DNA from: Candidatus Nealsonbacteria bacterium
Lineage (GTDB): Bacteria; Patescibacteriota; Minisyncoccia; Minisyncoccales; JANBVM01
NCBI GenBank assembly: GCA_047456295.1
Contig: CP179887.1
Location: 111,159 to 175,158 of the forward strand
DNA: 64,000 nt
Direction: 5' to 3'
In this document: positions 1-64,000 of the stretch, one piece after another
Numbering within the stretch: position 1 is the stretch's first letter
Layout: each line of letters begins with the position of its first letter
Made by a program: the position numbers and the translations under genes
The notes under the pieces: model-generated
What the model was told of the DNA's origin: nothing
What the model saw: the letters and a program-made list of their open reading frames with translations, nothing else
Database searches by the model: none

Positions 1-196
1 TGTTCTCTGGGTTTTTTTCAAAAGTAATCACCACAACGGGCTTTTTCATCCCATTGCTGCGTTTCTGGTAGAAAATATGGGTATTAGTAGTTCCGAATTT
101 TTCAGATATTTTTTTCCAGAAATTTCTGATGTCAACATTTTCTATTTGTTGATGTTTTTTTGCTGTATCAACACGGCCTCTCCGGTATCTTTCCAT
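1..196 (-). CDS. hypothetical protein, N-terminal part only (runs off window start)
   Basis: ATG at 196-194 lies 8 nt downstream of a strong SD, AAGGAGGTG (rc of 205-213). The frame stays open to the window edge (MERYRRGRVDTAKKHQQIENVDIRNFWKK...). It is absent from the ORF track because no stop lies in the window. Confidence 0.4.
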   Translation of the reverse strand, partial: MERYRRGRVDTAKKHQQIENVDIRNFWKKISEKFGTTNTHIFYQKRSNGMKKPVVVITFEKNPEN

Positions 197-285
197 CGCT
201 TCTACACCTCCTTGTTTGAGGTGTTTTGTCTCGATTTGATTTTCATGTCTTTCCTTCAAACTAATTCCTTTTGGAATTAGTTTTC

Positions 286-419
286 TATTAGTAAAGAAGA
301 ACTTTACTAATATTTTCTTTGCTCCAAAATCAACTTTGTTGGTTAATTCCAATTAATTTCAACTCTTCTGAGTGAGTAAAATAGCTACCAGGAAATTCTG
401 ATAAACATTTTACTCACTC
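286..419. repeat. two perfect inverted repeats in the intergenic region upstream of the partial gene
   Basis: An 11-bp stem pairs 286-296 with 302-312 (TATTAGTAAAG/CTTTACTAATA). A 13-bp inverted repeat, GAGTGAGTAAAAT (370-382) / ATTTTACTCACTC (407-419), has a 24-nt spacer. Confidence 0.6.
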
Positions 420-547
420 AAAAACTATTTCCTTCCTTTTTCATTTTAAAGAACTTTCAATATTTATATTATATCATATCTACTAAATTTGTCAAACTAA
501 AGATTTACGAGACCGGGCCTCGTAGAGAATTTAAGAATAGCTTAGGT

Positions 548-2521
548 TTAAAACTCAATTTTATATACTTTCAAACTATTCAAAAGATAGATTATTTTTC
601 CATTTTCAGAAACGCCAAAATCTAATAAATTGTCGAACTTCTCACTTTGGAATTGTTTAATTATATTGCCAGATTTATCCAAAATAACGATTCTTTTTTG
701 AACAGGCTCTAAAATATAAAGGTAAGGCAGGATGGGGGAGGTGAAGATTTTTGAAAAATCCTTGGGAGAAGGAAAAATTTCAAGCCCAATCTCTTTTTCA
801 AATATACCCTCATAATATTTATAAATTGAATTTTCCTTTAAAATCCAGATTGCAGTATCAATGGCAAAAGAGTCAGCTCCCATAACCTTTGTGGTTTTGG
901 AATCTAGCCATAACCGGGGAGAATCCCATTTTAAATTTCTAAGGAAAGGATACTTTATTATCTGACCCTCCTTTTTATCAAGAAAATATATGTTTTTTCT
1001 AAAAGAAGAAAAATCATTGGAATTAAAATCTGGATAAGGGATCTCTAAAGAAGGGTGAGTAAGTTTATTATTCTTTAAAATAATTAATTGTTCTGGTTTT
1101 GAGAAAAAAGAAATTGAATCATCAAGAGATGCAGCAAAATCAATTTCTTGTTCGGTCTCAATAATATTTTTCTCTCCATTTTCTTTTAACTGGAATATAT
1201 TTTTTGAATAAGGATTAAAGAAATAAAGATTTTCATTAAAAACCAAAAACTTAAGTGGGACAAATGTTTTTCTTTCAAATTCAAATAATACCTGGGGGTT
1301 CTCAATTCGTTCTAATTTGTTTAACTCAGCTAGTTTTTCTGAGATGTCATCTTTTAATGTTGAAACTTGATAATTCAAGGTCTCTGGTAAACCCATTACC
1401 TTTTTAGACAAAGAAGAAATCTCTTCCCAGCTTTCCTTTAACAACAGGTTTGCTTTTTGAATAGCTTCAGGACTTGCTTCTTTTAAAATTAATAAACTGT
1501 CTGCCAGGATCAATTTTTGTCTTATTTCTGCTAAATCTTTATTATATATTTTAATATTCCTCTCTTGTTCAAACCGAGATAGAAAGAAACCCAGAGAAAG
1601 AAGGATGACCAATACAAAAATCAAAGACAGATTTTTATTTAAGAGAAAAGCTTTTATCTTTTTCCTGGAAGAACTTAATTTAGTCTTAGGGACTATAATT
1701 TGAGGAAGCATTAACTTGGCTTTTAAGCCAAGAGGAGGAAAAGTACTTTTTCTGATTTTTTTAAAAAGGTTTAAAAAGGGACTGAAAGCTTCTTTTAAAG
1801 AAAACTTTTTTAATAATTTAGGTGAAACGGTTTCTTTTTTTCCCAAAAAGACTTCTTTTGTTAAAAGTACTGCCATAAAAACCCCTGATATCTCAAACAA
1901 CAATTCTTCTTTTTTATTTAAGATTTCTTTTAATCCTTTTTCAGTAAGGGGAGTTAATTGAGCAATCTCATTTAACATGTCTTGTTTTTGAAAGAAATCA
2001 AAGATATCTTCGGTCAAAACTAAGATTACGTCATTTTCAGTTAGTTTACCTGAAACCGTATTAATGAATATTTTTAAAGGGTAAGGTTCTATGTCTTGGA
2101 GTGTTATTTTTTTATCAATATCAATTATCTTGCCTCCTCTTAAAACCAATATTTTTATATTTCCCACTTTGGTAAAATTTAATTTAAAATCCTTAAGAGA
2201 AAGTATGGTAAAGCTTATATTTCCCAGCCAGCTGACGTCACCTTTTTGGGTGATTCCTTCTAAAAACTCATTTGCTGTTTTTAAGGTTGCTTTCAGTGAT
2301 TTTTCAGGAGTGCCTGTTGTTGAACGGTAATATTTATCCTTCACAACCTTTACCAGTTTTTCTATGAAGTGGGTATTCTGAGGCAGTACGTTTTTTAAAA
2401 ATCCCACTATATACAGACTTCCCATTCTTTTTTCGTAAAGATTTTCCGGCTCATAACAAAAACTGTCAAAAACCAGGTTTGACTTTATTTTGGGATTAAA
2501 ATGGAACTCAAAAACCTTCAT
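548..2521 (-). CDS. hypothetical membrane protein (657 aa)
   Basis: Long ORF with one central hydrophobic helix (LSLIFVLVILLSLGFFLS). No catalytic motif recognised. Confidence 0.6.
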   Translation of the reverse strand: MKVFEFHFNPKIKSNLVFDSFCYEPENLYEKRMGSLYIVGFLKNVLPQNTHFIEKLVKVVKDKYYRSTTGTPEKSLKATLKTANEFLEGITQKGDVSWLGNISFTILSLKDFKLNFTKVGNIKILVLRGGKIIDIDKKITLQDIEPYPLKIFINTVSGKLTENDVILVLTEDIFDFFQKQDMLNEIAQLTPLTEKGLKEILNKKEELLFEISGVFMAVLLTKEVFLGKKETVSPKLLKKFSLKEAFSPFLNLFKKIRKSTFPPLGLKAKLMLPQIIVPKTKLSSSRKKIKAFLLNKNLSLIFVLVILLSLGFFLSRFEQERNIKIYNKDLAEIRQKLILADSLLILKEASPEAIQKANLLLKESWEEISSLSKKVMGLPETLNYQVSTLKDDISEKLAELNKLERIENPQVLFEFERKTFVPLKFLVFNENLYFFNPYSKNIFQLKENGEKNIIETEQEIDFAASLDDSISFFSKPEQLIILKNNKLTHPSLEIPYPDFNSNDFSSFRKNIYFLDKKEGQIIKYPFLRNLKWDSPRLWLDSKTTKVMGADSFAIDTAIWILKENSIYKYYEGIFEKEIGLEIFPSPKDFSKIFTSPILPYLYILEPVQKRIVILDKSGNIIKQFQSEKFDNLLDFGVSENGKIIYLLNSLKVYKIEF

Positions 2522-2609
2522 AATAAGGTATTTTACTTTTTATTTTGATTGTTGTAAAATGAATAAAGTTACCTTAAAAATTAATTTAAATAATGAAGGA
2601 TGATTTAAT

Positions 2610-3092
2610 ATGGAAGGAATTGATATTAAACAAATAGGTTTTGATTTTGACGGCGTCATCGTAAAACTACCATACCCATTACAGAGAATATCAAATAGGT
2701 TACCTTGGTGGCTTTCTGGAGCATTGAACTTTTTGATAGGTCAGCCAGACGAAGAAATCTTAGGAATTGTAAGAAAACTAAAAGAAAAAGGTTATAAAAT
2801 AATTATCATTACCTCAAGACCAAATTTTTTAAAGAGGCGGTTGAGAGAATTCTTTGAGAAAAGTTTAAATAGTTTAAATTATGATAAAACTCCGTGTCTG
2901 GAGATAATTTGTACAGGACCCATAAAAAGAAAATTAAAGAAACTAAAAGTCATGAAGGAAAAAGGTATTCAGTTTCTTATAGATGATGACGGAGGTTGTA
3001 GATTTTTTCTAAAAAGGAATTCAGTTTTAGCCTTTTCCCCTGAGAGTTTTAATAGACTGTTATTGAAAAATCTAGGCCTAGAAGGCAGTTAA
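2610..3092 (+). CDS. HAD-superfamily hydrolase-like protein
   Basis: Motif I FDFDGV, motif II IIITSRP, and a C-terminal acidic motif LIDDDG. Confidence 0.55.
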   Translation: MEGIDIKQIGFDFDGVIVKLPYPLQRISNRLPWWLSGALNFLIGQPDEEILGIVRKLKEKGYKIIIITSRPNFLKRRLREFFEKSLNSLNYDKTPCLEIICTGPIKRKLKKLKVMKEKGIQFLIDDDGGCRFFLKRNSVLAFSPESFNRLLLKNLGLEGS

Positions 3093-3114
3093 AAGAATAC
3101 TGCCCTCTTTTTTT
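3084..3114 (+). terminator. Rho-independent terminator
   Basis: GGCAGT (3084-3089) pairs with ACTGCC (3099-3104), followed by CTCTTTTTTT. Confidence 0.55.
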
Positions 3115-3155
3115 ACTATTTATACAAAATTTGCTAAATTGAAGAAATAATATTC

Positions 3156-3228
3156 GGGCTCGTAGCTCAGGGGTTAGAGCGTACGGTTCACATCCGTAAG
3201 GTCATAGGTTCAATTCCTGTCGAGCCCA
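3156..3228 (+). tRNA. tRNA-Val (anticodon CAC)
   Basis: Hand-folded 73-nt cloverleaf. Acceptor GGGCTCG/CGAGCCC, anticodon stem TACGG/CCGTA, loop TTCACAT, T-loop TTCAATT. No encoded CCA. Confidence 0.9.
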
Positions 3229-3296
3229 CAAGATTTCACATATCCAGACACCTTTTTTATTTACAAAATATCTAAAAAATGAGATTATAAAAGAAG

Positions 3297-3629
3297 ATGA
3301 AGAAAAAAGCTTTTATTGAGGAAGAATTGTACAAAAAAGCTTCTATCAATGACTTGATTCTTTTTGGAATTTATTCTGTAACCACTGGTGCTAAAAAATG
3401 TCAGTTTGAAACACTGGTACATCAATGTTTCAGATTATTTCCCAAAGTCTTTGCCCTTTCTGATTACCCTAAATGGCCAGACAGCCGCAAATTAGACCGT
3501 CCCCTCAGGACCTTAAGAAATAAAAGACTAATCACGGGGAATCCAAAAACCTCTTTTTCTTTAACAAAAAGGGGCAAGAAAAAAGCTTTGGAGATTGCCA
3601 ATGTTTTCAGACAGGGAAAATTGTTATAA
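3297..3629 (+). CDS. hypothetical protein (110 aa), basic C-terminus
   Basis: ORF in the same orientation as its neighbours. No motif recognised. Confidence 0.45.
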   Translation: MKKKAFIEEELYKKASINDLILFGIYSVTTGAKKCQFETLVHQCFRLFPKVFALSDYPKWPDSRKLDRPLRTLRNKRLITGNPKTSFSLTKRGKKKALEIANVFRQGKLL

Positions 3630-3689
3630 AATACTAAATAAAAATGTTTAAAAGGTCGGTAACTAAAATAAGTTTTTTCAAAACAAGAA

Positions 3690-3812
3690 ATGGGATCGTA
3701 TATCGTTAATGTTTTTGAAGCATTAGTATTCGGAATAACAGTACTCTTTTTTGTCGGTGCTTTAATCCTAGGTCTACTTTTCACCATTATTAAGGGTTTA
3801 CGTGGTTTCTAA
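3690..3812 (+). CDS. possible small membrane protein (40 aa)
   Basis: ATG 3690 to TAA 3810-3812. MGSYIVNVFEALVFGITVLFFVGALILGLLFTIIKGLRGF is almost entirely one or two hydrophobic helices. Below the ORF-track size cutoff. Confidence 0.3.
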   Translation: MGSYIVNVFEALVFGITVLFFVGALILGLLFTIIKGLRGF

Positions 3813-3858
3813 ATACTGATTTTTGAATTTACGGCTTGCTTTAGAAACAAAATCATAT

Positions 3859-4140
3859 ATGGAAAAGAAAACCAGAGCCCATATTTTTGTTTCGGGCCGT
3901 GTCCAGGGTGTATATTTTAGGGAAAACACCCGCAAAAAAGCTGAACAGCTGGATGTTTCAGGCTGGATTAAAAATCTATCAGATGGCCGGGTGGAAGCTG
4001 TGTTTGAAGGAGAGGAAGATAAGATAGAAAAGATAGTAGCTTGGATCAAGAAAGGTCCAATTTTCGCTAAGATCATTGATTTGAAGATTGAGTGGCAGGA
4101 ATACAAAGGGGAATTCAAAGGTTTTGATATTAGATTTTAG
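3859..4140 (+). CDS. acyP: acylphosphatase
   Basis: VSGRVQGVYFR and GWIKNLSDGRVEAVFEG motifs, with the typical ~90 aa size. Internal ATG at 3859 preferred over the track start at 3823. Confidence 0.85.
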   Translation: MEKKTRAHIFVSGRVQGVYFRENTRKKAEQLDVSGWIKNLSDGRVEAVFEGEEDKIEKIVAWIKKGPIFAKIIDLKIEWQEYKGEFKGFDIRF

Positions 4141-4227
4141 TGAAATGGCTAGAATAACTCCTAAAATTACAAAATTAGTTAAGTCTTATCTTTCTAAAGG
4201 TCTTAATTATAAATTATTTAATCTATT

Positions 4228-5431
4228 ATGAGCAAATTTTTAAAAACAACAGTAATGGCCCCTCCACGGTCGGGAAAATCGGGAAAATTCCTGGTTACTT
4301 CCGAGTCGGTAACGGAGGGGCATCCCTGACAAAGTCTGTGATCAAATAGCAGATTCTATTTTAGACAATCTTATAAAAAAAGATAAATATTCCAGGGTAG
4401 CCTGTGAAGTAATGACAGGAATGGGTTATGTAATAGTAGGAGGAGAAATTACAACCCGTAGCTGGATAGACGTTTCTCAGATTGCCAGGGATGTGATGGG
4501 AGATATAGGTTATACAAAGCCTGAATATGGAGTTGATTCTCATACCCTGGCTGTTTTTAATACAGTTCATTCCCAGTCACCGGATATTGCAAGAGGAGTG
4601 AAGAAAGCAGGGACCCAAAAACAAGGAGCAGGAGACCAGGGATTTGTAGTTGGTTATGCTTGCAATGAAACCCCTGAATTAATGCCTTTGCCAATAATGT
4701 TGGCTCACAAATTAGTTAGAAGATTAGCTCAAGTTCGGAAAAAGAAAATTATACCTTATTTGAGGCCTGACGGTAAAAGTCAGGTAAGCGTTGAATATAG
4801 AAACGGGATTGCTAAAAGATTAAATAACGTGGTGATTGCAGCCCAGCATGACCCTGATGTTTCTTTAAAAAAGATTAAACAGGATATCAAAAAACACGTA
4901 ATTAGACCTGTTTGCCAGAGGTTTTTGGATAGAAGAACGAGATATTATATAAATAATACAGGTCGATTTGTTATTGGAGGACCTGTGGCTGACACAGGGG
5001 CTACCGGGAGAAAAACAGTTGTTGATTCTTATGGAGGAGTAGTTCCTATCGGAGGTGGTAGTTTTTCAGGCAAGGACCCGACTAAAGTTGATAGGTCAGG
5101 TGCTTATATGTCTCGCTATATTGCAAAGAATATTGTAGCTGCAGGTCTGGCAGAAAAATGTGAAGTTCAAATAGGTTATGTAATAGGGGGAGTAGAACCT
5201 TTGTCCTTAAAAATAGAAACTTTTGGAACGGGAAAAGTTTCTAATGAAAAATTGGTAAAAGTAGTTCCTAGGGTTTTTGAGTTAAACCCGGGAGGAATTA
5301 TTAAACAGCTTAAACTTTTAAGACCTATTTACCGCAATACAGCAGCTTACGGACATTTTGGGAGAGAAGAACCGGGTTTTACTTGGGAAAAAATAGATAG
5401 AGTAAAACAACTCTTGAAATTATTCCCTTAA
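4228..5431 (+). CDS. metK: S-adenosylmethionine synthetase, reading frame interrupted by a +1 shift at 4324-4330
   Basis: Frame 1 (4228-4329) encodes ...[13 protein letters not shown] then stops. Frame 2 from 4328 continues [13 protein letters not shown]...GGEITT...QSPDIARGV...GAGDQG...YGHFGR. Joined, the two give a complete MetK. Confidence 0.85.
4314..4330 (+). other. candidate +1 frameshift site (or single-base insertion)
   Basis: GGAGGGG CAT CCC TGA C. A +1 slip of the P-site Pro-tRNA from CCC to CCT restores GHP-DK. Confidence 0.4.
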
Positions 5432-5454
5432 AATGGTTCATCTGAGCAAAACCC

Positions 5455-5760
5455 ATGACAAGGTTAATCAAAAAAACATTTAAGCTATTTAAGAAAGTAG
5501 TTAAAAGATTGTTTGGTTTAGTTGAACTTTTCTTATTCTTAAGATTATTGCTTAAATTCTTAAATGCCAATCCAAAAGCTATTGTGATTAGTTTTATTTA
5601 TAAATATAGCGATGTTTTAATTTCTCCTTTCAATTTTATTTTTCCAAATATCTACTATAACAATAAGGTTATTGAAACAGCTACCATTTCAGCAATGATA
5701 GGTTATGCTATTTTGGTTTTTGTCTTTTTTAAACTCCTATATCTTTTTTCCAGAGATTAA
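5455..5760 (+). CDS. YggT-family-like small membrane protein
   Basis: 101 aa with two hydrophobic segments. The pattern LLKFLNANP...ISPFNFIFP resembles YGGT repeat proteins. Confidence 0.45.
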   Translation: MTRLIKKTFKLFKKVVKRLFGLVELFLFLRLLLKFLNANPKAIVISFIYKYSDVLISPFNFIFPNIYYNNKVIETATISAMIGYAILVFVFFKLLYLFSRD

Positions 5761-5785
5761 AGCATTAAAATACATCTAATGAAAA

Positions 5786-7264
5786 ATGGCAAAACTACAT
5801 AATGATTTAATAAATAAAGAGTTCTGGTATAGAGATATTACCCTCATTCCCAATAGACTACCTGATTTTGAGAGAGATGAGGTTGATTTAACTACTCATT
5901 TTACTAAAAAAATAATTCTCAAAGCTCCCTTTGTTTCCTCGCCAATGGATACGGTTACAGGCTCTGACATGGCAATATTAATGGCTCTATATGGTGGAAT
6001 GGGAGTAATTCACTATAATTTTCAAACTATTGATGAACAGATTAAAGAGGTTGAAACAGTTAAAAGATTTGAAGCAGGATTTGTTTACAATCCCATAGTC
6101 TTATCTCCTAAAAATACCATTAAGGATGTTTATGATATTAACGATAAATATGGTTTTTTTAGTGTTCCCATAACAGAAGACGGAACCTTAAACTCAAGAT
6201 TGGTAGGAATTGTCACCCATAGAGATGTGAGATTCAGAAGTGATATGAAGACGAAACTAAAAGAGGTGATGACCCCAAGAAATAAGCTGAAAGCTGCTTC
6301 GAAAAAGGAGACCGTAGATAAAAATGATTTAAATGAAGCTAATAAGATAATAAAGAAATATAATGTTGATACATTAGTGATTGTTGATGAAAAAGATAAG
6401 GTTGTAGCTTTAGTTACAGATAGTGATTTAAGAAAAAATAAACAGTTTCCCTTGGCAACAAAGACCGAAAATAAACAATTAATAACATTCATTGCTGTGG
6501 AATCAAGGTTAAAATCAGCTAGAGAGAGAATTGCCAAAGGTGTTGATGCTGGAGTCGATGGAATTGTTATTGATGCCAGTATTGTTTTTAAAGAACAGAT
6601 TGAGATTGCTAAATGGACAAAGGAGAATTTTCCTCAGCTGGAAGTAGTTCTGGGAAATATTGATTCATCTGAAATGGTAAGAGAGATAGTTAAAAAAGCT
6701 TTTCAGTATTGTGATGGTTTAAAAGTGGGGATAGGGCCTGGAGCTGCCTGTATTACCCAACAGGAGCTTGGAACAGGCAGGGCTCAGGCTTCAGCAGTAT
6801 GGGATTGTGCCCAGGAAACGAAAAGACTGGAAAGAGAATATGGTTTTATGCCAATAATTGCTGATGGCGGCATTAAGGTTGATGACATTACTAAGCCAGG
6901 AGACATAACAAAAGCATTGGCTTTGGGTGCTCAAACCTGCATGATGGGTTCTTTGTTTGCTGGTCTTGATGAGTCGCCAGGAGAGACAGAGTTTGATTAT
7001 AAAGAAAATAGAATGGTTAAAAAGTATCGAGGAATGGGGTCTTTGGAAGCAATGGAAAAGAGGTCAGCTGCAAGATATGCGGTTGATAAGGTTAAAATAA
7101 GAATTCCAGAAGGTAGGGTGGTGAAAGTACCTTATCGGGGCTCAGGTCATGATTTTTTACCCAAACTCATAAGTGGAGTGAAACAAGGTTTTCAGAAGCA
7201 AGGATTTGAAAATATTGCTCAGCTCCAAGAATTTGGTGATATCCGTCCTTTATCAAAGCGATAA
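5786..7264 (+). CDS. guaB: IMP dehydrogenase (with CBS pair)
   Basis: PFVSSPMDTVT, GMGVIH, active-site loop GIGPGAACITQ, GGIK and MMGSLFAG. The inserted region at about aa 95-215 is consistent with CBS domains. Confidence 0.85.
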   Translation: MAKLHNDLINKEFWYRDITLIPNRLPDFERDEVDLTTHFTKKIILKAPFVSSPMDTVTGSDMAILMALYGGMGVIHYNFQTIDEQIKEVETVKRFEAGFVYNPIVLSPKNTIKDVYDINDKYGFFSVPITEDGTLNSRLVGIVTHRDVRFRSDMKTKLKEVMTPRNKLKAASKKETVDKNDLNEANKIIKKYNVDTLVIVDEKDKVVALVTDSDLRKNKQFPLATKTENKQLITFIAVESRLKSARERIAKGVDAGVDGIVIDASIVFKEQIEIAKWTKENFPQLEVVLGNIDSSEMVREIVKKAFQYCDGLKVGIGPGAACITQQELGTGRAQASAVWDCAQETKRLEREYGFMPIIADGGIKVDDITKPGDITKALALGAQTCMMGSLFAGLDESPGETEFDYKENRMVKKYRGMGSLEAMEKRSAARYAVDKVKIRIPEGRVVKVPYRGSGHDFLPKLISGVKQGFQKQGFENIAQLQEFGDIRPLSKR

Positions 7265-7467
7265 ACCATTCTTCAATTCTTAAAAAAATTAGAATAAAAA
7301 AGAAAGAAATATTAAAGATATAAGGTTGCCAAACAATATTTAAAACGGCTTAATAAAAGTACTTTTAAACAATTAAATTTGGGTTAAAAGATAAGATAAA
7401 ATCGCCAAAGAGGCAATTTTTTAGTAGAATAAAATAAGGTCATAAGAAATAAGAAGAAGATTAACAT

Positions 7468-7698
7468 ATGAATTCAAAAAGATTAGAAGCATTTTTTGAG
7501 TTTTTAATCTTCGCAATCCTTATTGGGATAATCGAAGACTTGATTGCCATTAAGCTGGTAACTGGAGAACCAATAACACCAAGGATAATCGGCATCATAG
7601 TTTTAGTAGCTGTTCCTTTTGCTATAGTTGGAGAAATAATAGCTTATAAGATAGATTTTGTTAAGTTATCCAGAAATTTTTTCAGGAAAGATAAATAA
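7468..7698 (+). CDS. small membrane protein (76 aa)
   Basis: Two hydrophobic helices, preceded by a promoter-like TAGAAT element. Confidence 0.4.
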   Translation: MNSKRLEAFFEFLIFAILIGIIEDLIAIKLVTGEPITPRIIGIIVLVAVPFAIVGEIIAYKIDFVKLSRNFFRKDK

Positions 7699-7740
7699 TT
7701 TTTTCAAGTCTATATTTGAGCTCAAAAAAGATTTGCTAAC

Positions 7741-8952
7741 ATGATAACTAAGATACTTAGTAAATGGTATACCATATTTTTTTTAATCTTGGCAATAATC
7801 ATAATTGGAGGTTTTTCGAATCTTTCTTTAGAGCCTACCCCTTTGCCGTCACAAGAGGAAAATGATTTCAGTAAAGAAGAGTCTCTTCCAGCTGCTGTCA
7901 GTAAAGCTCCAGCTACCACTACTATTGATACTGAAATACAGGAGTCTACCTTTCAGCCACCAGAAATAGTAAAAGCTGTTTATTTAACCGGTTGGTCAGC
8001 TTCCAATCCCAGGGTTGTTGATTATGTGATTGATATTGCCAAAAACACAGAAATTAATGCAGTAGTAGTTGATGTCAAAGACTGGTCAGGGTATATAACC
8101 TATGATACGAATGTTCTTGAAGCTGAACAATATGAGGCTGAAAGAATATTAATTCCAGACATTGAAGCGTTCGTGGAAAGATTTCATAAACAAGGAATAT
8201 ATGTGATTGCCAGAATTACTGTTTTTCAAGATCCTGTTTTAGCCTGGACTAAACCCAATTTAGCAGTTTATAGAAAGTCAAATAAATTCTTGTTATGGCT
8301 GGATAAATCAGGATTGGCATGGATTGATCCAGCATCTAAAGAGTCCTGGGACTACAACATTGCCATTGCTGAGGATGCCCTGAGTCGAGGTTTTGATGAA
8401 TTGAATTTCGATTATGTGAGATTTCCTTCAGATGGTAATTTAGAAAATATGGGTTTTCCTCTGTGGAATGGAACCACTTCAAAAAATTTAATTATTAAGG
8501 GGTTTTATCAATCTCTTCGGGAAAAACTTCCCCAGGCCACCCTTTCAGTTGATCTCTTTGGGCTTTCCACTGTTAGTTCTAATTTTGGTGTAGGTCAGAA
8601 CATTGAAGATGCCTACCAGTATTTTGATTTTGTTTGCCCAATGGTTTATCCTTCTCATTATGTAGATGGGTTTAGGGGCTATCAAAATCCAGCTGAATAT
8701 CCTTATGAAATAGTGAAATATTCTATGGACAATGCCTTAGAAAGATTAAATGTTTTTAATCAGGTTTATCCAACAAAAGCCAGGTTACGACCTTGGCTTC
8801 AAGACTTTGATTTAGGGGCCACCTATGATAAAGACATGGTTCAATCAGAAATTAACGGTGTTTCTGAGGCACTAGGAGAGCATTTCTCAGGTTTTATGTT
8901 ATGGAATTCAAGAAATGTTTATACAATAGAAGCTCTCTTGCCAGCAGATTAA
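7741..8952 (+). CDS. membrane-anchored putative glycoside hydrolase-like TIM-barrel protein (DUF4015-like)
   Basis: N-terminal TM helix. VKAVYLTGWSA...INAVVVDVKD...LNFDYVRFP pattern. Confidence 0.55.
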   Translation: MITKILSKWYTIFFLILAIIIIGGFSNLSLEPTPLPSQEENDFSKEESLPAAVSKAPATTTIDTEIQESTFQPPEIVKAVYLTGWSASNPRVVDYVIDIAKNTEINAVVVDVKDWSGYITYDTNVLEAEQYEAERILIPDIEAFVERFHKQGIYVIARITVFQDPVLAWTKPNLAVYRKSNKFLLWLDKSGLAWIDPASKESWDYNIAIAEDALSRGFDELNFDYVRFPSDGNLENMGFPLWNGTTSKNLIIKGFYQSLREKLPQATLSVDLFGLSTVSSNFGVGQNIEDAYQYFDFVCPMVYPSHYVDGFRGYQNPAEYPYEIVKYSMDNALERLNVFNQVYPTKARLRPWLQDFDLGATYDKDMVQSEINGVSEALGEHFSGFMLWNSRNVYTIEALLPAD

Positions 8953-8982
8953 AGGTTTTTTAAATAGATGTGTGAATTTTGA

Positions 8983-9008
8983 AAGCAGGAATATGCTGCT
9001 TTTTTTTT
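8983..9008 (+). terminator. Rho-independent terminator
   Basis: AAGCAG (8983-8988) pairs with CTGCTT (8996-9001), followed by a T-run to 9008. Confidence 0.65.
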
Positions 9009-9069
9009 GAAGACTTGATAATTTCATTTTTCTTTTAGAAAATCTATTTATGGTGTATAATATAGAAAA

Positions 9070-9351
9070 ATGTTTATTCAACAAATTGCTTTTTTAATAA
9101 TCTGGATAATTGGTAGTTTTCTAATTGCTCTTTATTTAGAAAAGAAATATGCTTTTTTCAAAAAACTGGTTGGGGTTCTATCTTTCTTGGCAGGTTTTAT
9201 ATTGTTTGTTTTTCTACACAATGCTGTTTATGTTTTGTTTCAGATTGAAGAGGGAATATTCTTTATTTTATCCTTTTTTTCTCTTGGCACTTCAGCTTTT
9301 CTGCTCATTTTCTGGATAATCAAGAGGATAATTGAAATGTCTCGGAAATGA
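9070..9351 (+). CDS. small membrane protein (93 aa)
   Basis: Three hydrophobic helices. Abuts the next gene directly: its stop ends at 9351 and the next ATG starts at 9352. Confidence 0.4.
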   Translation: MFIQQIAFLIIWIIGSFLIALYLEKKYAFFKKLVGVLSFLAGFILFVFLHNAVYVLFQIEEGIFFILSFFSLGTSAFLLIFWIIKRIIEMSRK

Positions 9352-9981
9352 ATGAAAAGGACAATCAGGATTAAAAAATTATATAAAGAACTTTATACAA
9401 AACATGGCAGACCAACCGGTCAGTGGAGGTTATGGTGTAAAAGACCAAAGACTACTAGAGAAAGAGAAGAAATAATAATTGGAGCTGTCTTAACCCAACG
9501 TACAAACTGGAATAATGTTGAAATGGCAATAGCGAGACTGAAAGATGACAAGGTATGCTCTTTGGATGATATCTGTTATCTGGGTCAAAAAAACAGGAAG
9601 AAATTGGTTCGTTTAATTAAGTCATCTGGGTTTTATCGGCAGAAAGGTGGTTATTTGCTGGGTTTAGCCAGGTTTATCAGAAAAAACTATGGAAACATTG
9701 AAAAGATGAGAAAAACAAACTTATCCAGACTAAGAGAAGAACTGCTTTGCCTCAAGGGTTTGGGTCCTGAAACAACAGACAGCATCTTGCTTTATGGTCT
9801 GGAAAAACCTATTTTTGTCATAGATGAATATACCAGACGATTAATTAAAAGATATCGATTGGCCGAAAATCTATCTTATAATTTTTTACAGGAGCTGTTT
9901 GAAAAGAATCTGCCAAAGGATTATCGTTTATATCAGGATTTCCACGCCTTAATTGTTATAGAGGGAAAGAACTTATCATAA
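9352..9981 (+). CDS. endonuclease III-related HhH-GPD protein
   Basis: AVLTQRTNW, LKGLGPETTDSILLY (HhH) and VIDEYTRR. Confidence 0.7.
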   Translation: MKRTIRIKKLYKELYTKHGRPTGQWRLWCKRPKTTREREEIIIGAVLTQRTNWNNVEMAIARLKDDKVCSLDDICYLGQKNRKKLVRLIKSSGFYRQKGGYLLGLARFIRKNYGNIEKMRKTNLSRLREELLCLKGLGPETTDSILLYGLEKPIFVIDEYTRRLIKRYRLAENLSYNFLQELFEKNLPKDYRLYQDFHALIVIEGKNLS

Positions 9982-10002
9982 CTTTTCCTTTTAACGTATT
10001 TA

Positions 10003-10524
10003 ATGTCAAAGAAAAAAATAATTATTGTTGATCAAAATGATAGTGAAATTGGAACAGGAGAGAAACTAATAACCCATAAAGAAGGAAAACTTCACAGGGC
10101 ATTTTCAGTCTTTCTCTTCAATTCCAAAGGAGAGATGTTGATTCAGAAAAGGGCTAAAACAAAATATCACTCTCCATCTCTCTGGTCCAATGCCTGTTGT
10201 TCACATCCTCGACCGAATCAAAAACTTGAAAAGGAAGTTAAAAAAAGATTAAAAGAAGAAATGGGGATTGAATGTGATTTAAAAGAAATCTTCAGTTTTG
10301 TTTACAAGGCAAAGATAGGGAATTTAATTGAGCACGAATTTGACCATGTGTTTTTAGGAAAATTTAATGGAAAACCAAAACCAAATAAGGAAGAGGTACA
10401 AGCTTGGAAATGGATAACCATTAAGAATCTAAAAGCAGATATCAAAAAAAATCCTCAAAATTACACTTATTGGTTTAAATTAATCTTAAACAGGGTATTA
10501 AAAGAAAGAACAAAATATGAATAA
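10003..10524 (+). CDS. idi: isopentenyl-diphosphate delta-isomerase, type 1 (Nudix)
   Basis: LHRAFSVFLFN, LIQKRA..K and WSNACCSHP motifs. Confidence 0.85.
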   Translation: MSKKKIIIVDQNDSEIGTGEKLITHKEGKLHRAFSVFLFNSKGEMLIQKRAKTKYHSPSLWSNACCSHPRPNQKLEKEVKKRLKEEMGIECDLKEIFSFVYKAKIGNLIEHEFDHVFLGKFNGKPKPNKEEVQAWKWITIKNLKADIKKNPQNYTYWFKLILNRVLKERTKYE

Positions 10525-11206
10525 TAAACCCATAAAGCTTTCACCAAGTTCTTTGAATTTATTTATAGAGTGTCCTCTTTGTTTTTGGTTGGCAAAAAGA
10601 GAAGGTATCAGGAGGCCTCCACCTTATCCTTACAGTCTTAATTCAGCTGTAGACCAGCTTTTAAAACAGGAGTTTGATGGCTACCGGAACAGAGGAGAGC
10701 TGCATCCTTTGATTGCCTCTTATAATATCCCGGCTAAACTTTTTTCAAACCAGAAATTATTAAATGAGTGGCGGAATAATTTCAAAGGCATACGTTATTA
10801 TGATCCTGAGTTAAAAGCTACCCTTTTTGGAGCAGTAGATGATGTTTTAGAATTTGATGGTGGAAAATTAGCTCCTCTTGATTTTAAATCTACTGGCAGC
10901 AAGAAAGCTAATATTTACGATAGTTTTCAGCTCCAGATGGATGTCTATACCCATCTTTTAGAGAAGAATGGTTTTCCTACTCCAGGGAAAGGTTATTTTG
11001 CTTTTTATCTTGTTAATAAAGAGAATGGATTTGTTGATAGATTACCCTTTAGGCAAGAATTAAAAGAAGTGGAAACCAATCCTTCTCGTGTTCCAGAACT
11101 TTTTAAAAGAGCTGTTTTGCTTTTAAGAGACAATAAGCCTCCTTTGCACAGTAAAACCTGTAAATTCGGTCATTGGTTCAATGATGTTAAAAATTTAATT
11201 AACTAA
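10517..11206 (+). CDS. PD-(D/E)XK (Cas4/RecB-like) nuclease family protein
   Basis: N-terminal ECPLCFW, then D..LDFKS and Q..Y, with a C-terminal Cys (TCKFG). Confidence 0.5.
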   Translation: MNNKPIKLSPSSLNLFIECPLCFWLAKREGIRRPPPYPYSLNSAVDQLLKQEFDGYRNRGELHPLIASYNIPAKLFSNQKLLNEWRNNFKGIRYYDPELKATLFGAVDDVLEFDGGKLAPLDFKSTGSKKANIYDSFQLQMDVYTHLLEKNGFPTPGKGYFAFYLVNKENGFVDRLPFRQELKEVETNPSRVPELFKRAVLLLRDNKPPLHSKTCKFGHWFNDVKNLIN

Positions 11207-11383
11207 AACAATAATCCTTATAAAGGTTATGTTTTTAAAATTCAGAAGCAAGGGTAGAAGCCAAGGATGTAAAACAGAAAGCAGAGAGCCCGGGTTGGAA
11301 GACTACTCCCTTTTATTCTCAATCTTCTAATTAAGATTAACAGAAATTTGGTAAATCAAATTTATTCTTGATATAATAAAGCA

Positions 11384-11983
11384 ATGGAAGGAATTATCTC
11401 AAAAAAAGAATTTGATAAATTTATGGCAATTAAAGGAGAAACAAGAGGAGCTTCCATTAAAGGTGAAGCAGACTTTGTGCTTAAAGAAGAGGGAGAAGAG
11501 GGATTGAAGAAATTGGAAGATATAATAACAAAACTTGGCTATCCAATAAAATACAAAGAAATGAAAATAATGAACTTTTATCCTTTGGGATTGGAAGGTA
11601 TTACCTTATTAGCCATTAAGAGGCTCTTTAATTATGATGACAAAAAGTTTCAGGAAATGGGAAGGTTTGAATCTAAGCTTTCTTTCATCATCAGGCTTTT
11701 TATGAAATACTTCTTTTCCATTAAAAGGGTGATTAAAGAAGCCCCAAAGATGTGGAGAGAAAATTACACGGTGGGAGATCTTAAGATAGCAGAATTCAAT
11801 GAAGAGAAGAGATATGCAATTGTAAAACTTGAGAATTTCCGTCTTAATTCCATTCTATGTGAAAACCTTAAAGGGTTTTTCCCTAGCATACTTCAAATGG
11901 TAGTAGGCAAGCCTGTGACCTGTGAAGAGACAAAATGTGTTTTTCGGGATGATGATTATCACGAATTTTTGCTGAAATGGTAA
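11384..11983 (+). CDS. V4R-like domain protein, paralog 1 of 3 (199 aa)
   Basis: Paralogous to 51043-51642 and 54210-54809. The C-terminal CEETKCVFR.D.YHEFLLKW resembles the V4R/COG1719 C-terminal signature. Confidence 0.5.
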   Translation: MEGIISKKEFDKFMAIKGETRGASIKGEADFVLKEEGEEGLKKLEDIITKLGYPIKYKEMKIMNFYPLGLEGITLLAIKRLFNYDDKKFQEMGRFESKLSFIIRLFMKYFFSIKRVIKEAPKMWRENYTVGDLKIAEFNEEKRYAIVKLENFRLNSILCENLKGFFPSILQMVVGKPVTCEETKCVFRDDDYHEFLLKW

Positions 11984-12039
11984 AGAATTGATATTATTAA
12001 TATTTAAAAGGTCGTATTAATCATTAACACCAATAAATT

Positions 12040-12840
12040 ATGGAAAGACAAAGATTAAAAATTAAAAAAGAAGAATTATTAAAAATATTCTTTAATGTCA
12101 TAATCTTCTTTTTCATCTTTCTCACTGTTTTGGTAGCCGTCAATATTATTAACGGAATCAAAAAAGGAAGATACATTGGTCAGGAAATAGAAAGACAAAA
12201 TACCATTAGTGTTTCAGCTACAGGTGAGGTCTTCGCTAAACCTGATTTAGCTTTAATTAGCTTTTCCGTTAAGACAGAGGAAAAAACAGTGAGTGAGGCA
12301 ATGCAGGAAAACACAGAAAAAATGAATGCCACAATTGATTTTATGAAAGCGCAGGGAATTGAAGAAAAGGATTTAAAGACCACCAGCTTTAATATTTATC
12401 CCCGTTATGAATACAGAAAGGAAGAAACAGAAACTTATATCTATCCACCTCCTACCGGCAAAAGAGTGCTGGTAGGTTATGAAGTAATACAATCCCTCCA
12501 GGTGAAAATCAGGGATATGAGCAAGATAGGAGACATTATTGAAGGAGCTACCAGGGCAGGTGCCAATGAAGTTGGCGGTTTACAATTTATTATTGACAAT
12601 GAAGATGAGTTTAAAAAACAAGCCAGGAAGCAGGCCATTGAAAAGGCAAAAGATAAAGCCAAAGAATTAGCTTCTCATCTGGGGGTAAGATTGGTAAGGA
12701 TTAGTAATTTTCAGGAAAGCAGCATTATTCCTCGTTTCTATGAGCTTGAAAAAGCAATGGGAGGAGGTGAAACTCCCCAGATTGAAACAGGAGAAAACCT
12801 CATAGAGGTTACTGTATTCATAACCTACGAGATTAATTAG
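12040..12840 (+). CDS. SIMPL (DUF541) domain protein with N-terminal TM anchor
   Basis: ISVSATGEV..KPDLA, GYEV.QSL.VKIRD and GAN..GGLQF pattern. Confidence 0.8.
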   Translation: MERQRLKIKKEELLKIFFNVIIFFFIFLTVLVAVNIINGIKKGRYIGQEIERQNTISVSATGEVFAKPDLALISFSVKTEEKTVSEAMQENTEKMNATIDFMKAQGIEEKDLKTTSFNIYPRYEYRKEETETYIYPPPTGKRVLVGYEVIQSLQVKIRDMSKIGDIIEGATRAGANEVGGLQFIIDNEDEFKKQARKQAIEKAKDKAKELASHLGVRLVRISNFQESSIIPRFYELEKAMGGGETPQIETGENLIEVTVFITYEIN

Positions 12841-12841
12841 T

Positions 12842-13069
12842 ATGGATGAAATAACCAATGTTTTGTTCGGCAATCCATTGTTTCTTTTATTAATTATTCT
12901 TTGGACTATACCCTGGAAAGCAGTGGCTTTATGGAGAGCCTCAAAAAATAATCACAGGAAATGGTTTGTTGCTTTGCTTGTATTAAACACTTTAGCTGTT
13001 TTAGAGATTATATATATTTTCTTTTTTAGCAAACTAAAGAAAACTGAGCTCAAAGAGCATGAAGGTTAA
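12842..13069 (+). CDS. DUF5652-like small membrane protein
   Basis: WKAVALWRASKNNHRKWFVALLVLNTLAVLEIIYIFFF. Confidence 0.5.
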   Translation: MDEITNVLFGNPLFLLLIILWTIPWKAVALWRASKNNHRKWFVALLVLNTLAVLEIIYIFFFSKLKKTELKEHEG

Positions 13070-13604
13070 GCAATTGGTAGTAGGTGAGCTAGAAGGTAAT
13101 TGCTATTTACTGGCTTCAGAAAATGAGTTGGGGGTCATAGATCCCGGGGGAGAGGCAGAAAAGATTTTAGAAGAAATCAGAAAAGCAAAAGCTGAACCAA
13201 AATACATTATCAATACCCATTATCACCCAGACCATACTGGAGCTAACGAAAAGATAAGAGATAAAACAGGGGCAAAAATCTTAATTCATGAAAAAGAAAG
13301 AGATTTTATAGGTTTTAAGGCTGATGAATTCTTAAAAGATGGAGACAAAATAAAAATAGGGGAGAGTATTTTAAAAGTTATTCATACCCCGGGACACACC
13401 TCAGGTAGTATCTGTCTGTTGGGACAGGGTTTTGTTTTAACAGGTGATACTATTTTTAAAGATGGGTACGGTAGGACCGATCTAGCTGGTGGCTCTCAAA
13501 AAGAGCTAGAAAATTCGTTAAAGAAACTATCAGGCTTATTGAAACCAGGGACAAGTGTTTATCCTGGACACGGTGAATCTTTTCGGGTTTTAAAAAATGG
13601 CTGA
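13059..13604 (+). CDS. MBL-fold metallo-hydrolase
   Basis: NTHYHPDHTG (HxHxDH), HTPGHT and a C-terminal GHG. Confidence 0.8.
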   Translation: MKVKQLVVGELEGNCYLLASENELGVIDPGGEAEKILEEIRKAKAEPKYIINTHYHPDHTGANEKIRDKTGAKILIHEKERDFIGFKADEFLKDGDKIKIGESILKVIHTPGHTSGSICLLGQGFVLTGDTIFKDGYGRTDLAGGSQKELENSLKKLSGLLKPGTSVYPGHGESFRVLKNG

Positions 13605-13845
13605 ATTTAAAGAAAAAATTTATCGAGTTGTTAAAAAAATTCCTCCTGGTAAAACAATGACATACAAAGAGGTGGCTGAAAGTGCAGGTTTCCCAAAAGC
13701 CTGGCGGGCAGTAGGGAATGTGTTAAATAAAAACAGGAGTTCAAAGATTCCTTGTCATAGGGTAATTAAGTCTGATGGAAAGGTCGGTGGGTATTATTTA
13801 GGGACCAAGAAAAAGACTTCTTTACTTAAGAAAGAAGAGTCTTGA
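13597..13845 (+). CDS. MGMT-family DNA-binding domain protein (stand-alone C-terminal domain with active-site Cys)
   Basis: TYKEVAE..G.PKAWRAVGN and IPCHRVI. Confidence 0.75.
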   Translation: MAEFKEKIYRVVKKIPPGKTMTYKEVAESAGFPKAWRAVGNVLNKNRSSKIPCHRVIKSDGKVGGYYLGTKKKTSLLKKEES

Positions 13846-14204
13846 CATCATCTTTTGCTTTCTGTAGACTTTAAAGCAGAATTTGAAATTGTTAATTTTT
13901 GAAAAATGTTACATTTATCAACTAAAAAAGTAAATATTCTCAATTTCAACCTTTCAACCTTGGTGGGTCTATTTGTTTTGTTTATTGTCCTGGAAAGGAT
14001 GGGCGGTTTAAGTTTAAGTCATAGATTTGTAGAAACATAAAGAATATATACTTACTCTTTAAAACATACCTCCCAGTTAAACTGGGAATTTTTATTTTTT
14101 GGTTTGAAAATTGTTTATTTTAAAAAGTAAATAGTTTTCAGGCCAAAAATGGTCTGAAATAGATCTTTTACAATAATTCAATTAAAAACTAATTAAAAGG
14201 AGAT

Positions 14205-14405
14205 ATGGTTATGATAGATATTGGAGATAAAACTCTAAGAGTAAAGATAATTCATAATAATGACGGAACATTCTATAAGGAATGGGAATGTCCTTGCTGT
14301 CAGACAATAAATATAGAGAATGATGGAAGTAAAGTAGTTTTTTGTCAAAGTGAGGAGTGTAAGAAGAACGAAAAGGACACTAACTGGTATATCATACTAG
14401 CATAA
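14205..14405 (+). CDS. small Cys-rich (zinc-ribbon-like) protein
   Basis: SD AAGGAG upstream. CPCC...C..EEC arrangement. Confidence 0.35.
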   Translation: MVMIDIGDKTLRVKIIHNNDGTFYKEWECPCCQTINIENDGSKVVFCQSEECKKNEKDTNWYIILA

Positions 14406-14551
14406 TCAAAGAAGAGTGGTTGAATATCGATAATATAAACAGACGAGGTCATTACTGCCAATCCTGCAATTCAGTTCTTTTTTAGCTACAATTCTTTTAT
14501 AGTTTTTGTAAGGGGTTTTACCCTTCTTTTTTTTGTTTTATAATAGTTATA

Positions 14552-15178
14552 ATGCAAATAGATATGGAAAATAAGAGAATGAAAAATCCTAATAAAACTT
14601 TTACTGTTTTGCTTATTGTTTTGGTTCTTCTTTCAATAATAGTTTTTTTGATTGGAAATGAACAATTATTTTTATTTATCAATCAAGGAATTGCCAATCC
14701 TGTTTTAGACTTTATTGTTCTTAACATACTTATTCCTCTTTTTTTTCTGCTGGGAATTATTCCTTTTATTATGCTCTTTTTTGATAAGTATCGGGTTTTG
14801 GGCGCTTTTTCTTTGTTTTCCGGTCCTTTTTGTTATGTTGTCGGGAGCCTAATCAAGCTCTTTTTTAAAATGCCAAGACCATTCAATGTTCTTTCAATCA
14901 GTGTTATAGGACCCTGGCATGTCGGTCAATTTTCCTTTCCCTCTACCACCACCATGCTGGCTTTTGGTTTTGCTCTTCCTTTTTTAATACAAAGGAAACC
15001 AAAATGGAGCTTGTTTTTTTTAACCCTTTCTATTTTGGTGGGTTTTTCCGTAATCTATACGGGATTTCATTTTCCCAGCGATGTCTTGGGAGGAATATTT
15101 TTTTCTATCTTGATAGTTTTATTGTTAAACAAAATTAAAACTATAATTATAAATAAAATGATAGAACATGGAGCTTGA
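14552..15178 (+). CDS. PAP2-family phosphatase (membrane)
   Basis: KMPRPF, FPSTTT and YTGFHFPSDVLGG motifs, with multiple TM helices. Confidence 0.7.
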   Translation: MQIDMENKRMKNPNKTFTVLLIVLVLLSIIVFLIGNEQLFLFINQGIANPVLDFIVLNILIPLFFLLGIIPFIMLFFDKYRVLGAFSLFSGPFCYVVGSLIKLFFKMPRPFNVLSISVIGPWHVGQFSFPSTTTMLAFGFALPFLIQRKPKWSLFFLTLSILVGFSVIYTGFHFPSDVLGGIFFSILIVLLLNKIKTIIINKMIEHGA

Positions 15179-15686
15179 AGAGGTTTTAAAGAATAGACAT
15201 TCCATTAGGAAATTTCAGAAAAAAGATATTCCAGACAATATCATTAAAAGGATTTTAGGATTGGCCAATCTATCTCCTTCTGCTGGAAATTTACAGGCCA
15301 GAAGCGTGGTAATAGTAAAAGATGAGAAAATAAGAGAAAAGATTTCAGAAGCTACCATGGCCCAGCATTTTGTTGCAAAAGCCCCTGTTGTCTTTGTCAT
15401 CTGTGCCAATCTGGAGGAGTCTGCCATTAAATACGGAAAAAGAGGCAGAGAACTCTATGCAATTCAAGATGCCACCATCTTCGCTTCTTATCTGCAGCTA
15501 GCTGTAACCTTATTAAAACTTTCTTCTTGCTGGGTGGGGGCCTTTAATGAAGATAAAATAAAAAAGATTCTGGACCTGCCAGAACAAATAAGACCTGTTG
15601 TAATAATGCCAACAGGTTTTGCAGATGAACAAGCCTTTTTCACTGGAAGAAAGGGTTTGGATGAAATCATTAAAAAACATATTTAA
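15168..15686 (+). CDS. nitroreductase family protein
   Basis: RHSIRKF, LSPSAGNLQ and the typical ~170 aa size. Confidence 0.8.
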   Translation: MELEEVLKNRHSIRKFQKKDIPDNIIKRILGLANLSPSAGNLQARSVVIVKDEKIREKISEATMAQHFVAKAPVVFVICANLEESAIKYGKRGRELYAIQDATIFASYLQLAVTLLKLSSCWVGAFNEDKIKKILDLPEQIRPVVIMPTGFADEQAFFTGRKGLDEIIKKHI

Positions 15687-15688
15687 AA

Positions 15689-16066
15689 ATGAAGTTAATC
15701 CAAAGCTCTGAAAAAATTTATTGGACCAGGCATGCCAGAGGAAAAATGCGGTATTATAGATTGTCAGAAAATAGAGTAAAAAGGGTTTTGAGAAAGCCAG
15801 ATAGAAAAGAATTGGGTATTGCTTTAAATACCATAGCTGTCATGCAAAGAACTGGAACAAAAAAGCATCCAAGTGAAATCTGGCTGATGTATCAAAAGGC
15901 AAGCTTTAAGTATCAAATACCAAAGTCAAACAAGAAAGCAAGGATAATTAGAATAATCAGTGCTTGGCGCTATCCAGGTAAGAGTCCGAAAGGGCAACCG
16001 CCACCAATACCAGAAGACACTCTTTGGGAATTAAAGAAATTAAATGAAGGCCAGAATTCCAACTGA
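15689..16066 (+). CDS. hypothetical protein (possibly DUF4258-like)
   Basis: N-terminal WTRHARGKMRYYRLSENRVKRVL pattern. Weak assignment. Confidence 0.35.
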   Translation: MKLIQSSEKIYWTRHARGKMRYYRLSENRVKRVLRKPDRKELGIALNTIAVMQRTGTKKHPSEIWLMYQKASFKYQIPKSNKKARIIRIISAWRYPGKSPKGQPPPIPEDTLWELKKLNEGQNSN

Positions 16067-16733
16067 ATATTTAAAAAAGAAGATAGGATTTTTGAATTGT
16101 AAGATTGATTTATCAAAAAAAACCTTCATTCCCAGGATTGAAACTGAATACTGGGTCAGGAAAGCAATAAAAGAAATTAAAAAAGAATTAAAAGACAAAA
16201 ACAAGAAAATAAAGGTTTTAGATGTTTTTGCAGGTTCAGGGTGTATAGGCATTGCTATTTTAAAGAGTATTGGAAACAGCCTGGTTGATTTCAATGACAT
16301 TGATAAAAGAGCCATTGCCCAGATCAAAACAAATTTAAAACTAAATGAAATTTCCTCAAAAAGATACAGGGTTTACAAATCAAGTTTCTTTGAAAAACTG
16401 AAAGGAAAAAGATATGACTTTATCTTTGCCAATCCTCCTTATATAGCAAAACAACGAGTAAAAGAGGTAGAAAGCTCTGTTTTAAAATATGAACCTGAGA
16501 TAGCTCTTTTTTCAGGAAAGAAAGGTATTTATCATATTAAACGCTTTCTTAAAGAGGCTAAGAATTTTTTAAAGAAAAATGGTATAATTTATCTTGAGTT
16601 TGACCCAGACCAAAAAGAGGAAATTAAACATATCTTAAAGAAAAATAAATACCCATACTTCAGGTTTTTTAAAGACCAATTCAGGAAATACCGTTGGGTG
16701 AAAATAATATACAAGATACAAAAGACTTGGTAA
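16044..16733 (+). CDS. prmC: release-factor glutamine N5-methyltransferase (short form)
   Basis: FIPRIETE, VLDVFAGSGCIG and FANPPYI (NPPY). Confidence 0.75.
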   Translation: MKARIPTEYLKKKIGFLNCKIDLSKKTFIPRIETEYWVRKAIKEIKKELKDKNKKIKVLDVFAGSGCIGIAILKSIGNSLVDFNDIDKRAIAQIKTNLKLNEISSKRYRVYKSSFFEKLKGKRYDFIFANPPYIAKQRVKEVESSVLKYEPEIALFSGKKGIYHIKRFLKEAKNFLKKNGIIYLEFDPDQKEEIKHILKKNKYPYFRFFKDQFRKYRWVKIIYKIQKTW

Positions 16734-16744
16734 AATTAAAGAAT

Positions 16745-17080
16745 ATGGATTTAACTAAAATCATTGGCTGGTTAACTTTTTTGGCTGGAATCTCAATAAT
16801 ACTTTTTACCCTTTATTCTTCCTATAATATCTTTACTGGAAAGGCTGAGGTGCCTGAGATTTTTGCCTTTGAAATAGATACCCAGCCAACCCAGGGAAAA
16901 ACCCCTGGCTTGCAGGATCAGCTTGGGCAAATGATAACCGAGCAATTAAAGAATATCTTACCCCTGGAAGCAATATCTACACTTTTGAATTTAATGGTTT
17001 GGGCAATGGGAGCAGGGCTTCTAATTTTTGGCGGTAGTCAAATTGCAGGTTTAGGGATTAAATTAATAAAAAAGCAATAA
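16745..17080 (+). CDS. small membrane protein
   Basis: Internal ATG at 16745 preferred over the track start, which overlaps prmC. Two TM helices. Confidence 0.4.
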   Translation: MDLTKIIGWLTFLAGISIILFTLYSSYNIFTGKAEVPEIFAFEIDTQPTQGKTPGLQDQLGQMITEQLKNILPLEAISTLLNLMVWAMGAGLLIFGGSQIAGLGIKLIKKQ

Positions 17081-17091
17081 ATTACACTTCC

Positions 17092-17475
17092 ATGAAACCC
17101 ATATTTATAAAATGGCTGAAATGGCAGTTTTTTGAAGTACCAAAAAATATCTTAGGAGGATGGAAAAACTTTCTTAAATTTGGTTTAAATTACTTTTCCG
17201 TTCCCCTGCTTTTAAAGACACTTTTTTCTCCCTGGAGAAAATATGAATGGTTCTATCCCCGAGGATTTGATTTTTGGGTCTATCTCGAGATATTTATGTC
17301 AAACCTAATCTTCAGAATCCTGGGAGCTATGTTCAGGAGCATCTTGATAGTAATAGGAATCTTGTTTGAGGTTTTTCTATTCTTTTCAGGATTGGGCGTA
17401 TTCTTGGGATGGCTGCTCCTGCCCTTCTTCTTGGTTTTGGGCATCTATGAAGGATTTAGGCTTTTATTACTATAA
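17092..17475 (+). CDS. small membrane protein
   Basis: Hydrophobic C-terminal half. Stop lies 2 nt before the next ATG. Confidence 0.45.
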   Translation: MKPIFIKWLKWQFFEVPKNILGGWKNFLKFGLNYFSVPLLLKTLFSPWRKYEWFYPRGFDFWVYLEIFMSNLIFRILGAMFRSILIVIGILFEVFLFFSGLGVFLGWLLLPFFLVLGIYEGFRLLLL

Positions 17476-17477
17476 CC

Positions 17478-20057
17478 ATGTTTAATTTTGATTTAAGAAA
17501 AACAGGAATTTTCCAGGCAGTAATTTGGGAAAGGAATCCATTCTTCAGGTTTACCAAAATTCTAAAAAGATTGTTCTGGATTCTTTTTATTATTGTGTTT
17601 TTATTTTTTTGGTATGAATTAATACTTGAAGAGTTTTCAGCATCTTTAACCCGTAAGCTGCTTGGTCTTTCAATAATATCTCTGATTCTTTACCTAATTT
17701 TCTGGATTAATGAATTTTTCTTAGAGTTAAAGATAAAGAAACCTGAATCAAAGATAAAGCTGACAGATAAAGTAGTAAAAGATAAGGGAAAGCATAATCT
17801 GGCTGAATTTTTAAGTTTTGAAACAGCCAAAGCTGTATTAAAAGCAATCAGGTTTGCCAAATCAAAAAAAATCCCTCAAATAAATTCTTCACTTTTATTT
17901 TATTTCATTTTAAAAGACAATCCCAGATTAAATTTTATCTTTTTTCGGGCTTTATTGCATCCAAAGGAAATTAAAAAGATATTCTTTGAAAATCTTAAGA
18001 CCTTGAAAACAGGTTCTGTCAATAAAACAAACAAAGATTCCAAAGAGATTTTTGATGTAAGTTTCCAGAAAGTTATTTTAGACTCTTTAAAGATAGCTGA
18101 GGAAAGGAAACACCAAAAAATTGAGCTCTTAGATATAATTTCTGCTCTGGCAAAACATGATTTAATTTTTAAAAAAATATTAATCAATTCCAATTTAAAG
18201 GCAGAAGACATGGAGAATCTGTCATCCTGGTTAGAAAGGCTTGAAAACAAAGACAAAGAAAGAAAAAAGTTCTGGGAATGGAAGAATTTATTGAGAAAAG
18301 GTTCCTTGGGTAAAGAATGGGCAGCAGGTTATACAGTTACTCTAGATAAGTTCTCTCTTGACCTGTCCAAGATAGCTAAGATACAGGGTTTCCCGGAAAT
18401 CATTGGTCATCAAAAAGAGATTGAAGAAATAGAAAGGGTTTTATCCCGCACCCAAGACAATAATGTATTAATAGTGGGGGAACCAGGCAGTGGAAGAAAA
18501 AGTATAATTCAGGCCCTGGTTGAAAAAAGCGCTCTGGGCGAAAGTCTGCCTGACATAAACTATAAGAGAGTGGTTCAATTAAATTTACCCACACTCTTGA
18601 GTCAAACAGAAACAGTAGAGAAGGTGGGAAACTTATTGGAAATAATATTCAGAGAAATAAGTTCAGCAGGAAACATAATCTTGGTCATTGATGAATTCCA
18701 TAATTTTGTCAGCGGAAAAACCAGACCAGGAGTAATTGACATTTCCGGGGTCTTAGCATCTTTTTTACAATTACCTCAATTTCAGGTTGTAGCCATTACC
18801 ACGTTCAGCGGTCTCCACAAATACATTGAGCAAAATCCTTCTATTTTAAACCTCTTTGAAAGGGTTGAGGTGTCTGAAATTTCTCATAAAGAAACCCTGG
18901 TTGTTTTAGAAAACATGGCCCTTCAACTGGAAGCAAAATATAAAAGGTTTATCTCATATCAAGCCCTTCGCGATATTATCATGTACTGCGATAAATATTT
19001 AGCTGATACTCCTTTTCCAGAAAAGGCAACAGAGTTATTGGATGAAGTAATGGTTTATGTTACCCAAATAAAAGAGAAGGTGGTTTTGGCAAAACATGCA
19101 GCAAAGATTGTGTCTGATAAAACCGAGGTACCGGTGGGGGAGATAGAAACCAAAGAAAAAGAGATATTGTTGAACCTGGAAAATTTAATCCATAAAAGAA
19201 TTATCAATCAGGAAGAAGCAGTAAAGCAGGTTTCAGCTGCCCTGAGAAGAGCCAGGACTGAAATTACAATCAGAAAAGGAACAATGGGATCGTTTTTATT
19301 CTTGGGTCCCACAGGAGTAGGCAAAACTGAAACTGCCAAAGCTTTAGCTGAAATCTATTTTGGTTCTGAGAACAGAATAATCAGACTCGATATGTCTGAG
19401 TTCCAAGATGTTTCTGATATTCCCAGATTGATTGGTTCTCCAGGAGAAGAAGGATTGTTAACCACCAAGGTAAGGGAAGATCCCTTTTCCTTAATCCTTT
19501 TAGACGAGATAGAAAAAGCCCATCCAAACATTTTAAATCTGTTCTTACAGGTATTGGATGAAGGCCATTTAACAGACGGTTTGGGAAGAAAGGTTGATTT
19601 TAAAAATAGCATTATTATTGCCACCTCCAATGCAGGTTATCTTATTATCTTGGAAGCCTTAAAGAAAAACAGGAAAATGTCTGAGGTAAAAGAAGAACTT
19701 ATAGATTTTCTTTTTAAAAAAGGTTTGTTTAGACCAGAATTTATTAATCGTTTCGATGCTGTGGTTTTGTTCAAGGCTCTTACCAAAGAAAATCTATTGG
19801 ATATTGCAGGATTATTATTCAAAAAACTAAAGAAAAACTTAATCCAAAAAGACATTGAATTTATCATTACTCCAGGACTGAAAGAAAAAATTGTTGAACT
19901 CAGTTATAATCCTAAATTTGGAGCCAGAGAAATGAAAAGGGTTATTCAAGATAAGATTGGAAATGTATTGGCAAAATCCCTTTTAAGCAACGAGATAAAA
20001 AAAGGAGATAGAATAGAGATTGATCCAAAGGAATTTAGTTTAAGAATTAACCCCTGA
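17478..20057 (+). CDS. membrane-anchored Clp/Hsp100-type double AAA+ ATPase
   Basis: Two N-terminal TM helices. D1 has GEPGSGRKS and VIDEFH. D2 has GPTGVGKTE and LLDEIEKAH, followed by GAREMKR. Confidence 0.85.
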   Translation: MFNFDLRKTGIFQAVIWERNPFFRFTKILKRLFWILFIIVFLFFWYELILEEFSASLTRKLLGLSIISLILYLIFWINEFFLELKIKKPESKIKLTDKVVKDKGKHNLAEFLSFETAKAVLKAIRFAKSKKIPQINSSLLFYFILKDNPRLNFIFFRALLHPKEIKKIFFENLKTLKTGSVNKTNKDSKEIFDVSFQKVILDSLKIAEERKHQKIELLDIISALAKHDLIFKKILINSNLKAEDMENLSSWLERLENKDKERKKFWEWKNLLRKGSLGKEWAAGYTVTLDKFSLDLSKIAKIQGFPEIIGHQKEIEEIERVLSRTQDNNVLIVGEPGSGRKSIIQALVEKSALGESLPDINYKRVVQLNLPTLLSQTETVEKVGNLLEIIFREISSAGNIILVIDEFHNFVSGKTRPGVIDISGVLASFLQLPQFQVVAITTFSGLHKYIEQNPSILNLFERVEVSEISHKETLVVLENMALQLEAKYKRFISYQALRDIIMYCDKYLADTPFPEKATELLDEVMVYVTQIKEKVVLAKHAAKIVSDKTEVPVGEIETKEKEILLNLENLIHKRIINQEEAVKQVSAALRRARTEITIRKGTMGSFLFLGPTGVGKTETAKALAEIYFGSENRIIRLDMSEFQDVSDIPRLIGSPGEEGLLTTKVREDPFSLILLDEIEKAHPNILNLFLQVLDEGHLTDGLGRKVDFKNSIIIATSNAGYLIILEALKKNRKMSEVKEELIDFLFKKGLFRPEFINRFDAVVLFKALTKENLLDIAGLLFKKLKKNLIQKDIEFIITPGLKEKIVELSYNPKFGAREMKRVIQDKIGNVLAKSLLSNEIKKGDRIEIDPKEFSLRINP

Positions 20058-20095
20058 TAGATTGGGTTAAGCTTAAATATATATAAAAATTGTTT

Positions 20096-20118
20096 CCCCT
20101 TTTATCAAGGGGTTTTTT
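20096..20118 (+). terminator. Rho-independent terminator
   Basis: CCCCTT (20096-20101) pairs with AAGGGG (20107-20112), followed by TTTTTT. Confidence 0.7.
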
Positions 20119-20123
20119 ATATG

Positions 20124-20273
20124 TGTGGATAAAATGTGGATAAAAAGTAATTTTTATCGGGATTTTTAAAGAATTTCACTTTAATTTGACTAAGACATAT
20201 AAAGTGAGATAAAGTGAATACAGGTGGGGGATTGTGGATAAGTATGTTAATAAGTGCCCTCAACTGTGGATAA
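20124..20273 (+). promoter_or_regulatory. mraZ upstream repeat array (MraZ operator-like and/or DnaA-box cluster)
   Basis: TGTGGATAA occurs at 20124, 20135, 20233 and 20265. GTG cores at 20204, 20214, 20224 and 20234 have an exact 10-nt period (AAAGTGAGAT AAAGTGAATA CAGGTGGGGG ATTGTGGATA). Confidence 0.6.
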
Positions 20274-20283
20274 CTCATAATTT

Positions 20284-20715
20284 ATGTTTATTGGTGAATA
20301 CTCATACATAATTGACAGTAAAAAAAGAGTGGCCATACCACCTAAATTTCGCAAAACCTTAGGAAAAACAGCGGTTATTACCAGGGGATTGGATAATTGT
20401 TTAATAGTATATCCTTTAAAAGAGTGGGGGGGAGTAACCAAAAAATTAGAGGCTTTACCCAATACTCAGGTTGATGCCAGGGGATTTGTCAGAATCATGC
20501 TTTCAGGAGCAGTAGACGTAAGGCTTGATAAATTAGGCAGGATATTAATCCCTGATTATCTAAAAGATTATGCTTCTTTAAAAAAGGAAGTGGTGGTAAT
20601 AGGCCTTTCTAATAAAATAGAAATCTGGGATGAAAAGAAATGGCAAGAATACAGAGAAAAAACAGAAAAAGAAGTAGGAGATATAGCTAGCAGATTACAA
20701 GAATTGGGAATTTAA
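20284..20715 (+). CDS. mraZ: transcriptional regulator MraZ
   Basis: Duplicated SpoVT/AbrB-like halves: DSKKRVAIPPKFR and DKLGRILIPDYL. Confidence 0.9.
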   Translation: MFIGEYSYIIDSKKRVAIPPKFRKTLGKTAVITRGLDNCLIVYPLKEWGGVTKKLEALPNTQVDARGFVRIMLSGAVDVRLDKLGRILIPDYLKDYASLKKEVVVIGLSNKIEIWDEKKWQEYREKTEKEVGDIASRLQELGI

Positions 20716-20794
20716 TGCACAAAAGTGTTTTTAAAACAGAAATTATTCGTAATCCCTGTTTCTGAAGTGCCAAACTTCGGACAGCAGTAAAATT

Positions 20795-21100
20795 ATGACC
20801 AAAACAAATAATATTAAGATCCTGCGGGTTCCCTTCCTTATCTTAACTTTGTTTTGTTTGGTTTATTACATTTTCCAGGTTGGAGCCCTGAGTCAGGAAT
20901 TGTATCTTATTGAAGATTACGAAAATAGATTGGGCATGCTTTTAGAGAAGAATAAATTTTTAGACATTAATTTTTCCAAAATGAGTTCTCTGTCTAACAT
21001 TGAAAATTACCTTATGTCCAGAAACTTTGTAAAGGTAGGGCCCAGCCAGGTGAAATATATCCAGATTTTAGAAAGCTCTGTGGTAAGCAAACCCCGTTAG
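20795..21100 (+). CDS. FtsL-like cell-division membrane protein
   Basis: 101 aa with a single N-terminal TM. Positioned between mraZ and ftsI. Confidence 0.5.
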   Translation: MTKTNNIKILRVPFLILTLFCLVYYIFQVGALSQELYLIEDYENRLGMLLEKNKFLDINFSKMSSLSNIENYLMSRNFVKVGPSQVKYIQILESSVVSKPR

Positions 21101-21147
21101 GAATTCTTTTTTAAACAGCAGTTATATAGTTATATAATGTAGAATCA

Positions 21148-22794
21148 ATGAAAAACTGGAGAACTGATATAATCTTTGTTATCTTTCTGCTTGTTTCAGC
21201 GACTATTATAGGTCGTCTGGTTTTTATTCAAATTCTCCAGGGCGATCTTTACAAGGCCCTTTCCCAGGGTCTCCATGCCTCTTTTAATGAAATGCCTGGA
21301 AACAGGGGAGAGATTTTTTTGAAAGGAGGAGAGTCTCTGGCAATAAACATAGACCAGCCATTTGTTTTTACCCATCCCTCAAAGATTAAAAACCTTGAGG
21401 AAACAGTTAATGATTTAAGTCAGGTCTTAGGTCTGGAAAAGGATTTTCTCTTGGCAAAACTGCAAAAGGATAATTCTTACTTATTATTGAAAAGAAAGTT
21501 GAATCAACAAGAACTTGAGGCTTTGGAAGAATTAAACATGGAAGGTATTTATATTGATAAAGAAAAAGGAAGATATTATCCCCAGGAAAACCTGGCTTCC
21601 CAGATAGTGGGTTTCCTGGGAGCAGAAGGAAAAGGACAATATGGTCTGGAACAATTCTACAACCTGATATTGACAACCGAAGCCAGCTTTGAAGAAAACA
21701 AACAGGGTTCTGATTTAATCCTGACCATTGATTACAATATTCAGTTTAAGGCAGAAGAACTATTGCAAAAGGTAAAACAGGATTTAGGGGTTGAAAAGGG
21801 ACAGGTGATTGTAATTGAACCTAATTCTGGAAAGATACTGGCTATGGCCAATCTGTTAAATTTCAATCCCAACCATTATGAACAATATGCCAGAGAAGGA
21901 AATCTGGAAGTTTTCAAAAACAGAGCCACCCAGGAATTGTTTGAACCAGGTTCTGTTTTCAAGGCAATAACCATGGCAGCTGCCCTGCAAGAAAATAAAA
22001 TTTCCCCTCAAACAACTTACATTGACGAAGGGTCTGTAAAAATTGATGGTTATCCGACTCCTATTTATAATTACGGTCAGAGAGTTCACGGAAAACAAAC
22101 AATGACCAATGTTTTGGAAAAATCAATCAATACCGGGGCTGTTTTTGTACAAAGACAATTAGGTCAAAGCCTTTTTTTGAAATACATAGAAAGCTTTGGT
22201 TTTTTTGAACCTACGGGAATTGACATTCAAGAAACTTATTCTGAAAATAAAGAAATAAAAAAGGGCAGGGAAATAAATTTTGCCACAGCTTCCTTTGGTC
22301 AGGGAATTGAGATAACCCCTATTCAGCTGGTTCGAGCTTATTCTGCTATTGCCAACAAAGGAAGATTAATTAATCCTTATCTGGTAGAAAAAATATTATA
22401 TCAGGAAGATGGACTTGTAATTCCTCAACAGGAAGACACGGGAAAATCTGTTATCTCTTCAATGACCGCTTCTCAATTGACTGCCATGCTGGTGAGTGTG
22501 GTTGAAAATGGCTTTGGTAAACAGGCCAGGGTACCGGGTTATTTTATTGCCGGGAAAACAGGAACAGCCCAGGTTTCTTACGGCGCCCTAGGAATTGACA
22601 AAGATGGTTACTCTGAAGAAACCATTCAAACATTCATTGGTTTTGGCCCGGCTTTCAATCCTCAATTCTTAATCCTGGTAAAGTTAGACAATCCAAAAAC
22701 AAAAACTGCTGAATATTCTGCCATACCCTTGTTTCGTGAATTGGCAGGATACATTATTAATCAATATCAAATTCCACCGGATTATGAATTCTAA
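21148..22794 (+). CDS. ftsI: penicillin-binding protein 2 / FtsI transpeptidase
   Basis: N-terminal TM. GSVFK (SxxK), SINT (SxN) and KTGTA. Confidence 0.9.
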   Translation: MKNWRTDIIFVIFLLVSATIIGRLVFIQILQGDLYKALSQGLHASFNEMPGNRGEIFLKGGESLAINIDQPFVFTHPSKIKNLEETVNDLSQVLGLEKDFLLAKLQKDNSYLLLKRKLNQQELEALEELNMEGIYIDKEKGRYYPQENLASQIVGFLGAEGKGQYGLEQFYNLILTTEASFEENKQGSDLILTIDYNIQFKAEELLQKVKQDLGVEKGQVIVIEPNSGKILAMANLLNFNPNHYEQYAREGNLEVFKNRATQELFEPGSVFKAITMAAALQENKISPQTTYIDEGSVKIDGYPTPIYNYGQRVHGKQTMTNVLEKSINTGAVFVQRQLGQSLFLKYIESFGFFEPTGIDIQETYSENKEIKKGREINFATASFGQGIEITPIQLVRAYSAIANKGRLINPYLVEKILYQEDGLVIPQQEDTGKSVISSMTASQLTAMLVSVVENGFGKQARVPGYFIAGKTGTAQVSYGALGIDKDGYSEETIQTFIGFGPAFNPQFLILVKLDNPKTKTAEYSAIPLFRELAGYIINQYQIPPDYEF

Positions 22795-22795
22795 T

Positions 22796-23836
22796 ATGAA
22801 TCTCTTATCTAAATTTAAATTCTTGTGCAGGAAAAAACCAGTTATTGTGGTAACTGGACAAGGCAGAAAAACTGCTGTCAGGGCTGTTTTGGATGTTTTA
22901 AAACAACATTTTAAGGTTGGGAAAGATATCTTAATTTTTGAATCAACAGATAAAGAGATAAAAAGATTTGAATTCTTTTTGAGAAAATCTCCTAAGGCAT
23001 CAGTGATTGTCACTAATATTGGCGATATTCCTTTTGACAGGGATTATTTTGGCGGAGAAAAGGAAGAGATAAAAAATACCCTTAAACTGGTTGAAACCCT
23101 GCCTGCCCAGACAAATTTAATTTTGAATTTTGACGATGAAACCGTGAGAGAAATAGATGATTTGACTAATCTTAATACCCTGAGCTTTGGTTTCCAGCTA
23201 GGAGCAGACTTTAAGGCAAGTGATGTGAAATTTAACGGTGGAACAAACTTTAAGGTGAATTATAAGGGGAATGTTGTTCCTGTCTGGCTGGAAAAGATTT
23301 TTGGCAAAGAACAGATTTACTCTGCTTTATGTGCAACAGCTATGGCAACGGTTTTGGGATTAAACCTGGTGGAAACGTCTCAATCTCTTAAAAACTATCA
23401 TTCTTTGCCAGGTAAAATGAAACTCATTAAAGGGATAAAAAACTCCTGGATATTGGATGATACTGAATCAGCAACCGTATTCTCAATGATTGAAGCGCTT
23501 GAAATCTTGGGAAAGCTTAAAAACTTCAAAAGAAAGATAGCTGTTTTAGGGGACATTATAGGGATTGGAAAATACACCATTGAAGCCCATGAAGCCATAG
23601 GGGAAAAGGTGATTGAAAATGCTGATTTTCTCTTTACCTTTGGTTCCCGGGCTCGCTTTATTTCCAAAGGAGCTGAAGTAAAGGGAATGGTTAATGAAAA
23701 AATATCTTCATTTAATACGATTGAACAAGGAGTGTCAGAGCTTCGAAAAGAAATTAAAGAAGGTGACCTGATTCTCGTTGATGGTTCCAAAGACATGCAA
23801 ATGAAAGAGATAGTTGAAAAAATTAAAGTTAGATAG
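22796..23836 (+). CDS. divergent Mur ligase family protein (MurF-like)
   Basis: VVTGQGRKT where GTNGKT is expected, plus VTNIG, LDDTESA and GDIIGIG..T..H. Start could be 22784 or 22796. Confidence 0.55.
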   Translation: MNLLSKFKFLCRKKPVIVVTGQGRKTAVRAVLDVLKQHFKVGKDILIFESTDKEIKRFEFFLRKSPKASVIVTNIGDIPFDRDYFGGEKEEIKNTLKLVETLPAQTNLILNFDDETVREIDDLTNLNTLSFGFQLGADFKASDVKFNGGTNFKVNYKGNVVPVWLEKIFGKEQIYSALCATAMATVLGLNLVETSQSLKNYHSLPGKMKLIKGIKNSWILDDTESATVFSMIEALEILGKLKNFKRKIAVLGDIIGIGKYTIEAHEAIGEKVIENADFLFTFGSRARFISKGAEVKGMVNEKISSFNTIEQGVSELRKEIKEGDLILVDGSKDMQMKEIVEKIKVR

Positions 23837-23941
23837 AAGAAAGGGAATACTAATTAAAACTAGTTGATTTTTAAACAATTTTGAGTATAATCTTAAATAT
23901 ATCTTAGTTGATCTTTTAAAATTAACTTGGGATGAAAAAGA

Positions 23942-24130
23942 ATGGTTCGAATAATAATTCCTTGCTCCTGTGGGTATAAAATAAAAGTAGAGACAGACAA
24001 GAAGATTAGGCCAAGAAAAATAAATGGAAAATTAGCCAAGAATAAAAGTGGGAAAATAAGTTGTCCCCGTTGTGAAAAAGAATTTGATTTGTATAAAACA
24101 ATGTGCAAACAAAAAAAGCAAAGGAGATAA
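23942..24130 (+). CDS. small zinc-ribbon protein
   Basis: CSCG...CPRC pairs. TTGATT-16-TATAAT lies upstream (23864-23891). Confidence 0.35.
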   Translation: MVRIIIPCSCGYKIKVETDKKIRPRKINGKLAKNKSGKISCPRCEKEFDLYKTMCKQKKQRR

Positions 24131-24154
24131 AGCTGGATTTACCCGGCTTTTTTT
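24131..24154 (+). terminator. Rho-independent terminator
   Basis: AGCTGG pairs with CCGGCT (one G:U pair), followed by TTTTTTT. Confidence 0.5.
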
Positions 24155-24201
24155 ATTTAAAGCGTTTTCAAAAATAAGACTTTATGATAATCTGATATAC
24201 T

Positions 24202-24273
24202 GGCCCCATCGTCTAGTGGCTAGGACGCGAGGTTCTCAACCTCGTAACTCGGGTTCGATTCCCGATGGGGCCA
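24202..24273 (+). tRNA. tRNA-Glu (anticodon CUC)
   Basis: Hand-folded 72-nt cloverleaf. Acceptor GGCCCCA/TGGGGCC, anticodon stem CGAGG/CCTCG, loop TTCTCAA, T-arm TCGGG-TTCGATT-CCCGA. Confidence 0.9.
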
Positions 24274-24348
24274 CTAAATATTAATAAAGGAACCATAACC
24301 AAGCTTGAGAGGCTTTAAAACTTCTTCTTTTTTTATTAAAATAGACTA

Positions 24349-27009
24349 ATGGCTCAATTTTTTTGGCACAACTTAACAATAAAGGAAACAGTTAAAATCT
24401 TAAGAACTAATATTAAAGATGGCTTGAATCAAAAAGAAGTAATGTTTCTTCAGAAAGAACTCGGTAAAAACAAGCTTCCAGAAGAAAAACCATTTTCAAA
24501 TCTGGGAATATTATTAGAACAGTTCAAAAGCCCTTTAATCTACATCTTAATAATTGCTGGCATCATTGCTTTGGGGTTAAATGAAACAGCTGACGCCATT
24601 GTTATCTTTGGCGCTGTTTTTTTAAATACTGTTGTGGGATACATCCAGGAAAACAAGGTTTCCAAGGCCTTAGAGAAACTGAAAAAAGCAGTAAAGTATG
24701 AAGCCAAGGTTTTGCGGGAAGGAAACCTGAGGATTCTTGATGCAGTGGAATTAGTTCCAGGTGACATCATATTTTTAAGTCCTGGAGGCAAGGTGCCTGC
24801 TGACGGAAGATTAATAGAGTCTCACGATCTTAAGGTAAACGAGATGGCTTTAACAGGCGAGTGGCTTTCAGCAGAAAAGAAACCAGAGGTCTTGGTCAAA
24901 GAAACGCCTTTGGCTGACAGAGACAACATGGTTTATATGGGAACCGTTATTGAAGACGGAAAAGCAAAGGTGGTTGTTGTTGGAACCGGGATTCAAACCG
25001 AAATCGGAAAAATAGCCAAAATGATCAGGGAATCTAAGGAAGAGAAAACCCCTTATCAGAAAAAACTGGCAAATTTTTCAAGAAACATTGGAATAATAAT
25101 TGCTGTCGTATGCTTTGGAATCTTTATTGAAGGAATGGTAACAGGAGGAGAATTTATGGAAATGTTTATTACAGCTGTAGCTGTAGCTGTAGCTGCCATC
25201 CCTGAAGGGTTACCTGTTGCCATGACCGTCATCTTGGCCTTAGGAATGCAGAGAATCTTAAAAAAGGGAGGATTGGTCAGAAAGTTATCCTCAGCTGAAA
25301 CTTTGGGAAGCACTTCCATTATTTGTACTGATAAAACAGGTACCCTGACCATGGGGAAAATGAAAGTGGATAAGGTAATAACGCCAGCTCAAATCTTTGA
25401 AAAAAATGATAATAAAAAGGCAGAATGTCTGGCTCTTAAGACAGCTGCCTTAACATCTGAAGCCTTTATTGAGAATCCAAGCTTGTCAAAAGAAAAATGG
25501 GTCTTGCGGGGAAGGGCTACTGATAAAGCTTTGTTAACAGCTGGAATCGAAAAAGGCGTTATTACTTTCGGCAAACAAAGTCCTAAAAAAATAGTTGAAC
25601 TTCCCTTTAATACAATAAATAAATTCATTGCCTCGGTATTTAAAGAAGACAAAGAAACACGTTTGTATGTTTGCGGAGCCCCGGAAAAGGTTTTAGAGCG
25701 CTCTAAGCTTTTTAAAATAAAAGAGGAGAGATTGGATTTGACACCCAAGAGCCTGGAAAAGATAGAAGATAGATTAAAAAAGATAGCAGGATTAGGTCTC
25801 AGGGTAGTGGCTACAGCTTATAAAAAGATTCCTTTAAAAACAGAACAAGATCTGCTGGAGAATAAAATTCAGAATCTGGAACAAGAAGTTAACAATCTAA
25901 TCTTTACAGGTTTCATTACTTTAAAAGACCCTATCAGGCCAGAAACAAAGAAAGCAATAAGAATCTGTCGTAAAGCAGGAATGAAACCCATTATTGTTAC
26001 AGGTGACCATAAATTAACTGCCAAGGCTGTTGCCAGAGAAATTGGTTTTAAAATAAAGGAAGAAAACGTCCTGGAAGGAAAAGATCTGGACAAGCTCTCT
26101 GATAAAGATTTTGAAAAGGTGTTGGATAAAATCCAGATTTATGCCAGGGTTGAACCAAAACACAAGGTAAGAATTGTCCAGGCCTGGCAGGAAAGAGGAG
26201 AGGTGGTGGCAATGACCGGGGATGGAATAAACGATGCTCCAGCCTTAAAAAAAGCTGATATTGGAGTGGCTTTAGGCTCAGGGACTGAGGTAGCTAAAGA
26301 AACCTCAGACCTTATTTTATTAAACAACAGCTTTTCAATAATAGTTAAAGCAGTCCAGGAAGGCAGGGCAATATTGGATAATATCAGGAAGGTGATTACT
26401 TATCTGCTTTCTGACAGTTTTACTGAAGTAATCCTGGTTGGAATAACCATCTTGTTTGGAGTTCCCCTGCCCATTACTGCTGTCCAGATTCTATGGGTAA
26501 ATCTGATTGAAGACGGGCTGCCAGACATTGCCCTGGCCTTTGAGCCAGAAGAAGCAGATTTGATGGAAATGAAGCCTATGGGTCACAAGATTCCTCTTTT
26601 AACCAGGGAAATGAAAGCAATCATTTTTATTATTGGACTTATTACTGATGTTATGCTTCTGGGACTGTTTTTCTGGCTTTTTAATAGAAATCATGACATT
26701 GTTTACGTGAGAACAATGATTTTTGCCTGTCTGGCCATTGATTCACTCTTTTACGTGTTTTCCTGCAAAAGCCTGAGAAGGAATCTATGGCACATCAATC
26801 CCTTTTCCAATAAAATCCTGGTTGGAGCTTTCATAATAGGGATTATCACCCTTGTTTCAGCTATTTATCTGCCTCTGTTCCAGGTGCTGTTAAAAACCGT
26901 GCCTCTTAGTTTCCAGGACTGGCTTATTATTCTTTCCATGGGCTTTATTGAAATAATTTTAATTGAAGCTACCAAGTGGCATTTCATTGTTAAAAAAGAA
27001 TATGTCTAG
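24349..27009 (+). CDS. P-type cation-transporting ATPase (Ca2+-ATPase-like, P2 type)
   Basis: ICTDKTGTLT, TGEW/TGES-region, TGDHKLTA and MTGDGINDAPALKKADIGVA, with 10 predicted TM helices. Confidence 0.9.
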   Translation: MAQFFWHNLTIKETVKILRTNIKDGLNQKEVMFLQKELGKNKLPEEKPFSNLGILLEQFKSPLIYILIIAGIIALGLNETADAIVIFGAVFLNTVVGYIQENKVSKALEKLKKAVKYEAKVLREGNLRILDAVELVPGDIIFLSPGGKVPADGRLIESHDLKVNEMALTGEWLSAEKKPEVLVKETPLADRDNMVYMGTVIEDGKAKVVVVGTGIQTEIGKIAKMIRESKEEKTPYQKKLANFSRNIGIIIAVVCFGIFIEGMVTGGEFMEMFITAVAVAVAAIPEGLPVAMTVILALGMQRILKKGGLVRKLSSAETLGSTSIICTDKTGTLTMGKMKVDKVITPAQIFEKNDNKKAECLALKTAALTSEAFIENPSLSKEKWVLRGRATDKALLTAGIEKGVITFGKQSPKKIVELPFNTINKFIASVFKEDKETRLYVCGAPEKVLERSKLFKIKEERLDLTPKSLEKIEDRLKKIAGLGLRVVATAYKKIPLKTEQDLLENKIQNLEQEVNNLIFTGFITLKDPIRPETKKAIRICRKAGMKPIIVTGDHKLTAKAVAREIGFKIKEENVLEGKDLDKLSDKDFEKVLDKIQIYARVEPKHKVRIVQAWQERGEVVAMTGDGINDAPALKKADIGVALGSGTEVAKETSDLILLNNSFSIIVKAVQEGRAILDNIRKVITYLLSDSFTEVILVGITILFGVPLPITAVQILWVNLIEDGLPDIALAFEPEEADLMEMKPMGHKIPLLTREMKAIIFIIGLITDVMLLGLFFWLFNRNHDIVYVRTMIFACLAIDSLFYVFSCKSLRRNLWHINPFSNKILVGAFIIGIITLVSAIYLPLFQVLLKTVPLSFQDWLIILSMGFIEIILIEATKWHFIVKKEYV

Positions 27010-28129
27010 ACTGAAAAAGATTATCTATGCCATAGCCACTCTTTCAGGCACCATTGTAGGGGTGGGCCTGTTTTCTTTGCCTTACATGGCTTCCAAAACA
27101 GGGTTTTTCATAATCCTTGGTTATTTCTTGGTCCTGGGAATCATTGTGACCCTGGTTCACTTAATCTTTGGAAAACTGGCCATAATGACTCCTGATTTTA
27201 AGAGACTGCCTGGTTTTGCCAGATTCTATCTGGGAAAGTGGGGAGAAAGGATATCCTTGCTTTCTGCAATCCTGGGAACATTCGGTGCTATCCTGGCTTA
27301 CTTGATTGTAGGAGGCAGTTTTTTGGAGAGTCTGCTTTCACCTGTTATTAATATTGAAGGCAATCTTTTCTATACCCTTGTTTATTTTAGCCTGGGAGCT
27401 GTTTTAATCTTCTTTGGAATTAAGATTATTGCCCAGATAGAGTCCTGGGGACTGATTCTTTTCTTTTTTGTTTTAATAGCTATCTTTATCAGGGCTTATC
27501 CTTTTATTAAAATAGAAAATTTCATTCTTCCCTCAGGTCCATTTAACATTTCAGGTTTTTTCCTGCCTTATGGAGCTGTCCTCTTTTCTCTGTGGGGGGC
27601 AGCATTAATACCAGAAGTGGAAGAAATGCTGGGAAAGGATAAAAAACTGCTTGGAGGAATAATCCCTGTAGCCATTTTAATTCCTGTAATCATTTACATA
27701 TTCTTTATTTATTTAATCTTAGGCATCACAGGACCTGAAACAACAGAATCAGCTTTAACAGGATTGCGTAATTATCTGGGTAATGGAATAGTGGCTCTTA
27801 CCCTTTTGTTGGGTATCTTAGCAACCTTTACCTCTTTCATTACCCTGGGGCTAACCTTAAAACGGGTTTTCTGGTATGATTTAAAAATAGGGAAGAATGT
27901 ATCATGGGCCCTTACCTGTTTTATTCCTTTAATATTGTTTCTGTTAGGTTTCAAAAGCTTTATTACAGTAATAAGCCTGGTGGGAGGGGCTCTGCTGGGG
28001 GTGGATGGAATATTGATTCTGCTGATGTATCAAAAAACCAAAAGTAAAAGAACATTGTTCTTAACCCTGCCCTTGATTTTAATCTTTGTTACAGGCATTA
28101 TTTTTGAAATAACTAATTTTTTGAAATAA
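27002..28129 (+). CDS. amino-acid permease-like transporter
   Basis: About 11 TM helices. N-terminal SGTIVGVGLFSLPY motif. ATG 27002 overlaps the ATPase stop by 8 nt. Confidence 0.55.
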   Translation: MSRLKKIIYAIATLSGTIVGVGLFSLPYMASKTGFFIILGYFLVLGIIVTLVHLIFGKLAIMTPDFKRLPGFARFYLGKWGERISLLSAILGTFGAILAYLIVGGSFLESLLSPVINIEGNLFYTLVYFSLGAVLIFFGIKIIAQIESWGLILFFFVLIAIFIRAYPFIKIENFILPSGPFNISGFFLPYGAVLFSLWGAALIPEVEEMLGKDKKLLGGIIPVAILIPVIIYIFFIYLILGITGPETTESALTGLRNYLGNGIVALTLLLGILATFTSFITLGLTLKRVFWYDLKIGKNVSWALTCFIPLILFLLGFKSFITVISLVGGALLGVDGILILLMYQKTKSKRTLFLTLPLILIFVTGIIFEITNFLK

Positions 28130-28132
28130 CAA

Positions 28133-29089
28133 ATGGCTTGGTTTTATTTTTTTATCTTTATTGTTTCTTGTTTTGCCCTGGTCCGTTCAGGACTGTGGAT
28201 GGTTCAATCTTTAATCAGGATAGCTCAATTTTTAAAATGGAGGGAATTTATCGTAGCCTCTGTTTTAATGGCTTTTTCAACTTCCTTGCCTGAGATATTT
28301 GTGGGCATTACCTCAGCATTGCATCAGACACCAGAGCTGTCTCTGGGCATGATTATTGGCTCCAACATCATTGTCCTCACCCTGGTAACAAGTATTGGAG
28401 CCATGTTTGGAAAAGAACTGAAGTTTAAGGGAAGAACCCTGAAAAGATCAAGTATCTATGCCGGGATTTATGGTTTATTACCCCTTCTTTTAATGTTAGA
28501 CGGCAATATCTCCAGGGCAGATGGGGTAATCTTGTTTTTATCCCTGGGTTTTTACTTTTTTCAACTCCTGTCCCGGGAAGAAAGGTTCACTAAAGTCTTT
28601 TTAAATCGTTTTAAGGGAAACTGGGTTCAATTTAAGTCATTTTTAAAAAGCCTGGCTATGTTTTGGGTAGGAACGGGTTTACTTTTATTGAGTGCTGAGG
28701 GAATTGTTTTTTCCTCTTTAAAACTGGCTGTTTCCTTTAATCTGCCGCTGGTGGTTATAGGCGCTCTTTTGGTCTCTATTGGAACCTCTCTCCCTGAATT
28801 AACCTTTGGAATAAGGTCAATTATCATGGGTCATGAAGACATGATTCTGGGGGACGTAATGGGGTCGGTGGTGATCAATTCAACCTTTGTGCTGGGGTTG
28901 GTAGCCTTAATTTCTCCTTTTGAGATTGTTAATTTCTCGCCATATTTAAGGGGAATCATTGTCACCGTAGCTACCTGTTTTTTGTTTGTGACTTTTGCCA
29001 GAACAGACAGCAAGATTACCAAGAAAGAAGCCTTATTGTTGCTTTCAATATATGTTACTTTTTTCCTGGCAGAGTTTTTCGCAAAATAA
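28133..29089 (+). CDS. Ca2+/Na+ antiporter (CaCA family, YrbG-like)
   Basis: Duplicated alpha-repeats: STSLPEIFVGITSA and GTSLPELTFGIRS. Confidence 0.8.
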   Translation: MAWFYFFIFIVSCFALVRSGLWMVQSLIRIAQFLKWREFIVASVLMAFSTSLPEIFVGITSALHQTPELSLGMIIGSNIIVLTLVTSIGAMFGKELKFKGRTLKRSSIYAGIYGLLPLLLMLDGNISRADGVILFLSLGFYFFQLLSREERFTKVFLNRFKGNWVQFKSFLKSLAMFWVGTGLLLLSAEGIVFSSLKLAVSFNLPLVVIGALLVSIGTSLPELTFGIRSIIMGHEDMILGDVMGSVVINSTFVLGLVALISPFEIVNFSPYLRGIIVTVATCFLFVTFARTDSKITKKEALLLLSIYVTFFLAEFFAK

Positions 29090-29128
29090 ATTATTGACTT
29101 TAAACCTCTAAAAGATTAATATGATTGA

Positions 29129-30127
29129 ATGAATGAAATTTTTTTTACTTTAATAACCATTTTTATTGTTGTTAGCGGCATTGGCATTCTTGTTTATTTC
29201 ATCAGAAAATCAAGGATTGACAGGGTCCAAACTCAGGAAATCAGGGATTTAGAGAGACGTCTGACTGATTTGATGATAAACCAGATGAAAGAGATCAGAA
29301 ACAGCCAGGATGGAGCCTCCAGAGTTCTCCACGAACAGATAAGATCCTTTACCAAAGAAACAACCAGGATTCGGGAAGGTTTAAAACAAATTCAGGAAAA
29401 GGTTCAGGATGTTTCTTCTTTCCAGGACATCTTTAAGTCTCCAAAGCTCAGGGGACAGTGGGGGGAAGCTTCTTTGGAATATATTCTTAGTCAGCATTTT
29501 CCCTCTGAACTCTGGAAAAAACAGTATGTCTTTTCTTCAGGAGAAAAGGTAGATGCTGTGTTAAAACTGCCCAATGGCAAGGTGCTGCCCATTGATTCAA
29601 AGTTTTCTTCTGAGAATTTCGAGAGAATGGTTCAGGCCCTGCTGGAAAAAGAAAAGGGTCTTTATAAGAGGAATTTCATCCGGGATCTGAAGCTGAGGAT
29701 AGATGAGATTTGTTCAAAATATATCTTACCATCTGAAGGAACAGTTGATTTTGCTTTAATGTACATTCCAGCTGAAGCTATTTATTACGAAATAATGTTT
29801 AATTTAAGGAAGGATGACGTGGCTTCTTATGCCTGGAGAAAAAAAGTTGTTTTAACATCGCCAAATACCATTTATTTAACCTTAAGAACCATTGAACACT
29901 GGTTCAAAGACACCCAGATTTCAAAACAAACCCAGGAAATCCTGAAGAAATTAAACAGAATAAACCAGGATGCCGAAAGATTAATGGGGGATTTTAGAAA
30001 ACTGGGCAGCCATTTAAGACATGCTGTTTCTTCTTACGATAGTTCAGAAAAGCGTCTTAATTTGTTTTCAGACAGGGTTGAAAAATTATTAGAGATAAAG
30101 GAAACAAAAAAATTAAAACAAGCTTAA
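29129..30127 (+). CDS. rmuC: DNA recombination protein RmuC
   Basis: N-terminal TM and coiled coil, then RGQWGE..LE.IL and LPIDSKF. Confidence 0.85.
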   Translation: MNEIFFTLITIFIVVSGIGILVYFIRKSRIDRVQTQEIRDLERRLTDLMINQMKEIRNSQDGASRVLHEQIRSFTKETTRIREGLKQIQEKVQDVSSFQDIFKSPKLRGQWGEASLEYILSQHFPSELWKKQYVFSSGEKVDAVLKLPNGKVLPIDSKFSSENFERMVQALLEKEKGLYKRNFIRDLKLRIDEICSKYILPSEGTVDFALMYIPAEAIYYEIMFNLRKDDVASYAWRKKVVLTSPNTIYLTLRTIEHWFKDTQISKQTQEILKKLNRINQDAERLMGDFRKLGSHLRHAVSSYDSSEKRLNLFSDRVEKLLEIKETKKLKQA

Positions 30128-30128
30128 T

Positions 30129-30446
30129 ATGTTAGCTGTAATTAAAACCGGGGGCAAACAATATGTTGTTTCTCCAGGAGACAAAATAAAAATAGAAAAG
30201 ATAGACAAGAAAGAAGGTGAAAAAACAACCTTTAATGAGGTTTTGTTATTGCAAAAAGGCAAAACACTGGAGATTGGAAATCCCTTGGTTAAAAAAGCAA
30301 GGGTTGAGGCAAAGGTTATAAAACAGGGTAAATCCAAAAAAGTGATTGTGTTTAAGTACAAGGCAAGCAAGAGGTATAAGGTAAAAAAGGGCCACAGGCA
30401 GCCTTTTACTGAAGTAGAAATAACCAAGATAGAGACAGGGAAATAG
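30129..30446 (+). CDS. rplU: 50S ribosomal protein L21
   Basis: MLAVIKTGGKQY...KGHRQPFTEV. Confidence 0.95.
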   Translation: MLAVIKTGGKQYVVSPGDKIKIEKIDKKEGEKTTFNEVLLLQKGKTLEIGNPLVKKARVEAKVIKQGKSKKVIVFKYKASKRYKVKKGHRQPFTEVEITKIETGK

Positions 30447-30511
30447 TAAGTAAATACTGTTTTAAAAGTATTTAATTTGAAGGTTCTATGAGAAAATTCG
30501 ATTTGTCGCTC

Positions 30512-30540
30512 TTGACAAATCTTTTTATTTAGGCTATAAT
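30512..30540 (+). promoter_or_regulatory. perfect sigma70-type consensus promoter
   Basis: TTGACA (30512-30517), a 17-nt spacer, then TATAAT (30535-30540). Confidence 0.55.
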
Positions 30541-30629
30541 GTTAATAGTTCATGATTAAGGGAAAGAAAAAATATTCACTTTTGTAAAGAGGAAGTCATA
30601 AATTGGTTTCTTCCTTACAAAGGTGAATT

Positions 30630-30773
30630 ATGCTGAACGAATATAGACCAGAAGAAAGATTGATAATTTGTTCTTTCTGTGAGACCGTAATAGGGCCTCG
30701 CAAGAAAGGGCAGATTGTCCAAGAAAAGGTTTATTGCCCACACTGTGGGCAATACAGAAAACCTCTTCAATAA
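30630..30773 (+). CDS. small zinc-ribbon protein (47 aa)
   Basis: AAAGGTGA SD-like sequence, ATG 30630, TAA 30771-30773. CSFC...CPHC. Below the ORF-track cutoff. Confidence 0.35.
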   Translation: MLNEYRPEERLIICSFCETVIGPRKKGQIVQEKVYCPHCGQYRKPLQ

Positions 30774-30846
30774 TGCTAATTAATTTTTTCTTCCCTTTTT
30801 TTCTTTATATAAAATATAGCTTGTAGGCTGTTTTTTTTTACTTAAT

Positions 30847-31467
30847 TCATTTTCTTCCTTCCAGAGCGCTGGAAAGGGTTTCTTCATCAGCATATTCCAA
30901 TTCTCCTCCTGTAGGCAGACCCCGGGCTAACCTGGTTATTTTTTTATTAAAAGGCTTTAATAGTCTTTCTAAATATAGAACAGTTGATTGTCCTTCGCTG
31001 GTTGGATTTGTGGCAATAATGATTTCTTTTATTTCAGGATGGGTTGTTATTCTCTGTTCTAATTCCTGTTTTCTAATTTTTTTAATATCTTTTTCTCTCA
31101 AGGTTGAAACTGTTCCTCCTAAAATAAAATAAAGGCCCTGGTATTTTTTTATCTTTTCAATGGCTGCTAAATCTATTTCTTTTTCAACAATGCAAAGTAA
31201 ACCCTTATCCCGTCCAGGATTGGAACAAATCTGGCAGAGTTCTCCCTGACCTTCAAAAGCATTAAAACACAATGAACATTTTTTTATATTGTTTTTAAGC
31301 TTAGAAATGGTAAGGGTAAGCTCATCCACATCTTGTTTCTCGGCTTTTAAAAGATGGAAGACAAAACGGGCAGCTGTTTTTGGTCCGACGGTTGGAAACT
31401 TAGAAAATAAACTGATTAATTTTTGGATGGTGGGGGAGTAGTTCATAAGATTATTAATAATCTTCAA
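30847..31467 (-). CDS. recR: recombination protein RecR
   Basis: FPTVGPKTAARF (HhH), a C4 zinc finger (CSLC...CQIC) and a Toprim region. Confidence 0.9.
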   Translation of the reverse strand: MKIINNLMNYSPTIQKLISLFSKFPTVGPKTAARFVFHLLKAEKQDVDELTLTISKLKNNIKKCSLCFNAFEGQGELCQICSNPGRDKGLLCIVEKEIDLAAIEKIKKYQGLYFILGGTVSTLREKDIKKIRKQELEQRITTHPEIKEIIIATNPTSEGQSTVLYLERLLKPFNKKITRLARGLPTGGELEYADEETLSSALEGRK

Positions 31468-32806
31468 GAGATTTCTCTAAATTCCTGAAGGTAACCCTTC
31501 TTTCGTCAAAATAAAGCTCAACCCTTCCCACAGGACCGTTGCGGTGTTTGGCAATAATTAAATCAGCAATGTTTTTTCTTACTGTGTCCTGACGATAACG
31601 GTCTTCCCTGTAAATGAACATCACTACATCTGCATCTTGTTCAATGGTTCCGCTCTGTCTCAAATCAGATAATCTGGGGATATGGGGAGATCTTTGTTCC
31701 ACTGCCCGGGATAATTGGGAAACAACCAGAACAGGAATGTTCAGTTCTTTGGCCAAACCCTTCAGGGCTCTTGAATTTTCTGATACCTGCTGGACTGGGT
31801 TGGCATTTGGATTTAAGGGCTCCATTAACTGGAGATAATCTATTATAATCAATCCCAGTCCTTTATCTGCCTGCAGCCTCCTAGACATGGCTTTCATTTG
31901 CAAGACAGTGGAAGAAAAAGCATCATCAATATAAATGGGAAGCTCAGATAATATTCCCATGGCATGCTGGATTCTGGTAAAATCATTCTCCTTGCCTTTA
32001 TCTGAAAGCCTGCCTGTCCTTAATCTCCATAAATCAACACCAGCCACACTGGCTATGAGTCTGTCAACTACCTGGTCTTTTGACATCTCTAAGGAAAATA
32101 CTCCGATAGGCACCTTTTCACTCATTGCCAGATTGATTGCAAAATTAAGGGCTAGAGCACTCTTTCCCAGAGAAGGACGGGCTGCCAGGATTATGAGGTC
32201 AGATTTTTGAAAACCAGCCAATAGATTGTCCAGCTCAGTAAAGCCTGTTGTCAACCCTCTCAGGCCTGTTTTATGTTTGGACAAATTGTCAATTCTCTCA
32301 AAGGCTTCCTCTAGGGTCTCTTTTACTGGTATAAACTGGGAAAGGCCTTTTTGGGCAATGCTGAAAATTCTTCTTTCAGCCCTGTCCAACAGATTATTAA
32401 CATCTTCTGTTTCATTGTAGCCTAAATGGGCTATTTCCTGAGAAGCTCCTATTAAGTCTCTTAAAACCCTCTTGTGATAAACAATCTTGGCATAATTTGA
32501 TACGTGGTGAGGGGTGGGAACAGAATTGATTAACTCGGTCAAATAGCTGTTTCCCCCTGTTTCTTCCAATAAGTTTTTATCCTTTAATCTGTTGGAAACA
32601 GATAAGAGATCAATGGGTTCGCTTTTTTCAAAAAGCTCCATGCATATCCTGTAAATCTCCTGATGGGTTTTTCGATAAAAGTCTTCGGGGGCTAAATAAC
32701 CAACCACCCTTACAACGGTTGATTTATCAAGCAACAAGCAACCCAACACGCCTTGTTCAGCTTCAATGGAACGGGGAGGCAACTTTTCTGGTAATTTATT
32801 GTTCAT
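31454..32806 (-). CDS. dnaB: replicative DNA helicase DnaB
   Basis: PPRSIEAEQGVLGCLL, ARPSLGKSA (Walker A), IIDYLQL and SQLSR. Confidence 0.95.
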   Translation of the reverse strand: MNNKLPEKLPPRSIEAEQGVLGCLLLDKSTVVRVVGYLAPEDFYRKTHQEIYRICMELFEKSEPIDLLSVSNRLKDKNLLEETGGNSYLTELINSVPTPHHVSNYAKIVYHKRVLRDLIGASQEIAHLGYNETEDVNNLLDRAERRIFSIAQKGLSQFIPVKETLEEAFERIDNLSKHKTGLRGLTTGFTELDNLLAGFQKSDLIILAARPSLGKSALALNFAINLAMSEKVPIGVFSLEMSKDQVVDRLIASVAGVDLWRLRTGRLSDKGKENDFTRIQHAMGILSELPIYIDDAFSSTVLQMKAMSRRLQADKGLGLIIIDYLQLMEPLNPNANPVQQVSENSRALKGLAKELNIPVLVVSQLSRAVEQRSPHIPRLSDLRQSGTIEQDADVVMFIYREDRYRQDTVRKNIADLIIAKHRNGPVGRVELYFDERRVTFRNLEKSLEDY

Positions 32807-32890
32807 ATTCTATCATTAATTTATCACAAGCTGAATGGGTTGGCAAGAAATGGATTTTTTTGTTAAAATTCAAACATACTGCAAAAATCT

Positions 32891-34042
32891 ATGAAGGTTG
32901 GCTTAATTTCTTTTCATTCTTTTTTCCAGCCAGGGGGAGTAAAAAGGCATATCCTGGGATTGTTTAAGGAGTTTAAAAAAAGGGGGATTGAAACCAAAAT
33001 CATTGTTCCCAGGAGAAAAAGGTTGGAGAACTATGGCAGGAATGTAATTTTGTTGGGAACCTCTTTTCCAATAGGCGTTGATGGAAGTCAATCAGATTTC
33101 GATATCCACTTTGATCCTATATCTATTGAAAGAACTCTCAGAAAAGAAAAATTTGATGTTTTACACTTCCATAATTGCGGACTTCCTTCAACGCTACAAA
33201 TATTGCTCAGTCCTTATACCTCAAACACCTTAAATATCTTAACCTTCCACAGCAGGAGCAGGCTTTTAAAAAACTCTCCTACTCTTTTATATATTTTAAA
33301 TAAAACCTGCCAATGGAAAATAGATGGAGTGATAGGAGTAGCTCCTTTGGTTTTAGATTATTTCAAAGATTTCAAGGGTCTGAAAACAGTTATCCCAAAT
33401 GGGGTAGATCTTGATAAGTTCACAGCCAAGGCTCCCAGGGTTAAGAAATTCTGCGATGATAATATAAATATCTTATTTATCGGTAGAATCGAAGAGAGAA
33501 AAGGATTAATCTATTTGATTAAGGCTTTTAAAATCTTACAAGAAAAATTTTCAAACCTAAGATTAATTGTTGTTGGTAAGGGTCCCTTAAAAAAAGGGTG
33601 TGAAGAATATGTCAAAGAAAATAAACTAAAAAATGTTATTTTTGAAGGCGAGGTTACTGAAAAAGTTCCTTCTTATTACAGAACGGCTGATATCTTTGTC
33701 AGTCCGGCTATTTTCGGTGAGAGCTTTGGATTGGTGCTTTTGGAAGCCATGGCTTGTGGAACACCGGTTGTAGCTTTTGCCAATAAGGGTTATACAAGTT
33801 TTTTGAAAGGAAAATCAGGTGAAAGATTCTTGGCAAAGCCAAAAGATTACAAGGGTTTGGCTAAAAAAATTGAAATCTTAATTAAAAATCCGAAATTAAG
33901 GAAAAAAATAGCAGAGCAGGGAATTAAAGAGTCAAAAGAATACTCCTGGAACAAGGTTGTTGATAAGGTTTTAGATTTCTATGAACTTTGCCACAAGAAC
34001 AAATTAAAAAAGAGAAAAATTAAGATTTCTCTTATAGAATAA
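32891..34042 (+). CDS. GT4-family glycosyltransferase
   Basis: C-terminal E..FGLVLLEAMACGTPVV signature. Confidence 0.8.
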   Translation: MKVGLISFHSFFQPGGVKRHILGLFKEFKKRGIETKIIVPRRKRLENYGRNVILLGTSFPIGVDGSQSDFDIHFDPISIERTLRKEKFDVLHFHNCGLPSTLQILLSPYTSNTLNILTFHSRSRLLKNSPTLLYILNKTCQWKIDGVIGVAPLVLDYFKDFKGLKTVIPNGVDLDKFTAKAPRVKKFCDDNINILFIGRIEERKGLIYLIKAFKILQEKFSNLRLIVVGKGPLKKGCEEYVKENKLKNVIFEGEVTEKVPSYYRTADIFVSPAIFGESFGLVLLEAMACGTPVVAFANKGYTSFLKGKSGERFLAKPKDYKGLAKKIEILIKNPKLRKKIAEQGIKESKEYSWNKVVDKVLDFYELCHKNKLKKRKIKISLIE

Positions 34043-34051
34043 AAAATAGAT

Positions 34052-35458
34052 TCAGGCTTTTTTAATCTTAGTTCCTTCTTTTATATCTTCAATCAAATAA
34101 CCTAATCTTTTTATCTCTTTTCTAATTTTATCAGCTCTCTTCCATTCTTTTTTCTTTCGATAGTCTTCTCTTTCTTTAACCAACTTCCTTACTTTTTGAG
34201 GAATTTTTATTTTTTTAATTTTTACTAAATCTAAGCTGAAGATTCTATCAATTTTCTTAAAAAATTTCAGAATATCTCTTGCACCAGCTGGAGTTAATTT
34301 TCCTTTGTCCAAGAGCAGGTTTCCTTTATTCACCAGTCGGAAAACAGAAGACAAAGCAAGAGGGGTATTGAAATCATCATCCATGGCTTTGTCAAATTCT
34401 TTGTTTGTTTTTAATATCAGTCTTGAATTTAAATTCTTTTTAACTCTTCCTGCTCCTGTTCTTTTTGTTTGTTTTTGAATTTTATTTATAAATTCATCAA
34501 TCCTTTCAATTTCTTTTTTAGTCTGTAAAAGTAATTTCTTGGTGTAATTAATAGGGGAGCGGTAGTGGGTTTTTATCACAAGAAACCTCAGGATACGGGG
34601 AGAGGTTTTTTTAAGAAGTTCCCTGATGGTAATGAAGTTGCCCAGGGATTTTGACATCTTCCTGCCTTCAATGGTTAAAAATCCTGTATGCAGCCAATAC
34701 CTCACCAAAGGTGACTTTCCTGAGATTGCTTCCATCTGGGTTATCTCTGCCTCATGATGGGGGAAAATCAAATCTCTGGCTCCTCCATGAATATCGTATT
34801 GGGGTCCAAAATACTTTTCGGTAATGGCAGTATCCTCAATATGCCAGCCCGGTCTTCCCCAACCCCAAGGGCTTTTCCATTTTGGTTCTCCTGGTTTTGA
34901 AAACTTCCACAAACAGAAATCTCCTGGATTTCTCTTTTTCTTGCTTTCATCAATTCGAGAAACAGAATCTTCTGCCATTGTAGCTGTCCTTCCTGAAAGT
35001 TTTCCGTAATCTTTAAAACGCCCTATATCATAATATATTCCATCTTCTATCTTATAACCAAAGCCTTTTTTTATAAGTCTCTTTACCTGAGAAATTATTT
35101 CTTTAATGTGGTCTGTAGCTCTGGCATATTTAGTAACACTATCAATCTTTAAACTCTTTATGTCTTTTAAATATTCTTTTTCAAATTTATTGGCTAATTT
35201 CTTCCAGGAGATTTTCTTTTGTTTTGCTCTTTTTATAATCTTGTCATCAATATCTGTTATATTCTGCAAATAAAAAACCTTGTATCCTTTTTCCCGTAAA
35301 TATTTCACAATTGTGTCAAAGGCAATATATGTCCTGGCATGACCTATATGAGAAAAATCATAGACCGTTGGTCCGCAAACAAAGATGTTTATTTTTTTCT
35401 TTTTTCGGGGACGGAAGACTTGTTTTTTCCGTGAAAGCGTATTGTATAGTTTTAACAT
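34052..35458 (-). CDS. cysS: cysteine--tRNA ligase
   Basis: CGPTVYDFSHIGHART (HIGH) and KMSKSLGN (KMSKS). Confidence 0.95.
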   Translation of the reverse strand: MLKLYNTLSRKKQVFRPRKKKKINIFVCGPTVYDFSHIGHARTYIAFDTIVKYLREKGYKVFYLQNITDIDDKIIKRAKQKKISWKKLANKFEKEYLKDIKSLKIDSVTKYARATDHIKEIISQVKRLIKKGFGYKIEDGIYYDIGRFKDYGKLSGRTATMAEDSVSRIDESKKKRNPGDFCLWKFSKPGEPKWKSPWGWGRPGWHIEDTAITEKYFGPQYDIHGGARDLIFPHHEAEITQMEAISGKSPLVRYWLHTGFLTIEGRKMSKSLGNFITIRELLKKTSPRILRFLVIKTHYRSPINYTKKLLLQTKKEIERIDEFINKIQKQTKRTGAGRVKKNLNSRLILKTNKEFDKAMDDDFNTPLALSSVFRLVNKGNLLLDKGKLTPAGARDILKFFKKIDRIFSLDLVKIKKIKIPQKVRKLVKEREDYRKKKEWKRADKIRKEIKRLGYLIEDIKEGTKIKKA

Positions 35459-35553
35459 AGATTAAATTTATTATACTAAATTTTAAGTTTTTTTCCTATT
35501 TTTTTTCTAAGTTTTGGATTTGATTTCTCAGGGTTTTGTGATAAAATAGGTTA

Positions 35554-36150
35554 ATGAAAAAAGTAGATATTTTAGCTTCTTTAATCATTGGTTTTGTATG
35601 CGGACTTATCTTACCTCATGTTGAACTTTTTGCAGGAGTTTTTCCTGAGCAGATATTAAGATATTTCCCAATACTTCTGCCTGTTTTGTCTTTACTGGGC
35701 GTCTGGGTTTTAGAAACTGTTTTTAAGAAAACCCTCACTCTTGTACAATTTGGAAAATCGTTTTTGGTTGGAATATTAAATAGCTCCATTGATATGGGAG
35801 TATTTGATTGTTTAACATGGTTTTTTTCTATTGCTTCTGGCTGGATGCCTGTCTTGTTTAAAACCGTATCTTTTGGCTGTGGAGCAGTAAATTCATATTT
35901 CTGGAATAAGTTCTGGACTTTTCAAAAAAGGGATACCCAGGATAAAACCAAGGAGGCAGTACAGTTTTTCCTTGTGACATTTGGAGGGCTCTTAATTCAT
36001 ACAACAGTTATTTATGTTATGGTAAATATCATTGGTGTAAAGTTCGGAGTAAGTGAACGGATGTGGGCAAGTATTGGGAACATGATTGCTATTTTTACTG
36101 GTTTTGTCTGGAACTTCTTGGGTTATAAATTTTTAGTATTTAAAAAATAA
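35554..36150 (+). CDS. GtrA-family membrane protein
   Basis: NSYFWNKFWTFQKR and WNFLGYKFLVFKK. Confidence 0.7.
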   Translation: MKKVDILASLIIGFVCGLILPHVELFAGVFPEQILRYFPILLPVLSLLGVWVLETVFKKTLTLVQFGKSFLVGILNSSIDMGVFDCLTWFFSIASGWMPVLFKTVSFGCGAVNSYFWNKFWTFQKRDTQDKTKEAVQFFLVTFGGLLIHTTVIYVMVNIIGVKFGVSERMWASIGNMIAIFTGFVWNFLGYKFLVFKK

Positions 36151-36155
36151 AAGAT

Positions 36156-37277
36156 ATGTCTTTAGTGTTATACCGCAAATATCGTCCTCAGTCTTTTAGT
36201 GAAATGATAGGTCAGGAACATATTGTTAAAACCCTGACCAATGCCATTTCAAGGGAAATGATTTCCCATGCTTATTTGTTTTCAGGACCCAGGGGTTCAG
36301 GAAAGACCAGTTTGGCCAGGCTTTTGGCTAAAGCTGCCAATTGCCAAAATAGGAAAGATGGAGAATTTGAACCCTGCAATAAATGTTCTTCCTGTCTGGA
36401 AATCATGAAGGGAAGGTCAATGGATTTAATTGAGATTGATGCAGCTTCCCATCGGGGAATTGATGATATAAGGGAATTAAGAGACGGAATTCGTTTTGTT
36501 CCAACCAAATCAAAATACAAGGTGTTTATTCTTGACGAATGCCATCAGTTTTCAAAAGATGCAGCCAACGCTCTTTTAAAAACATTGGAAGAACCGCCTG
36601 ATCATGCTATTTTCATTCTGGCCACAACCCAGGTTCATAAAATGATTCCCACAATCATATCGAGGTGTCAAAGATTTGATTTTTGGAAACTCAGGCTGCC
36701 TGAAATAGTTAAAAAAATAACCTTTATATCTAAAAAAGAAGATGTTAAGATTGAAAAGCCAGCTTTGGAACTGATTGCTTTAAATGCCGGAGGTTCATTC
36801 AGGGACGCAGAAAGTCTGCTCAACCAGCTATTTACCCTTCATAGAGATTCTAAAAAAGAGATTAAAGCTGAAGACATTAAGGATTTGTTGGGATTGGTGG
36901 AAATAGAATTGGTCAGCAAATTTACTGATTTTCTCTGTGATAAAAAAACCTTTAAAGCTATAAATTATTTAAATGAAATCAATGAAAAAGGTTTGAATTT
37001 AGAGGAATTTGCCAAAACCCTGGTTAATTATTTAAGAAAAGCATTGATTTTAAAGATAATGGAAGATGGAGGAAATCCTGTTTCTGTACGGGGATATATG
37101 TCTGGTTTGACAAACGAGGAAATCCAAACGCTTAAAAGGCAGGCTGGAAACTTTAAAGAAGAAGATTTGATAAGAACTGTAAATATATTTCTGGAAGCCC
37201 AAAATAAAATGAAATATTCACCAATACCACAATTACCTTTAGAATTGGGGATTGTGGAAGTTTGCGGGGTGGTGTAA
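36156..37277 (+). CDS. dnaX: DNA polymerase III subunit gamma/tau (short form)
   Basis: YRKYRPQSF, HAYLFSGPRGSGKTS, a Cys cluster (CQNRKDGEFEPCNKCSSC), ILDECH and SRCQRF. The last 15 nt overlap tRNA-Gln. Confidence 0.9.
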   Translation: MSLVLYRKYRPQSFSEMIGQEHIVKTLTNAISREMISHAYLFSGPRGSGKTSLARLLAKAANCQNRKDGEFEPCNKCSSCLEIMKGRSMDLIEIDAASHRGIDDIRELRDGIRFVPTKSKYKVFILDECHQFSKDAANALLKTLEEPPDHAIFILATTQVHKMIPTIISRCQRFDFWKLRLPEIVKKITFISKKEDVKIEKPALELIALNAGGSFRDAESLLNQLFTLHRDSKKEIKAEDIKDLLGLVEIELVSKFTDFLCDKKTFKAINYLNEINEKGLNLEEFAKTLVNYLRKALILKIMEDGGNPVSVRGYMSGLTNEEIQTLKRQAGNFKEEDLIRTVNIFLEAQNKMKYSPIPQLPLELGIVEVCGVV

Positions 37278-37333
37278 CGGTAGCACGGGGGACTTTGACT
37301 CCCTTAATCTAGGTTCGAATCCTAGCCCCGCAG
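37263..37333 (+). tRNA. tRNA-Gln (anticodon UUG)
   Basis: Hand-folded 71-nt cloverleaf. Acceptor TGCGGGG/CCCCGCA (U1:A72), discriminator G, anticodon loop CTTTGAC, T-arm CTAGG-TTCGAAT-CCTAG. Confidence 0.85.
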
Positions 37334-37342
37334 CAGGCTTGT

Positions 37343-37363
37343 GCTCGGTTCGAGCGACCGAGA
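37343..37363 (+). repeat. GC-rich hairpin repeat, copy 1
   Basis: GCTCGGTTCGAGCGACCGAGA matches 48397-48417 at 20 of 21 positions. The stem is CTCGGT/ACCGAG. Confidence 0.7.
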
Positions 37364-37372
37364 GGCATTATT

Positions 37373-37393
37373 AACCCGATTTTTCGGGTTTTT
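37373..37393 (+). terminator. Rho-independent terminator after tRNA-Gln
   Basis: AACCCGA (37373-37379) pairs with TCGGGTT (37384-37390), followed by a T-run. Confidence 0.65.
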
Positions 37394-37415
37394 ATTACGT
37401 CAAAAATCGACAAAA

Positions 37416-37444
37416 TTGACAACGAGAAAATAAAAGTATAAGAT
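37416..37444 (+). promoter_or_regulatory. putative island promoter
   Basis: TTGACA (37416-37421), a 17-nt spacer, then TAAGAT (37439-37444). The -35 lies within the tandem repeat AAAATCGACA/AAAATTGACA. Confidence 0.4.
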
Positions 37445-37454
37445 AAAGAATAAT

Positions 37455-37631
37455 ATGGACAAACTTTTAACTATTAAAGAAGTAGCTAAAATCCTCCGAG
37501 TCAGCGAGCGATCAGTTAATCGCTATATTGAATCTGGTCGACTTAGAGCTTCGCGTATTGGTCAATGGAGAATAAAACAAAGTGATCTTAATAAATTTTT
37601 AGATAAATACTCAAATGTCAAAAGAAAATAA
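37455..37631 (+). CDS. excisionase-family / MerR-like HTH DNA-binding protein (58 aa)
   Basis: LTIKEVAKILRVSERSVNRYIESGRLRASRIGQWRI is the typical excisionase-type HTH pattern. Below the ORF-track cutoff. Confidence 0.6.
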   Translation: MDKLLTIKEVAKILRVSERSVNRYIESGRLRASRIGQWRIKQSDLNKFLDKYSNVKRK

Positions 37632-37653
37632 TTGTTAAATTCATTACTAAACT

Positions 37654-39669
37654 ATGGAAAACTTATTACACAATTTAAAAGCTTTGCTTCAAAAAGACGA
37701 GCGCCTCGTGAGCGAAGGCGAGCTTTTGAAGAATAAAATTATTGAACTTGGTTTAAAGTTGGATAAGAACCTCATCAAACTTCTTTTATCGGATAAAAAG
37801 ATGAAAGAAGTATTTTTTGCTGATATACGCCAAACACTTGTTTTTGATAAAGAGAAATTTATTCGCTTTGTTTCAAACAAGCAATTTTTACCCGATTCTT
37901 ATACTGGTTTTAAGAATAAAATTGGATTAACAGTGAAAGATGAATATTTGAGCGAGAAAAAAGAGGTTGTGCTTTCCTGGCCCTATAAGGATTGTGTTTT
38001 GGAAGGCGGAATGACAAAAGAAGACCAAAAGCGCAATGAGATTTTCTGGAATGAGATTTTAGCGCCTGATGAAATCAGCCGCCTACTTGACCCAAAAGTT
38101 TTTACCAACGCAAAAAGGATTGATAAAAAAGGCGAGCATAAATTAAACGGATTTAGAACCGATGAAAATGGAAATATTAAAGACAATCTCATTATTAAAG
38201 GCAACAACCTTTTAGCATTACATTCCCTTAAAAAACGCTTCGCCGGAAAAGTAAAACTCATTTACATCGACCCGCCGTATAATCGCGAAGCTGATGCATT
38301 CTACAATGATAGCTTCAAACATTCTACTTGGCTTACCTTTATGAAAAACCGATTAGAGATAGCAAGAGACTTGTTAAAAGAAGAAGGAATCATTTTTGTG
38401 CAATGTGATGATAGCGAGCAAGCCTATCTTAAAGTATTAATGGACGAAGTCTTTGGAAGAAATAATTTTTTAAATCAAATTTCCTGGGAAAGATCAGCGG
38501 TTGCCGGATTAGGTCAAGGAGCATCTTTTGCTGTCAATGTTACAGAGTGGATAATTGTCTATGCTAAAGATAGAAATTATCTTACTGTAAACACTAACTA
38601 CGTGTTTAAAAAGAAATATCCTTTTGAGAAATTAAGAGGTTATTCAAAAATATTGGTTAACGCTGGTAAGAAAAAATTAATTGAGAGTCTTAAATCAAAA
38701 TCTAGTGGTAAAGATGTAAAGATTTATAAACATTTCAAATATAAAGTTGAAAATATTAATTTTTCTAAATTATCACAGAAAGATATAAATAATATCTACA
38801 GTAAAAATTTTAATATTATATTTAGGCCTTTTCTAGTTCAAAAAGAAAATAAATTTCAACATAGTTTAATAAAAAAAATGGACCGTGGGTTATATTCTGT
38901 CGAATACATCCCTAGCAGAGGCAAAAACGCAGGCAAGAGAACTACACTTTTTTACTGGAATAAAGAATTAGTGGCTTTTTTGAAAAATAGTGCAGCGGTG
39001 CAAGAGGGAAAAGTTATAAAATTAGAAAATCCAAATGACTTTTGGACAAGAGACGAAATTTCAAATGCCGCCCGAGGAGAAGGAGGTATTAAAGGTCTTG
39101 ACAGAACAAAAAAACCAGAAATTTTAATGCAGAGAATTATTGAATGGACAGCTACTTCAAATGATATTGTTTTAGATTTTTTTATGGGAACAGGAACTAC
39201 TTGCGCTGTTGCCCATAAAATGGGACGCCAATATATAGGAATTGAACAACTTGATTACGGAGAAAATAGCGCAGAAGTGAGATTAAAGAATGTTGTCAAT
39301 GGTGATCCAACAGGTATCTCAAAATCAGTCGGCTGGAAAGGCGGTGGAGATTTTGTTTATTTAGAGCTTATGAAATGGAATGAAAATTTTGTAGATAGAA
39401 TTCAGAAAGCAAAAACAAAAGCTGATCTTAAAAAACTCTGGAAAATAATGAAGAAGAAAGCCTTTTTAAGTTATAAGGTGGAGCCAAAGGTTATTGATGG
39501 AAACGCAAAAGATTTTGCTGATTTATCACTAGAAGGTCAAAAGCAATTTTTGCTTGAGTGTTTGGATAAAAACCATCTCTATATCAATTACAGCGAGATT
39601 GATGATGAGGATTATGGAGTGAGTAAGGGGAATAAGAAGTTAAATAAAGAGTTTTATAAATCCTTATAA
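37654..39669 (+). CDS. mod: type III restriction-modification methyltransferase (Mod, N6-adenine, beta class)
   Basis: IYIDPPYN (motif IV) lies upstream of VLDFFMGTGTTCAVA (motif I). A variable central region is consistent with a target-recognition domain. Confidence 0.85.
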   Translation: MENLLHNLKALLQKDERLVSEGELLKNKIIELGLKLDKNLIKLLLSDKKMKEVFFADIRQTLVFDKEKFIRFVSNKQFLPDSYTGFKNKIGLTVKDEYLSEKKEVVLSWPYKDCVLEGGMTKEDQKRNEIFWNEILAPDEISRLLDPKVFTNAKRIDKKGEHKLNGFRTDENGNIKDNLIIKGNNLLALHSLKKRFAGKVKLIYIDPPYNREADAFYNDSFKHSTWLTFMKNRLEIARDLLKEEGIIFVQCDDSEQAYLKVLMDEVFGRNNFLNQISWERSAVAGLGQGASFAVNVTEWIIVYAKDRNYLTVNTNYVFKKKYPFEKLRGYSKILVNAGKKKLIESLKSKSSGKDVKIYKHFKYKVENINFSKLSQKDINNIYSKNFNIIFRPFLVQKENKFQHSLIKKMDRGLYSVEYIPSRGKNAGKRTTLFYWNKELVAFLKNSAAVQEGKVIKLENPNDFWTRDEISNAARGEGGIKGLDRTKKPEILMQRIIEWTATSNDIVLDFFMGTGTTCAVAHKMGRQYIGIEQLDYGENSAEVRLKNVVNGDPTGISKSVGWKGGGDFVYLELMKWNENFVDRIQKAKTKADLKKLWKIMKKKAFLSYKVEPKVIDGNAKDFADLSLEGQKQFLLECLDKNHLYINYSEIDDEDYGVSKGNKKLNKEFYKSL

Positions 39670-39671
39670 TT

Positions 39672-40127
39672 ATGGACAACGAAGAATTAATAAAAATTAA
39701 AGAGGACGCTGTAAAAATTCAGATTAGCGATTTGCAAGATACAGTAAAAAGTATTGAAAATGAAAACATAAAATCTTCATTTATCTTGGGGTTTGCCGGA
39801 ATATTATTTGGTTTAGTTTTTAATAAGGTTGATATTTTACCTTTATGGCAAGCAATAGTTTTTATTATCTTATTGTTAAGCTCAATCAAGCTTGCTTTTT
39901 GGAATATAACAGCAAAAAAAGTCAATATTCACATCAATGTAGATGAAATCTTTGTAAACAACGAACCAAGAAAATGGGAAAAATATCTTAATTTTAAGCA
40001 TCTGCGATTGCGGAAAAATTATCGAAATGCTAAAAACCTGCTTTATCAAAAAGCTAATTATACAAGGTTATCTTTTGTATTATTAATTTTATCAGCGTTT
40101 TTCCTAGCAATAATACAACTTTTTTAA
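39672..40127 (+). CDS. 3-TM membrane protein embedded in the RM operon
   Basis: ATG lies 2 nt after the mod stop. Hydrophobic helices SSFILGFAGILFGLVF, LWQAIVFIILLLSSIKLAFW and LSFVLLILSAFFLAIIQLF. Confidence 0.5.
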   Translation: MDNEELIKIKEDAVKIQISDLQDTVKSIENENIKSSFILGFAGILFGLVFNKVDILPLWQAIVFIILLLSSIKLAFWNITAKKVNIHINVDEIFVNNEPRKWEKYLNFKHLRLRKNYRNAKNLLYQKANYTRLSFVLLILSAFFLAIIQLF

Positions 40128-40129
40128 TT

Positions 40130-40330
40130 ATGAGCACAAACAATAAAAAAATCGAAAAACATATAGGCGAACAAGCGCCTCTTAGTGCAAACAATCAAGG
40201 TTCTGATAATCAAAATCCCGAAAATAAGCCAGATAATGATCAGGAGAATTCTAATCAAGGTACAAGTAATCCATTAAAACCCCAAGAGACGCAAAAAGGT
40301 GTTAATGGTAAAGATATTAAGGAAAAATAA
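40130..40330 (+). CDS. small low-complexity N/Q/D/E/K-rich protein (66 aa)
   Basis: ATG lies 2 nt after the previous stop, and its own stop lies 1 nt before the res ATG. The composition suggests intrinsic disorder. Confidence 0.35.
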   Translation: MSTNNKKIEKHIGEQAPLSANNQGSDNQNPENKPDNDQENSNQGTSNPLKPQETQKGVNGKDIKEK

Positions 40331-40331
40331 T

Positions 40332-42944
40332 ATGCTTTACGAAGTTTTTAATTCATTAAAAGAAGCACACGGGCAGGATTATTTTACTCAACGGATTGAT
40401 GATGAAATAATCCAAAATCTCAATCCAAAATTTGAGTTGCGGGAGTATCAAAAAGAGGCATTGGGGCGATTTAATTTTTATTTTAACGGTTATCAAAAAA
40501 GACAATTCCCGGCCCAGCTTCTTTTTCATATGGCAACCGGAAGCGGTAAAACCCTCATAATGGCGGCTAATATTTTGTATTTATATAATCTTGGTTACCG
40601 CAACTTCATCTTTTTTGTAAACAGCACTAACATTATTGAAAAAACAAAAGATAATTTTTTAAATCCTTTGTCAGAAAAATATCTTTTTGCCCCCAAAATC
40701 AAATTTGGCGAAAAGCAAGCTGAGATTAAAGAGGTTCAAAATTTTGAAGCTACCAATCCGGAAAACATAAACATTATTTTTACTACTATTCAGGGACTAC
40801 ACACCCGCCTAAATTATCCAAAAGAAAACGCTTTAACTTATGAAGAATTTGAAGGAAAAGATATTGTTTTAGTTTCTGATGAAGCTCATCACCTGCAGAC
40901 ATTAACAAAATCTAAGTTAACCAAAACTGAAGAAGGAGAAAAAAGAAGCTGGGAGTATACAATTATTAAAGGAATTTTGAAGAGGAATTCTAAAAATATT
41001 TTGTTGGAATTTACAGCCACGATTGACCTAGGCAATCAAGGCATCAGGCAGAAATACGAAAACAAGATTATTTATCAGTATGATTTGAAGCAATTTCGCT
41101 TGGATAAATATTCAAAAGAAATCGAGGTTTTACAGGCAGATTTAGACCCTATTGACCGAGCTTTGCAAGCAGTTGTTCTAAGTCAGTATCGTAGAAAGAT
41201 TGCCGAAAAAAACAAAATAAGGTTAAAGCCGGTGATTCTTTTTAAGTCCAAAACTATTAAAGAATCAAAAGAAAATTATGAAGGTTTTTTAACGAAAGTA
41301 AAAAAATTATCTTCCAAGGATATACAAGAAATATATTCACGGGCAAAAGACACAAACTTAGAAAAAGCATTTAACTATTTTGAAAAAGAGAAAATAACCT
41401 TTGACAATTTAATTAGGGAGTTACAAGAGGATTTTTCTGAAGAAAAATGTATGCTTTTGGATTCTGAAAATGTTGATGAAGAGAAGCAGTTAAAACTTAA
41501 TTCTTTAGAGAACAAGAATAATGAGATGAGAGCCATTTTTGCAGTTAATATGCTCAACGAAGGTTGGGACGTGCTTAACTTGTTTGATATTGTTCGGTTA
41601 TACGATACGCGGGACGGAAAATGGGTTCACGGTAAGTATAAACCCGGCAAGACAACAATGGGTGAGGCGCAGCTTATTGGCAGAGGGGCAAGATATTTTC
41701 CATTTCAAATAGATGAGATACAGGATAAGTATAAAAGAAAATTTGATGATGATATAGAGAATGATTTGCGCATTTTAGAGGCATTATACTACCATAGCTC
41801 GCATAATCCGGATTATATTTCAGAATTAAAATCCGCTCTTATTGAAATTGGAATTTTACCGGAAAAGTATATTCAGAGAGATTTGTTTATTAAAAATTCT
41901 TTTAAGAAAACTGAATTTTGGAAAAAAGGTGTGATTTTTATAAATGATAGGATACAAAATCCCAGAACGGAAATATTTAGTTTGCAGGACGCAGAAATTG
42001 AAGAGAAATATAGACGCGAATTGAGAACTGGAGAAATTAAAGAAGAAATTATTTTAGATGAAGAAAAAAAACCAAAGTCATCAAAAAACATTGCACGCGG
42101 CAAGATGGTATATAAACTCGATGATTTTGGAGAAAATATAGTTCGAAACGCATTAGATAGGTTTGAGTTTTATAAATTTGGAACATTAAAGAAATATTTC
42201 CCGCATATAAAATCAGTTAAAGAATTTATTTCATCGTTTAATTATTTAGGTAGCGTTGAGATAGAAGTTTTAGGCCCAAAAGACAAAATAAATAAATTAA
42301 CTCCAACTCAAAAATTAGAAATGATTCTATTTGTAGTTAAAAAAATATCAGAACAAGCAAGAACTAATACTTCAGAATTCAGAGGGAGTAAATTATTTAA
42401 AGCAAAAATGTTGCAAGATATTTTTAGGGATAAAGTTTTAAAGTTAGATAAAGATAGTGAAAGAGCGAAAGAAATGGCTGAAGTAAATTTGGCGGATAAA
42501 AACTGGTATGCGCAAACCGATTTGTGTGGTACTAGCGAAGAAAGAGATTTCATTAAATTTATTGATGGATTTATAGAAAAGTTAAGACAGAAATATTCAG
42601 ATATTGCTTTACTTCGCAATGAGAAATTCTTTCAAGTTTTTGACTTTGATGAAGGCAGAGCATTTGAGCCGGATTTTATAATGATTTTGAAAAAGAGAAA
42701 TAGGACAATAAGTATTTATCAGATTTTTATTGAACCAAAAGGAGATCAATTTAAAGACAGTCAAGGCAGGTTTGAAAATTCTAAAGAAGGATGGAAAGAA
42801 AAATTTTTACTTGAAATGGAAGAAAAAGCAGACACTGATTTAAAATTGGAAAATAAACACTTTAAGCTAATGGGGTTGCCTTTTTACAACGAAAAATTAA
42901 AAAAAGATTTCGAGGAAGCTCTAGAAAATAAAATATTAAATTAA
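40332..42944 (+). CDS. res: type III restriction enzyme Res subunit (SF2 helicase plus PD-(D/E)xK nuclease)
   Basis: MATGSGKT, VSDEAHH, FTAT, QLIGRGAR and C-terminal FEPDF...IEPKG. ATG 40332 preferred over the track start. Confidence 0.85.
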   Translation: MLYEVFNSLKEAHGQDYFTQRIDDEIIQNLNPKFELREYQKEALGRFNFYFNGYQKRQFPAQLLFHMATGSGKTLIMAANILYLYNLGYRNFIFFVNSTNIIEKTKDNFLNPLSEKYLFAPKIKFGEKQAEIKEVQNFEATNPENINIIFTTIQGLHTRLNYPKENALTYEEFEGKDIVLVSDEAHHLQTLTKSKLTKTEEGEKRSWEYTIIKGILKRNSKNILLEFTATIDLGNQGIRQKYENKIIYQYDLKQFRLDKYSKEIEVLQADLDPIDRALQAVVLSQYRRKIAEKNKIRLKPVILFKSKTIKESKENYEGFLTKVKKLSSKDIQEIYSRAKDTNLEKAFNYFEKEKITFDNLIRELQEDFSEEKCMLLDSENVDEEKQLKLNSLENKNNEMRAIFAVNMLNEGWDVLNLFDIVRLYDTRDGKWVHGKYKPGKTTMGEAQLIGRGARYFPFQIDEIQDKYKRKFDDDIENDLRILEALYYHSSHNPDYISELKSALIEIGILPEKYIQRDLFIKNSFKKTEFWKKGVIFINDRIQNPRTEIFSLQDAEIEEKYRRELRTGEIKEEIILDEEKKPKSSKNIARGKMVYKLDDFGENIVRNALDRFEFYKFGTLKKYFPHIKSVKEFISSFNYLGSVEIEVLGPKDKINKLTPTQKLEMILFVVKKISEQARTNTSEFRGSKLFKAKMLQDIFRDKVLKLDKDSERAKEMAEVNLADKNWYAQTDLCGTSEERDFIKFIDGFIEKLRQKYSDIALLRNEKFFQVFDFDEGRAFEPDFIMILKKRNRTISIYQIFIEPKGDQFKDSQGRFENSKEGWKEKFLLEMEEKADTDLKLENKHFKLMGLPFYNEKLKKDFEEALENKILN

Positions 42945-42980
42945 AACCTTACGAAATTAATTGAGAAATAAAGAATATAT

Positions 42981-43547
42981 ATGGACTGGTTAAATTTTTT
43001 TTCGCCAATTAATATGATTGAAAAAATAATCAATTGGTTTTTTCGCCCAAGGATTAAAGTAAATTTTGAATATAAGTTAGATCCTGTCAGTGAAAATGAT
43101 TTCTGTCACTTAAGGAGAGATCGAATTACGGGAAGGCTTTGTTGGTTTTTTAGAATGGGTATAGAAAATAAAGGAAGTACAGTTGTAAAAGATTGCGATA
43201 TTAGAATAGAAAAGATTGAGAGAATAATAGAAGAAAAATGTAAAGAAATGAAAAATTTTAGTCCCATTGTATTACATTGGGCAAACATAGAATCCGATGA
43301 ATCTAGGGATTTACATAAAGATACACCAGAATTTATAGATGTAGTATATACCATGGAAGGAGAAAATAATTTTTATATTTTTGCGAAAAGGAAACATATA
43401 GGAGTGGGAAGCAATATTATTTGGCCATCTGGACAATATCGGCTTTATTTAAAAGTTTTGGGAGATAATATAAAACCACATAGAATTACTGTTTTCATTA
43501 ATTTCAACGGGCATTGGGACCAATTGGAAATGAAACTAGAAAGGTAG
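42981..43547 (+). CDS. hypothetical protein (188 aa), no recognisable motif
   Basis: ORF in the same orientation as res, 36 nt downstream. Soluble and beta-rich-looking sequence. Confidence 0.45.
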   Translation: MDWLNFFSPINMIEKIINWFFRPRIKVNFEYKLDPVSENDFCHLRRDRITGRLCWFFRMGIENKGSTVVKDCDIRIEKIERIIEEKCKEMKNFSPIVLHWANIESDESRDLHKDTPEFIDVVYTMEGENNFYIFAKRKHIGVGSNIIWPSGQYRLYLKVLGDNIKPHRITVFINFNGHWDQLEMKLER

Positions 43548-43619
43548 AAAAATGCTATCTGGCCTATTAGAATTTAGGCGAATTTTATTTAACCAATCAA
43601 TTTTAAACAAAACATTTAT

Positions 43620-44009
43620 ATGAGAAAAATTATAATTAATACAGCTAAAGAAATTTCGGCCGAGGAGAAACAAATTCTTAAAAATATTTTTAGAGAAGAA
43701 TCTTTGGAAATTGGAATAAATGCTTCTTTTATGCGTTTTTCTGGGGTAGAAATTTTACCGTTAGTTATAGAACTCTCTGTAACAGCAATCAAGGTGGTGT
43801 TAGGTGGTGTAGCATATGATACTTTGAAAAGAATTGTAAAGAAAATTTTATCAAATCGAAGAATTAAAAGGAATAAAGAAATTATTATAAAAAAGCGAGA
43901 AAAGACTTTTGTTGTTACCTCAAAAGGATTTTATTTAAGAAGTAAAAAGGAAAACTCTGTATTCCGAAATATAGATGAGTTTTTCGAGAAAATGGAAAAA
44001 GGGAAATAA
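43620..44009 (+). CDS. hypothetical protein (129 aa), basic C-terminal half
   Basis: ORF with one hydrophobic stretch (ILPLVIELSVTAIKVVLGGVA). Confidence 0.4.
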   Translation: MRKIIINTAKEISAEEKQILKNIFREESLEIGINASFMRFSGVEILPLVIELSVTAIKVVLGGVAYDTLKRIVKKILSNRRIKRNKEIIIKKREKTFVVTSKGFYLRSKKENSVFRNIDEFFEKMEKGK

Positions 44010-44078
44010 GAACAATTTTATCTTTGGCTTAGAACAAGCAAAAACAAGGTCGAAGAAATTAATTAAGGAATAAAATTT

Positions 44079-44816
44079 ATGGATTCTACTTTTTGGATAG
44101 CACTTGGAAGTATAGGGACTTTTGTTATGGCAATTGCTACATTCATAACTTTATGGCGTTATCAGAAAGAGAAAAGAGAAAAAGAAAATAGGGAAATTAG
44201 TGAAGAAATCATCTTACCCATAAAAGAAAACATAAAAAACTTAATTAATATTTTAAAAGAACATAGAATAGATAATTTTAATTGGGACACCACAAAAAAG
44301 AATAATCCAATTCTTGTTTATAGGCTTTCAGGAGACCTGAAAGCAGATATAGGAAATTTCAATAAAGAGTTTAAAAAATTCGGAAACATATATTACCAAA
44401 TAAAACCAGGATTAGAAGAATTAATTTATTTAGAAATTTTTAAAAGAGCTAGAAAAAAAGCGGCAAAGGAGTTAAAGGAAATAGTTACAACTAATCAAGA
44501 AGTTTTAGCGCGTTCCTATTATCAATGGAAAAGGGGCGGCAAAGCCTTTTTTGTTTCTTTTTATGAGTTGATATTTAAAGACGAAACGCTTAATGAATAT
44601 ATTGATAAAACAAAGAAAGACTCGGAAATCTATAACCAACAAATTACCGATGGGGCTTTTATAATTGGTGGGGTGGGGAAGATTAAAGAATTTAATAAAG
44701 AAGAATTTAATGATATTTACGAAACTTTAAAAAAAGAGACTCAAGAAAATCCGACCCTACAAGAATATATTAATTTTTGGAGAGAAATTTCTAAAAAAGC
44801 ACAAAACCTACTTTGA
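44079..44816 (+). CDS. hypothetical protein (245 aa) with N-terminal TM anchor
   Basis: FWIALGSIGTFVMAIATFITLW, followed by a charged helical region. Confidence 0.45.
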   Translation: MDSTFWIALGSIGTFVMAIATFITLWRYQKEKREKENREISEEIILPIKENIKNLINILKEHRIDNFNWDTTKKNNPILVYRLSGDLKADIGNFNKEFKKFGNIYYQIKPGLEELIYLEIFKRARKKAAKELKEIVTTNQEVLARSYYQWKRGGKAFFVSFYELIFKDETLNEYIDKTKKDSEIYNQQITDGAFIIGGVGKIKEFNKEEFNDIYETLKKETQENPTLQEYINFWREISKKAQNLL

Positions 44817-44913
44817 AGAAAAAAGTTGGTCAAGGCGACTCTTTAAATGGTTTTCTAAAAGGAGGAAGGCTGTTTTAAAAATAATTGTATCGTTTTTTGA
44901 GAAGTAAAATAAA

Positions 44914-45840
44914 ATGAAGAATAAGATAAAACTTATTAGTATAGTTATTGGGGCGGCAGTTTTGGTTTCAGTGGGGTTTGGGTTGGGGAGGCGGTCAATG
45001 TCTTCAGAAATTACGGAGTTGAAAGACAGGGTAGCTTCTCTTGAAGAGCAGATAAAAGTACAGAACCAATTAGGAGAAAAAGTTGAAGAGAAGAAAAAAA
45101 TAGGCCCTACGGGGCCGACAAGATTAGCTACTGTTAATTATGTTATTGACGGAGATACTATTGAAGTGGATGAAGAAGAAAGGGTTCGTTATTTGGGAAT
45201 AAATACTCCTGAGTCAGGCCGTCCATATTTTAGTGAAGCCACCAATGAAAATAAAAAGTTAGTGGATGGGAAAGAAATCAAATTAGAACTTGATGTTCAG
45301 ACCAAAGACAAATATAACCGAACTTTAGCGTATGTTTGGATAGGGGAGACAATGGTTAATTTAGAATTAGTCCGTAGGGGGTTTGCCAATGTTTATACTT
45401 TTCCGCCTAATGTGAAGTATAAAGAGCAGTTTTTAGAAGCTGAACGAGAAGCCAGAGAAAATTGTAGAGGCCTTTGGTATCCTTGTAAAATTGCTGGCGC
45501 TGAAAATGGAATTAAAATCGTAAATATTAATGCTGACGCTCCCGGGAATGATAATGAGAATAAAAATGGAGAGTGGTTAGAGATTAGGAACCAAGAAGAA
45601 AACTCCGTTAGTATGACAAATTGGACAATAAAAGACGAAGCTAATCATATCTACACTTTTGCTGATTTTATTTTAGCTCCGGATAAAAGTGTGTTTATTT
45701 ATTCTGGCTGCGATATTGATACTCAGGAAAAACTCTATTGGCAATGTCCTGAGGGCGAATATGCTATTTGGAATAATTCAGGCGATACAGCTTTCTTAAG
45801 AGACGCCAGCGGAAATTTAGTAGATAGTTATAAATATTAG
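44914..45840 (+). CDS. membrane-anchored thermonuclease (SNase) fused to a lamin-tail domain
   Basis: N-terminal TM and coiled coil. VIDGDTIEV..RVRYLGINTPE, DKYNRTLAYVW, then GEWLEIRN...NWTIKD (LTD-like). Confidence 0.75.
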   Translation: MKNKIKLISIVIGAAVLVSVGFGLGRRSMSSEITELKDRVASLEEQIKVQNQLGEKVEEKKKIGPTGPTRLATVNYVIDGDTIEVDEEERVRYLGINTPESGRPYFSEATNENKKLVDGKEIKLELDVQTKDKYNRTLAYVWIGETMVNLELVRRGFANVYTFPPNVKYKEQFLEAEREARENCRGLWYPCKIAGAENGIKIVNINADAPGNDNENKNGEWLEIRNQEENSVSMTNWTIKDEANHIYTFADFILAPDKSVFIYSGCDIDTQEKLYWQCPEGEYAIWNNSGDTAFLRDASGNLVDSYKY

Positions 45841-46005
45841 AAAAACAGAAGAATAGAAAGAAAACAGGGGTCAACTCTATTTTTCATTAAATTAGTAAAT
45901 ATTTTTTAAATACTGTCCCATTTGTTTTATAAAAATAAAATGAAAAAATGAAAAAAATCAGCGAATTTAAAACCTTCAAAAACAGTCTAAATCTCCCTTA
46001 AAACA

Positions 46006-46020
46006 CTGGTTCGAGACCGA
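46006..46020 (+). repeat. degenerate copy of the GC-rich hairpin repeat
   Basis: CTGGTTCGAGACCGA shares GGTTCGAGA..CCGA with copies 1 and 3. The following GACCGACTAC recurs at 50914-50923. Confidence 0.4.
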
Positions 46021-46041
46021 CTACGGGAGCAGATGAGTTTA

Positions 46042-46078
46042 AAAATCGCCAAGAAGGCGGTTTTTTGGTAGAATAAAA
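46042..46078 (+). promoter_or_regulatory. terminator-like hairpin plus extended -10 (TGGTAGAAT); 37-nt repeat of 7398-7434
   Basis: ATCGCC/GGCGGT stem, then TTTTTT, then TGGTAGAAT. 32 of 37 positions are identical to 7398-7434. Confidence 0.5.
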
Positions 46079-46103
46079 AAAGATAATTAATTAAACCGAA
46101 ATT

Positions 46104-47129
46104 ATGCTGAAATCCTTAAAAAAAGGACATGAATTAGAGGAGAAAGTTGAAAAATATTTTCAGTTAAATGGTTATCAAACTAAAAGAAATGTAGTCTTAG
46201 AAGGTAAATCCGGCGGTAGGCATGAGATAGATATTCTAGCTGAAAAATCAGATGGCGTTACAACAATAAAAATGATGGTAGAATGTAAAGCGTGGAATAA
46301 ACCCATAGACAAGGACGTTGTTTTTAAAGTTAACTATATCGTTAAAGACTTGGGGCTAAATAAAGCAATTATAGTTACATTAAAAGGATATAGAATAGGA
46401 GCAGAAAAAGCGGCTAAAGAATTAGGAATTGAACTTTGGGACGGATATGAATTAGAAAAAAAATTAGGAAAAATTTCAGTAGCGGAATTAGAGATAAAAG
46501 AATTTGAAAAGATTGCTTTAGGATTTCCAGTATTAATAACAAAAAAGGAAGCACATTCTTTTATTAGTAAACAAAGCAGGGGTTTTTGGGGAATGGGAAA
46601 AGAAGAAATCAGAGTATTTAATCTTATCTGGCTTCCTTGTTACTTATTGAAAATTAGTTGTACAAAAACTGAAGGAGTGTTTAGAAGAAAGTCAACGACA
46701 AAGCCTATTTGGAATTTATACGAATCATTAGAAGGTAATTGGTTCTATACATTTGAAGAAATACCAAAAATAGAAAATGTTAAAGTAGAAAACACTTTGC
46801 AACCAAAAATAAAAGATGTCGAGATTATAAAAGAAATACAAAAAATATTTAAAAAATCTTCCGAAGTAGTAACTTTTAAGGCCCAAAAACGTTATGCTAG
46901 AAAACTGGAAAAAAAGGGGATACATTCGCCATTAGTGACTGATATTACATTTGATAATGTAACATATTTGCTTTATCCATTCTTCATTGCTATTCTTAAA
47001 AGAGATGAAAAAGAAAGAATTATAGTTGTAGATGGCGTTATCGGTAAAATTAATAAAAACATTGGTTACGTTTTGACCACAAACCTGAATTACATCATAC
47101 AAAATCTAAAAATGTTGGATGGGAACTAA
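46104..47129 (+). CDS. Mrr-like (PD-(D/E)xK) restriction endonuclease domain fused to an unknown C-terminal domain
   Basis: The N-terminal ~115 aa contain GHELEEKV..YF..NGY, HEIDILA and VECKAW (D...ExK). The C-terminal ~225 aa are unrecognised. Confidence 0.65.
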   Translation: MLKSLKKGHELEEKVEKYFQLNGYQTKRNVVLEGKSGGRHEIDILAEKSDGVTTIKMMVECKAWNKPIDKDVVFKVNYIVKDLGLNKAIIVTLKGYRIGAEKAAKELGIELWDGYELEKKLGKISVAELEIKEFEKIALGFPVLITKKEAHSFISKQSRGFWGMGKEEIRVFNLIWLPCYLLKISCTKTEGVFRRKSTTKPIWNLYESLEGNWFYTFEEIPKIENVKVENTLQPKIKDVEIIKEIQKIFKKSSEVVTFKAQKRYARKLEKKGIHSPLVTDITFDNVTYLLYPFFIAILKRDEKERIIVVDGVIGKINKNIGYVLTTNLNYIIQNLKMLDGN

Positions 47130-47348
47130 TCTTTTCTTCGTCTGCCCAAACACAACTTCAGGACACTTAAACACTTCCTCCCATCTCAAGGTTCTAAAAT
47201 CGTCCACTAGACCGAGCTAAAACAAAAAAGCCCATCGCCGGGCAATTTTTATTACTTGCACTGTCTCTAAAATCGGGCTATCTTGAAAATAGAGAAACAC
47301 ACTTATGGAAGAAAAAGCAAAACAGAAAGAGTTTGAAAAAAAATTAAA

Positions 47349-47375
47349 AGAGGGGTTAAAAGCCCCTCTTTTTTA
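47349..47375. terminator. bidirectional Rho-independent terminator
   Basis: AGAGGGG (47349-47355) pairs with CCCCTCT (47363-47369). It is flanked by AAAA upstream and TTTTTT downstream. Confidence 0.7.
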
Positions 47376-47390
47376 ATTAATGAAAATTGT

Positions 47391-48125
47391 CTATCTTTTC
47401 TTATATGCAGGCAGGGAAGTAATAAGACTGCCAATTTTTTCTCCCCTTACAACCTTTTTCAGGCCGTCAGGCTCTGATAAACCGATAATAAAAATAGGCA
47501 AGTTATTATTCATACACAAAGTGATGGCAGTGTTGTCTAATACTTTTATTTTCCTATTGATAGCTTCCATATAAGTGAGTTGTTCTAATCGTTGAGCTTT
47601 TGAATTTAGTTTTGGGTCATCAGTATAAATACCATCTACTTTGGTGGCTTTAATGAGCACATTAGCGTTTATTTCCATGGCTCGGAGTGCTGCAGCTGTG
47701 TCAGTGGTAAAATAAGGGTTACCGGTTCCAGCGCCTATAATGACAGTATAACCTTTTTCCAATTGATAAATAGCCCGCAGCCTGACATATGGTTCGGCAA
47801 TAGATTTCATTTCAATAGATGTGTGGAGACGGACGGTTGTACCAAGCCTTGTGAGGGCATCGCTAAGAGCTAAACAATTCATTACTGTTGCCAGCATGCC
47901 CATTTCATCAGTAGTGGCTCGGTCCATGCCATGGGCTAAGCCTTTAATGCCTCGCCAAATATTTCCCGCTCCCATAATGATAGCTACTTGAACCCCTATA
48001 CTGTTTACGGCCTTGATTCTGACTGCCAACTCTTTAGCTTTTTCAGGATCAATACCAAAACCTTTAGGGCCTGCTAGAGCCTCTCCTCCTAATTTAAGCA
48101 CAATTCGCTGGTAAATTGGTTTCAT
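47391..48125 (-). CDS. pyrH: UMP kinase
   Basis: VLKLGGEAL, GAGNIWRG and GTGNPYFTTDTAAALRA. ATG at 48125 preferred over the upstream TTG. Confidence 0.9.
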   Translation of the reverse strand: MKPIYQRIVLKLGGEALAGPKGFGIDPEKAKELAVRIKAVNSIGVQVAIIMGAGNIWRGIKGLAHGMDRATTDEMGMLATVMNCLALSDALTRLGTTVRLHTSIEMKSIAEPYVRLRAIYQLEKGYTVIIGAGTGNPYFTTDTAAALRAMEINANVLIKATKVDGIYTDDPKLNSKAQRLEQLTYMEAINRKIKVLDNTAITLCMNNNLPIFIIGLSEPDGLKKVVRGEKIGSLITSLPAYKKR

Positions 48126-48396
48126 ATCTTCTAATTCTATTATAGACCAAGACAAGATTCAAGGTAAAGTGTTGAGACTGTTTCTTGGTCAGTTTGAAAG
48201 AGATTAAGGATTTGTTTATAGCAAAGGAATTTCAGATTATGTTTTTAAGGGACCGGAAGATAACGAAGATATTTTGTGGATAAAACAGGTTTTTTAGATT
48301 TTTTAACCCTTTAGGTTTCTTTTCTTTGATTGGTGGATGAGACTTAGTAAAATTATTGAGAAGGTTTGCATCCGTTTAATGTTAGAGCAACCTTGA

Positions 48397-48417
48397 GCTC
48401 GGTTCGAGAGACCGAGA
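48397..48417 (+). repeat. GC-rich hairpin repeat, copy 3
   Basis: GCTCGGTTCGAGAGACCGAGA matches 37343-37363 at 20 of 21 positions. Confidence 0.7.
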
Positions 48418-48514
48418 CGCGTTTTTCTTTCAAAGTTCTTATCTCGCAAAACGAGTCGAAGTTATACCACCGGGATAAACTAAATTTATTACTACAATCT
48501 ATGAGTAAACCATG

Positions 48515-48542
48515 TTGACATGACATCTTGGTAGAATATAAT
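48515..48542 (+). promoter_or_regulatory. sigma70-type promoter of the glycosyltransferase pair
   Basis: TTGACA (48515-48520), a 16-nt spacer, then TATAAT (48537-48542). An overlapping TGGTAGAAT lies at 48529-48537. Confidence 0.5.
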
Positions 48543-48607
48543 AAGAGCTATACAAAACATTCTGTTATAAAATTCCACTAATAACGGGATTTTAAAACAG
48601 CTTTATT

Positions 48608-49783
48608 GTGAAAATTCTATTCCTCTATGATTTCCCTTTATGGGGGTCAGGAAGTGGTACATATCTCAGGAATCTCATTACTCAATTAGTTAAATTGAAT
48701 TATAAAATAGGCGTTGTCTGTCCAGAAGAACGCCGGTTTTTAGGAGAAAAAATTAAACAATACCCGGTTAGTCTTTCTCAAATTCCAGTCTTCGTCGGTC
48801 ATCCAGAATTAAAAGGAGCTAAAAGATATTCAGAATTGAGCGAAAGAGAAATTACCAGCATTTATAAATCTTATTTGGATACGACCTTGGAGGCAATAGC
48901 AAACTTTGAGCCAGACATAATCCATACCCAGCATCTTTCTTTAATTAGCTGGGTAGCAAGATATGTCAATGCCCTAAAAAATATCAAATACATCATCACC
49001 TCTCACGGAAGTTGTCTATATAATATTCTCTTTGATAAGAGATATCTACCTCTGTGCGAGGATGCAATGAGATTTGCTAAAGCAATCACTGTTGTAAGTG
49101 GAAATACTCGAAGTAGACTTTTGAAAGTATTTGGCAGGCAGTATCTCAAAAACACTTACATAATTCCCGGAGGAGTAGATATGAAGCTTTTTCCTATTCG
49201 ATTAGATACTTCTTCTATAGATAAAAAATACAAACTTAAAGGTAAAAAATTAGTTCTTTTTACCGGCCGGCTTAGTTCAGAAAAGGGAGTGAAATATTTA
49301 GCAAATGCCGCCAAGGAAATTAAGGGAGAAGTCTTTATAGTTGGAGAAGGGCCTGAGAAACCGTATCTTTCTGATCTCATTGCCAGAAAGAAGCTTGAGA
49401 ACGTCCACCTTATAGGATATTTAATGCATGAAAGCTTAATTGATTTTTATTACAGAGCTGACGTCTTTGTTGCCCCTTCAGTAGTTGAAGAGGCTTTAGG
49501 TCTTTCTATTCTGGAAGCAATGGCTGCTAAAACTCCTGTAATAGCCACTAGAAAGGGAGGAATTCCCCTTTTGGTAAAAAGTGGCCACAACGGACTCTTT
49601 GTTAGAGTAAGAAACTCATCGAAAATCGCAGAGGCCTGTAATAAACTATTGAAAAATGATGAGCTAAGAAAAAAAATGGGAGAAAATGCACGAAAAACAG
49701 TTGAAAAAAAGTTTACCTGGCAAAGAACTGCTAAGAAATTCAACAGCCTTTATAAGAGAACTTGTAGGAACAATAGAAAATAA
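48608..49783 (+). CDS. GT4-family glycosyltransferase
   Basis: GTG start. EEALGLSILEAMAAKTPVIA signature. Confidence 0.8.
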   Translation: MKILFLYDFPLWGSGSGTYLRNLITQLVKLNYKIGVVCPEERRFLGEKIKQYPVSLSQIPVFVGHPELKGAKRYSELSEREITSIYKSYLDTTLEAIANFEPDIIHTQHLSLISWVARYVNALKNIKYIITSHGSCLYNILFDKRYLPLCEDAMRFAKAITVVSGNTRSRLLKVFGRQYLKNTYIIPGGVDMKLFPIRLDTSSIDKKYKLKGKKLVLFTGRLSSEKGVKYLANAAKEIKGEVFIVGEGPEKPYLSDLIARKKLENVHLIGYLMHESLIDFYYRADVFVAPSVVEEALGLSILEAMAAKTPVIATRKGGIPLLVKSGHNGLFVRVRNSSKIAEACNKLLKNDELRKKMGENARKTVEKKFTWQRTAKKFNSLYKRTCRNNRK

Positions 49784-49788
49784 AGTTT

Positions 49789-50883
49789 ATGAAAATTCTC
49801 ATTACTGCTCCTCTCACAAGAAAAATTTCTCCAAAAATTACTGCCGCAAGACCAAGAGTTATTTTTGATTTAACTATTGGTCTTCAGAAAAGAAGACATA
49901 AAGTTTCTGTTTTAGGAACAAAAGATAGTTATATTCCAAGAGTAAAAATTATTCCAGTAATTAAGAAGGGATTTTATGAGTTGTCTTCTTCTCTTGAGAA
50001 TCCTTTTTATACCCATACCTCTTTTTTGGCTAAAATGGCAAAAATTCTTGAGAAGATTGGGAATGATTTCGATATTATTCATAATCATTGTTATCCGGAA
50101 TTCATAAATTTACTTGTTGAAAAGAATATTAAAACTCCGATTGTGACAACTATTCACGCCCAAATGACACCCGAATTAGATGATATTTTATCTTTATTCC
50201 CTGATTCTTATTTTATTTGTATTTCAAAAGCAACTAAAAACCTAGCCAAAAAAACAAAAATCTATAGAGTAATCTACAACGGTATAGATACAAGTTTGTA
50301 CAAATTCTCTTCTAAGAAAGAAGGTTATCTTTTATGGATTGGAAGATTGAGTAAAGCCAAAGACAAAAAGGGAAATTTTATGGATCCTAAAGGAGTGAGG
50401 TGGGCAATAAGATTAGCTAAAGAAACTGGTTTAAACCTTCTTTTGGCAGGAAATGTAGAAGATCCAGAATTTTTTGAAAGAGATGTTAAACCTCATCTAT
50501 CAAAGAAAATCAAATGGATAGGGCCGGTATCCTTTGAACAGCCCTTAAGCAAACATGAGGTAGCAAAGTTAATGCAAAAAGCAAAAGCATTTTTGATGAC
50601 CGTTAATTGGGAAGAACCCTTCGCTTTGGTAATGGCCGAAGCTCAATCTTGTGGGACGCCAGTTATTGGATTTGATAGAGGGTCTACTTCCGAACTTGTA
50701 ATTAATGGGAAAACTGGTTTTATCGTTAAACCAAAAGAAGGAATCGAGGGTTTAAAAAGAGCTGTAAGAAAAATAGATAAAATAAACCCCAAAGATTGTC
50801 GAGAACATATCGAAAAAAATTTTTCTATAAAGAAAATGGTAGAAGAATATGAAAAGATTTATTATAAAATTTTAAATAAATAA
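49789..50883 (+). CDS. GT4-family glycosyltransferase
   Basis: EEPFALVMAEAQSCGTPVIG signature. Starts 5 nt after the previous gene. Confidence 0.75.
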   Translation: MKILITAPLTRKISPKITAARPRVIFDLTIGLQKRRHKVSVLGTKDSYIPRVKIIPVIKKGFYELSSSLENPFYTHTSFLAKMAKILEKIGNDFDIIHNHCYPEFINLLVEKNIKTPIVTTIHAQMTPELDDILSLFPDSYFICISKATKNLAKKTKIYRVIYNGIDTSLYKFSSKKEGYLLWIGRLSKAKDKKGNFMDPKGVRWAIRLAKETGLNLLLAGNVEDPEFFERDVKPHLSKKIKWIGPVSFEQPLSKHEVAKLMQKAKAFLMTVNWEEPFALVMAEAQSCGTPVIGFDRGSTSELVINGKTGFIVKPKEGIEGLKRAVRKIDKINPKDCREHIEKNFSIKKMVEEYEKIYYKILNK

Positions 50884-51042
50884 CTCTTTTAAAATGCTTT
50901 CATTTTAGAATCTGACCGACTACCTGGTCACTACTTTTACCTTTTTTAAGCTCAATAACAAGCCACTCTTTATCTTTTTCTCGGTTTTCTATTCTTTTAA
51001 ATCTTTGCTAAAATAATAATAGACTATTTTAATTAAAAACTT

Positions 51043-51642
51043 ATGGAACAAATAATTTCAAAACAAGAAATAGATGAATTAATGAAGCTTAAAGGGGAAG
51101 TAAAGGGAATGGGAATGAAAACCCACGCAGAGTTCATTTTAAAAGAAGAAGGAAAACAAGGGTTAGAAAAATTAGAAGAGACAATGGAAAAACTTGGTCA
51201 TCCAATAAAATTCAAAGAGATAAGGGGAACAACTTTTTATCCTTTGGGACTGGAAGCCCTTGTCTTGGTAGCCATGCAAAGACTTTTTAATTATGACGAC
51301 AAGAAGTTTCAGGAAATGGGAAGGTTTCACAGTAAATTCTCTTTGATTATTAGACTCTTTATGAAATATTTTATTTCCTTTGACAGAATGGTCAAGGAAT
51401 CTCCAAATATATGGAGAAAATATTTTACAGGAGGAGAGCTTACAGTGGTGGAACACGATGAAGAGAAAAAATATGCAATCTTCAGGGTGGAAGATTTCAG
51501 ATTCCATCCTCTTCATTGCCAAATCATGACAGGAATTCTCGCTATGGTAGTTCAAATGATGGTTAAGGGTAAAGCAGTCTGTGAAGAAACAAAATGTGTT
51601 TTTCGAGGTGATGAATACCATGAATTTCTATTAAAATGGTAG
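51043..51642 (+). CDS. V4R-like domain protein, paralog 2 of 3 (199 aa)
   Basis: Same length as 11384-11983 and 54210-54809, with the invariant block LFNYDDKKFQEMG. C-terminal CEETKCVFRGDEYHEFLLKW. Confidence 0.5.
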   Translation: MEQIISKQEIDELMKLKGEVKGMGMKTHAEFILKEEGKQGLEKLEETMEKLGHPIKFKEIRGTTFYPLGLEALVLVAMQRLFNYDDKKFQEMGRFHSKFSLIIRLFMKYFISFDRMVKESPNIWRKYFTGGELTVVEHDEEKKYAIFRVEDFRFHPLHCQIMTGILAMVVQMMVKGKAVCEETKCVFRGDEYHEFLLKW

Positions 51643-51669
51643 AATTTTTCATTTTGATATATAAAAAAC

Positions 51670-52191
51670 ATGAAGGTAGCAGTTGGTTCTCAAAATCCTG
51701 TTAAGATTAAGGGGGTCAAACAAGCCTTTCAAAAGGTCTTTGGTGATTGTGAGGTTGTGGGGATTTCTGTTCCTTCTGGTATTTCTGATATGCCCATGAG
51801 TTTTGAAGAATTAGTCAAAGGATCTAAAACCAGAGCCAAAAACGCAATTGACAAATTAGATGCAGATTTTGGAGTTGGCCCAGAAGGTGGTTTTGAACAA
51901 AAGGCATTAGGAACTTTCTTGATTGGTTTTGTGGCTGTTGTTGATAAAAAAGGGAAGTGGGGATTTGGAAGAGGAAACGGACTCTTGATGCCAGAGAAGA
52001 TTGTAGAGAAGGTAAAGAAAGGGAAAGAATTAGGAGATGTGATGGATGAAATCAGGGGATTGAAAAATACAAAACACCACGAGGGAGCTGTTGGTTTTTT
52101 CACCAAAAATCTAATCCCAAGAATGAAAACTTTTGAGATAACAACAATCTACGCCCTTTCCAGATTTATTAAAGGAGAAATGTTTGAATAA
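51670..52191 (+). CDS. inosine/xanthosine triphosphatase-like NTPase (YjjX/DUF84 family)
   Basis: VAVGSQNPVK, SGISDMP and GSKTRAKNA. Confidence 0.7.
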   Translation: MKVAVGSQNPVKIKGVKQAFQKVFGDCEVVGISVPSGISDMPMSFEELVKGSKTRAKNAIDKLDADFGVGPEGGFEQKALGTFLIGFVAVVDKKGKWGFGRGNGLLMPEKIVEKVKKGKELGDVMDEIRGLKNTKHHEGAVGFFTKNLIPRMKTFEITTIYALSRFIKGEMFE

Positions 52192-52226
52192 AATATAAGT
52201 TTTTGGTTTTCCAGGATTAAAAGATT

Positions 52227-52254
52227 AAGCCCAAGAAAAATTCTTGGGCTTTTT
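52227..52254. terminator. bidirectional Rho-independent terminator
   Basis: Perfect 11-bp stem, AAGCCCAAGAA/TTCTTGGGCTT, with a 3-nt loop and a T-run. It lies between convergent genes. Confidence 0.8.
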
Positions 52255-52283
52255 ATATATAACCACCAAAAATGATAAGGTAT

Positions 52284-54029
52284 TTACTTTAATAGTTCTG
52301 AATTAATATCAATTTGACCTCTGGCTTGAAGATTCCAGAGATAAGAGTACAGTCCTTTCTTTTTCATTAATTTATCATGGGAACCTGATTCAACAACCTG
52401 ACCTTCATCTAAAACAACGATCTTGTCAGCTCTCCTGACTGTTGAAAAACGATGGGCAATGATTAACATGGTTCTGTCTTGAGCAATCTTCCACAAAGCC
52501 TCCTGAATTAAACGCTCTGATTCAGAATCTAAATTACTGGTAGCTTCATCAAAAATAATAATCTTTGGGTTGGTTAAAAGCATCCGGGCAATCGCCAGAC
52601 GTTGTTTCTGTCCTCCTGAAAGCTTAATTCCTCTCTCACCGACCTGGGTTTCATAGCCTGAAGGTAAGCTCTCAATGAAATCATGAAGATTGGCTATTCT
52701 GGTCACTCTTACAATGTCTGCCTTTTCTGCCTGGCTGTTGCCATAGAAAATATTGAAACCAATCGTGTTGTTGAAAAGGATGGGTTCTTGGGGAACAATG
52801 CCAACAAAAGAACGAAGCTGGCTTTTGGTAAGATTGCGGATGTCAACTCCGTCAATTAATATTGCTCCTTGATTAACGTCATAAAATCGCAATAAAAGCC
52901 TGATAATGGTTGTTTTTCCCACTCCCGACCGACCAACAAAAGCAATTGATTCACCGGGTTTAATATGCAAATTAATATCAGTTAAAATACTCTCTTTATT
53001 CTCAGGATAATTAAAGCTTACCTGCTCAAACCGAATTTCCCCCTTAATATCTCTTATCTCAACCGGTTTTTCCGGGTCTTTGACTAAAATCTCGTTATCG
53101 AGAATGGAAAAATAACGTTTAATATCAATATAGTGTTTGGCAATATCTCTGAAGCGATATAATAAATCAAAAAAGCGATAATAAAAACTGGTGGTAAAAC
53201 TGGCAACCATTACCAGGTCTCCAATACCAATCTCATCCATTACTAATTTACGAATAACAATCCAAAAAACAGCCAGAATGCCCAGGTTAGACAGGGTACC
53301 AATAACAACATCCATTAAACGAAATGTATTGGCATATGCCCACAGTTTAGCTAACCAGTCTTTAAACTCTCCCTTTAAACGGTCTTCTTCTTTTTTTTCC
53401 TGGGCGAAAAATTTCACAGTCTCGTAATTTATTAGATTATCAGTAATAATTCCAGAAATCTTATCCTCAGCTCTGTTAAATGCCTTTCTTTTACTGATAT
53501 TAAATTTAATCAAACGCCAACTGACAAGGGCATTACCCAAAAAAATCAGCACCATTAAAAAGGCAATAAGGGGTGTAATCTTGCTAAAGAAAAACAACAC
53601 AACAAGCAAACCGATTATAATATTAAAAATATGTATGTTTAAATCATGGAAAAGACTGAAAAAGGCTCCATCCCCTCTCTTAAAAGCACTAATCAAAGCA
53701 CCTGTGCTTTTGTTAACATGAAAAGCAAAGTCTAAATCCTGAATCCGCCTAAAAATCATGACCCGGGCATCTCTGGCTGCTGGAAGAAGTACTCTGTCTC
53801 CCAGGTAGAAGCTTAGAGCATTTAAAAGATTAGCTGCAACCTTAAGGCCAACAAATAAAATGACAATTTTCATGAGTAATTGATAGTCTCGAGAGGGAGC
53901 TGCATCAACCAAAAGCTTATAAATATAGGGAGTGAGGCTTCCTAATATTGCTGCTATAACCAACACAAAAACAAAGAGAATGAAGTTCTTTTTGTAGCGG
54001 AATAAAAATTGATAAAATCTTTTAATCAT
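52284..54029 (-). CDS. ABC exporter, fused permease/ATPase (MsbA-like)
   Basis: 6-TM N-terminal half. GRSGVGKTT, LSGGQKQRLAIAR and IIFDEATSNLD. Confidence 0.9.
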   Translation of the reverse strand: MIKRFYQFLFRYKKNFILFVFVLVIAAILGSLTPYIYKLLVDAAPSRDYQLLMKIVILFVGLKVAANLLNALSFYLGDRVLLPAARDARVMIFRRIQDLDFAFHVNKSTGALISAFKRGDGAFFSLFHDLNIHIFNIIIGLLVVLFFFSKITPLIAFLMVLIFLGNALVSWRLIKFNISKRKAFNRAEDKISGIITDNLINYETVKFFAQEKKEEDRLKGEFKDWLAKLWAYANTFRLMDVVIGTLSNLGILAVFWIVIRKLVMDEIGIGDLVMVASFTTSFYYRFFDLLYRFRDIAKHYIDIKRYFSILDNEILVKDPEKPVEIRDIKGEIRFEQVSFNYPENKESILTDINLHIKPGESIAFVGRSGVGKTTIIRLLLRFYDVNQGAILIDGVDIRNLTKSQLRSFVGIVPQEPILFNNTIGFNIFYGNSQAEKADIVRVTRIANLHDFIESLPSGYETQVGERGIKLSGGQKQRLAIARMLLTNPKIIIFDEATSNLDSESERLIQEALWKIAQDRTMLIIAHRFSTVRRADKIVVLDEGQVVESGSHDKLMKKKGLYSYLWNLQARGQIDINSELLK

Positions 54030-54209
54030 AAAAATCTTTCCTTAATTCAAAAATTATATTTCTTCTATTTTTGAACTTAATAATATTATAACCCGAAAAA
54101 TCAAAATTGTAAATAAAAGGCTTAATAATAAGTTAAATAATTTGAGTTTATTGTTTTTATTTTGGGTTATTTTTGCTAAAATAACATATATATATTAATT
54201 TAAAAAATT

Positions 54210-54809
54210 ATGGAACAAGTAATCTCAAAAGAAGAGTTAAATAAATTAATGAATCTTAAAGGAGAAGTAAGGGGAATGGGAATGAAGGGACACGCAGAAT
54301 TTATCCTCAAAGAAGAGGGAGAAGAAGGATTAAAGAAAATGGAAGAAACAATAACAAATCTTGGTTATCCAATAAAATACAAAGAGATAAAACTAATGAG
54401 TTTTTATCCTATTGGACTAGAAGCTGTGACACTGATTGTTATTAAGAAACTTTTTAATTATGATGACAAAAAGTTTCAGGAAATGGGAAAATTTGGAGTT
54501 AAGGTTTCTTTTCTTCTTAGGATTTTTACGAGATATTTCGTTTCACTTGAAAAGTTTGCGAAAGTAGCTCCAGGTATGTGGAAAAAGGGCGGTGCGCTTG
54601 GAGACTTTAAAATAGGGGAATATAACATAGATAAAAGATGTTTAATTTTGAGAATTGAAAATTTCAGTCTCCATCCACTTTATTGCCAAGTTTTTAGAGG
54701 CTATTTTTCCAAAGGACTTCAAATGATAATCGGGAAAGAAACAACCTGTCAAGAAACAAAGTGCACCTTCCGGGGCGATGAATATCATGAATTTTTACTA
54801 ACCTGGTAA
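54210..54809 (+). CDS. V4R-like domain protein, paralog 3 of 3 (199 aa)
   Basis: See the other two paralogs. C-terminal CQETKCTFRGDEYHEFLLTW. Confidence 0.5.
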   Translation: MEQVISKEELNKLMNLKGEVRGMGMKGHAEFILKEEGEEGLKKMEETITNLGYPIKYKEIKLMSFYPIGLEAVTLIVIKKLFNYDDKKFQEMGKFGVKVSFLLRIFTRYFVSLEKFAKVAPGMWKKGGALGDFKIGEYNIDKRCLILRIENFSLHPLYCQVFRGYFSKGLQMIIGKETTCQETKCTFRGDEYHEFLLTW

Positions 54810-54851
54810 ATCGTGTAAAATAAAAAATTAAGTTTAAAAAAAAGGAGATGT

Positions 54852-56459
54852 TTGATTATGGATGTATATAAGTTTTTTGGAAAAGAAATCAGCGGACCCT
54901 TTACCATACCTTCAGGCATAGTTAGCACAAAGGTATCAACACTTGAAAGAATTATTAATGAGGTTCCGGAAATAGGTATATTAACGACAAAAAGCATTGG
55001 AATAGAGCCCCGTGAAGGAAACAGAGAGCCTATTCTCGCTCAATATGCCCCTTTTTCCTTTATTAATGCAGTGGGTCTTACTAATCCAGGTGCAAAAGAG
55101 TTTGAAAAGAGATTATCAAAGATAAATATTCCTAACAACAAATTTTTACTTATTTCGATATTCGGAAGCAGCAAGGAAGAATTCAGAAAGATAGCTGAAA
55201 TATTATATGATTGTGCCGATGGTTTTGAGATAAATATCTCTTGTCCCCATTCTAAAAAATACGGTCAAGCTATAGGTCAAGATAAAAAACTTGTGGAAAA
55301 AATAATGAGAAGTATTGCTTCTTTAGGAAAACCAGTATTTGTAAAAATTTCTCCCAATTTAGACGTCAAGACTGTAAAATATGCTATAAAGGGCGGGGCT
55401 TCTGGAATAACAGCAATAAATACGAAAGGACCAGAGTTATGTCTATACAAAGGCCATCCTGTTCTCTCAAATAAGGTGGGTGGAGTCTCGGGAAAGGCAA
55501 TTTTAGAACTTGGCCTAAGGTGTGTAAAAAAAATAAGAAGAATTACAAGGTTACCGATTATTGCCTGTGGGGGTATTTCAGGAGCTGAAGATGTAAAAAG
55601 ATACAGGACAGCTGGAGCAAATTTTTTTGGTATTGGCTCGGCTTTAGCAGGAATGAATACAGAAGAAATAAAAGAATATTTTCATGACTTATTGTTGGAT
55701 TTAGGAAGAGGAACAAATAATGCAAAGAAATTTCTGAAGACAAACCTGAATATGAAATACAAAGAATACAGAGTAAATGAAAATAAAAAATTAGCAGAAG
55801 ATTTATTTCTTTTAAAATTAGAAGGTGGCATAAAGGCAGAACCAGGACAATTCATTTTCGCTTGGCTGGCAGGAAAAGGAGAAAAACCATTTTCCATATT
55901 TAATGATGAACCATTAACTCTCCTTATTCAGAAAAGAGGTTATCTTACAGATAAACTGTCAAATCTAAGAGAAGGCAACACCATTTATATCAGAGGACCT
56001 TACGGAAATTCTCCCAAGATAAATGGAAGAACTTTATTAGTTGGTGGAGGAACAGGAATTGCAGCACTTTATCTCTTTGCCAAAAGAAATAAAGAAACAA
56101 TTGCAATACTAGGAGCAAAAGATAAACATCACTTACCTTATATCAAGGAGTTTAGATTAGTATGCAAAGAGCTTTATTTGACTGTAGAAAATACTAAAGC
56201 AGGCAACAAGGGATTAGTAACAGATGAATTAGGAGAGATTATTGAAAATACACGGCCTGAATATTGTATAAATTGCGGCCCAGAAGCAATGGTGGAAATT
56301 GCTATCCAAAAAGAAGAGAAATACATAGACCCAGAGAATATCTATTCTTCAATAGATTTCTTAACGAGGTGTGGAATCGGTTTATGTGGAAGCTGTGCCA
56401 CTTTAAAAGGTTATCGAAGCTGTGTTGATGGAACTTTTTTGACACCAAACCAAATCTAA
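54852..56459 (+). CDS. pyrD: dihydroorotate dehydrogenase (class 1B-like catalytic domain) fused to a PyrK-like FAD/[2Fe-2S] electron-transfer domain
   Basis: N-terminal half: NAVGLTNPG, EINISCPHS, GGVSG and ACGGISG. C-terminal half: PGQFIF, KPFSI, VGGGTGIA, NCGPEAM and CGIGLCGSC. SD AAGGAG upstream. Confidence 0.8.
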   Translation: MIMDVYKFFGKEISGPFTIPSGIVSTKVSTLERIINEVPEIGILTTKSIGIEPREGNREPILAQYAPFSFINAVGLTNPGAKEFEKRLSKINIPNNKFLLISIFGSSKEEFRKIAEILYDCADGFEINISCPHSKKYGQAIGQDKKLVEKIMRSIASLGKPVFVKISPNLDVKTVKYAIKGGASGITAINTKGPELCLYKGHPVLSNKVGGVSGKAILELGLRCVKKIRRITRLPIIACGGISGAEDVKRYRTAGANFFGIGSALAGMNTEEIKEYFHDLLLDLGRGTNNAKKFLKTNLNMKYKEYRVNENKKLAEDLFLLKLEGGIKAEPGQFIFAWLAGKGEKPFSIFNDEPLTLLIQKRGYLTDKLSNLREGNTIYIRGPYGNSPKINGRTLLVGGGTGIAALYLFAKRNKETIAILGAKDKHHLPYIKEFRLVCKELYLTVENTKAGNKGLVTDELGEIIENTRPEYCINCGPEAMVEIAIQKEEKYIDPENIYSSIDFLTRCGIGLCGSCATLKGYRSCVDGTFLTPNQI

Positions 56460-56551
56460 AAATACAAATGAAAAAAGTAGATTGGAGAGTTTTAAATTAG
56501 TTCTTTTTTTTATCTTTTTGTTTTGAGCTTTCTCTATCTACAATAAAAAAA

Positions 56552-56578
56552 ATCCCACAAAAAAGTGGGGTATTTTTT
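56552..56578. terminator. Rho-independent terminator between convergent genes
   Basis: ATCCCAC pairs with GTGGGGT around an A6 loop, then TATTTTTT. Confidence 0.55.
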
Positions 56579-56580
56579 AA

Positions 56581-57282
56581 TTAACTTTTTTTGCTATACA
56601 ATCTCATCTCAGCTAGTATTTTCTTGAGTGCTTTAACAATATCAACATTCTTCATAATTGGACTACCACAAACTAGAATAAGTGCTCCTTTTCTTATAGC
56701 TTCACCCGGTTCAATTACTTCTTTATGTCTATTGTCCGTAAACCATTCAGGTCGAACTCCTGGAACTGCTTTTATGATCTCGATATCCTGAACTATTTCC
56801 AAGGTAGGACCGGGCAAGAGTATCCCATGGCAACCAGCTTCAATAGCAACTTCGGCAAAATGCCTTACTGATTCTCTAAGAGAACGGTGGAAGTGCTTCT
56901 GGCAATAATCTTCACTATAGTGAGTTAACACTGTAAGACCAAGGACTTTAGTTTTAGAATCTTCAACTATTTTGATAGCTTCGGGAAGTAAATCGTCGGC
57001 TAAGGCATAGACATTTAAATATTCTACTTCCACACTTACTAAATTCTCTATAACCGAAGTCATTGTTCTACCCCCATTCCACATCTTCAAATCAGCAAAT
57101 ACTGGTCTTCCGAATTGTTTCACATTCTCAACTGCATCCTGTATGCCTTTCTTAAGCAGATAATCTAAATTAATTTTGAAACCAAAGTCTCCTTCTACCT
57201 CAGAAAGTTGTTCAGCAATTTCCAAGATATTCCTTTCTTGCTTAGTTAAATCATCTAAAGCCACGAAGAGAAACGGCTTCAT
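56581..57282 (-). CDS. pyrF: orotidine-5'-phosphate decarboxylase-like protein (divergent)
   Basis: FVALDD, FKINLD and FADLKMWNGGRT resemble the OMP decarboxylase D/K motifs. Overlaps the pyrE-like gene by 4 nt. Confidence 0.55.
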   Translation of the reverse strand: MKPFLFVALDDLTKQERNILEIAEQLSEVEGDFGFKINLDYLLKKGIQDAVENVKQFGRPVFADLKMWNGGRTMTSVIENLVSVEVEYLNVYALADDLLPEAIKIVEDSKTKVLGLTVLTHYSEDYCQKHFHRSLRESVRHFAEVAIEAGCHGILLPGPTLEIVQDIEIIKAVPGVRPEWFTDNRHKEVIEPGEAIRKGALILVCGSPIMKNVDIVKALKKILAEMRLYSKKS

Positions 57283-58037
57283 CTCGTTCCCCCCTCCTTA
57301 ACCGGCTTAAGTCCTCTTTCTATTTGCCAACCTAATGGATTTGCTAAAAATTGTCGGTAATCATCGATAACTTTCTGCGGATAAATAGAATGCTCTTCCA
57401 ATACTTTTAGGACTTCTGGTAGTGTAATAAGATATATAATTTCAATCTTATGTTCTTTCAGAGCTTTAATCGCCTCTGGATTATCATAGAAAAGAATAGT
57501 TGCTGCGTGAATGACCTTATATCCTGCGCTTCGTATGGCTACAGCGCCATTGCAGGTCGTCTGTGCGAAATTAACTAATTCTTCAACTATTAGACCATTA
57601 TTACCTTCGGTTATTTCAGGATTGTTAGTAATACCAGTAATTAACTCTTTTTGACCACCTTTCTTTCTGGTTCCACGAATATAAACAAACGGTACTGTCT
57701 TTCCTAAAAGTGACTCTAACTCTTCGCTAATAAGCCATCCTGGAATCATTCCACCAGTGACATTACCAGCGATAAAATCAATTTTATGAGTTTTATCAAC
57801 AACTTTCGATGCCAAGTTCTTGCTAAGAAATTTTATTGTTTTCTTCTGACCAACTGTGCCTTTAACACTAATATAACCAGGCCCCCAATTTCCACTAGCA
57901 TATAGAAAGGGCTGTCTCTTCTTAGGAAGTTTATCTATATTCTTTACCATCGGCGGAACATCTCTTATTTCTACGGCTCCTGCCTCTATTATCACTAAAG
58001 CAATCTCTTCTTTCGAGACAACTTCTTCTTTACTCAT
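57279..58037 (-). CDS. orotate phosphoribosyltransferase-like protein (divergent)
   Basis: FLYASGNWGPGYIS, and a PRPP-loop-like LIVEELVNFAQTT. Coupled to the pyrF-like gene. Confidence 0.45.
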   Translation of the reverse strand: MSKEEVVSKEEIALVIIEAGAVEIRDVPPMVKNIDKLPKKRQPFLYASGNWGPGYISVKGTVGQKKTIKFLSKNLASKVVDKTHKIDFIAGNVTGGMIPGWLISEELESLLGKTVPFVYIRGTRKKGGQKELITGITNNPEITEGNNGLIVEELVNFAQTTCNGAVAIRSAGYKVIHAATILFYDNPEAIKALKEHKIEIIYLITLPEVLKVLEEHSIYPQKVIDDYRQFLANPLGWQIERGLKPVKEGGTR

Positions 58038-58198
58038 TTTTAATATCCATCTCTTTACAAGTTTTTTATTTAATTTTAAAAGAGCTATATTAAACTCCTT
58101 CGTTTCTTTATTATCATAGCTAATAGAATTTGTAAATAATAAACATTTTTAGGGTTTTCAAATCAGAAAATTTGGTTTAAAATAATATATTAAATACT

Positions 58199-58813
58199 AT
58201 GAAACAAAAACAACTTAAAAATCTGGTTTCCTTTTTTTACGAAATCGGGACATTGAGAAAGATACTTAGGATGCATCAACAACCCCTTCTTGCCTTTGAT
58301 CCAACCGATAACATCTCTTCCCATTCTTTTCGGACAACCTTTATTGGTTATTTTTTGGCAAAAGCATTAAAGGCTGATGGTGATAAAGTTATTAAGATGT
58401 GTCTCTTGCACGACATTGAAGAAACAAGATCAGGTGACCAAAACTGGATTCATAAAAGATACATAAAGGTGTTTGAAGATGAAATCAGGAAAGGACAGCT
58501 TAAAGATATTCCTCATTCCCAAGAATTATTGGAACTCTCAGAAGAATATCAGGAAAGGAAAAGCCTGGAAGCTAAGATTGCCAAAGATGCCGATATCCTT
58601 GACGAACTGTTTCTTTTAAAGGAATACGAATTACAGGGAAATAAAGAAGCTACCCGTTGGTTAAGAGGAGATTATAAAAAGGCGTCGATTCAAGAAAACG
58701 AGCAAGAAAAAAGACTGTCCACTAAATTGGCCAAGGAAATTGCCAGAGAGATAAAAAAACAAAATCCCAGTCTCTGGTGGGATAATTTATGGACATCTAA
58801 TAGACGCAAATAA
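58199..58813 (+). CDS. HD-domain phosphohydrolase (YfbR-like)
   Basis: HSFRT...LLHDIEETRSGD. Confidence 0.7.
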   Translation: MKQKQLKNLVSFFYEIGTLRKILRMHQQPLLAFDPTDNISSHSFRTTFIGYFLAKALKADGDKVIKMCLLHDIEETRSGDQNWIHKRYIKVFEDEIRKGQLKDIPHSQELLELSEEYQERKSLEAKIAKDADILDELFLLKEYELQGNKEATRWLRGDYKKASIQENEQEKRLSTKLAKEIAREIKKQNPSLWWDNLWTSNRRK

Positions 58814-59377
58814 TTATTCAATCCTTTTTACGTATTCCCCGGTTTCAGTATTAATCTCTATTATATCTCCAACTTCAATAAAAATGGGGACATTTATTTT
58901 GGCTCCACTCTCCAAAGTAGCTGGTTTTGTTCCTGCTTCAGCCCGGCCACCCCTTATTCCTGGAGGGGTTTCAGTAACCTTCAAATTAATCTTAATCGGC
59001 AAAACAATATTAATGATCTTCCCTTGAAAAACCAGAGCTTCAATAATCTGGTTTTGTTTTAGAAAGTCTTTTTTTTGACCAATTTGTTCTGCTGTTAAAT
59101 CAAATCTTTTGGAAGGATCATTTTCTTCAGAGAAAAAATATCTTTCTTTGTGGGAGTATAGAAACTTAACTTTTCTTTTTGAAATTTCAGCTTCTTCAAA
59201 GGTATCTGAAGGCCGAAAGGTTCTGGAAATAACATTGCCTGTTTTTAAGTTTTTAATTCTTGTCTTTAACACTGATTTACCCCTTGCTTTAAACATAGGA
59301 GCAGACTCAATGATTTCATAAGGTTCTCCCTCTAAAATAATCTTTACTCCTGTTTTTAATTCAGAATAGGAAATCAT
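58814..59377 (-). CDS. efp: elongation factor P
   Basis: SELKTGVKIILEGEPYEII...KARGKS..KTRIKNLKTG. Confidence 0.95.
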   Translation of the reverse strand: MISYSELKTGVKIILEGEPYEIIESAPMFKARGKSVLKTRIKNLKTGNVISRTFRPSDTFEEAEISKRKVKFLYSHKERYFFSEENDPSKRFDLTAEQIGQKKDFLKQNQIIEALVFQGKIINIVLPIKINLKVTETPPGIRGGRAEAGTKPATLESGAKINVPIFIEVGDIIEINTETGEYVKRIE

Positions 59378-59397
59378 ATATTTAAAATATATATAAG

Positions 59398-59868
59398 TTA
59401 TTTAATGGTCCGCCACTCAATATCAGATTCTTTTCCAGCAAACTCCAACCAGGTGCCTGTCTCGTCAATAACATACCATCTTTTTTTGGTTTCTGACCAG
59501 ACCATTGGGTTTTCGTAATAATAGGGTTTTTTAACAATTTCTTTTGGTTTCAGTCTGTCTAATTCCAGCCATTTTTTAAAGACTGTCTCAATGGCATAGT
59601 CTAAATTTCTTGACTTCGCCCATTTAGCCACCTTATCAATTGCAGACTTTGCCTTTCTCACAGAGCCAGCCAGAATCAACAGTTGTTTGGCAGGTCTGGT
59701 AAACCTTGAATAAATAATCTTTTTCTTTTTGGCATTGTCTTTAATCTTTTTTAAACTCAAGCCCTTGGTGTAAAAATAATGGTTTACAATTTGCTGGATG
59801 GCGGTTTCTTCCCGAATCTGCTTTTTTGTTTTTTTTCTTTTTTTTCTGATTTTCTTTTTCTTTTCCAT
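59398..59868 (-). CDS. hypothetical protein with a highly basic N-terminus
   Basis: ORF coupled to the upstream PadR-like gene by a 3-nt gap. MEKKKKIRKKRKKTKK. Confidence 0.45.
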   Translation of the reverse strand: MEKKKKIRKKRKKTKKQIREETAIQQIVNHYFYTKGLSLKKIKDNAKKKKIIYSRFTRPAKQLLILAGSVRKAKSAIDKVAKWAKSRNLDYAIETVFKKWLELDRLKPKEIVKKPYYYENPMVWSETKKRWYVIDETGTWLEFAGKESDIEWRTIK

Positions 59869-59871
59869 TGG

Positions 59872-60174
59872 TTATCTTAGTTTATTTAAAACCTTTTTAT
59901 AAAACTCCTTGGCTTGTTCTAATTCTCTTTCTCCTTTTTTGGTAATGTGATAAACCCTTCTCCTTTGTTCCATTTTGCTTTTAACAAAACCATTCTTTTG
60001 TAATCTGTAAAGCACCCTGTAGGGAGTAATCTTCCCTGGTTTGAAATTGAATTTTTTTTCAATAATATCTGGAATTTCCCAACCATAAATCTCCCTCTTT
60101 TTCAACAGGGAAAGGATGTATATCCATAGATTTTCTTTGGTGTTGGATTTTTGAAGACGTTCTATGGGAAGCAT
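59872..60174 (-). CDS. PadR-like winged-helix transcriptional regulator
   Basis: About 100 aa. LWIYILSLL....YGWEI and PYRVLYRLQKNGFV...Y.ITKKGE.EL. Confidence 0.6.
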   Translation of the reverse strand: MLPIERLQKSNTKENLWIYILSLLKKREIYGWEIPDIIEKKFNFKPGKITPYRVLYRLQKNGFVKSKMEQRRRVYHITKKGERELEQAKEFYKKVLNKLR

Positions 60175-60194
60175 ATTTTTCCACAGTTCCTCTC

Positions 60195-60222
60195 TTGACA
60201 GGTTATTTTACCAGCGTAAAAT
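60195..60222 (+). promoter_or_regulatory. putative promoter of the inositol-phosphate synthase gene
   Basis: TTGACA (60195-60200), a 16-nt spacer, then TAAAAT (60217-60222). It lies in the divergent region shared with the PadR-like gene. Confidence 0.4.
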
Positions 60223-60237
60223 AGTTTATAATAACCT

Positions 60238-61341
60238 ATGAAAAAAGAAATAAGAATTGCTATTGTGGGACTGGGCAATTGTGCCTCATCTCTAATCCAG
60301 GGTATCTTTTATTACAAAGACATTAAAAGCGATGATGAATTAATACCCGGGCTCATGCATAACCTAGTAGGGGGGTATAAGATCTCTAATATAAAGGTGG
60401 TAGCTGTATTCGATGTGGATAAAAGAAAGGTGGGAAAGGATGTTTCTAAAGCAATGTTCGCCAAGCCCAACTGCACAAAGACCTTTTATTCCAAAATACC
60501 AAATTTAAGAACAAAAGTAAAAATGGGGCCTGTCTTAGACGGAGTGGCTCCACATTTGAAAGATTTTCCAAAAGAAAAGAGATTTGTTGTGGCTAAAAAA
60601 AAGCCTGTGAACGTTGCTCGAGAATTGAAAAAATCAGGAGCTGAAATATTAATAAATTATTGTCCTGTTGGTTCCCAGAAAGCAACTGAATTTTATGTTA
60701 AAGCTGCCTTAGATGCCAGATGTGCTTTTATCAACTGCATGCCTGTATTCATTGTTTCTGAAAAAAGATGGGTAGAAAAATTTAAAAAGAAAAACCTGCC
60801 CTGCATCGGAGATGACATCAAATCCCAAGTGGGAGCTACCATTGTCCACCGGGTATTGACTCATATCTTTTCAAAAAGGGGAGTGAAAATAGACAAATCC
60901 TATCAGCTGAACGTAGGCGGGAATACTGATTTTTTAAATATGCTTTCCAGAGAAAGACTGAAATCTAAAAAGGTTTCAAAAACAGAAAGCGTTGAATCTC
61001 AGCTTTCAAAAAGACTGAGTTATGATAACTTACATATAGGACCTTCTGATTACATTCCCTGGTTAAAAGACAACAAGATTTGTTTTATCAGGATTGAGGG
61101 AAGGAAATTTGGTAATGTGCCTGTTGAACTTGAATTAAGGCTTTCAGTGCAAGACTCCCCAAATTCAGCTGGTTGCGTCATTGATGCTGTTCGTCTGGCA
61201 AAGATTGCCTTGGACAGAAAGATAAAGGGTTCCTTAATTTCAGCTTCAGCTTATTTTATGAAGCATCCTCCCCAGCAGTTTACCGATGAAAAAGCAAGGG
61301 AAATGGTCGAAGAATTTATCCTGGGAAAAAGAGAAAGGTAA
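60238..61341 (+). CDS. myo-inositol-1-phosphate (inositol-3-phosphate) synthase
   Basis: IRIAIVGLGNCASSLIQGIFYYKD, IGDDIKSQVGAT and NVGGNTDF. Confidence 0.85.
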   Translation: MKKEIRIAIVGLGNCASSLIQGIFYYKDIKSDDELIPGLMHNLVGGYKISNIKVVAVFDVDKRKVGKDVSKAMFAKPNCTKTFYSKIPNLRTKVKMGPVLDGVAPHLKDFPKEKRFVVAKKKPVNVARELKKSGAEILINYCPVGSQKATEFYVKAALDARCAFINCMPVFIVSEKRWVEKFKKKNLPCIGDDIKSQVGATIVHRVLTHIFSKRGVKIDKSYQLNVGGNTDFLNMLSRERLKSKKVSKTESVESQLSKRLSYDNLHIGPSDYIPWLKDNKICFIRIEGRKFGNVPVELELRLSVQDSPNSAGCVIDAVRLAKIALDRKIKGSLISASAYFMKHPPQQFTDEKAREMVEEFILGKRER

Positions 61342-61347
61342 AAATAT

Positions 61348-61647
61348 ATGGAGCCTTTTAAGAGATTTAAAAAATCAAATACTGAAAATAATATATGGAT
61401 ATATATTCTCTATCTGGGAAAAGAAAGAGAAATTGCCAATGATGAAGTTCGGAAATTAATCTTTGAAAAATTTGGATTTTTGCCTGGAAGATTAATAACC
61501 TCAAGGGTGCTATTCAGTCTCAGGAATCAAGGATACATTAAAAAGGAAAAATTCAAAGGAAAACCTGCTTTCAGTACAACAAAAAAAGGAATGGAAGAAC
61601 TTGAGAAAATGAAAGGTTTTTTTAAAGAGTTAATAAAGAAGGTGTAA
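61348..61647 (+). CDS. PadR-like winged-helix protein (paralog of 59872-60174)
   Basis: Same length and N-terminal pattern as the paralog: F/LKKSNTENNIWIYILYL compared with LQKSNTKENLWIYILSL. Confidence 0.55.
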   Translation: MEPFKRFKKSNTENNIWIYILYLGKEREIANDEVRKLIFEKFGFLPGRLITSRVLFSLRNQGYIKKEKFKGKPAFSTTKKGMEELEKMKGFFKELIKKV

Positions 61648-61697
61648 AATCAAGCGAGGGAATCTTTATTTAAAACGGTCTGAATGAACCGTTTTTT

Positions 61698-62249
61698 TTA
61701 TTGATGTTTTTCAACCTTAAACTTATATATAATAAATTTTTCTGTCTTTGGATTGACTCTTCCTTTCTGACAGGCGATTGATACTTGTTTTTCTACTGTA
61801 TCTACCCCTTCCAGATTGGGGAGTAAAAGTCCTGTTTTATGGGGTAAATGCCCGTTAAAGAATACATCCTTTGCTTTTGAAAGTGTTTTTATAATTATGC
61901 CGTATCTTTTAGGATTCAATTCTTTTATGTCTTTAATCAGTTCAGGCTGGCTCAACACATAAACCTTATAAGAAAGATGGGGGAGTTCTTGTTCTTTAAT
62001 AGGATTGAATCTGTAATCCCTGGTGGAAGCTGTAATGGCATTTGAAATGATTTCCTTGGCCAGATTGTCTTTTGTCGGCAAATAAGTTCCAATACAGCCT
62101 CTTAATTTTTTCTCTTTCTCAATGGTGATAAAGGCTCCTGATTTTTTTTCGAAAAATTCTCTTGGTAAATCTTCGGGAGGTGAAATTTCCTTTTTTTCTT
62201 TTACATAGTTTTCAACTGCTGTTTTGGCAAGAAAGATATATGGGTTCAT
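61698..62249 (-). CDS. AMMECR1 domain protein
   Basis: SGAFITIEKEKKLRGCIGT. Confidence 0.85.
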   Translation of the reverse strand: MNPYIFLAKTAVENYVKEKKEISPPEDLPREFFEKKSGAFITIEKEKKLRGCIGTYLPTKDNLAKEIISNAITASTRDYRFNPIKEQELPHLSYKVYVLSQPELIKDIKELNPKRYGIIIKTLSKAKDVFFNGHLPHKTGLLLPNLEGVDTVEKQVSIACQKGRVNPKTEKFIIYKFKVEKHQ

Positions 62250-62264
62250 ATTAAAAAGCTACAA

Positions 62265-62942
62265 TTATGTTTCAGTTTTCCTTGCTTTAGCAATTAATGT
62301 TGAACCTAAAGCTGGGAAAATCTTTCCTAAAAATTCTGAGCGGGGAGGAAGATTGTATTGGCCGAAGTTAAAACATATAAAGTCAGATGTGAATTTTTCA
62401 ATTTTAAAACCTGCTCTTTTTAAAAGTTCTTTAAAGGTACCCTTGGTAAAACATCTCATATGGTCAGTAAACCTGGGATAATTTTCACTGGGAGCAACCT
62501 GTAGAGGATAGAATCCCAAGAACACTCTGATTCGATTGGGAAGAGAAACTATATTGTCAGCAGTAATAATTAATGATCCTTTTGCTTTTAAAATGCGGTG
62601 GCATTCTTTTAAAAAATGCTCTGTATGAAAAATGTGTTCTAATGTTCTTGAACACCAAATCACATCAAAAGATTCATTTTTAAAAAGGAAATCTTTTTCT
62701 AAGTTTCCCTCAAAGATTTTTACTCCTCTTTTTTCAGCTTCTTTCAGGGCTTCTGGGTTTTGATCAATACCCCAAACCTCATTGCCTGATTTAATTAACA
62801 ATTCTGAAACCACACCATCTCCACATCCTACATCTAAAACCTTAAGATTGCTTCCTTCTGCCTGAAGCATTTTCAGCATAGGCTTTACTATTGTCTGAGT
62901 TCTTTTAAATGTTGGTGAAAGCCATTTGTAATCTTTAAACAT
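62265..62942 (-). CDS. class I SAM-dependent methyltransferase
   Basis: VLDVGCGDGV (motif I) and FDVIWC. ATG at 62942 chosen to avoid overlap with the upstream gene. Confidence 0.8.
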   Translation of the reverse strand: MFKDYKWLSPTFKRTQTIVKPMLKMLQAEGSNLKVLDVGCGDGVVSELLIKSGNEVWGIDQNPEALKEAEKRGVKIFEGNLEKDFLFKNESFDVIWCSRTLEHIFHTEHFLKECHRILKAKGSLIITADNIVSLPNRIRVFLGFYPLQVAPSENYPRFTDHMRCFTKGTFKELLKRAGFKIEKFTSDFICFNFGQYNLPPRSEFLGKIFPALGSTLIAKARKTET

Positions 62943-62952
62943 TTTTAATATC

Positions 62953-63258
62953 TTATTTTTGCAAAATCTCTTTAATTCTTTCTGCTTCTCTTTCCACCGG
63001 ACCGCCTTCATAATCTCCTGCATGAGCTGGAGCACCCTTATAAACAGGTCTTTTTTGATCCAAATGCAGACTAAACATTAATTCCTGGGTTTCTGGATTT
63101 ATTGTTAAAAAAAGATGGAATCTTGGATAACCTCCTCTTTCCAGGGGCCTGACCAAAACTATTTCCTCTCTTTCACTTTTACCTAAATAACGATAACCAA
63201 TCTTTCTGGTTAAGGTGGTAATGTTGTCTCTTTTATTTGGTTTAATTGTAAATTTCAT
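62953..63258 (-). CDS. hypothetical protein (101 aa)
   Basis: ORF in the operon orientation. No motif recognised. Confidence 0.45.
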   Translation of the reverse strand: MKFTIKPNKRDNITTLTRKIGYRYLGKSEREEIVLVRPLERGGYPRFHLFLTINPETQELMFSLHLDQKRPVYKGAPAHAGDYEGGPVEREAERIKEILQK

Positions 63259-63359
63259 AAGATTAAAGAATTGGCAGATATTCTTTTATTTCATAAGGAC
63301 TGACCTGTTTTTTTTGAGAAAGTTTATGACCTCGGTTTCGGTTTTAAAATTTAAATACT

Positions 63360-63974
63360 TCATAGTTTAACATTTGCTACTAAATAACCGACGCCAAAAG
63401 GACCTTCGTAAGATAAAATCTCTGGTTTCCAGTTGATGCTGGAAGCTTCCAAAATCCCCAAAAGGAAGCAAAAAGAACGAAGACCGCATTCACCAGCTTC
63501 AGGAAAATATTCATTCAATTTTAAAAAATTCTTAATGTCTTTTTTCTTTAAATATTCAATTAAGGCTTTATCAAATTTAGGACCATCTGGATTAAAGCCA
63601 TAAGGTCCTTGTTTTTTTAAACAATGGGATAAGTCGCCTGAAGCAATCAGGGCGTATTTTTTGTCTTTTTCAAGGTCTTGGTAAACCTCCTTTCCTTGTT
63701 CAAAATAAAAACCTGGTTGTTTCAATCCCATTAAATAGGTTTTTATTTCTCCTTTAAAATCCTTGGCTAAAAAAAATAGGGGAACGTTAAATCCCCAGTC
63801 AGGATGAGGAGAAGAAATTAAGATTGAATCAGGGGCTTTTTCTTTTAACTTTTTTCCTAAAGCTTCTAAACTGTCAATGGTTTTTTTAACCTTGAGGCGG
63901 TCTTGTTCTGAACCAACAGAAGGAAGAATTATTGGAGGATGAGGCGAGATGGCTGAAAAAACAATGTTGGGCAT
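63360..63974 (-). CDS. LigB/MEMO-superfamily (class III extradiol dioxygenase-like) protein
   Basis: N-terminal AISPHPPIILP and ILISSPHPDW, with a later SGDLSHCL. Confidence 0.5.
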   Translation of the reverse strand: MPNIVFSAISPHPPIILPSVGSEQDRLKVKKTIDSLEALGKKLKEKAPDSILISSPHPDWGFNVPLFFLAKDFKGEIKTYLMGLKQPGFYFEQGKEVYQDLEKDKKYALIASGDLSHCLKKQGPYGFNPDGPKFDKALIEYLKKKDIKNFLKLNEYFPEAGECGLRSFCFLLGILEASSINWKPEILSYEGPFGVGYLVANVKL

Positions 63975-64000
63975 ATCATTTTATAATTAAATTTAAATCC

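Follow-up and report, generated by a model that had tools for sequence, protein, structure and literature searches.

A conserved one-base interruption of metK in CPR bacteria and DPANN archaea, associated with a homing-endonuclease gene and very probably read by programmed +1 ribosomal slippage

The 64-kb stretch of DNA analysed here, referred to as the window, carries a single metK, and this gene is split over two reading frames on the forward strand, on which all features described below are located. An ATG at 4228 opens ORF1 (4228-4326, frame 0), the 33 codons of which end ...TEGHP and run into a TGA stop at 4327-4329, with more frame-0 stops immediately beyond it. ORF2 (4328-5431) follows in the +1 frame with 367 codons, from DKVCDQ... 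to ...KLFP, and a stop at 5429-5431, and is the remainder of a full-length S-adenosylmethionine synthetase. The local reading is ACG GAG GGG CAT CCC TGA C, with CAT at 4321-4323, CCC at 4324-4326, the T at 4327 and GAC at 4328-4330, and the universal GHPDK motif is divided into GHP and DK at 4326/4328. Direct reading of 4228-5431 thus confirms the claim of the initial annotation that metK needs a +1 frame change, with the split falling between Pro and Asp. Over its full length, the joined MetK of 400 aa shares 98% identity with P0001, an in-frame protein of 400 aa that has all three domains of MetK (PF00438, PF02772 and PF02773), and a three-domain MetK with GHPDK is obtained only once the +1 shift is made; in a tblastn search the gene is matched by two segments, one in frame 1 and one in frame 2. 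Overlapping ORF pairs elsewhere in the window were considered as extra frameshifts and rejected, since the members of these pairs are different genes.

The upstream neighbour of metK, which is conserved, is an acylphosphatase gene at 3823-4140 (Pfam PF00708, E = 1e-27). Between the two genes lies a reading frame of 28 codons (4145-4231), MARITPKIT followed by 19 residues, the TGA of which overlaps the metK ATG in the sequence ATGA. It is a deletion remnant of a LAGLIDADG_2 homing-endonuclease gene: the relative L004 has at this place an intact 249-aa endonuclease gene whose first 9 and last 19 residues are the same as those of the remnant, and the endonuclease C-terminus was matched by tblastn at window positions 4163-4225. 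Neither the LAGLIDADG motif pair nor the Pfam domain is found in the window, where only the first 9 and last 19 codons are left. In in-frame relatives the acylphosphatase-metK gap is a short spacer, or the genes slightly overlap with the annotated start, and no endonuclease gene lies between them.

ORF1 itself consists of a 17-residue N-terminal extension, typical of bacterial alleles here called class A, followed by a universal 12-residue peptide. Within the extension a 9-nt tandem duplication (TCGGGAAAA twice, 4270-4287) encodes Ser-Gly-Lys twice and accounts for three codons beyond the 30-codon ORF1 of other class-A alleles.

An interruption of this kind could in principle be a sequencing or assembly error, in which one spurious C has given a normal CAT CCT GAC its CCC run. 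Compared with in-frame relatives the change in the window is indeed a homopolymer extension from CC to CCC, and the expectation of the initial annotation that CCTGAC is the uninterrupted form agrees with CAY CCT GAY in 6 of 8 distinct in-frame relatives, the remaining two having CCC and CCA as the Pro codon. However, the identical interruption is present in independent, non-identical assemblies of the distinct, closely related strains L002, L003 and L004, which show many differences from the window and yet keep GGAGGGGCATCCCTGAC, and the remainder of the window is densely coding with no second split gene seen. A scan for any single inserted base between GHP and DK of metK returned 118 loci, 83 from metagenomes and 35 from genomes, 97 of which have a CCY Pro codon, TGA and then C or T. 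These 97 further loci stem from Illumina metagenomes, MAGs and one single-cell genome (L123), and from different projects and technologies. The other 21 loci, used as noise control, are homopolymer-type insertions in unrelated phyla, many of them in long-read MAGs and several with further breaks; errors of the type proposed did appear there (CCCC GAC, CCC GGAC). Among 121 single-base-insertion loci a Pro codon plus TGA occurs in 100 (binomial p ~1e-39 versus 25%). As a general explanation the error reading, which the initial annotation had listed among the trivial ones, is untenable, and its probability seems to us practically negligible. The frameshifted metK genes come from CPR bacteria and DPANN archaea of 26 GTDB species, with archaea making up 18 of the 26 species representatives, and the same insertion pattern gave no match in viral contigs.

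Comparison of these genes shows GGG CAU CCY UGA C to be a conserved recoding signal that many CPR bacteria and DPANN archaea have in metK; in the window it occupies 4318-4330, where CAU, CCC and UGA are proposed to be the E-site, P-site and A-site codons, respectively, and the 3' C belongs to the +1 codon GAC as well. Across 78 non-redundant loci GGG is found in 69, CAT in 73, CCY in all 78 and GAC in 75; CCA or CCG was never seen as shift codon (0/78). The UGA is present in 78/78 by selection of the loci, and the C 3' of it in 75. At the next two Asp codons GAT and GAC occur 41 and 37 times, as opposed to the near-fixed GAC of the shift site (Fisher p = 2.7e-12). Synonymous sites are frozen at GGG CAU CCY UGA C only, while Ser, Val, Thr, Lys and Asp codons next to it are free to vary, and the same positions are variable in the in-frame relatives (CCT/CCC/CCA, GAC/GAT and CAT/CAC). 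In the window, a GGG or UGG anticodon that re-pairs from CCC to CCU in the +1 frame would remain fully cognate. The corresponding step from CCU to CUU in the archaeal and short class requires two G-U wobbles; slippage is less obvious at CCU-UGA, and out-of-frame binding in the A site may be an alternative there. A covariation between the wobble positions of the Glu and Pro codons (GAG with CCC, GAA with CCU) was considered and rejected, as CCC and CCU swap within clades with the Glu codon unchanged and there are seven A-C exceptions.

Class A is distinguished by three extras, namely the N-terminal extension, an invariant GGAGGGG 3 nt upstream of the shift codon, and an 8-bp complement. The SD-like GGAGGGG of the window (4314-4320) is made by the synonymous choices ACG GAG GGG. 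It is found in 27 of 28 class-A sequences, while in-frame relatives lack it and have ACA/ACC GAR GGN at that place, and the short or archaeal class has GAAGGG only. The 5' arm, GCCCCUCC at 4258-4265, lies in Ala-Pro-Pro codons of the extension; GGAGGGGC at 4314-4321 is its exact reverse complement. The core of the arm is identical to the 16S anti-SD core CCUCC. Both arms are paired in the MFE fold of the window (z = -2.8), and the arm helix is the only consensus structure in the 28 class-A sequences, with nearly all cells of the alignment pairing. The arm duplex has an energy of -19.1 versus -8.5 kcal/mol for shuffled sequence (p<=0.05 in 27/27). The arm GCCCCUYC is conserved in class A, and its third codon switches between Pro, Ser and Leu with pairing kept. 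Variation in the helix amounts to G-U changes and one compensatory change over the 28 sequences, a thin covariation support, and the 3' arm together with the purine run is partly forced by the Glu-Gly-His codons. In the short and archaeal class RNAalifold gave a trivial 4-bp local hairpin and no conserved long-range helix, and duplex energies to upstream sequence were indistinguishable from those of shuffles (mean z = -0.8).

Both ORFs are intact in 56/56 loci picked for a complete ORF2 of normal length; ORF1 begins with Met in these loci and ORF2 has about 366-384 aa. Clustering of the 56 joined MetK proteins gives 40 groups at 90% identity and 14 at 70%, and the lowest identity between them is 49%. 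Between frameshifted pairs the dN/dS of ORF2 is 0.03-0.13, at dS from 0.04 to above 2 (near saturation), and for the window it is 0.06-0.13 versus L002, L003 and L004. A conserved 10-residue peptide of ORF1 is kept in frame 0 at all loci and its synonymous sites drift. This is not what would be expected from a recent inactivation, in which the window metK would be a pseudogene of a symbiont that imports SAM, perhaps spread in the dead state by a selfish endonuclease. Such a course would be in line with the reduced, symbiotic nature of CPR and DPANN organisms, with the capacity of homing drive to spread deleterious linked alleles, and with the closest relative of the window, L001, having metK in frame. 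The intact ORF pairs, the purifying selection at up to saturated synonymous divergence, the retained frame of the ORF1 peptide and the constraint on the 13-nt site at the nucleotide level all speak against it. Moreover, deletion of any of four bases restores His-Pro-Asp, as can be seen in L001, yet the interruption persists across deep clades. Another source of SAM, be it a further metK, an archaeal-type MAT or a SAM transporter, may exist elsewhere in these genomes. A recent inactivating insertion, the other alternative raised at the outset, is very improbable.

The remnant upstream of metK in the window has complete counterparts elsewhere. At least 41 frameshifted loci have a LAGLIDADG gene adjoining the metK start, full in 31 and partial in 10, and two endonuclease families are represented, LAGLIDADG_2 (I-SceI-like) and HTH+LAGLIDADG_3. 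By Pfam, the homologue L013 belongs to PF03161 (E = 2e-34) and other homologues to PF14528 (E about 1e-12). An endonuclease gene upstream of an in-frame metK was found in none of eight distinct relatives, which is a small sample. These gene neighbourhoods show that the frameshift is associated with the LAGLIDADG gene and, as it appears, travels with a selfish endonuclease. The endonuclease does not seem to be needed to maintain the site, because 56 frameshifted loci show no upstream homologue at the threshold used; the window is counted among them, its short remnant scoring below that threshold. L004 is the same as the window through the shift site and becomes L005-like within 27 nt 3' of the inserted base, a recombination switch that may indirectly favour an insert lying in the endonuclease target and blocking cleavage. 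A second cassette boundary was sought by comparing L008 with its nearest in-frame relative, L130, but the two have only about 79% nucleotide identity, too little for a boundary to be read from them.

The best explanation of these data, to which we give a probability of about 0.75, is that metK in the window is a functional gene expressed via a programmed +1 frameshift of the CCC_UGA type related to prfB and pheL, and that the frameshift was introduced with a homing-endonuclease cassette in the manner of T4 gene 60. That the interruption is read by a programmed one-base slip of the ribosome is very probable in the light of the conservation and constraint described above, and the comparative evidence thereby supports the main proposal of the initial annotation, namely that metK is genuinely recoded, at a +1 site resembling that of prfB; the endonuclease link and the upstream complementary arm were not part of that proposal. 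We infer the following course. Translation of ORF1 would proceed up to Pro33, at which point the P site holds CCC with peptidyl-tRNA(Pro) and the A site UGA-C, a poorly recognised stop. GGAGGGG, 3 nt upstream, may pair with the 16S anti-SD or re-pair with the GCCCCUCC arm behind the ribosome, and tRNA(Pro) would slip from CCC to CCU. GAC would be decoded next, giving ...TEGHP-DKV... and a full-length MetK, and ribosomes that do not slip would stop and release a 33-residue peptide. The extra base would have arrived, and is or was kept, with a mobile cassette consisting of a free-standing LAGLIDADG gene directly upstream of metK. Most plausibly, the 1-nt insertion in the DNA for the invariant GHPDK makes the carrier allele uncleavable, by analogy with the 50-nt insert of T4 gene 60. 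The endonuclease gene of the window would then have decayed to 28 codons and the frameshift have been retained.

The frame might be corrected by means other than a shift of the ribosome, such as transcriptional slippage, removal of a base through RNA editing, a tRNA(Pro) that has an 8-nt anticodon loop and reads quadruplets, or an internal start of ORF2, but we consider these to be very improbable. Quadruplet-reading tRNA(Pro) suppressors of the sufA/sufB type do read CCCN. In 52 loci the cassette has no linked tRNA gene, and a search for suppressor tRNAs in the window and the loci gave nothing usable. Transcriptional slippage is disfavoured by the lack of an A/T homopolymer, the run being just C3 or T2. 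Internal initiation of ORF2 was rejected from the sequence, as no ATG, GTG or TTG precedes the Asp codon in the ORF2 frame, which is closed upstream of 4313; the first ATG lies 29 codons in, and a product missing the conserved 10-residue peptide would lack part of the active-site motif. Finally, the in-frame UGA, present in all of the 78 non-redundant sequences (selected for it), is a hallmark of ribosomal shifting stimulated by a stop codon in the A site.

It is tempting to speculate that the site is chiefly a regulatory sensor rather than a scar of immunity, responding either to the rate of UGA termination (in bacteria to RF2, as the initial annotation had suggested), or to SAM through the m1G37 methylation of tRNA(Pro). 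TrmD and Trm5 both use SAM as methyl donor. Low SAM could lead to under-methylated tRNA(Pro), more slippage at CCY-U and more MetK, a feedback that we regard as possible but unlikely. The site persists in the 56 loci without a detectable endonuclease across saturated synonymous divergence and despite easy reversion, the shift codon is always CCY, and no SAM riboswitch lies upstream of metK, only three tRNAs reaching the gathering score in an Rfam scan of the whole window. The m1G37 modification, for which TrmD is responsible in bacteria and Trm5 in archaea, is reported to suppress +1 shifts of tRNA(Pro) (PMC7577736, PMC8384417, PMC5372744). The SAM/m1G37 logic would be portable to both domains, which fits the distribution of the site. 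A coupling to RF2 is inapplicable to the archaeal majority, 18 of the 26 species representatives, and so cannot hold in general, as archaea to our knowledge have no RF2. In addition, efficient CCC_UGA frameshifting can be incidental (PMC3082878), and the strong association with an endonuclease is by itself a sufficient rationale without regulation. Genes for tRNA(Pro), TrmD and release factors were found neither in the window nor in the loci examined for them, and a Trm5 gene was not found in the window. If the sensor nevertheless operates, it would constitute a riboswitch-free and domain-portable feedback, perhaps first supplied by the endonuclease 'immunity' insertion and later kept for regulation, and such retention would account for the survival of the site after loss of the endonuclease gene.

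We know of very few conserved programmed +1 frameshifts in cellular genes, prfB being the standard bacterial case. No published report of a frameshifted metK or MAT was found in the literature, including the main recoding reviews and the GeneTack paper, and a 2021 review of archaeal recoding lists a single reported cellular frameshift, a -1 event (PMC8211752). If our reading is true, the core metabolic gene metK joins the recoded genes. Because DPANN archaea share the 13-nt signal with CPR bacteria, it would probably also represent the first widespread +1 site among the cellular genes of archaea. It would also be the second case, after T4 gene 60, in which recoding lets an essential gene tolerate the insertion that comes with an endonuclease cassette, here with the minimal possible insertion of a single base and with cells, not a phage, as hosts. 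In the output of gene callers, the products of these metK genes have a truncated N-terminus and a length of about 336 aa (P0011, P0015), which could be misread as gene loss in metabolic reconstructions. The link between SAM, tRNA methylation and maintenance of the reading frame becomes directly testable as well.

It is instructive to compare the metK site with known recoding systems. The +1 site of prfB, encoding RF2, is AGG GGG UAU CUU UGA C, at codon 26, where the P-site tRNA re-pairs from CUU to UUU. The four similarities to this site that had been claimed for the window are all found there: an SD-like purine run, its end 3 nt before the shift codon, a P-site tRNA that can re-pair in +1 (CCC to CCU in metK), and a 0-frame UGA directly after the shift codon that is followed by C. 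Further, in both systems the E-site codon is NAU, and its tRNA reads it through a wobble pair, and both sites are early in the gene (codons 15-33 in metK) and conserved across many species. The shift codon is a Pro codon, CCY, in metK and the Leu codon CUU in prfB. Unlike MetK, the product of prfB reads the stop and closes the RF2 loop, so that metK stands outside the RF2 autoregulatory system; the metK site also occurs in archaea, is endonuclease-associated and, in class A, adds an anti-SD-like arm.

The P-site/A-site pair CCC_UGA of the window is identical to that of E. coli pheL, where experiments on UUC_CCC_UGA gave 15% +1 frameshifting, a level that rises to as much as 60% when the nascent peptide acts as a stimulator (PMC3082878). 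The shift in pheL was judged incidental, with no product depending on it, whereas in metK it is the +1 frame that carries the whole enzyme, and selection acts on the site. CCC-U has been characterised structurally as a +1 slippery codon for tRNA(Pro) (PMC7577736), and the window has this same quadruplet. The antizyme shift at UCC UGA U is a metabolite-sensing autoregulatory recoding event (PMC8211752), and, as in metK, a +1 shift occurs at a sense codon before UGA in a gene that controls a small-molecule pool. Antizyme is, in contrast, eukaryotic, stimulated by polyamines and provided with a downstream pseudoknot, and would serve as a model for the speculative SAM feedback of metK.

The closest parallel for the cassette is the mobA-gene 60 region of phage T4, in which the gene 60 insert is thought to be protective against the adjacent homing endonuclease (PMC5009743). 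As in metK, a free-standing endonuclease gene is located beside an essential gene (PMC5009743; bioRxiv 10.1101/2022.08.31.505936), a small non-coding insertion in conserved coding DNA is tolerated through ribosomal recoding, and the cassettes are mobile and patchily distributed. The metK insert differs in being 1 nt, passed by a +1 shift, as against 50 nt passed by hopping in gene 60, and its cassette, with LAGLIDADG enzymes, resides in cells (CPR, DPANN) and not in a phage. For gene 60, a preprint proposes that a forward drive comes from mRNA pairing at the rear of the ribosome (bioRxiv 10.1101/2024.12.09.627546), and the class-A helix of metK may be a parallel to this pairing.

The metK gene of the window is divided over two reading frames, at coordinates that the initial annotation had described correctly, as direct reading and tblastn both confirm. 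On the forward strand, ORF1, the frame-0 5' part, runs from the ATG at 4228 to a TGA at 4327-4329 and encodes 33 residues, while ORF2, in the +1 frame, starts with the GAC at 4328 and stays open for 367 codons that supply the rest of a normal S-adenosylmethionine synthetase. The shift region reads ...TCG GTA ACG GAG GGG CAT CCC TGA C AAA GTC..., and in tblastn this is the single copy of metK within the 64 kb, spread over frames 1 and 2. The genome is coding-dense with about 34% G+C, and TGA is the ordinary stop of 9 of the 54 long ORFs in the window. Further broken genes in the window were considered and rejected, the overlapping ORF pairs checked being separate genes. A 366-aa Mur-ligase ORF (22736-23836) matches the middle and C-terminal domains only and begins within the upstream transpeptidase gene, whose last 59 nt it shares; its N-terminal domain may be absent, or the start may be wrongly placed.

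The best database match of the joined MetK (P0001) is an in-frame protein of 98% identity, and the next closest protein calls (P0011 and P0015) are "truncated" proteins of 336-338 aa. The contigs of the latter, L002 and L003 from two Logan assemblies and L004 from JGI, all read GGAGGGGCATCCCTGAC and diverge from the window and from one another at many other positions. We also scanned metagenome and GTDB-genome collections for E-G-H-P-D-K-[IV]-x-D-Q coding sequences with any additional base separating the Pro codon from the Asp codon, which gave 83 metagenome and 35 GTDB-genome loci, 121 in total with L002-L004. In 100 of these single-base-insertion loci the site consists of CCC or CCT, then TGA, then C or T (binomial p ~1e-39). 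The other 21, of CCCC-GAC, CCC-GGAC or CCC-AGAC type, lie in unrelated phyla, including Actinomycetes, Acidobacteria, Flavobacteriales and Desulfovibrionaceae; many come from long-read MAGs, several have additional breaks, and they show what noise looks like. An extra base due to sequencing error is ruled out for the TGA type, since the interruption is shared by non-identical assemblies and recurs widely.

A dead gene can likewise be ruled out. In nearly all TGA-type loci ORF1 starts with Met and ends in the conserved ten-residue peptide, and the +1 ORF2 is intact (~366-384 aa), and between pairs of which both members carry the interruption the dN/dS of ORF2 is 0.03-0.13, at synonymous divergences from 0.04 to saturation. 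Clustering of the 56 complete joined proteins gives 40 groups at 90% identity and 14 at 70%, with identities as low as 49%. Following the recorded taxonomy, the site is present in 26 GTDB species representatives, namely 18 DPANN-type archaea (Aenigmatarchaeota, Nanoarchaeota, archaeal MAGs and an Iainarchaeum single-cell genome) and 8 CPR bacteria (Nealsonbacteria, Berkelbacteria, "Saccharibacteria" and Patescibacteria). An STT3/AglB-like WWDxG ORF adjoining one locus (L095) fits an archaeal context. The tRNA-Lys(UUU) genes at L026:3880-3978 and L099:973-1071 also fit the archaeal assignment; their length of 99 nt suggests an intron. Two archaeal loci (L020 and L104) have an ORF2 of 435 aa with a ~60-aa low-complexity C-terminal extension rich in Glu, Pro and Lys.

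The shift site is also under selection at the nucleotide level. Among 78 non-redundant sequences the flanking Ser, Val, Thr, Lys and Asp codons occur in every synonymous form, the two Asp codons next after the site being GAT 41 and GAC 37 times, whereas within the site Gly is GGG in 69/78, His is CAT in 73/78 and Asp is GAC in 75/78 (Fisher p = 2.7e-12). The shift-site Pro is CCT in 51 and CCC in 27 sequences, and never CCA or CCG. The eight distinct in-frame relatives vary at these same positions (CCT/CCC/CCA, GAC/GAT, CAT/CAC and GGG/GGT/GGA/GGC), and the contrast of fixed site codons with free flanks and variable relatives therefore makes GGG CAU CCY UGA C the conserved signal. Sequence comparison shows that the interruption is conserved and selected, and that a net +1 frame change is required exactly between Pro and Asp. 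The initial reading of a recoded metK is thus supported by the conserved interruption, the two intact ORFs and the selection on site nucleotides, and we put the probability of functional +1 recoding at about 0.9.

The sites fall into two classes. Class A comprises Nealsonbacteria-like bacteria, the window included, with an ORF1 of 26-33 codons and an N-terminal extension containing Ala-Pro-(Pro/Ser/Leu). Here ACG GAG GGG, found in 27/28 sequences, places GGAGGGG 3 nt ahead of the shift codon, mostly CCC. In the window the Ala-Pro-Pro codons GCCCCUCC (4258-4265) are perfectly complementary to GGAGGGGC (4314-4321), and RNAfold pairs these two arms (-39.4 kcal/mol, z = -2.8). RNAalifold of the 28 class-A sequences keeps this 8-bp helix as the sole structure; it varies through G-U changes and, in L013, a single compensatory U-A pair, and the third Ala-Pro-x codon alternates between Pro, Ser and Leu with pairing maintained. 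With the native upstream sequence the duplex reaches -19.1 kcal/mol, compared with -8.5 kcal/mol after shuffling (p<=0.05 in 27/27 sequences). The extension also holds a perfect 9-nt tandem duplication, TCGGGAAAA x2 (SGK-SGK, window 4270-4287); L001, L003 and L004 share it, L002 has a diverged form, and the 30-codon class-A alleles lack it. L001, the locus encoding P0001, reads GGAGGGGCA-CCCTGAC, i.e. CAC CCT GAC, a clean one-base reversion. Its metK (L001:6001-7203), in frame through one lost base, yet retains the N-terminal extension, the GGAGGGG and the complementary arm, and therefore probably is a recent revertant of a frameshifted allele.

Class B, consisting of DPANN archaea and some CPR bacteria, has an ORF1 of 15-18 codons and the site GAA GGG CAU CCU UGA C; consensus folding and duplex energies against shuffles gave no conserved long-range pairing in this class. 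An archaeal-class sub-group (L011, L018, L019, L024, L036, L054, L058, L078 and L097) has no in-frame ATG or GTG for ORF1, and in L036 the sole candidate start is a TTG 12 codons ahead of the stop. The sub-group conserves GGAGGUGGUAG(U/C)CCCUG, with a CUG 7 nt past a strong SD, which would imply CUG initiation of ORF1; alternatively, a short overlapping -1-frame uORF (M..EVVVP..*) may be involved.

The interruption is associated with a free-standing homing-endonuclease gene. In L004 the acylphosphatase gene and metK are separated by a 249-aa LAGLIDADG_2 gene (4072-4821), whose stop overlaps the metK ATG. The window holds a remnant of this gene, a 28-codon forward-strand ORF (4145-4231) that joins its first 9 and last 19 codons through an internal deletion, the stop again overlapping the metK start (ATGA). 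A full LAGLIDADG ORF adjoins the metK start in 31 TGA-type loci and a partial copy in 10. The class-A enzyme is LAGLIDADG_2 (PF03161, E = 2e-34) and I-SceI-like (PDB 1r7m, E = 1.7e-6), and that of class B is a different protein, with HTH and LAGLIDADG_3/1 (PF14528, E ~1e-12). None of the eight distinct in-frame relatives has an endonuclease gene upstream of metK, and in the syntenic ones the acylphosphatase gene almost directly abuts metK. L004 shows no difference from the window upstream of the shift site or in the site itself and switches to the in-frame L005 lineage within 27 nt 3' of it, followed by more alternating patches. Such a mosaic is what one would expect after patchy repair of a break close to the site, although ordinary recombination is another possible source. 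Along its metK (4900-6020) window-like and L005-like segments alternate every 150-250 nt, suggesting that co-occurring Nealsonbacteria-like strains often exchange DNA by recombination or gene conversion. Other homing elements target metK as well: the frameshifted genes of L025 (about 2220-4580, minus strand) and L066 also carry a ~415-aa LAGLIDADG intein (CIKKG...VHN|S) in the conserved GAGDQG motif, which brings an upstream endonuclease gene, a +1 site and an intein together in one metK.

With regard to decoding, peptidyl-tRNA(Pro) would occupy CCC (CCU in class B) in the P site while UGA-C, a weak termination context, is decoded slowly in the A site. The tRNA would then re-pair on CCU, or for the CCU form on CUU with G-U wobbles, and GAC would be read next in the +1 frame. 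E-site codons are known to affect frameshifting, as does UAU in prfB, and the preference for CAU is a likely parallel stimulator; in class A the SD-like element at prfB spacing is probably another. Structural work has characterised CCC-U as a quadruplet on which tRNA(Pro) slips (PMC7577736). The class-A helix might form again in the mRNA behind the ribosome and thereby promote forward movement, a role comparable to one proposed for pairing of exiting mRNA in T4 gene 60 (bioRxiv 10.1101/2024.12.09.627546); alternatively, it could compete with the 16S anti-SD.

The proposed role of the gene 60 insert, a short stretch within conserved coding DNA, is to shield the carrier allele from a neighbouring homing endonuclease, and it is tolerated through ribosomal recoding (PMC5009743). 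Given the endonuclease association, we take this precedent for why the extra base exists; it may have arisen as protection from the adjoining endonuclease. The E-G-H-P-D codons are pre-adapted to such an insertion: a single C or T added in CCT-GAC creates the slippery Pro codon, the UGA-C stop and a correctly spaced purine-rich element at once. The full account, with P-site slippage and cassette origin, seems to us likely, though less secure than recoding itself. The shift site is also kept in 56 loci, the window and its short remnant included, for which the search revealed no endonuclease homologue. This persistence, when a one-base deletion suffices for reversion, suggests either an efficient, near-neutral shift or an acquired regulatory use.

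The analysis adds two elements to the initial annotation, the endonuclease link and the upstream helix, and the literature searched, including the main recoding reviews, the GeneTack survey and an archaeal recoding review, makes no mention of a metK frameshift. The proposed coupling to RF2 is unsupported as a general explanation; neither the window nor the loci examined for them contain release-factor, tRNA(Pro) or TrmD genes. The metK site would work like that of prfB, but lies outside the RF2 autoregulatory system because the protein made is MetK and the site is carried mostly by archaea. It has the same P-site/A-site combination as E. coli pheL, where CCC_UGA gives 15% +1 frameshifting and 60% with a nascent-peptide stimulator (PMC3082878). 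The genomic setting is similar to that of the T4 mobA/gene 60 cassette, from which metK differs in its insert of one nucleotide, its decoding by a +1 shift and its cellular hosts.

Follow-up and report, generated by a model that had tools for sequence, protein, structure and literature searches.

The 64-kb stretch of a Candidatus Nealsonbacteria genome analyzed here (hereafter, the window) carries three dispersed genes for similar proteins, which raises the question of what these proteins do and why the gene is repeated. The preliminary description of three 199-residue ORFs on the + strand was borne out: paralog 1 (ACKKMR_00820) lies at 11384..11983, paralog 2 (ACKKMR_01035) at 51043..51642, and paralog 3 (ACKKMR_01050) at 54210..54809, each starting with ATG. 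The three genes are real paralogs. Their pairwise amino-acid identities were 57%, 58%, and 54%, the low end of the 55–65% estimated by eye, and their nucleotide identity was 69–71%. Identity was highest at the second codon position (0.81–0.83), followed by the first (0.70–0.73) and the third (0.55–0.61), which is the pattern expected of coding sequence under purifying selection. The shared blocks FYP(L/I)GLE and LFNYDDKKFQEMG(R/K)F were exact in all three proteins, and the C-terminal block was as described except in paralog 1, which reads FRDDDYHEF and not FRGDEYHEF. The nucleotide string found to be identical in all three, AAGTTTCAGGAAATGGGAA (19 nt), is the longest exact string that they have in common. 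No fourth copy was detected in the window by tblastn.

We compared the paralogs with known profiles and structures. V4R (PF02830), to which the C-terminus had been likened, was the sole Pfam match of all three; it was confined to the C-terminus and below threshold (21–26 bits against a cut-off of 31), and the profile matched 71 of 134 diverse relatives at E ≤ 0.01. Neither PF07700 nor PF14196 matched the paralogs or the diverse relatives, and DUF2378, suggested earlier as a check, did not match the paralogs. A housekeeping function, which would have argued against the preliminary description, was assigned to the paralogs by no profile search. The AF2 model of paralog 2 (pLDDT 91.3, pTM 0.87) was searched against the PDB using Foldseek. 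H-NOX domains (Nostoc, Shewanella, and sGC beta1) were the best full-length matches (E about 2e-6, TM 0.66–0.72 over about 190 columns); the TM was 0.55 for the PoxR/MopR sensor domains, about 0.5 for TRAPPC3 (Bet3), and 0.42–0.44 for the V4R protein MJ_1460. Likeness to H-NOX at the sequence level was nil (hhalign against Tt H-NOX, probability 0.2%). The modeled protein is H-NOX-shaped as a whole, and the paralogs are predicted to be soluble, single-domain proteins of the H-NOX/V4R/Bet3 fold superfamily.

The C-terminal V4R-type module (11846..11980, residues 155–199, in paralog 1; 51505..51639 in paralog 2; 54672..54806 in paralog 3; all +) contains the predicted zinc ligands C159, E182, C185, and H193, encoded in paralog 2 at 51517–51519, 51586–51588, 51595–51597, and 51619–51621 on the + strand. 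The Cys and His residues were indeed conserved across the wider family: C159, E182, and C185 were invariant and H193 was 99% conserved among 123 close homologs, each of the four was 91–94% conserved among 174 diverse copies, and all were invariant in archaeal and Neomarinimicrobiota-bin members. C180 is not a core residue of the family. In a family profile-to-PDB alignment, C159, E182, and C185 paired with MopR C155, E178, and C181, and H193 fell at the position of MopR C189, so that the Cys..Cys..His metal site proposed earlier stands as a sequence pattern, with E182 as the candidate fourth ligand. The residues are spaced 26/3/8, just like the Zn ligands in MopR (PMC9556785) and DmpR (PMC7264223) and the conserved triad of Cys in MaMsvR (PMC3729527); the Zn sites in H-NOX from S. 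oneidensis and V. cholerae differ only slightly (25/3/8; PMC7108781). The family pattern is a known zinc-site pattern with His for the last Cys. Among the histidines, only H155 and H193 are well conserved, and both lie in the Zn-site region; at position 96, just one of the window copies has His. Heme is unlikely since no proximal His is conserved. From these residue patterns, we infer zinc binding and the absence of heme: most likely, Cys159, Glu182, Cys185, and His193 hold a zinc ion beside a predicted internal pocket, and the protein is heme-free. Per-site variability showed no clean concentration in the putative pocket.

The expansion that had appeared striking with three copies proved to be far larger. 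We found 174 distinct copies of the family, which is strongly expanded, with tandem arrays, in Paceibacteria-type MAGs, although these bins are possibly chimeric and some of the taxon labels are open to doubt. Two MAGs contained at least 24 and at least 23 distinct copies, related genomes differed widely in copy number (1 to at least 24), and the genome of the window has at least five, including ACKKMR_02515 in a kinase operon. The arrays reach 8–10 copies, and neighboring copies have a median identity of 44%. The 8–9-copy arrays of L061 and L069 lie amid unrelated genes (Wzy_C/TPR, PAP2, serpins, and an ABC exporter). Three independent two-domain fusions were found, and the model of a fused member had a pLDDT of only 38.6. 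Some relatives are annotated as 'predicted hydrocarbon binding protein' or '4-vinyl reductase'.

In a widespread core clade of the family, the gene directly precedes that of a soluble PAS histidine kinase, which is accompanied by two CheY-like regulators; the family gene and the kinase gene often overlap. A PAS-HisKA-HATPase kinase was found within three genes of a family member in 33 of 50 assemblies (75 loci), a frequency without an independent baseline, as family similarity was the basis on which the loci were gathered. The family gene directly precedes 26 of 41 non-redundant kinases, with a median gap of −2.5 nt and 13 pairs overlapping by 7–10 nt or more. The pair recurs with other kinase architectures (7TM-GAF-HK and hybrid multi-PAS HK), in the chromosome of a Thermoplasmatales archaeon, and in a Neomarinimicrobiota-labelled bin. 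In the genome studied here, the operon lies outside the window in the order TM protein, V4R-like ACKKMR_02515, PAS-HK, RR, and RR. No kinase or regulator was found near the three window copies or a fourth dispersed copy (P0109), the window contains no two-component genes, and the expansion clade with the window copies was only 4% kinase-linked in an unbootstrapped NJ tree. Neither a recurrent lipid-metabolism neighbor nor a conserved pathway context was found at the 75 loci.

By analogy with H-NOX and HnoK, we lean with modest confidence toward the family members being sensors of a ligand or of redox state that act in trans and modulate the PAS kinase. As the signal, we envisage a small ligand, probably hydrophobic, bound in the pocket, oxidation at the Zn-thiolate site, or both. 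Such a signal would change the conformation of the family protein, which presumably then binds the soluble PAS histidine kinase and thereby modulates kinase autophosphorylation, and the kinase would signal via the two CheY-like single-domain regulators. H-NOX proteins regulate adjacent kinases (PMC4436077, PMC7108781), and heme-free Vc H-NOX inhibits HnoK upon oxidation of the corresponding Zn-Cys site (PMC7108781). PAS(PYP)-V4R fusions are known (PMC12826048), and in response regulators of archaea, the MetOD1 domain unites the Cys cluster of V4R with a fold like that of HNOB (PMC5847659). The ancestral copy, which in the genome of the window would be ACKKMR_02515, was presumably encoded directly upstream of the kinase; in Nealsonbacteria-type lineages, whose genomes are tiny, it then gave rise to many paralogs, some dispersed and some in tandem. 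As members of the expansion clade, the three copies of the window would be extra input modules with diverged pockets for the same scarce signaling hardware, and we infer that communication with the kinase persists in the dispersed copies. This suggests that these minimal bacteria sense their surroundings by a battery of detachable sensor proteins.

Among the closest known systems, the H-NOX/HnoK pairs of S. oneidensis and V. cholerae share with the family a single domain of about 190 residues with the predicted fold, a gene adjoining a histidine kinase and then response regulators, and the C-terminal pattern Cys-x(24/25)-[His/Gln/Glu]-x2-Cys-x7-[Cys/His] (PMC7108781), the heme-free form of Vc H-NOX with its redox-sensing zinc site being especially close. 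Unlike H-NOX, the family has no detectable sequence similarity to it, no conserved proximal His, and probably no heme; its last ligand is His instead of Cys and its second is Glu, its partner kinase bears PAS domains, and it occurs at 5 to at least 24 copies per genome. With the V4R systems (PF02830/COG1719: MopR, PoxR, DmpR, XylR, MsvR, and stand-alone MJ_1460), the family shares its only Pfam match, residue-by-residue alignment of the C-terminal module with the MopR Zn ligands, and the Cys-26-Cys-8 spacing (PMC9556785, PMC7264223, PMC3729527). It differs in that the window copies do not reach the Pfam gathering cut-off, His stands in for the third Cys, an additional helical subdomain at the N-terminus renders the whole protein H-NOX-like (TM 0.7 versus 0.42–0.55), and operon pairing with a kinase takes the place of fusion to a DNA-binding or AAA+ domain. 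MetOD1, compared by description only, likewise has HNOB-like secondary structure, a V4R-type Cys cluster, and two-component wiring (Galperin et al. 2018, PMC5847659); it is fused to the receiver domain of methanogen response regulators and has three Cys, whereas the family is stand-alone, has Cys/Glu/Cys/His, and is encoded upstream of a kinase. Bet3/TRAPPC3 has a homologous fold and matches the C-terminal motif weakly at the profile level, but it lacks the zinc ligands, and nothing in the family points to vesicle tethering. V4R proteins of Ignicoccus hospitalis also underwent lineage-specific multiplication, there with intimate cell–cell association (Podar et al. 2008, PMC2253512); its seven copies were called unusually many, whereas the family reaches at least 23–24 in much smaller genomes.

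We weighed other roles against that of a kinase-modulating sensor. The proteins could be cytoplasmic carriers or chaperones for hydrophobic molecules, apart from signaling, with paralogs for different cargoes; lipids, fatty acids, or isoprenoids taken up from a host would be candidates. Binding of hydrophobic ligands is known in the fold family, as Bet3 carries palmitate (6aq3 among the PDB matches) and MopR, PoxR, and DmpR bind phenols (PMC7264223). Most expanded copies do not adjoin a kinase, and an ABC exporter is flanked by two window copies, with another near the L069 array. CPR bacteria are not generally known to synthesize lipids, which would also suit a carrier. However, the tight, often translational, coupling of the core clade to a kinase across phyla would be needless for a carrier, and lipid-metabolism genes are not recurrent neighbors; we regard this role as rather unlikely. 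Subunits of a hetero-oligomeric scaffold, pairing without sensing like Bet3, Trs31, and Trs33 in TRAPP, would agree with the diverged tandem paralogs and the independent fusions, with the homo- and heterodimers of the Bet3 family, which is homologous to V4R (PMC2253512), and with the dimerization of the MopR and DmpR sensor domains (PMC7264223). Such a scaffold is quite improbable, as the variable copy number is unlike a fixed-stoichiometry complex, many genomes with the HK operon have a single copy, and the model of the fused member, at the low pLDDT given above, offers no support for an interface.

True heme gas sensors, that is, divergent H-NOX proteins binding NO or O2, are very unlikely, even though H-NOX domains were the best full-length structural matches and the operon of the core copy includes a kinase as is typical of H-NOX (PMC4436077). 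H-NOX proteins invariably have the proximal His (PMC7108781), whereas the well-conserved histidines of this family lie only in the Zn-site region, and both the PF07700 and hhalign comparisons were negative. We give no more credence to enzymes resembling ATC hydrolase or '4-vinyl reductase' with a catalytic Cys/His/Glu cluster. NCBI names one relative '4-vinyl reductase', and ATC hydrolase has the V4R Cys cluster too (PMC5847659), but PF14196 was not matched, the ligand pattern is that of characterized zinc sites described as structural or redox-sensing (PMC9556785, PMC7108781), pathway context is not conserved, and dozens of diverged paralogs per genome would be atypical of an enzyme.

The neighbors of the three copies differ, as previously described: PD-(D/E)XK and SIMPL for copy 1, two GT4 genes and an NTPase_I-T (YjjX-like) gene for copy 2, and an ABC exporter and a DHO_dh fusion for copy 3. 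Related MAGs have copies at the position syntenic to that of paralog 1 (PD-(D/E)XK / copy / SIMPL / MBL). Paralog 1 lies close behind an extended −10, as had been noticed; the promoter-like site TTGGTA-18-TG-TATAAT (11348..11377, +) and its TGATATAAT end 6 nt before the ATG, and the leader would be very short or absent. The upstream element attributed to paralogs 2 and 3 is the 13-mer TTTGCTAAAATAA, which occurs exactly twice in the 64 kb, with its first base 39 nt (paralog 2) and 38 nt (paralog 3) ahead of the ATG, and is most simply read as a −35-like TTGCTA box. After a 17-nt spacer, it is followed by TTTAAT in paralog 2 (51004..51033, +; 9 nt before the ATG) and TAATTT in paralog 3 (54172..54201, +; 8 nt before the ATG); a consensus scan called no promoter at either site, and the hexamers are our own reading. 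GGAG or GAGG was found in 4 of 68 window genes; Shine-Dalgarno sequences are thus scarce genome-wide, and their scarcity is not peculiar to the three paralogs. The view of each copy as a stand-alone gene is doubtful, since same-strand genes follow copies 1 and 3 at 56 and 42 nt and the NTPase_I-T gene (51670..52191, +) begins 27 nt downstream of paralog 2. A terminator-like hairpin (52227–52251) is located only after the NTPase_I-T gene and not between it and paralog 2, and these two genes are probably co-transcribed.

The three 199-aa ORFs of the preliminary description were all recovered on the + strand with an ATG start, namely copy 1 (11384-11983, ACKKMR_00820), copy 2 (51043-51642, ACKKMR_01035), and copy 3 (54210-54809, ACKKMR_01050). 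The peptide blocks and the identical 19-nt string that they had been said to share were present, as were TGATATAAT upstream of copy 1 and the exact 13-mer upstream of copies 2 and 3. The copies aligned without gaps, with pairwise amino acid identities of 57, 58, and 54% and nucleotide identities of 69-71%. Codon position 2 was the most conserved and position 3 the least, a pattern of old paralogs under purifying selection that reflects neither recent duplication nor chance. A tblastn search of the 64 kb detected no fourth copy in the window. A 149-aa ORF on the - strand (51172-51621) lies wholly antisense inside copy 2 and is almost certainly a shadow ORF.

We searched the copies against Pfam and NCBIfam. 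V4R (PF02830) was the sole Pfam match, at residues ~158-197, with scores of 22.1, 26.0, and 21.4 bits that did not reach the gathering score of 31 bits. The same profile matched 71 of 134 diverse relatives at E ≤ 0.01 (best E-value 4.6e-9), and several homologs carry a precomputed PF02830 match. NCBIfam gave only a faint match to the MsvR C-terminus. The copies do not belong to MsvR (NF053755; HTH plus V4R, >220 bits): the scores were 14.6 and 16.9 bits over the C-terminal part only, and the HTH is absent. DUF2378 (TIGR02265), which had been suggested for the profile searches, gave no match at E ≤ 1 in Pfam or NCBIfam. The H-NOX profile HNOB (PF07700) matched neither the copies at E ≤ 1 nor any of the 134 relatives, and the TRAPP profile Bet3 (PF04051) gave no Pfam match. 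Homologs were numerous, with 411 matches by a word index, nearly all of 197-202 aa and mostly unnamed or "hypothetical", and 885 clusters (50% identity) at E ≤ 1e-3 by an exhaustive profile search. The names "predicted hydrocarbon binding protein" and "4-vinyl reductase" are already attached to some relatives, so membership in the superfamily was known in a loose sense. Against PDB sequences, a 3-sequence profile returned noise only; MopR and TRAPPC3 were reached only with the 134-sequence profile, the match to TRAPPC3 (from Naegleria) scoring 14 bits.

The AF2 model, built from a 64-sequence alignment, had a pLDDT of 91.3 and a pTM of 0.87. The best 11 Foldseek matches in the PDB were all H-NOX domains (E 2e-6 to 5e-6, TM 0.66-0.72); the H-NOX matches spanned 187-193 columns and included Nostoc, Shewanella, and sGC beta1 domains. 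The alpha/beta V4R fold, represented by the stand-alone V4R protein MJ_1460 (TM 0.42-0.44) and the phenol-sensor domains of MopR and PoxR (TM 0.55), was matched with a probability of 1.00 (E 7e-5 to 2e-4, TM 0.42-0.55). YslB also matched, and similarity to the TRAPPC3/Bet3 fold was at TM ~0.5. As modeled, the protein has an H-NOX-like shape overall and a V4R sequence signature in its C-terminal third. Alignment of the family with Tt H-NOX by hhalign gave no signal (probability 0.2%), so the relationship to H-NOX is one of fold only.

We compared the conserved residues of the family with known metal sites. In 123 close homologs, C159, E182, and C185 were invariant and H193 was conserved at 99%; among the 174 diverse copies from 50 assemblies, conservation was 94% for C159, E182, and C185 and 91% for H193. 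All four were invariant in an alignment with archaeal and Neomarinimicrobiota-bin members. The 134-sequence profile pairs C155, E178-T-H-C181, and G-D-E-H of MopR with C159, E182-T-K-C185, and G-D-E-Y of the family, by which H193 falls on MopR C189. C159/E182/C185/H193, with a spacing of 26/3/8, reproduces the V4R zinc cluster Cys...Glu-x2-Cys-x7-Cys (26/3/8) with one ligand swapped, His193 for Cys. The zinc ligands are C155, C181, and C189 in MopR (spacing 26/8; PMC9556785) and C151, a Glu, C177, and C185 in DmpR (26/8; PMC7264223). MaMsvR has a conserved Cys triad, C206, C232, and C240 (26/8), that is implicated in redox and for which zinc was not shown (PMC3729527). In H-NOX, zinc is bound by C139/H161/C164/C172 in S. 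oneidensis and C149/Q171/C174/C182 in V. cholerae, both with a spacing of 25/3/8 (PMC7108781). From this match of spacing, we infer that the family holds a Zn(Cys2-Glu-His) site, a variant of the H-NOX/V4R superfamily site. An extra cysteine, C180, noted in the preliminary description, does not belong to the core: it occurs in all three window copies and 60% of dispersed copies, but only 5 of 26 kinase-adjacent copies have it.

The proximal, heme-ligating His is absolute in H-NOX (PMC7108781). In the sequence alignments of the family, no H-NOX-type proximal His was found, since only H155 and H193, both in the zinc-site region, were conserved at >60%; position 96 is His in copy 2 only among the window copies. 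A heme cofactor is unlikely on these grounds, and the family is unlikely to represent a true heme H-NOX, whose fold it resembles in the model.

To survey the distribution of the family, one genome per GTDB species was scanned. This gave 75 loci in 50 assemblies, nearly all from Patescibacteria, Paceibacteria, or Nealsonbacteria MAGs, whose bins and taxon labels may be imperfect, and 174 distinct family proteins. Head-to-tail arrays on the same strand with gaps of a few bases were common, with up to 10 matches within 6.7 kb at locus L061 and eight consecutive genes at locus L069, and for 98 of the 174 copies the nearest other copy is no more than 200 nt away. Adjoining copies are only ~44% identical, indicating that the arrays are old. 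From each of two MAGs, ~130 kb was retrieved. One had at least 24 distinct copies there, 20 with an intact C..E..C..H pattern, and the other at least 23, of which 19 were intact. The genes at L025 10001-10504 and L033 1194-2402 and the proteins P0121 and P0122 comprise one pseudogene copy with an in-frame stop and three independent head-to-tail two-domain fusions (402-410 aa); AF2 of the fused P0121, run without an alignment, gave a pLDDT of 38.6. For comparison, Ignicoccus hospitalis, with seven V4R proteins, was said to have "an unusually large number" (PMC2253512). In addition to the three window copies, the window's genome carries ACKKMR_03590 (P0109) and ACKKMR_02515 (P0306), which makes at least five. 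A defence-system or phage origin was rejected, as PADLOC gave no credible match (one chance-level REase_II match, E = 0.016) and no PHROG match was obtained.

A neighbor-joining tree, computed without bootstrap, separated three groups. The widespread clade (45 sequences, 32 assemblies) is 80% kinase-linked, and the expansion clade (79 sequences, 19 assemblies), which contains all three window copies, is 4% kinase-linked. The third clade has 17 members, from the L061 and L069 arrays. Per-site entropy differed modestly between the expansion and kinase-linked clades, the expansion clade being the more variable in helix 68-82 and at residues 152-158; a specificity pocket cannot be delimited from so small a difference. 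Counted without gaps from the zinc ligands, family positions 163, 167, and 178 are the counterparts of Y155, Y159, and Y170 in the DmpR pocket (PMC7264223). These positions vary among the window copies (K/T/R, P/A/S, and V/A/T), which would fit diverged pockets. In a Nealsonbacteria MAG (L061 5518-6546 and 15512-17851), two serpin genes directly follow a 9-copy array, and a Kazal-domain protein gene lies ~2 kb upstream of the array, one gene away. Such protease inhibitors are unusual cargo for so small a genome.

We clustered all 1,265 ORFs of the loci to take a census of the neighbors. The commonest was a soluble ~520-aa kinase with the architecture PAS-PAS-HisKA-HATPase_c, which in 33 of the 50 assemblies is no more than three genes away from a family member, a count from loci sampled around the family and hence without an independent baseline. 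In the recurrent operon, TsaE, a 5'-3' exonuclease, and a multi-TM protein of 290-300 aa that has a coiled coil at its C-terminus precede one to five V4R-like genes, which in some cases are interspersed with a 189-aa protein combining PAS and a coiled coil. After these come the kinase, two CheY-like receivers of 122 aa, Fpg, and HolA. A family gene directly precedes 26 of 41 non-redundant kinases with a median gap of -2.5 nt, and 13 of the gene pairs overlap by 7-10 nt or more. These short gaps and overlaps suggest that the family gene and the kinase are translationally coupled.

The pairing is not bound to one kinase type. At locus L003, each of two copies precedes a methyltransferase and a 7TM-GAF kinase, and a contig labelled Neomarinimicrobiota has a copy 4 nt upstream of a multi-PAS hybrid kinase of 1,146 aa. 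The spacing is 7 nt on a Thermoplasmatales chromosome (L075 10604-12795), where the PAS kinase that comes after the copy is directly followed by a KaiC-like ATPase. In the window's genome, the canonical operon surrounds ACKKMR_02515 (locus L079, whose contig encodes protein sequences identical to those of this genome). Pairing with a partner histidine kinase in the manner of H-NOX was thus found for the core clade and ACKKMR_02515; the window contains no kinase or receiver gene, and its three copies are unpaired. The ~300-aa multi-TM protein of the operon, which has no Pfam match, and the 189-aa PAS protein share the C-terminal coiled-coil motif F(Q/R)K(L/I)(S/A)VGRELKM(I/M)ELKEEI (L016 9096-9998; L030 9100-9975; L038 1646-2215; L079 8952-9866). 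It looks as if this membrane sensor and PAS module had split off from a kinase. The RtcB RNA ligase gene at L079 19023-20609, which lies beside an archease gene, is interrupted by an intein.

The closest working analogue of the family and its PAS kinase is H-NOX with HnoK, in which a stand-alone sensor encoded beside the kinase gene binds the kinase, and the activated sensor inhibits autophosphorylation (PMC4436077, PMC7108781). Heme-free V. cholerae H-NOX inhibits its kinase after oxidation of its zinc-cysteine site (PMC7108781), the site that is conserved in the family. PAS-V4R fusions exist (PMC12826048), and an HNOB/V4R-like domain, MetOD1, occurs in archaeal response regulators (PMC5847659), so the fold has repeatedly been wired to PAS and two-component modules. 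On the strength of these precedents, we propose that family members may feed signals in trans into the PAS kinase, responding to a ligand in the pocket, to oxidation of the Zn-thiolate site, or to both. The dispersed paralogs, among them the three window copies, would supply additional inputs. The analysis shows the fold similarity of the AF2 model, the equivalent ligand pattern, the expansion, and the conserved, overlapping gene pair; zinc binding, lack of heme, contact with the kinase, the signal, and a lasting kinase link of the dispersed copies are inferred.

In its widest form, this proposal would give Nealsonbacteria/Paceibacteria-type CPR bacteria five to at least 24 free-standing, heme-less zinc-site modules per genome, or ~1-3% of all genes, all acting through one soluble PAS kinase and two CheY-like regulators. 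We regard this arrangement of many sensors and one kinase as tentative and rather doubtful. The main rival of trans-acting input to the kinase is that the proteins are carriers of hydrophobic ligands or lipids, independent of signalling: most of the expanded copies have no kinase neighbor, and the superfamily binds lipids and aromatics; the overlapping gene pair is conserved in the kinase-linked copies. The arrays and two-domain fusions also suggest a hetero-oligomeric, TRAPP-like scaffold, against which the copy number, being very variable, speaks. An enzymatic role, as the reductase label of some relatives would imply, is unlikely.

If trans-acting input to one kinase holds, these bacteria, which are thought to have very little signal transduction, would possess a modular sensory repertoire, possibly tuned to host-derived metabolites or redox cues in episymbiosis. 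To our knowledge, a repertoire of this kind has not been described for any bacterium. CPR/Patescibacteria have tiny genomes, and little is known of how they perceive host and environment. The ancestral copy of the family is probably coupled in translation to a kinase that may itself belong to a small number in CPR genomes. Given the intact metal site, five to >20 copies, and the kinase coupling, the family is a candidate for their main sensory input that is concrete and can be put to the test. H-NOX heme sensors, V4R hydrocarbon sensors, and the zinc/thiol redox switch of Vibrio H-NOX, which works independently of heme, are usually treated separately, and the family would join them. As a natural and probably heme-less member with the shared zinc site and a similar kinase partnership, it lends support to the idea that the fold has long regulated kinases in trans and that this is not a heme-specific invention. 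Being small, soluble, and confidently predicted, the proteins are good targets for ligand discovery. Our literature search found no paper linking V4R with Patescibacteria/CPR; nor did it turn up the Cys/Glu/Cys/His variant in a protein of complete H-NOX-like fold, an account of how large the expansion is in CPR genomes, or the conserved and often overlapping PAS-kinase pairing across CPR, an archaeon, and another bacterial bin.

We examined the regions flanking the window copies. Within the 13-mer of copies 2 and 3 is a TTGCTA, from which an AT-rich hexamer is separated by 17 nt, and copy 1 is preceded by TTGGTA-18-TGnTATAAT; the distance from the end of the second hexamer to the ATG is 6-9 nt in each case. 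Near-matches to the 13-mer occur at similar distances before tRNA-Val, tRNA-Glu, and another gene, which speaks against a specific operator. The element is best read as an ordinary -35 region, possibly retained from duplication. Short or absent leaders are plausible for copies 1-3. An mRNA that is leaderless, as suggested for copy 1, or that lacks a Shine-Dalgarno sequence is not a special trait, as GGAG or GAGG occurs within 20 nt upstream of only 4 of the 68 called window genes. This genome starts translation largely without Shine-Dalgarno sequences. A purine-rich stretch of higher GC content in the spacer upstream of copy 1 (11230-11310) was rejected as an RNA element, as it had no Rfam match and folded worse than shuffled sequences (z = +2.1).

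Copy 1 occupies a syntenic position in related MAGs (PD-(D/E)XK / copy / SIMPL / MBL). An NTPase_I-T (YjjX-like) gene starts 27 nt after copy 2 (region 51643-52251), and a terminator-like hairpin with an 11-bp stem appears only after that gene, at 52227-52251; copy 2 and the NTPase_I-T gene are therefore probably co-transcribed as a bicistron. At 54852-56459, a 535-aa protein matches DHO_dh on residues 7-267 only; its C-terminal half has a Cys-rich end and no Pfam match at E ≤ 1e-3. The protein had been taken for a PyrD-PyrK-type fusion. An MsbA-type ABC exporter is encoded on the - strand between copies 2 and 3 (52284-54029), and a similar exporter lies near the 8-copy array of L069 (10511-12295). 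The proximity of such exporters to family copies may be a coincidence or a hint at export of hydrophobic compounds.

Follow-up and report, generated by a model that had tools for sequence, protein, structure and literature searches.

The 9.9 kb block of DNA that follows tRNA-Gln in Candidatus Nealsonbacteria, a tiny, uncultured member of the Patescibacteria, is probably an accessory cassette that was inserted site-specifically at the 3' end of the tRNA gene. In the 64 kb stretch that we analysed (hereafter the window), this island spans positions 37335-47219. We read it as the tRNA-proximal unit of a cassette array, with a Type III restriction-modification (RM) system as cargo; it is the largest such unit among the loci examined. 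Its right edge carries pT, a diverged mimic of the tRNA-Gln 3' end that resembles an attachment site (Table 1). How might such a unit have arrived? We propose that the 3' end of the tRNA recombines with pT-bearing cassettes, circular or excised, and that this recombination would regenerate the tRNA, leave pT at the distal edge and push older cassettes outward.

Table 1. Features of the island and its flanks, in window positions.
Feature	Position	Strand	Description
tRNA-Gln(ttg)	37263-37334	+	ARAGORN; Rfam tRNA 65 bits; left island junction at its 3' end
M1	37338-37366	+	Motif AGGCTTGTGCTCGGTTCGAGCGACCGAGAGGC; dyad CTCGGT/ACCGAG
Hairpin	37373-37395	+	Intrinsic-terminator-like; AACCCGATTTTTCGGGTT + T run
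Predicted promoter	37416-37444	+	Sigma-70-like, TTGACA-17-TAAGAT, before the first island gene; consensus match alone, 10/12 positions
HTH gene	37455-37631	+	HTH_17/excisionase-family DNA-binding protein, 58 aa
Mod	37654-39669	+	Type III RM methyltransferase; N6_N4_Mtase + TypeIII_RM_meth
TM151	39672-40127	+	Basic, 151 aa; three hydrophobic segments (hydropathy)
sm66	40130-40330	+	Small hydrophilic TM151 partner; motifs KHIGEQ (N-terminal) and KPQETQKG (C-terminal) from alignment
Res	40332-42944	+	Type III restriction/helicase subunit; ResIII
u188	42981-43547	+	Orphan ORF
u129	43620-44009	+	Orphan ORF; one hydrophobic segment (hydropathy); no profile matches
u245	44079-44816	+	Orphan ORF; N-terminal TM helix
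SNase-LTD	44914-45840	+	SNase + lamin-tail-domain (LTD) nuclease, membrane-anchored
Mrr-like	46104-47129	+	Mrr_cat (PD-(D/E)xK) nuclease domain fused to an unassigned 220-aa C-terminal region
pT	47188-47219	+	aaGGTTCTAAAATCGTCCACTAGACCGAGC, 32 nt; tRNA-Gln 3' end mimic; attachment-site-like right-hand boundary
Hairpin	47230-47253	.	GCCC-ATCGCC-GGGC, A and T runs either side; bidirectional terminator-like
pyrH	47391-48155	-	UMP kinase; convergent; outside the island, between pT and M2
T-arm-like stretch and M2	48364-48420	+	Degenerate T-arm-like stretch (GGTTTGCATCC..AGAGC) and second motif copy M2 (AACCTTGAGCTCGGTTCGAGAGACCGAGACGC)

The block and its surroundings

Ten co-directional genes on the + strand occupy 37455-47129, and all sizeable ORFs from tRNA-Gln to pyrH are closely spaced on that strand. 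The original prediction had counted eleven ORFs, all on the + strand, between dnaX/tRNA-Gln and a convergent pyrH. Their position and orientation stand; the number becomes ten when ORFs of at least 58 aa are counted, the further + strand candidates being just mini-ORFs of 23-33 aa at 47119-47220 and 47305-47376. HMM searches (Pfam, NCBIfam and PADLOC) recovered the excisionase-type HTH, Type III RM, SNase-LTD and Mrr-like domains that had been read from the sequence, so that defence domains are present among the block proteins, and three ORFs described as lacking a recognisable motif matched no model in these collections.

The G+C content of the island is 31.4% versus 34.8% for the remainder of the window, a contrast of about 3.4 points. 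The 10 kb interval with the lowest G+C in the entire 64 kb starts at 37501, and tetranucleotide distance is highest at 38-47 kb (22-26 versus a baseline of 10-15), so that the minimum of one sliding profile and the maximum of the other both coincide with the block. The G+C dip is modest yet non-random; the 13-33% against 38% initially reported was correct in direction, its size reflecting line-level noise in hand counts.

The relatives available for comparison are distant, the closest having 78% dnaX identity. Genes upstream of tRNA-Gln are syntenic in relatives and the dnaX-tRNA-Gln linkage is kept in about 130 of 160, while tblastn with all island proteins found none of the ten island genes downstream of tRNA-Gln in the 160 dnaX-anchored loci. 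Instead, homologues of window positions 58199-61647 come 0-7 kb after tRNA-Gln in about ten relatives. In one locus, L005, pyrH (65% identical to the window's copy) likewise lies about 8 kb after tRNA-Gln, with ordinary metabolic genes in between. Neither a flat composition nor a conserved gene block, the two outcomes named beforehand as speaking against an island, was observed. The uneven composition, the absence of the block from these distant relatives and the defence domains support the accessory-island reading, and we conclude that the block is real and accessory.

The left junction is formed by tRNA-Gln, which overlaps the dnaX stop codon by 15 nt. M1 is a conserved flank element that stands straight after tRNA-Gln or pT copies in about 20 relatives, and its 17-mer core has two copies in the window (0.09 expected). 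The hairpin that follows is predicted to insulate the island against dnaX/tRNA transcription; analogous CCCGAGA..TCTCGGG terminators lie behind tRNA and pT copies in relatives.

pT and the tRNA-Gln junction

Is the tRNA 3' end duplicated at the far side of the island? A clean duplication had been denied, and this holds for a near-exact repeat, since a 23-mer with up to three mismatches allowed matches itself alone. A diverged duplicate nevertheless exists in pT, whose two ends mimic the start of the tRNA-Gln T-arm (AGGTTC) and the acceptor end; the island thus sits at a tRNA 3' end and is flanked by a diverged mimic, not an exact direct repeat. An nhmmer profile built from relatives finds pT as its single match in the window (25 bits, E = 7e-7). 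The window copy matches exactly the 16-nt core GGTTCTAAYRTCGTCC, a sequence common to different genera and distinct from that of the true T-arm, GGTTCGAATCC. Its agreement with the end of its own tRNA is poor (4/12 ungapped), and in its 3' half pT shows no significantly greater similarity to the tRNA of its own host than to those of other hosts (permutation p = 0.28). We found no Rfam match and no conserved hairpin in pT; it is the sequence itself that is conserved, and identical pT subtypes are common to different genomes.

The distribution of pT in relatives is strongly one-sided: 62 of 63 matches in 2.0 Mb follow tRNA-Gln on the + strand, and no match precedes it. Copies are spaced one per 0.4-1.5 kb, usually after a single ORF and before a terminator. 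The 61 pT intervals have a median of 1.0 kb, 43 of them hold one or two ORFs, and their ORFs number 114 on the + strand versus 20 on the - strand. In relatives, pT copies punctuate arrays of mostly single-gene cassettes. The mobility of the island, which the original prediction left unexplained, is largely accounted for, because tRNA-Gln bounds it on the left and pT on the right in the same architecture as these arrays.

The tRNA-Gln 3' junction is active in relatives. Of 92 contigs, 10 have an end within -2 to +5 nt of the tRNA 3' end (P ~7e-19), and seven pairs with 88-100% identity over the roughly 1.2 kb leading up to the tRNA end diverge there. Strains with a near-identical backbone carry different DNA from the first base past the tRNA. 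Relative to the locus L108, L148 has a 2,406-bp insertion, with flanks 93-96% identical between the two.

Which enzyme acts at these sites? In agreement with the original prediction of no integrase or transposase, none of the ten island ORFs contains a recombinase or transposase domain, and four large serine recombinases of relatives, used as tblastn queries, gave no match in the 64 kb. Large serine recombinases were found at four loci in relatives, with 4-5 occurrences among the neighbours of tRNA-Gln, and no other recombinase family recurs at tRNA-Gln/pT sites; Phage_integrase is not among the recurrent families (at least two members) in 145 ORFs adjoining tRNA-Gln. At one of the four loci, L055, the segment with the recombinase begins at a tRNA 3' end and stops at a pT, and at three of the four no canonical pT was found within the DNA retrieved, which makes the connection of these enzymes with pT a thin one. 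A large serine recombinase is the best candidate for the enzyme. Because the island encodes no recombinase, it would now be immobile or be moved in trans by such an enzyme.

Beyond pT, the sequence of the bidirectional terminator-like hairpin also occurs directly behind tRNA-Gln in three relatives. Farther out, M2 (48389-48420) places pyrH, a housekeeping gene, between two junction-like sites. A local alignment of 37332-37439 with 48386-48489 scores 64, versus 27.6 +/- 4.6 for shuffles, and the element at 48364-48420 may be an older junction. We note that the M2 repeat counts against our preferred explanation, as do the lack of a recombinase, the negative host comparison for pT and the distance of the available relatives.

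Could the island instead be the decayed remnant of a classical tyrosine-integrase island or prophage, left by a phage or ICE that entered tRNA-Gln and whose integrase and att repeat later eroded, with pT as a decayed tRNA fragment? Such an element would adjoin a tRNA, as the island does, its first gene is excisionase-like, and partial-tRNA repeats are the classical signature, as in tycheposons. We nonetheless consider this origin unlikely: pT is a conserved variant whose core is held across genera, the recombinases that recur beside tRNA-Gln are large serine enzymes, and the island contains no phage structural genes. We give still less credence to an ordinary synteny break, in which long-divergence rearrangement past dnaX-tRNA-Gln left lineage-specific chromosomal defence genes without site-specific insertion. 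A unique pT precisely at the right edge, the confinement of pT to tRNA-Gln flanks, the strain divergence and contig breaks at the exact last tRNA base, and the coincidence of the compositional deviation with the block all argue against it, even though only distant relatives were compared, none above 78% dnaX identity, the L005 arrangement resembles such a break, and the part of the window between 47.4 and 58.2 kb is native-like in composition yet likewise non-syntenic.

Very improbable, finally, is that pT is a transcription or RNA-processing element (tRNA-like punctuation or a terminator module) reused in a locally expanding region. The acceptor stem lacks a 5' partner, because the sequence upstream of pT is A-rich, and Rfam offers no match. 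The intrinsic terminator that nearly always follows pT, the conservation of its sequence and the presence of motif M in the tRNA trailer would suit an RNA element, but such a role accounts neither for the differences between near-identical strains precisely at the end of the tRNA nor for the occurrence of identical pT subtypes in different genomes.

The RM operon and its companions

The cargo of the proposed cassette is dominated by a Type III RM operon that is predicted to be intact from HMM matches and catalytic motifs. Mod matches PF01555 (E = 3e-44), PF12564 (E = 9e-23) and PADLOC MTase_III (E = 9e-187), and its translation shows DPPY and FxGxG motifs. Res matches Pfam ResIII PF04851 (E = 9e-30) and PADLOC REase_III (E = 4e-131, spanning positions 42-879 of its 881 residues), and its translation contains the motifs GSGKT, DEAH and PD..EPK, the nuclease motif being seen by eye only. 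The Res start is most likely ATG 40332, right behind the sm66 stop; GTG 40299, which gives the longest ORF, is less likely. mod and res share a strand and an operon with gaps of 1-3 nt, TM151 and sm66 being interposed, and the same Mod-TM-small-Res set recurs at L162/L163 with 73-85% identity in an unrelated context.

The 58-aa HTH protein upstream matches Pfam HTH_17 (E = 8e-18), TIGR01764 'excise' (45 bits versus a cut-off of 28.8), PADLOC mad1 (E = 2e-10) and PHROG excisionase/regulator families. It is probably the regulator of the RM operon and possibly a recombination directionality factor. We do not assign it to MADS: NF047737 scores 29 bits versus a cut-off of 80, and no other mad model matched.

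What is the role of the pair between mod and res? TM151 has 45 close homologues and, in a set of 1.84 billion proteins, just 61 cluster representatives. It matches PADLOC PycTM (E = 7e-6), and PycTM/2TM-effector models match 14 of 20 members of the family (best E = 3e-7), the precomputed hits being 'weak' or 'faint'. The current Pfam PycTM model, PF18967, matches 0/20 members at E <= 1, and no pyrimidine cyclase (PycC) was found in the window or in eight TM151 contexts. TM151 may be distantly PycTM/2TM-effector-like, and it is a conserved RM-associated gene. An sm66 partner adjoins the TM151 homologue in all eight contexts examined, and in each of them the pair is next to RM genes, of type I, II, IIG or III, with stop and start codons that often overlap; a putative toxin gene is thus tightly linked to RM throughout, as in systems of the Ronin/PrrC type. 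In the window and L162/L163 the pair lies between mod and res. RonA and PrrC provide precedents for RM-linked toxins (bioRxiv 10.1101/2023.04.06.535777). That the pair travels beside four types of RM suggests, by analogy, a Ronin/PrrC-like back-up effector that would act on the membrane, cause abortive infection and be kept inactive by the RM complex. Alternatively, the pair could be a toxin-antitoxin addiction module serving to stabilise RM cassettes, or have a function otherwise unrelated to phage sensing, which is possible though somewhat doubtful. A small membrane protein coupled in translation to a small partner that is acidic and hydrophilic, with both riding mobile cassettes beside tRNAs, would fit addiction, but the RM association in eight of eight contexts across four types suggests that the function of the pair is bound up with RM and not with mobile DNA generally, and the position between mod and res likewise counts against addiction.

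Among the remaining cargo, u188 has an 85% identical homologue a short way downstream of a different Type III RM locus, and u245 has a partial homologue straight after another Type III res gene, together with a weak PHROG holin match. The SNase-LTD protein (Pfam SNase E = 3e-23, LTD E = 4e-20; PADLOC candidate 'SNc+LTD' E = 1e-31) carries a membrane anchor at its N-terminus and may be an extracellular scavenging nuclease instead of a defence gene. The Mrr-like protein matches Pfam Mrr_cat (E = 2e-16) and PADLOC PDC-S02 (E = 5e-9), and gave no informative PDB match.

Relation to known systems

The RM operon resembles EcoP15I-type mod-res pairs in its Mod, with N-terminal TypeIII_RM_meth and N6_N4_Mtase, and in its Res, with SF2 helicase motifs and a C-terminal PD-(D/E)xK motif. 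It differs in the two additional conserved genes that separate mod from res and in its dedicated upstream HTH gene. In Ronin (RonA-HsdMS) and PrrC-EcoprrI, too, a small toxin gene sits inside an RM locus or in close linkage with one, the Ronin toxin being a small transmembrane protein, and attack on the RM complex is proposed to set the toxin activity free (bioRxiv 10.1101/2023.04.06.535777). The likeness is one of gene arrangement: TM151 has 151 aa, three hydrophobic segments and an obligatory small partner, and it is found with complete RM systems of four types.

The cassette arrays recall integrons in their single anchor, their single-orientation, mostly single-gene units with a short recombination-site-like repeat after each, the newest unit presumably beside the anchor, and cargo rich in small unknown proteins and GNAT acetyltransferases. 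We do not classify them as integrons. There is no adjacent IntI, dnaX being upstream in all loci and Phage_integrase not recurrent in the 145 neighbouring ORFs. The anchor is a tRNA gene, and pT is conserved in sequence, with no conserved hairpin, unlike a structured attC. Unlike promoterless integron cassettes, the units are separated by terminators, found behind tRNA and pT, and apparently carry their own promoters. CIMEs, known from the Streptococcus thermophilus ICESt3 literature, have attachment-type flanks and no recombination genes and are mobilised only by the recombinase of another element. The island resembles them in its attachment-type flanking sites and its lack of recombination genes, and likewise only an enzyme provided by a different element could mobilise it; unlike in CIMEs and ICE accretion, ICE or conjugation genes were not seen in the loci of this clade.

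Finally, tycheposons drive genomic islands in Prochlorococcus (Hackl et al.; bioRxiv 10.1101/2020.12.28.424599), using tyrosine recombinases in most cases and large serine recombinases in the others. Here the host is a member of the Patescibacteria, the repeat is the conserved variant mimic pT instead of a plain partial tRNA, the units are mostly single ORFs of 0.4-1.5 kb, each with its own terminator, no tyrosine integrase was seen, and the island contains neither a recombinase nor a replication module. What the two share is tRNA integration with partial-tRNA repeats and tandem units: like tycheposon islands, these arrays occupy a streamlined genome, are anchored at a tRNA, consist of units split by partial tRNA copies, the older of which would be pushed outward, and include cargo-only remnants.

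Gene content and composition of the island

What kind of DNA separates tRNA-Gln from the convergent pyrH? The original prediction read it as an accessory defence island, and it is a genuine one: its genes are absent from relatives, its composition is deviant and the HMM scans agree, while its boundaries and a probable insertion route are now identified. Ten ORFs of 58 aa or more, all on the + strand, are packed into positions 37455 to 47129 with very short gaps. Eleven had been counted, but an eleventh is possible only as a mini-ORF of 23-33 aa; most of the gene identities first assigned were upheld by the HMM scans. The 151-aa TM151 ORF matches NCBI protein ACKKMR_00980 at every residue. Preceding mod by 22 nt is the HTH gene, which carries a promoter-like site of its own; for the excisionase-family product of this gene, a regulatory role appears more likely than one in excision. 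No recombinase or transposase domain was detected by HMM scans in the island ORFs, nor did tblastn of four large serine recombinases from relatives match the 64-kb window, in agreement with the earlier statement that the island has no integrase or transposase.

The sliding G+C and tetranucleotide profile is not flat, and its extremes coincide with the island. The lowest-G+C 10 kb of the entire 64 kb starts at 37501, and the tetranucleotide distance from the remaining sequence is maximal at 38-47 kb (22-26 vs 10-15). The compositional deviance first noted is real, but at 31.4% G+C in the island vs 34.8% in the rest of the window it is much smaller than hand counts had implied. The segment at 24-30 kb ranks second among the tetranucleotide outliers of the window.

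Features of the island and its surroundings (window coordinates)
Feature	Position	Strand	Remarks
P-type cation ATPase	24349-27009		begins 75 nt past tRNA-Glu
tRNA-Gln(ttg)	37263-37334	+	overlaps dnaX stop
Motif M, first copy	37338-37366		3' of tRNA
HTH	37455-37631	+	HTH_17 / TIGR01764 excisionase-family protein, 58 aa
Mod	37654-39669	+	Type III Mod, PADLOC E = 9e-187
TM151	39672-40127	+	three hydrophobic segments; PycTM-like, weak
sm66	40130-40330	+	small, hydrophilic
Res	40332-42944	+	Type III Res, PADLOC E = 4e-131; catalytic motifs visible in translation
u188, u129, u245	42981-44816	+	no family assignment
SNase-LTD	44914-45840	+	N-terminal membrane anchor
Mrr-like	46104-47129	+	Mrr_cat, fused to C-terminal half without assignment
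pT	47188-47219		E = 7e-7; 59 nt past Mrr-like stop
pyrH	47391-48155	-	convergent with island genes
T-arm-like stretch	48364-48390		degenerate; precedes second motif M
Motif M, second copy	48389-48420		
V4R paralogues	51043-51642, 54210-54809		199 aa each, C-terminal V4R domain; NTPase_I-T gene and ABC exporter between
pyrD-like	54852-56459		
pyrF	56581-57282		
pyrE-like	57279-58037		
HD_3 block	58199-61647		HD_3 gene and five neighbours

The tRNA-Gln junction and its mimic

The comparison set comprised 160 loci fetched via dnaX (identity 45-78%), the closest relatives in genome and metagenome collections reaching at most 78% dnaX identity. Exact searching of a contig index gave no match for dnaX of the window and, for TM151, a single 2.7-kb Logan contig. 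About 130 of the 160 have tRNA-Gln directly 3' of dnaX, often with the same overlap, and retain the three upstream genes too. None of the 160 carries any of the ten island genes downstream of tRNA-Gln, a presence/absence pattern that bears out the accessory reading. In about ten relatives the 0-7 kb 3' of tRNA-Gln instead hold homologues of the HD_3 block, and in two loci (L040 and L116) the HD_3 gene starts on the base immediately past the tRNA. Since this block adjoins tRNA-Gln in relatives, it is the ancestral neighbour, now 20.9 kb off in the window genome. The intervening 47.4-58.2 kb, native-like in composition, contains pyrH, two GT4 glycosyltransferases, V4R proteins, an NTPase, an ABC exporter and pyrD/pyrF/pyrE-like genes. 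Like pyrH, the latter fall in the part without synteny that separates tRNA-Gln from its ancestral neighbour; genes for pyrimidine biosynthesis are uncommon in Patescibacteria. A pyrH linkage in locus L005 was considered as an island homologue and rejected, the genes between being housekeeping.

There is evidence that the tRNA-Gln 3'-end junction is active. Among 92 contigs whose ends fall within 10 kb on the downstream side of dnaX, ten stop at -2 to +5 nt of the last tRNA base (P ~7e-19). Seven pairs of loci are near-identical upstream and carry unrelated DNA from the first base past the tRNA, for example L124/L125 (199/200 nt identical upstream) and L061/L131 (100% over 1.2 kb), and relative to L108, L148 has 2,406 bp inserted at the tRNA end between flanks that are 93-96% identical.

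How is the other end of the island defined? The original prediction found no clean duplication of the tRNA 3' end, and the window indeed lacks any exact or near-exact repeat of it, but a diverged mimic is present. This 32-nt element, pT, was recognised by inspecting the DNA 3' of tRNA-Gln in relatives, where it is recurrent (consensus aaacaGGTTCTAAC(R)TCGTCC-N5-CCNCAGC). Its ends resemble the T-arm start and the acceptor end of tRNA-Gln, while its centre departs from the true T-arm in a conserved manner. A profile built on 42 copies gave 63 matches in 2.0 Mb, of which 62 lie downstream of tRNA-Gln on the same strand and none upstream. The copies form arrays (seven within 4.4 kb in L084, four or five each in L003, L056, L111 and L123). 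The 61 intervals of these arrays have a median length of 1.0 kb, with one or two ORFs in 43 of them; 114 of their ORFs are on the tRNA strand vs 20 opposite, and an intrinsic terminator usually lies 3' of pT. The window contains a single significant match, followed by the same hairpin that directly follows tRNA-Gln in L157, L129 and L105. The island can therefore be delimited as 37335-47219, the longest interval in the data set. Matching of the pT 3' half to the host's own tRNA was not significant (p = 0.28), and an Rfam search of the island and of one pT array returned the tRNA as its sole match.

About 20 relatives have a second recurrent sequence, motif M (29 nt with dyad symmetry, ..GCTCGGTTCGAGNGACCGAGA..), just after the tRNA or after a pT. 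Given its second copy in the window, pyrH lies between two junction-like sites, and the distal one is possibly an older junction. A decayed full tRNA-Gln/dnaX duplicate upstream of it was rejected (alignment score 47 vs 45 +/- 7 for shuffles), and beyond the T-arm-like stretch no similarity was found there. GACCGAG at 47210 was likewise discarded as a third copy of motif M: its flanks match at only 8/21 positions, and the acceptor-like part of pT is the better reading. In L148, the 2.4-kb insertion ends on the right in a sequence (13540-13573, GAAGTAGTATCCGTTTTAATTTT) that resembles the window's T-arm-like stretch (GAAGGTTTGCATCCGTTTAATGTT), and the two may represent a second type of tRNA-end mimic.

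Several further observations concern the cassettes and other tRNA genes. In L084, another degenerate repeat (..TCTAACATCGTCC[T/A]G[C/T]CAAAAT[C/T]GGCACC, at 13180-13215 and 14367) occurs about 60 nt before a canonical pT; one cassette there (16186-17034) encodes a dUTPase/dCTP-deaminase-like domain fused to dCMP deaminase, a further one a GNAT acetyltransferase, and the majority of cassette ORFs have no family. LexA (DNA-binding and S24 peptidase domains) fused to DNA methyltransferase domains is encoded near tRNA-Gln in L097 (8553-10433) and L114 (4322-6982). A scan of IMG/VR with a pT 17-mer gave ten matches, nine of them chance coding matches and one a full-length pT (36 bits) at 14695-14731 of L185 (UViG_3300009529_003397). 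It lies near the end of this 'viral' and possibly chimeric contig, where AT-rich DNA gives way abruptly to GC-rich DNA encoding an SDR oxidoreductase among others; no integrase was identified near it. Homologues of the window's P-type ATPase lie directly 3' of tRNA-Gln in L081 (+16) and L155 (+78), and tRNAs besides tRNA-Gln may anchor movable units; no pT was found around tRNA-Glu and this gene (24202-27009).

The TM151-sm66 pair in restriction-modification loci

TM151 has 45 close homologues, and in a set of 1.84 billion proteins its family has only 61 cluster representatives, almost all of them stand-alone and of about 150 aa; both ends of sm66 are conserved. Eight genomic contexts could be read, and in every one TM151 and a small partner adjoin restriction-modification (RM) genes: the same Type III lineage in an unrelated neighbourhood (L162/L163, 73-85% identity), a Type IIG enzyme behind tRNA-Ser, along with a 70-aa remnant of the Mod C-terminus, a Type I system with a KAP NTPase, two different Type II pairs (one of them placed right behind tRNA-Trp and ahead of a pT-like site), a Type I/IIG-like locus and, probably, an Eco57I-like methylase. 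The 2.3-kb unit after tRNA-Trp (L175, 6340-8760) encodes an N6_N4 methylase, an MvaI/BcnI-type endonuclease, TM150 and a 57-aa partner, and is followed by the pT-like sequence AGGTTCGAGCTTCGTTC.., which suggests the same logic at another tRNA. In the closest homologous Type III locus (L162, 6372-9857), Mod is cut down to residues 1-170 and 568-669, and the pair is surrounded by inserted genes, four ORFs without annotation and an AAA_14 ATPase. Two 244-aa proteins, P0016 and P0018 (13 and 8 member sequences), fuse the first ~93 residues of Type III Mod in frame to a TM151 homologue and look like deletion derivatives minus the methylase core. Homologues of u188 and u245 each lie just after other Type III RM loci, suggesting that these ORFs are further RM-associated accessory genes.

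The PADLOC PycTM and 2TM-effector models match 14 of 20 TM151 family members weakly. The current Pfam PycTM model matches none of the family members, so that TM151 is not placed there, and a cyclase never occurs next to the pair in the contexts read. By likeness to RonA/Ronin and PrrC, we propose that TM151 could be a membrane-acting back-up effector, held in check by the RM complex or by sm66. Compact and found with four RM types, the pair is a candidate 'second-line' defence module.

A possible capture route and its known relatives

The island's mobility had been called unexplained, and it does lack a recombinase of its own, but a probable route of insertion can now be given along with its boundaries. 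In a set of 145 ORFs lying at most 2.7 kb from tRNA-Gln, drawn from 53 loci, large serine recombinases (Resolvase, Recombinase and Zn_ribbon_recom domains; 4-5 loci) are the commonest families, with no tyrosine integrase among the recurrent ones. In L055 the recombinase-bearing segment runs from the 3' end of a second tRNA gene to a pT, and in the related L056 other cassettes start at that same base; this ties the enzymes weakly to the same type of site, no canonical pT being found within the DNA fetched for the other three recombinase loci. This second tRNA gene, missed by ARAGORN, contains a group I intron (Rfam 64 bits; L055 12216-12441, and L056). Serine recombinases leave no long duplication behind, and the absence of an exact tRNA repeat fits such an enzyme.

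As a tentative reading, which we hold to be possible though on balance slightly improbable, Nealsonbacteria-like Patescibacteria keep integron-like, tRNA-anchored cassette arrays in which pT-based capture depends on a trans-acting recombinase and TM151-sm66 is an RM-guarding cargo. Capture would use the dedicated 32-nt pT and a recombinase supplied in trans, perhaps a large serine recombinase, and tRNA-Gln and apparently other tRNA genes would anchor the arrays. Patescibacterial genomes are tiny and few mobile elements have been recognised in them, so that the gain and reshuffling of their accessory and defence genes are poorly understood. If true, the proposal would describe a previously undescribed cassette-capture system in ultra-small genomes, with a new RM-guarding membrane effector pair among its cargoes; the wider array system and the RM-linked pair are the parts that merit further work. 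The last base of tRNA-Gln and pT define a junction with population-level polymorphism, making questions of gene flux directly testable and providing a simple sequence handle on flexible gene pools in MAGs, whose assemblies tend to break in these regions.

Within the literature library searched, no description of such tRNA-anchored cassette arrays in Patescibacteria was found. CIMEs, integrase-less elements flanked by att sites, are among the nearest cases. Integrons share some features with the tRNA-Gln/pT arrays, but here there is no IntI and no structured attC, and terminators lie between cassettes. Tycheposon arrays with partial tRNA repeats (bioRxiv 10.1101/2020.12.28.424599) are also among the nearest cases, although the window island differs in a defining property, having no recombinase or replication module in the element. 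Finally, we note that the window arrangement works in the manner of tRNA-anchored accretion islands.
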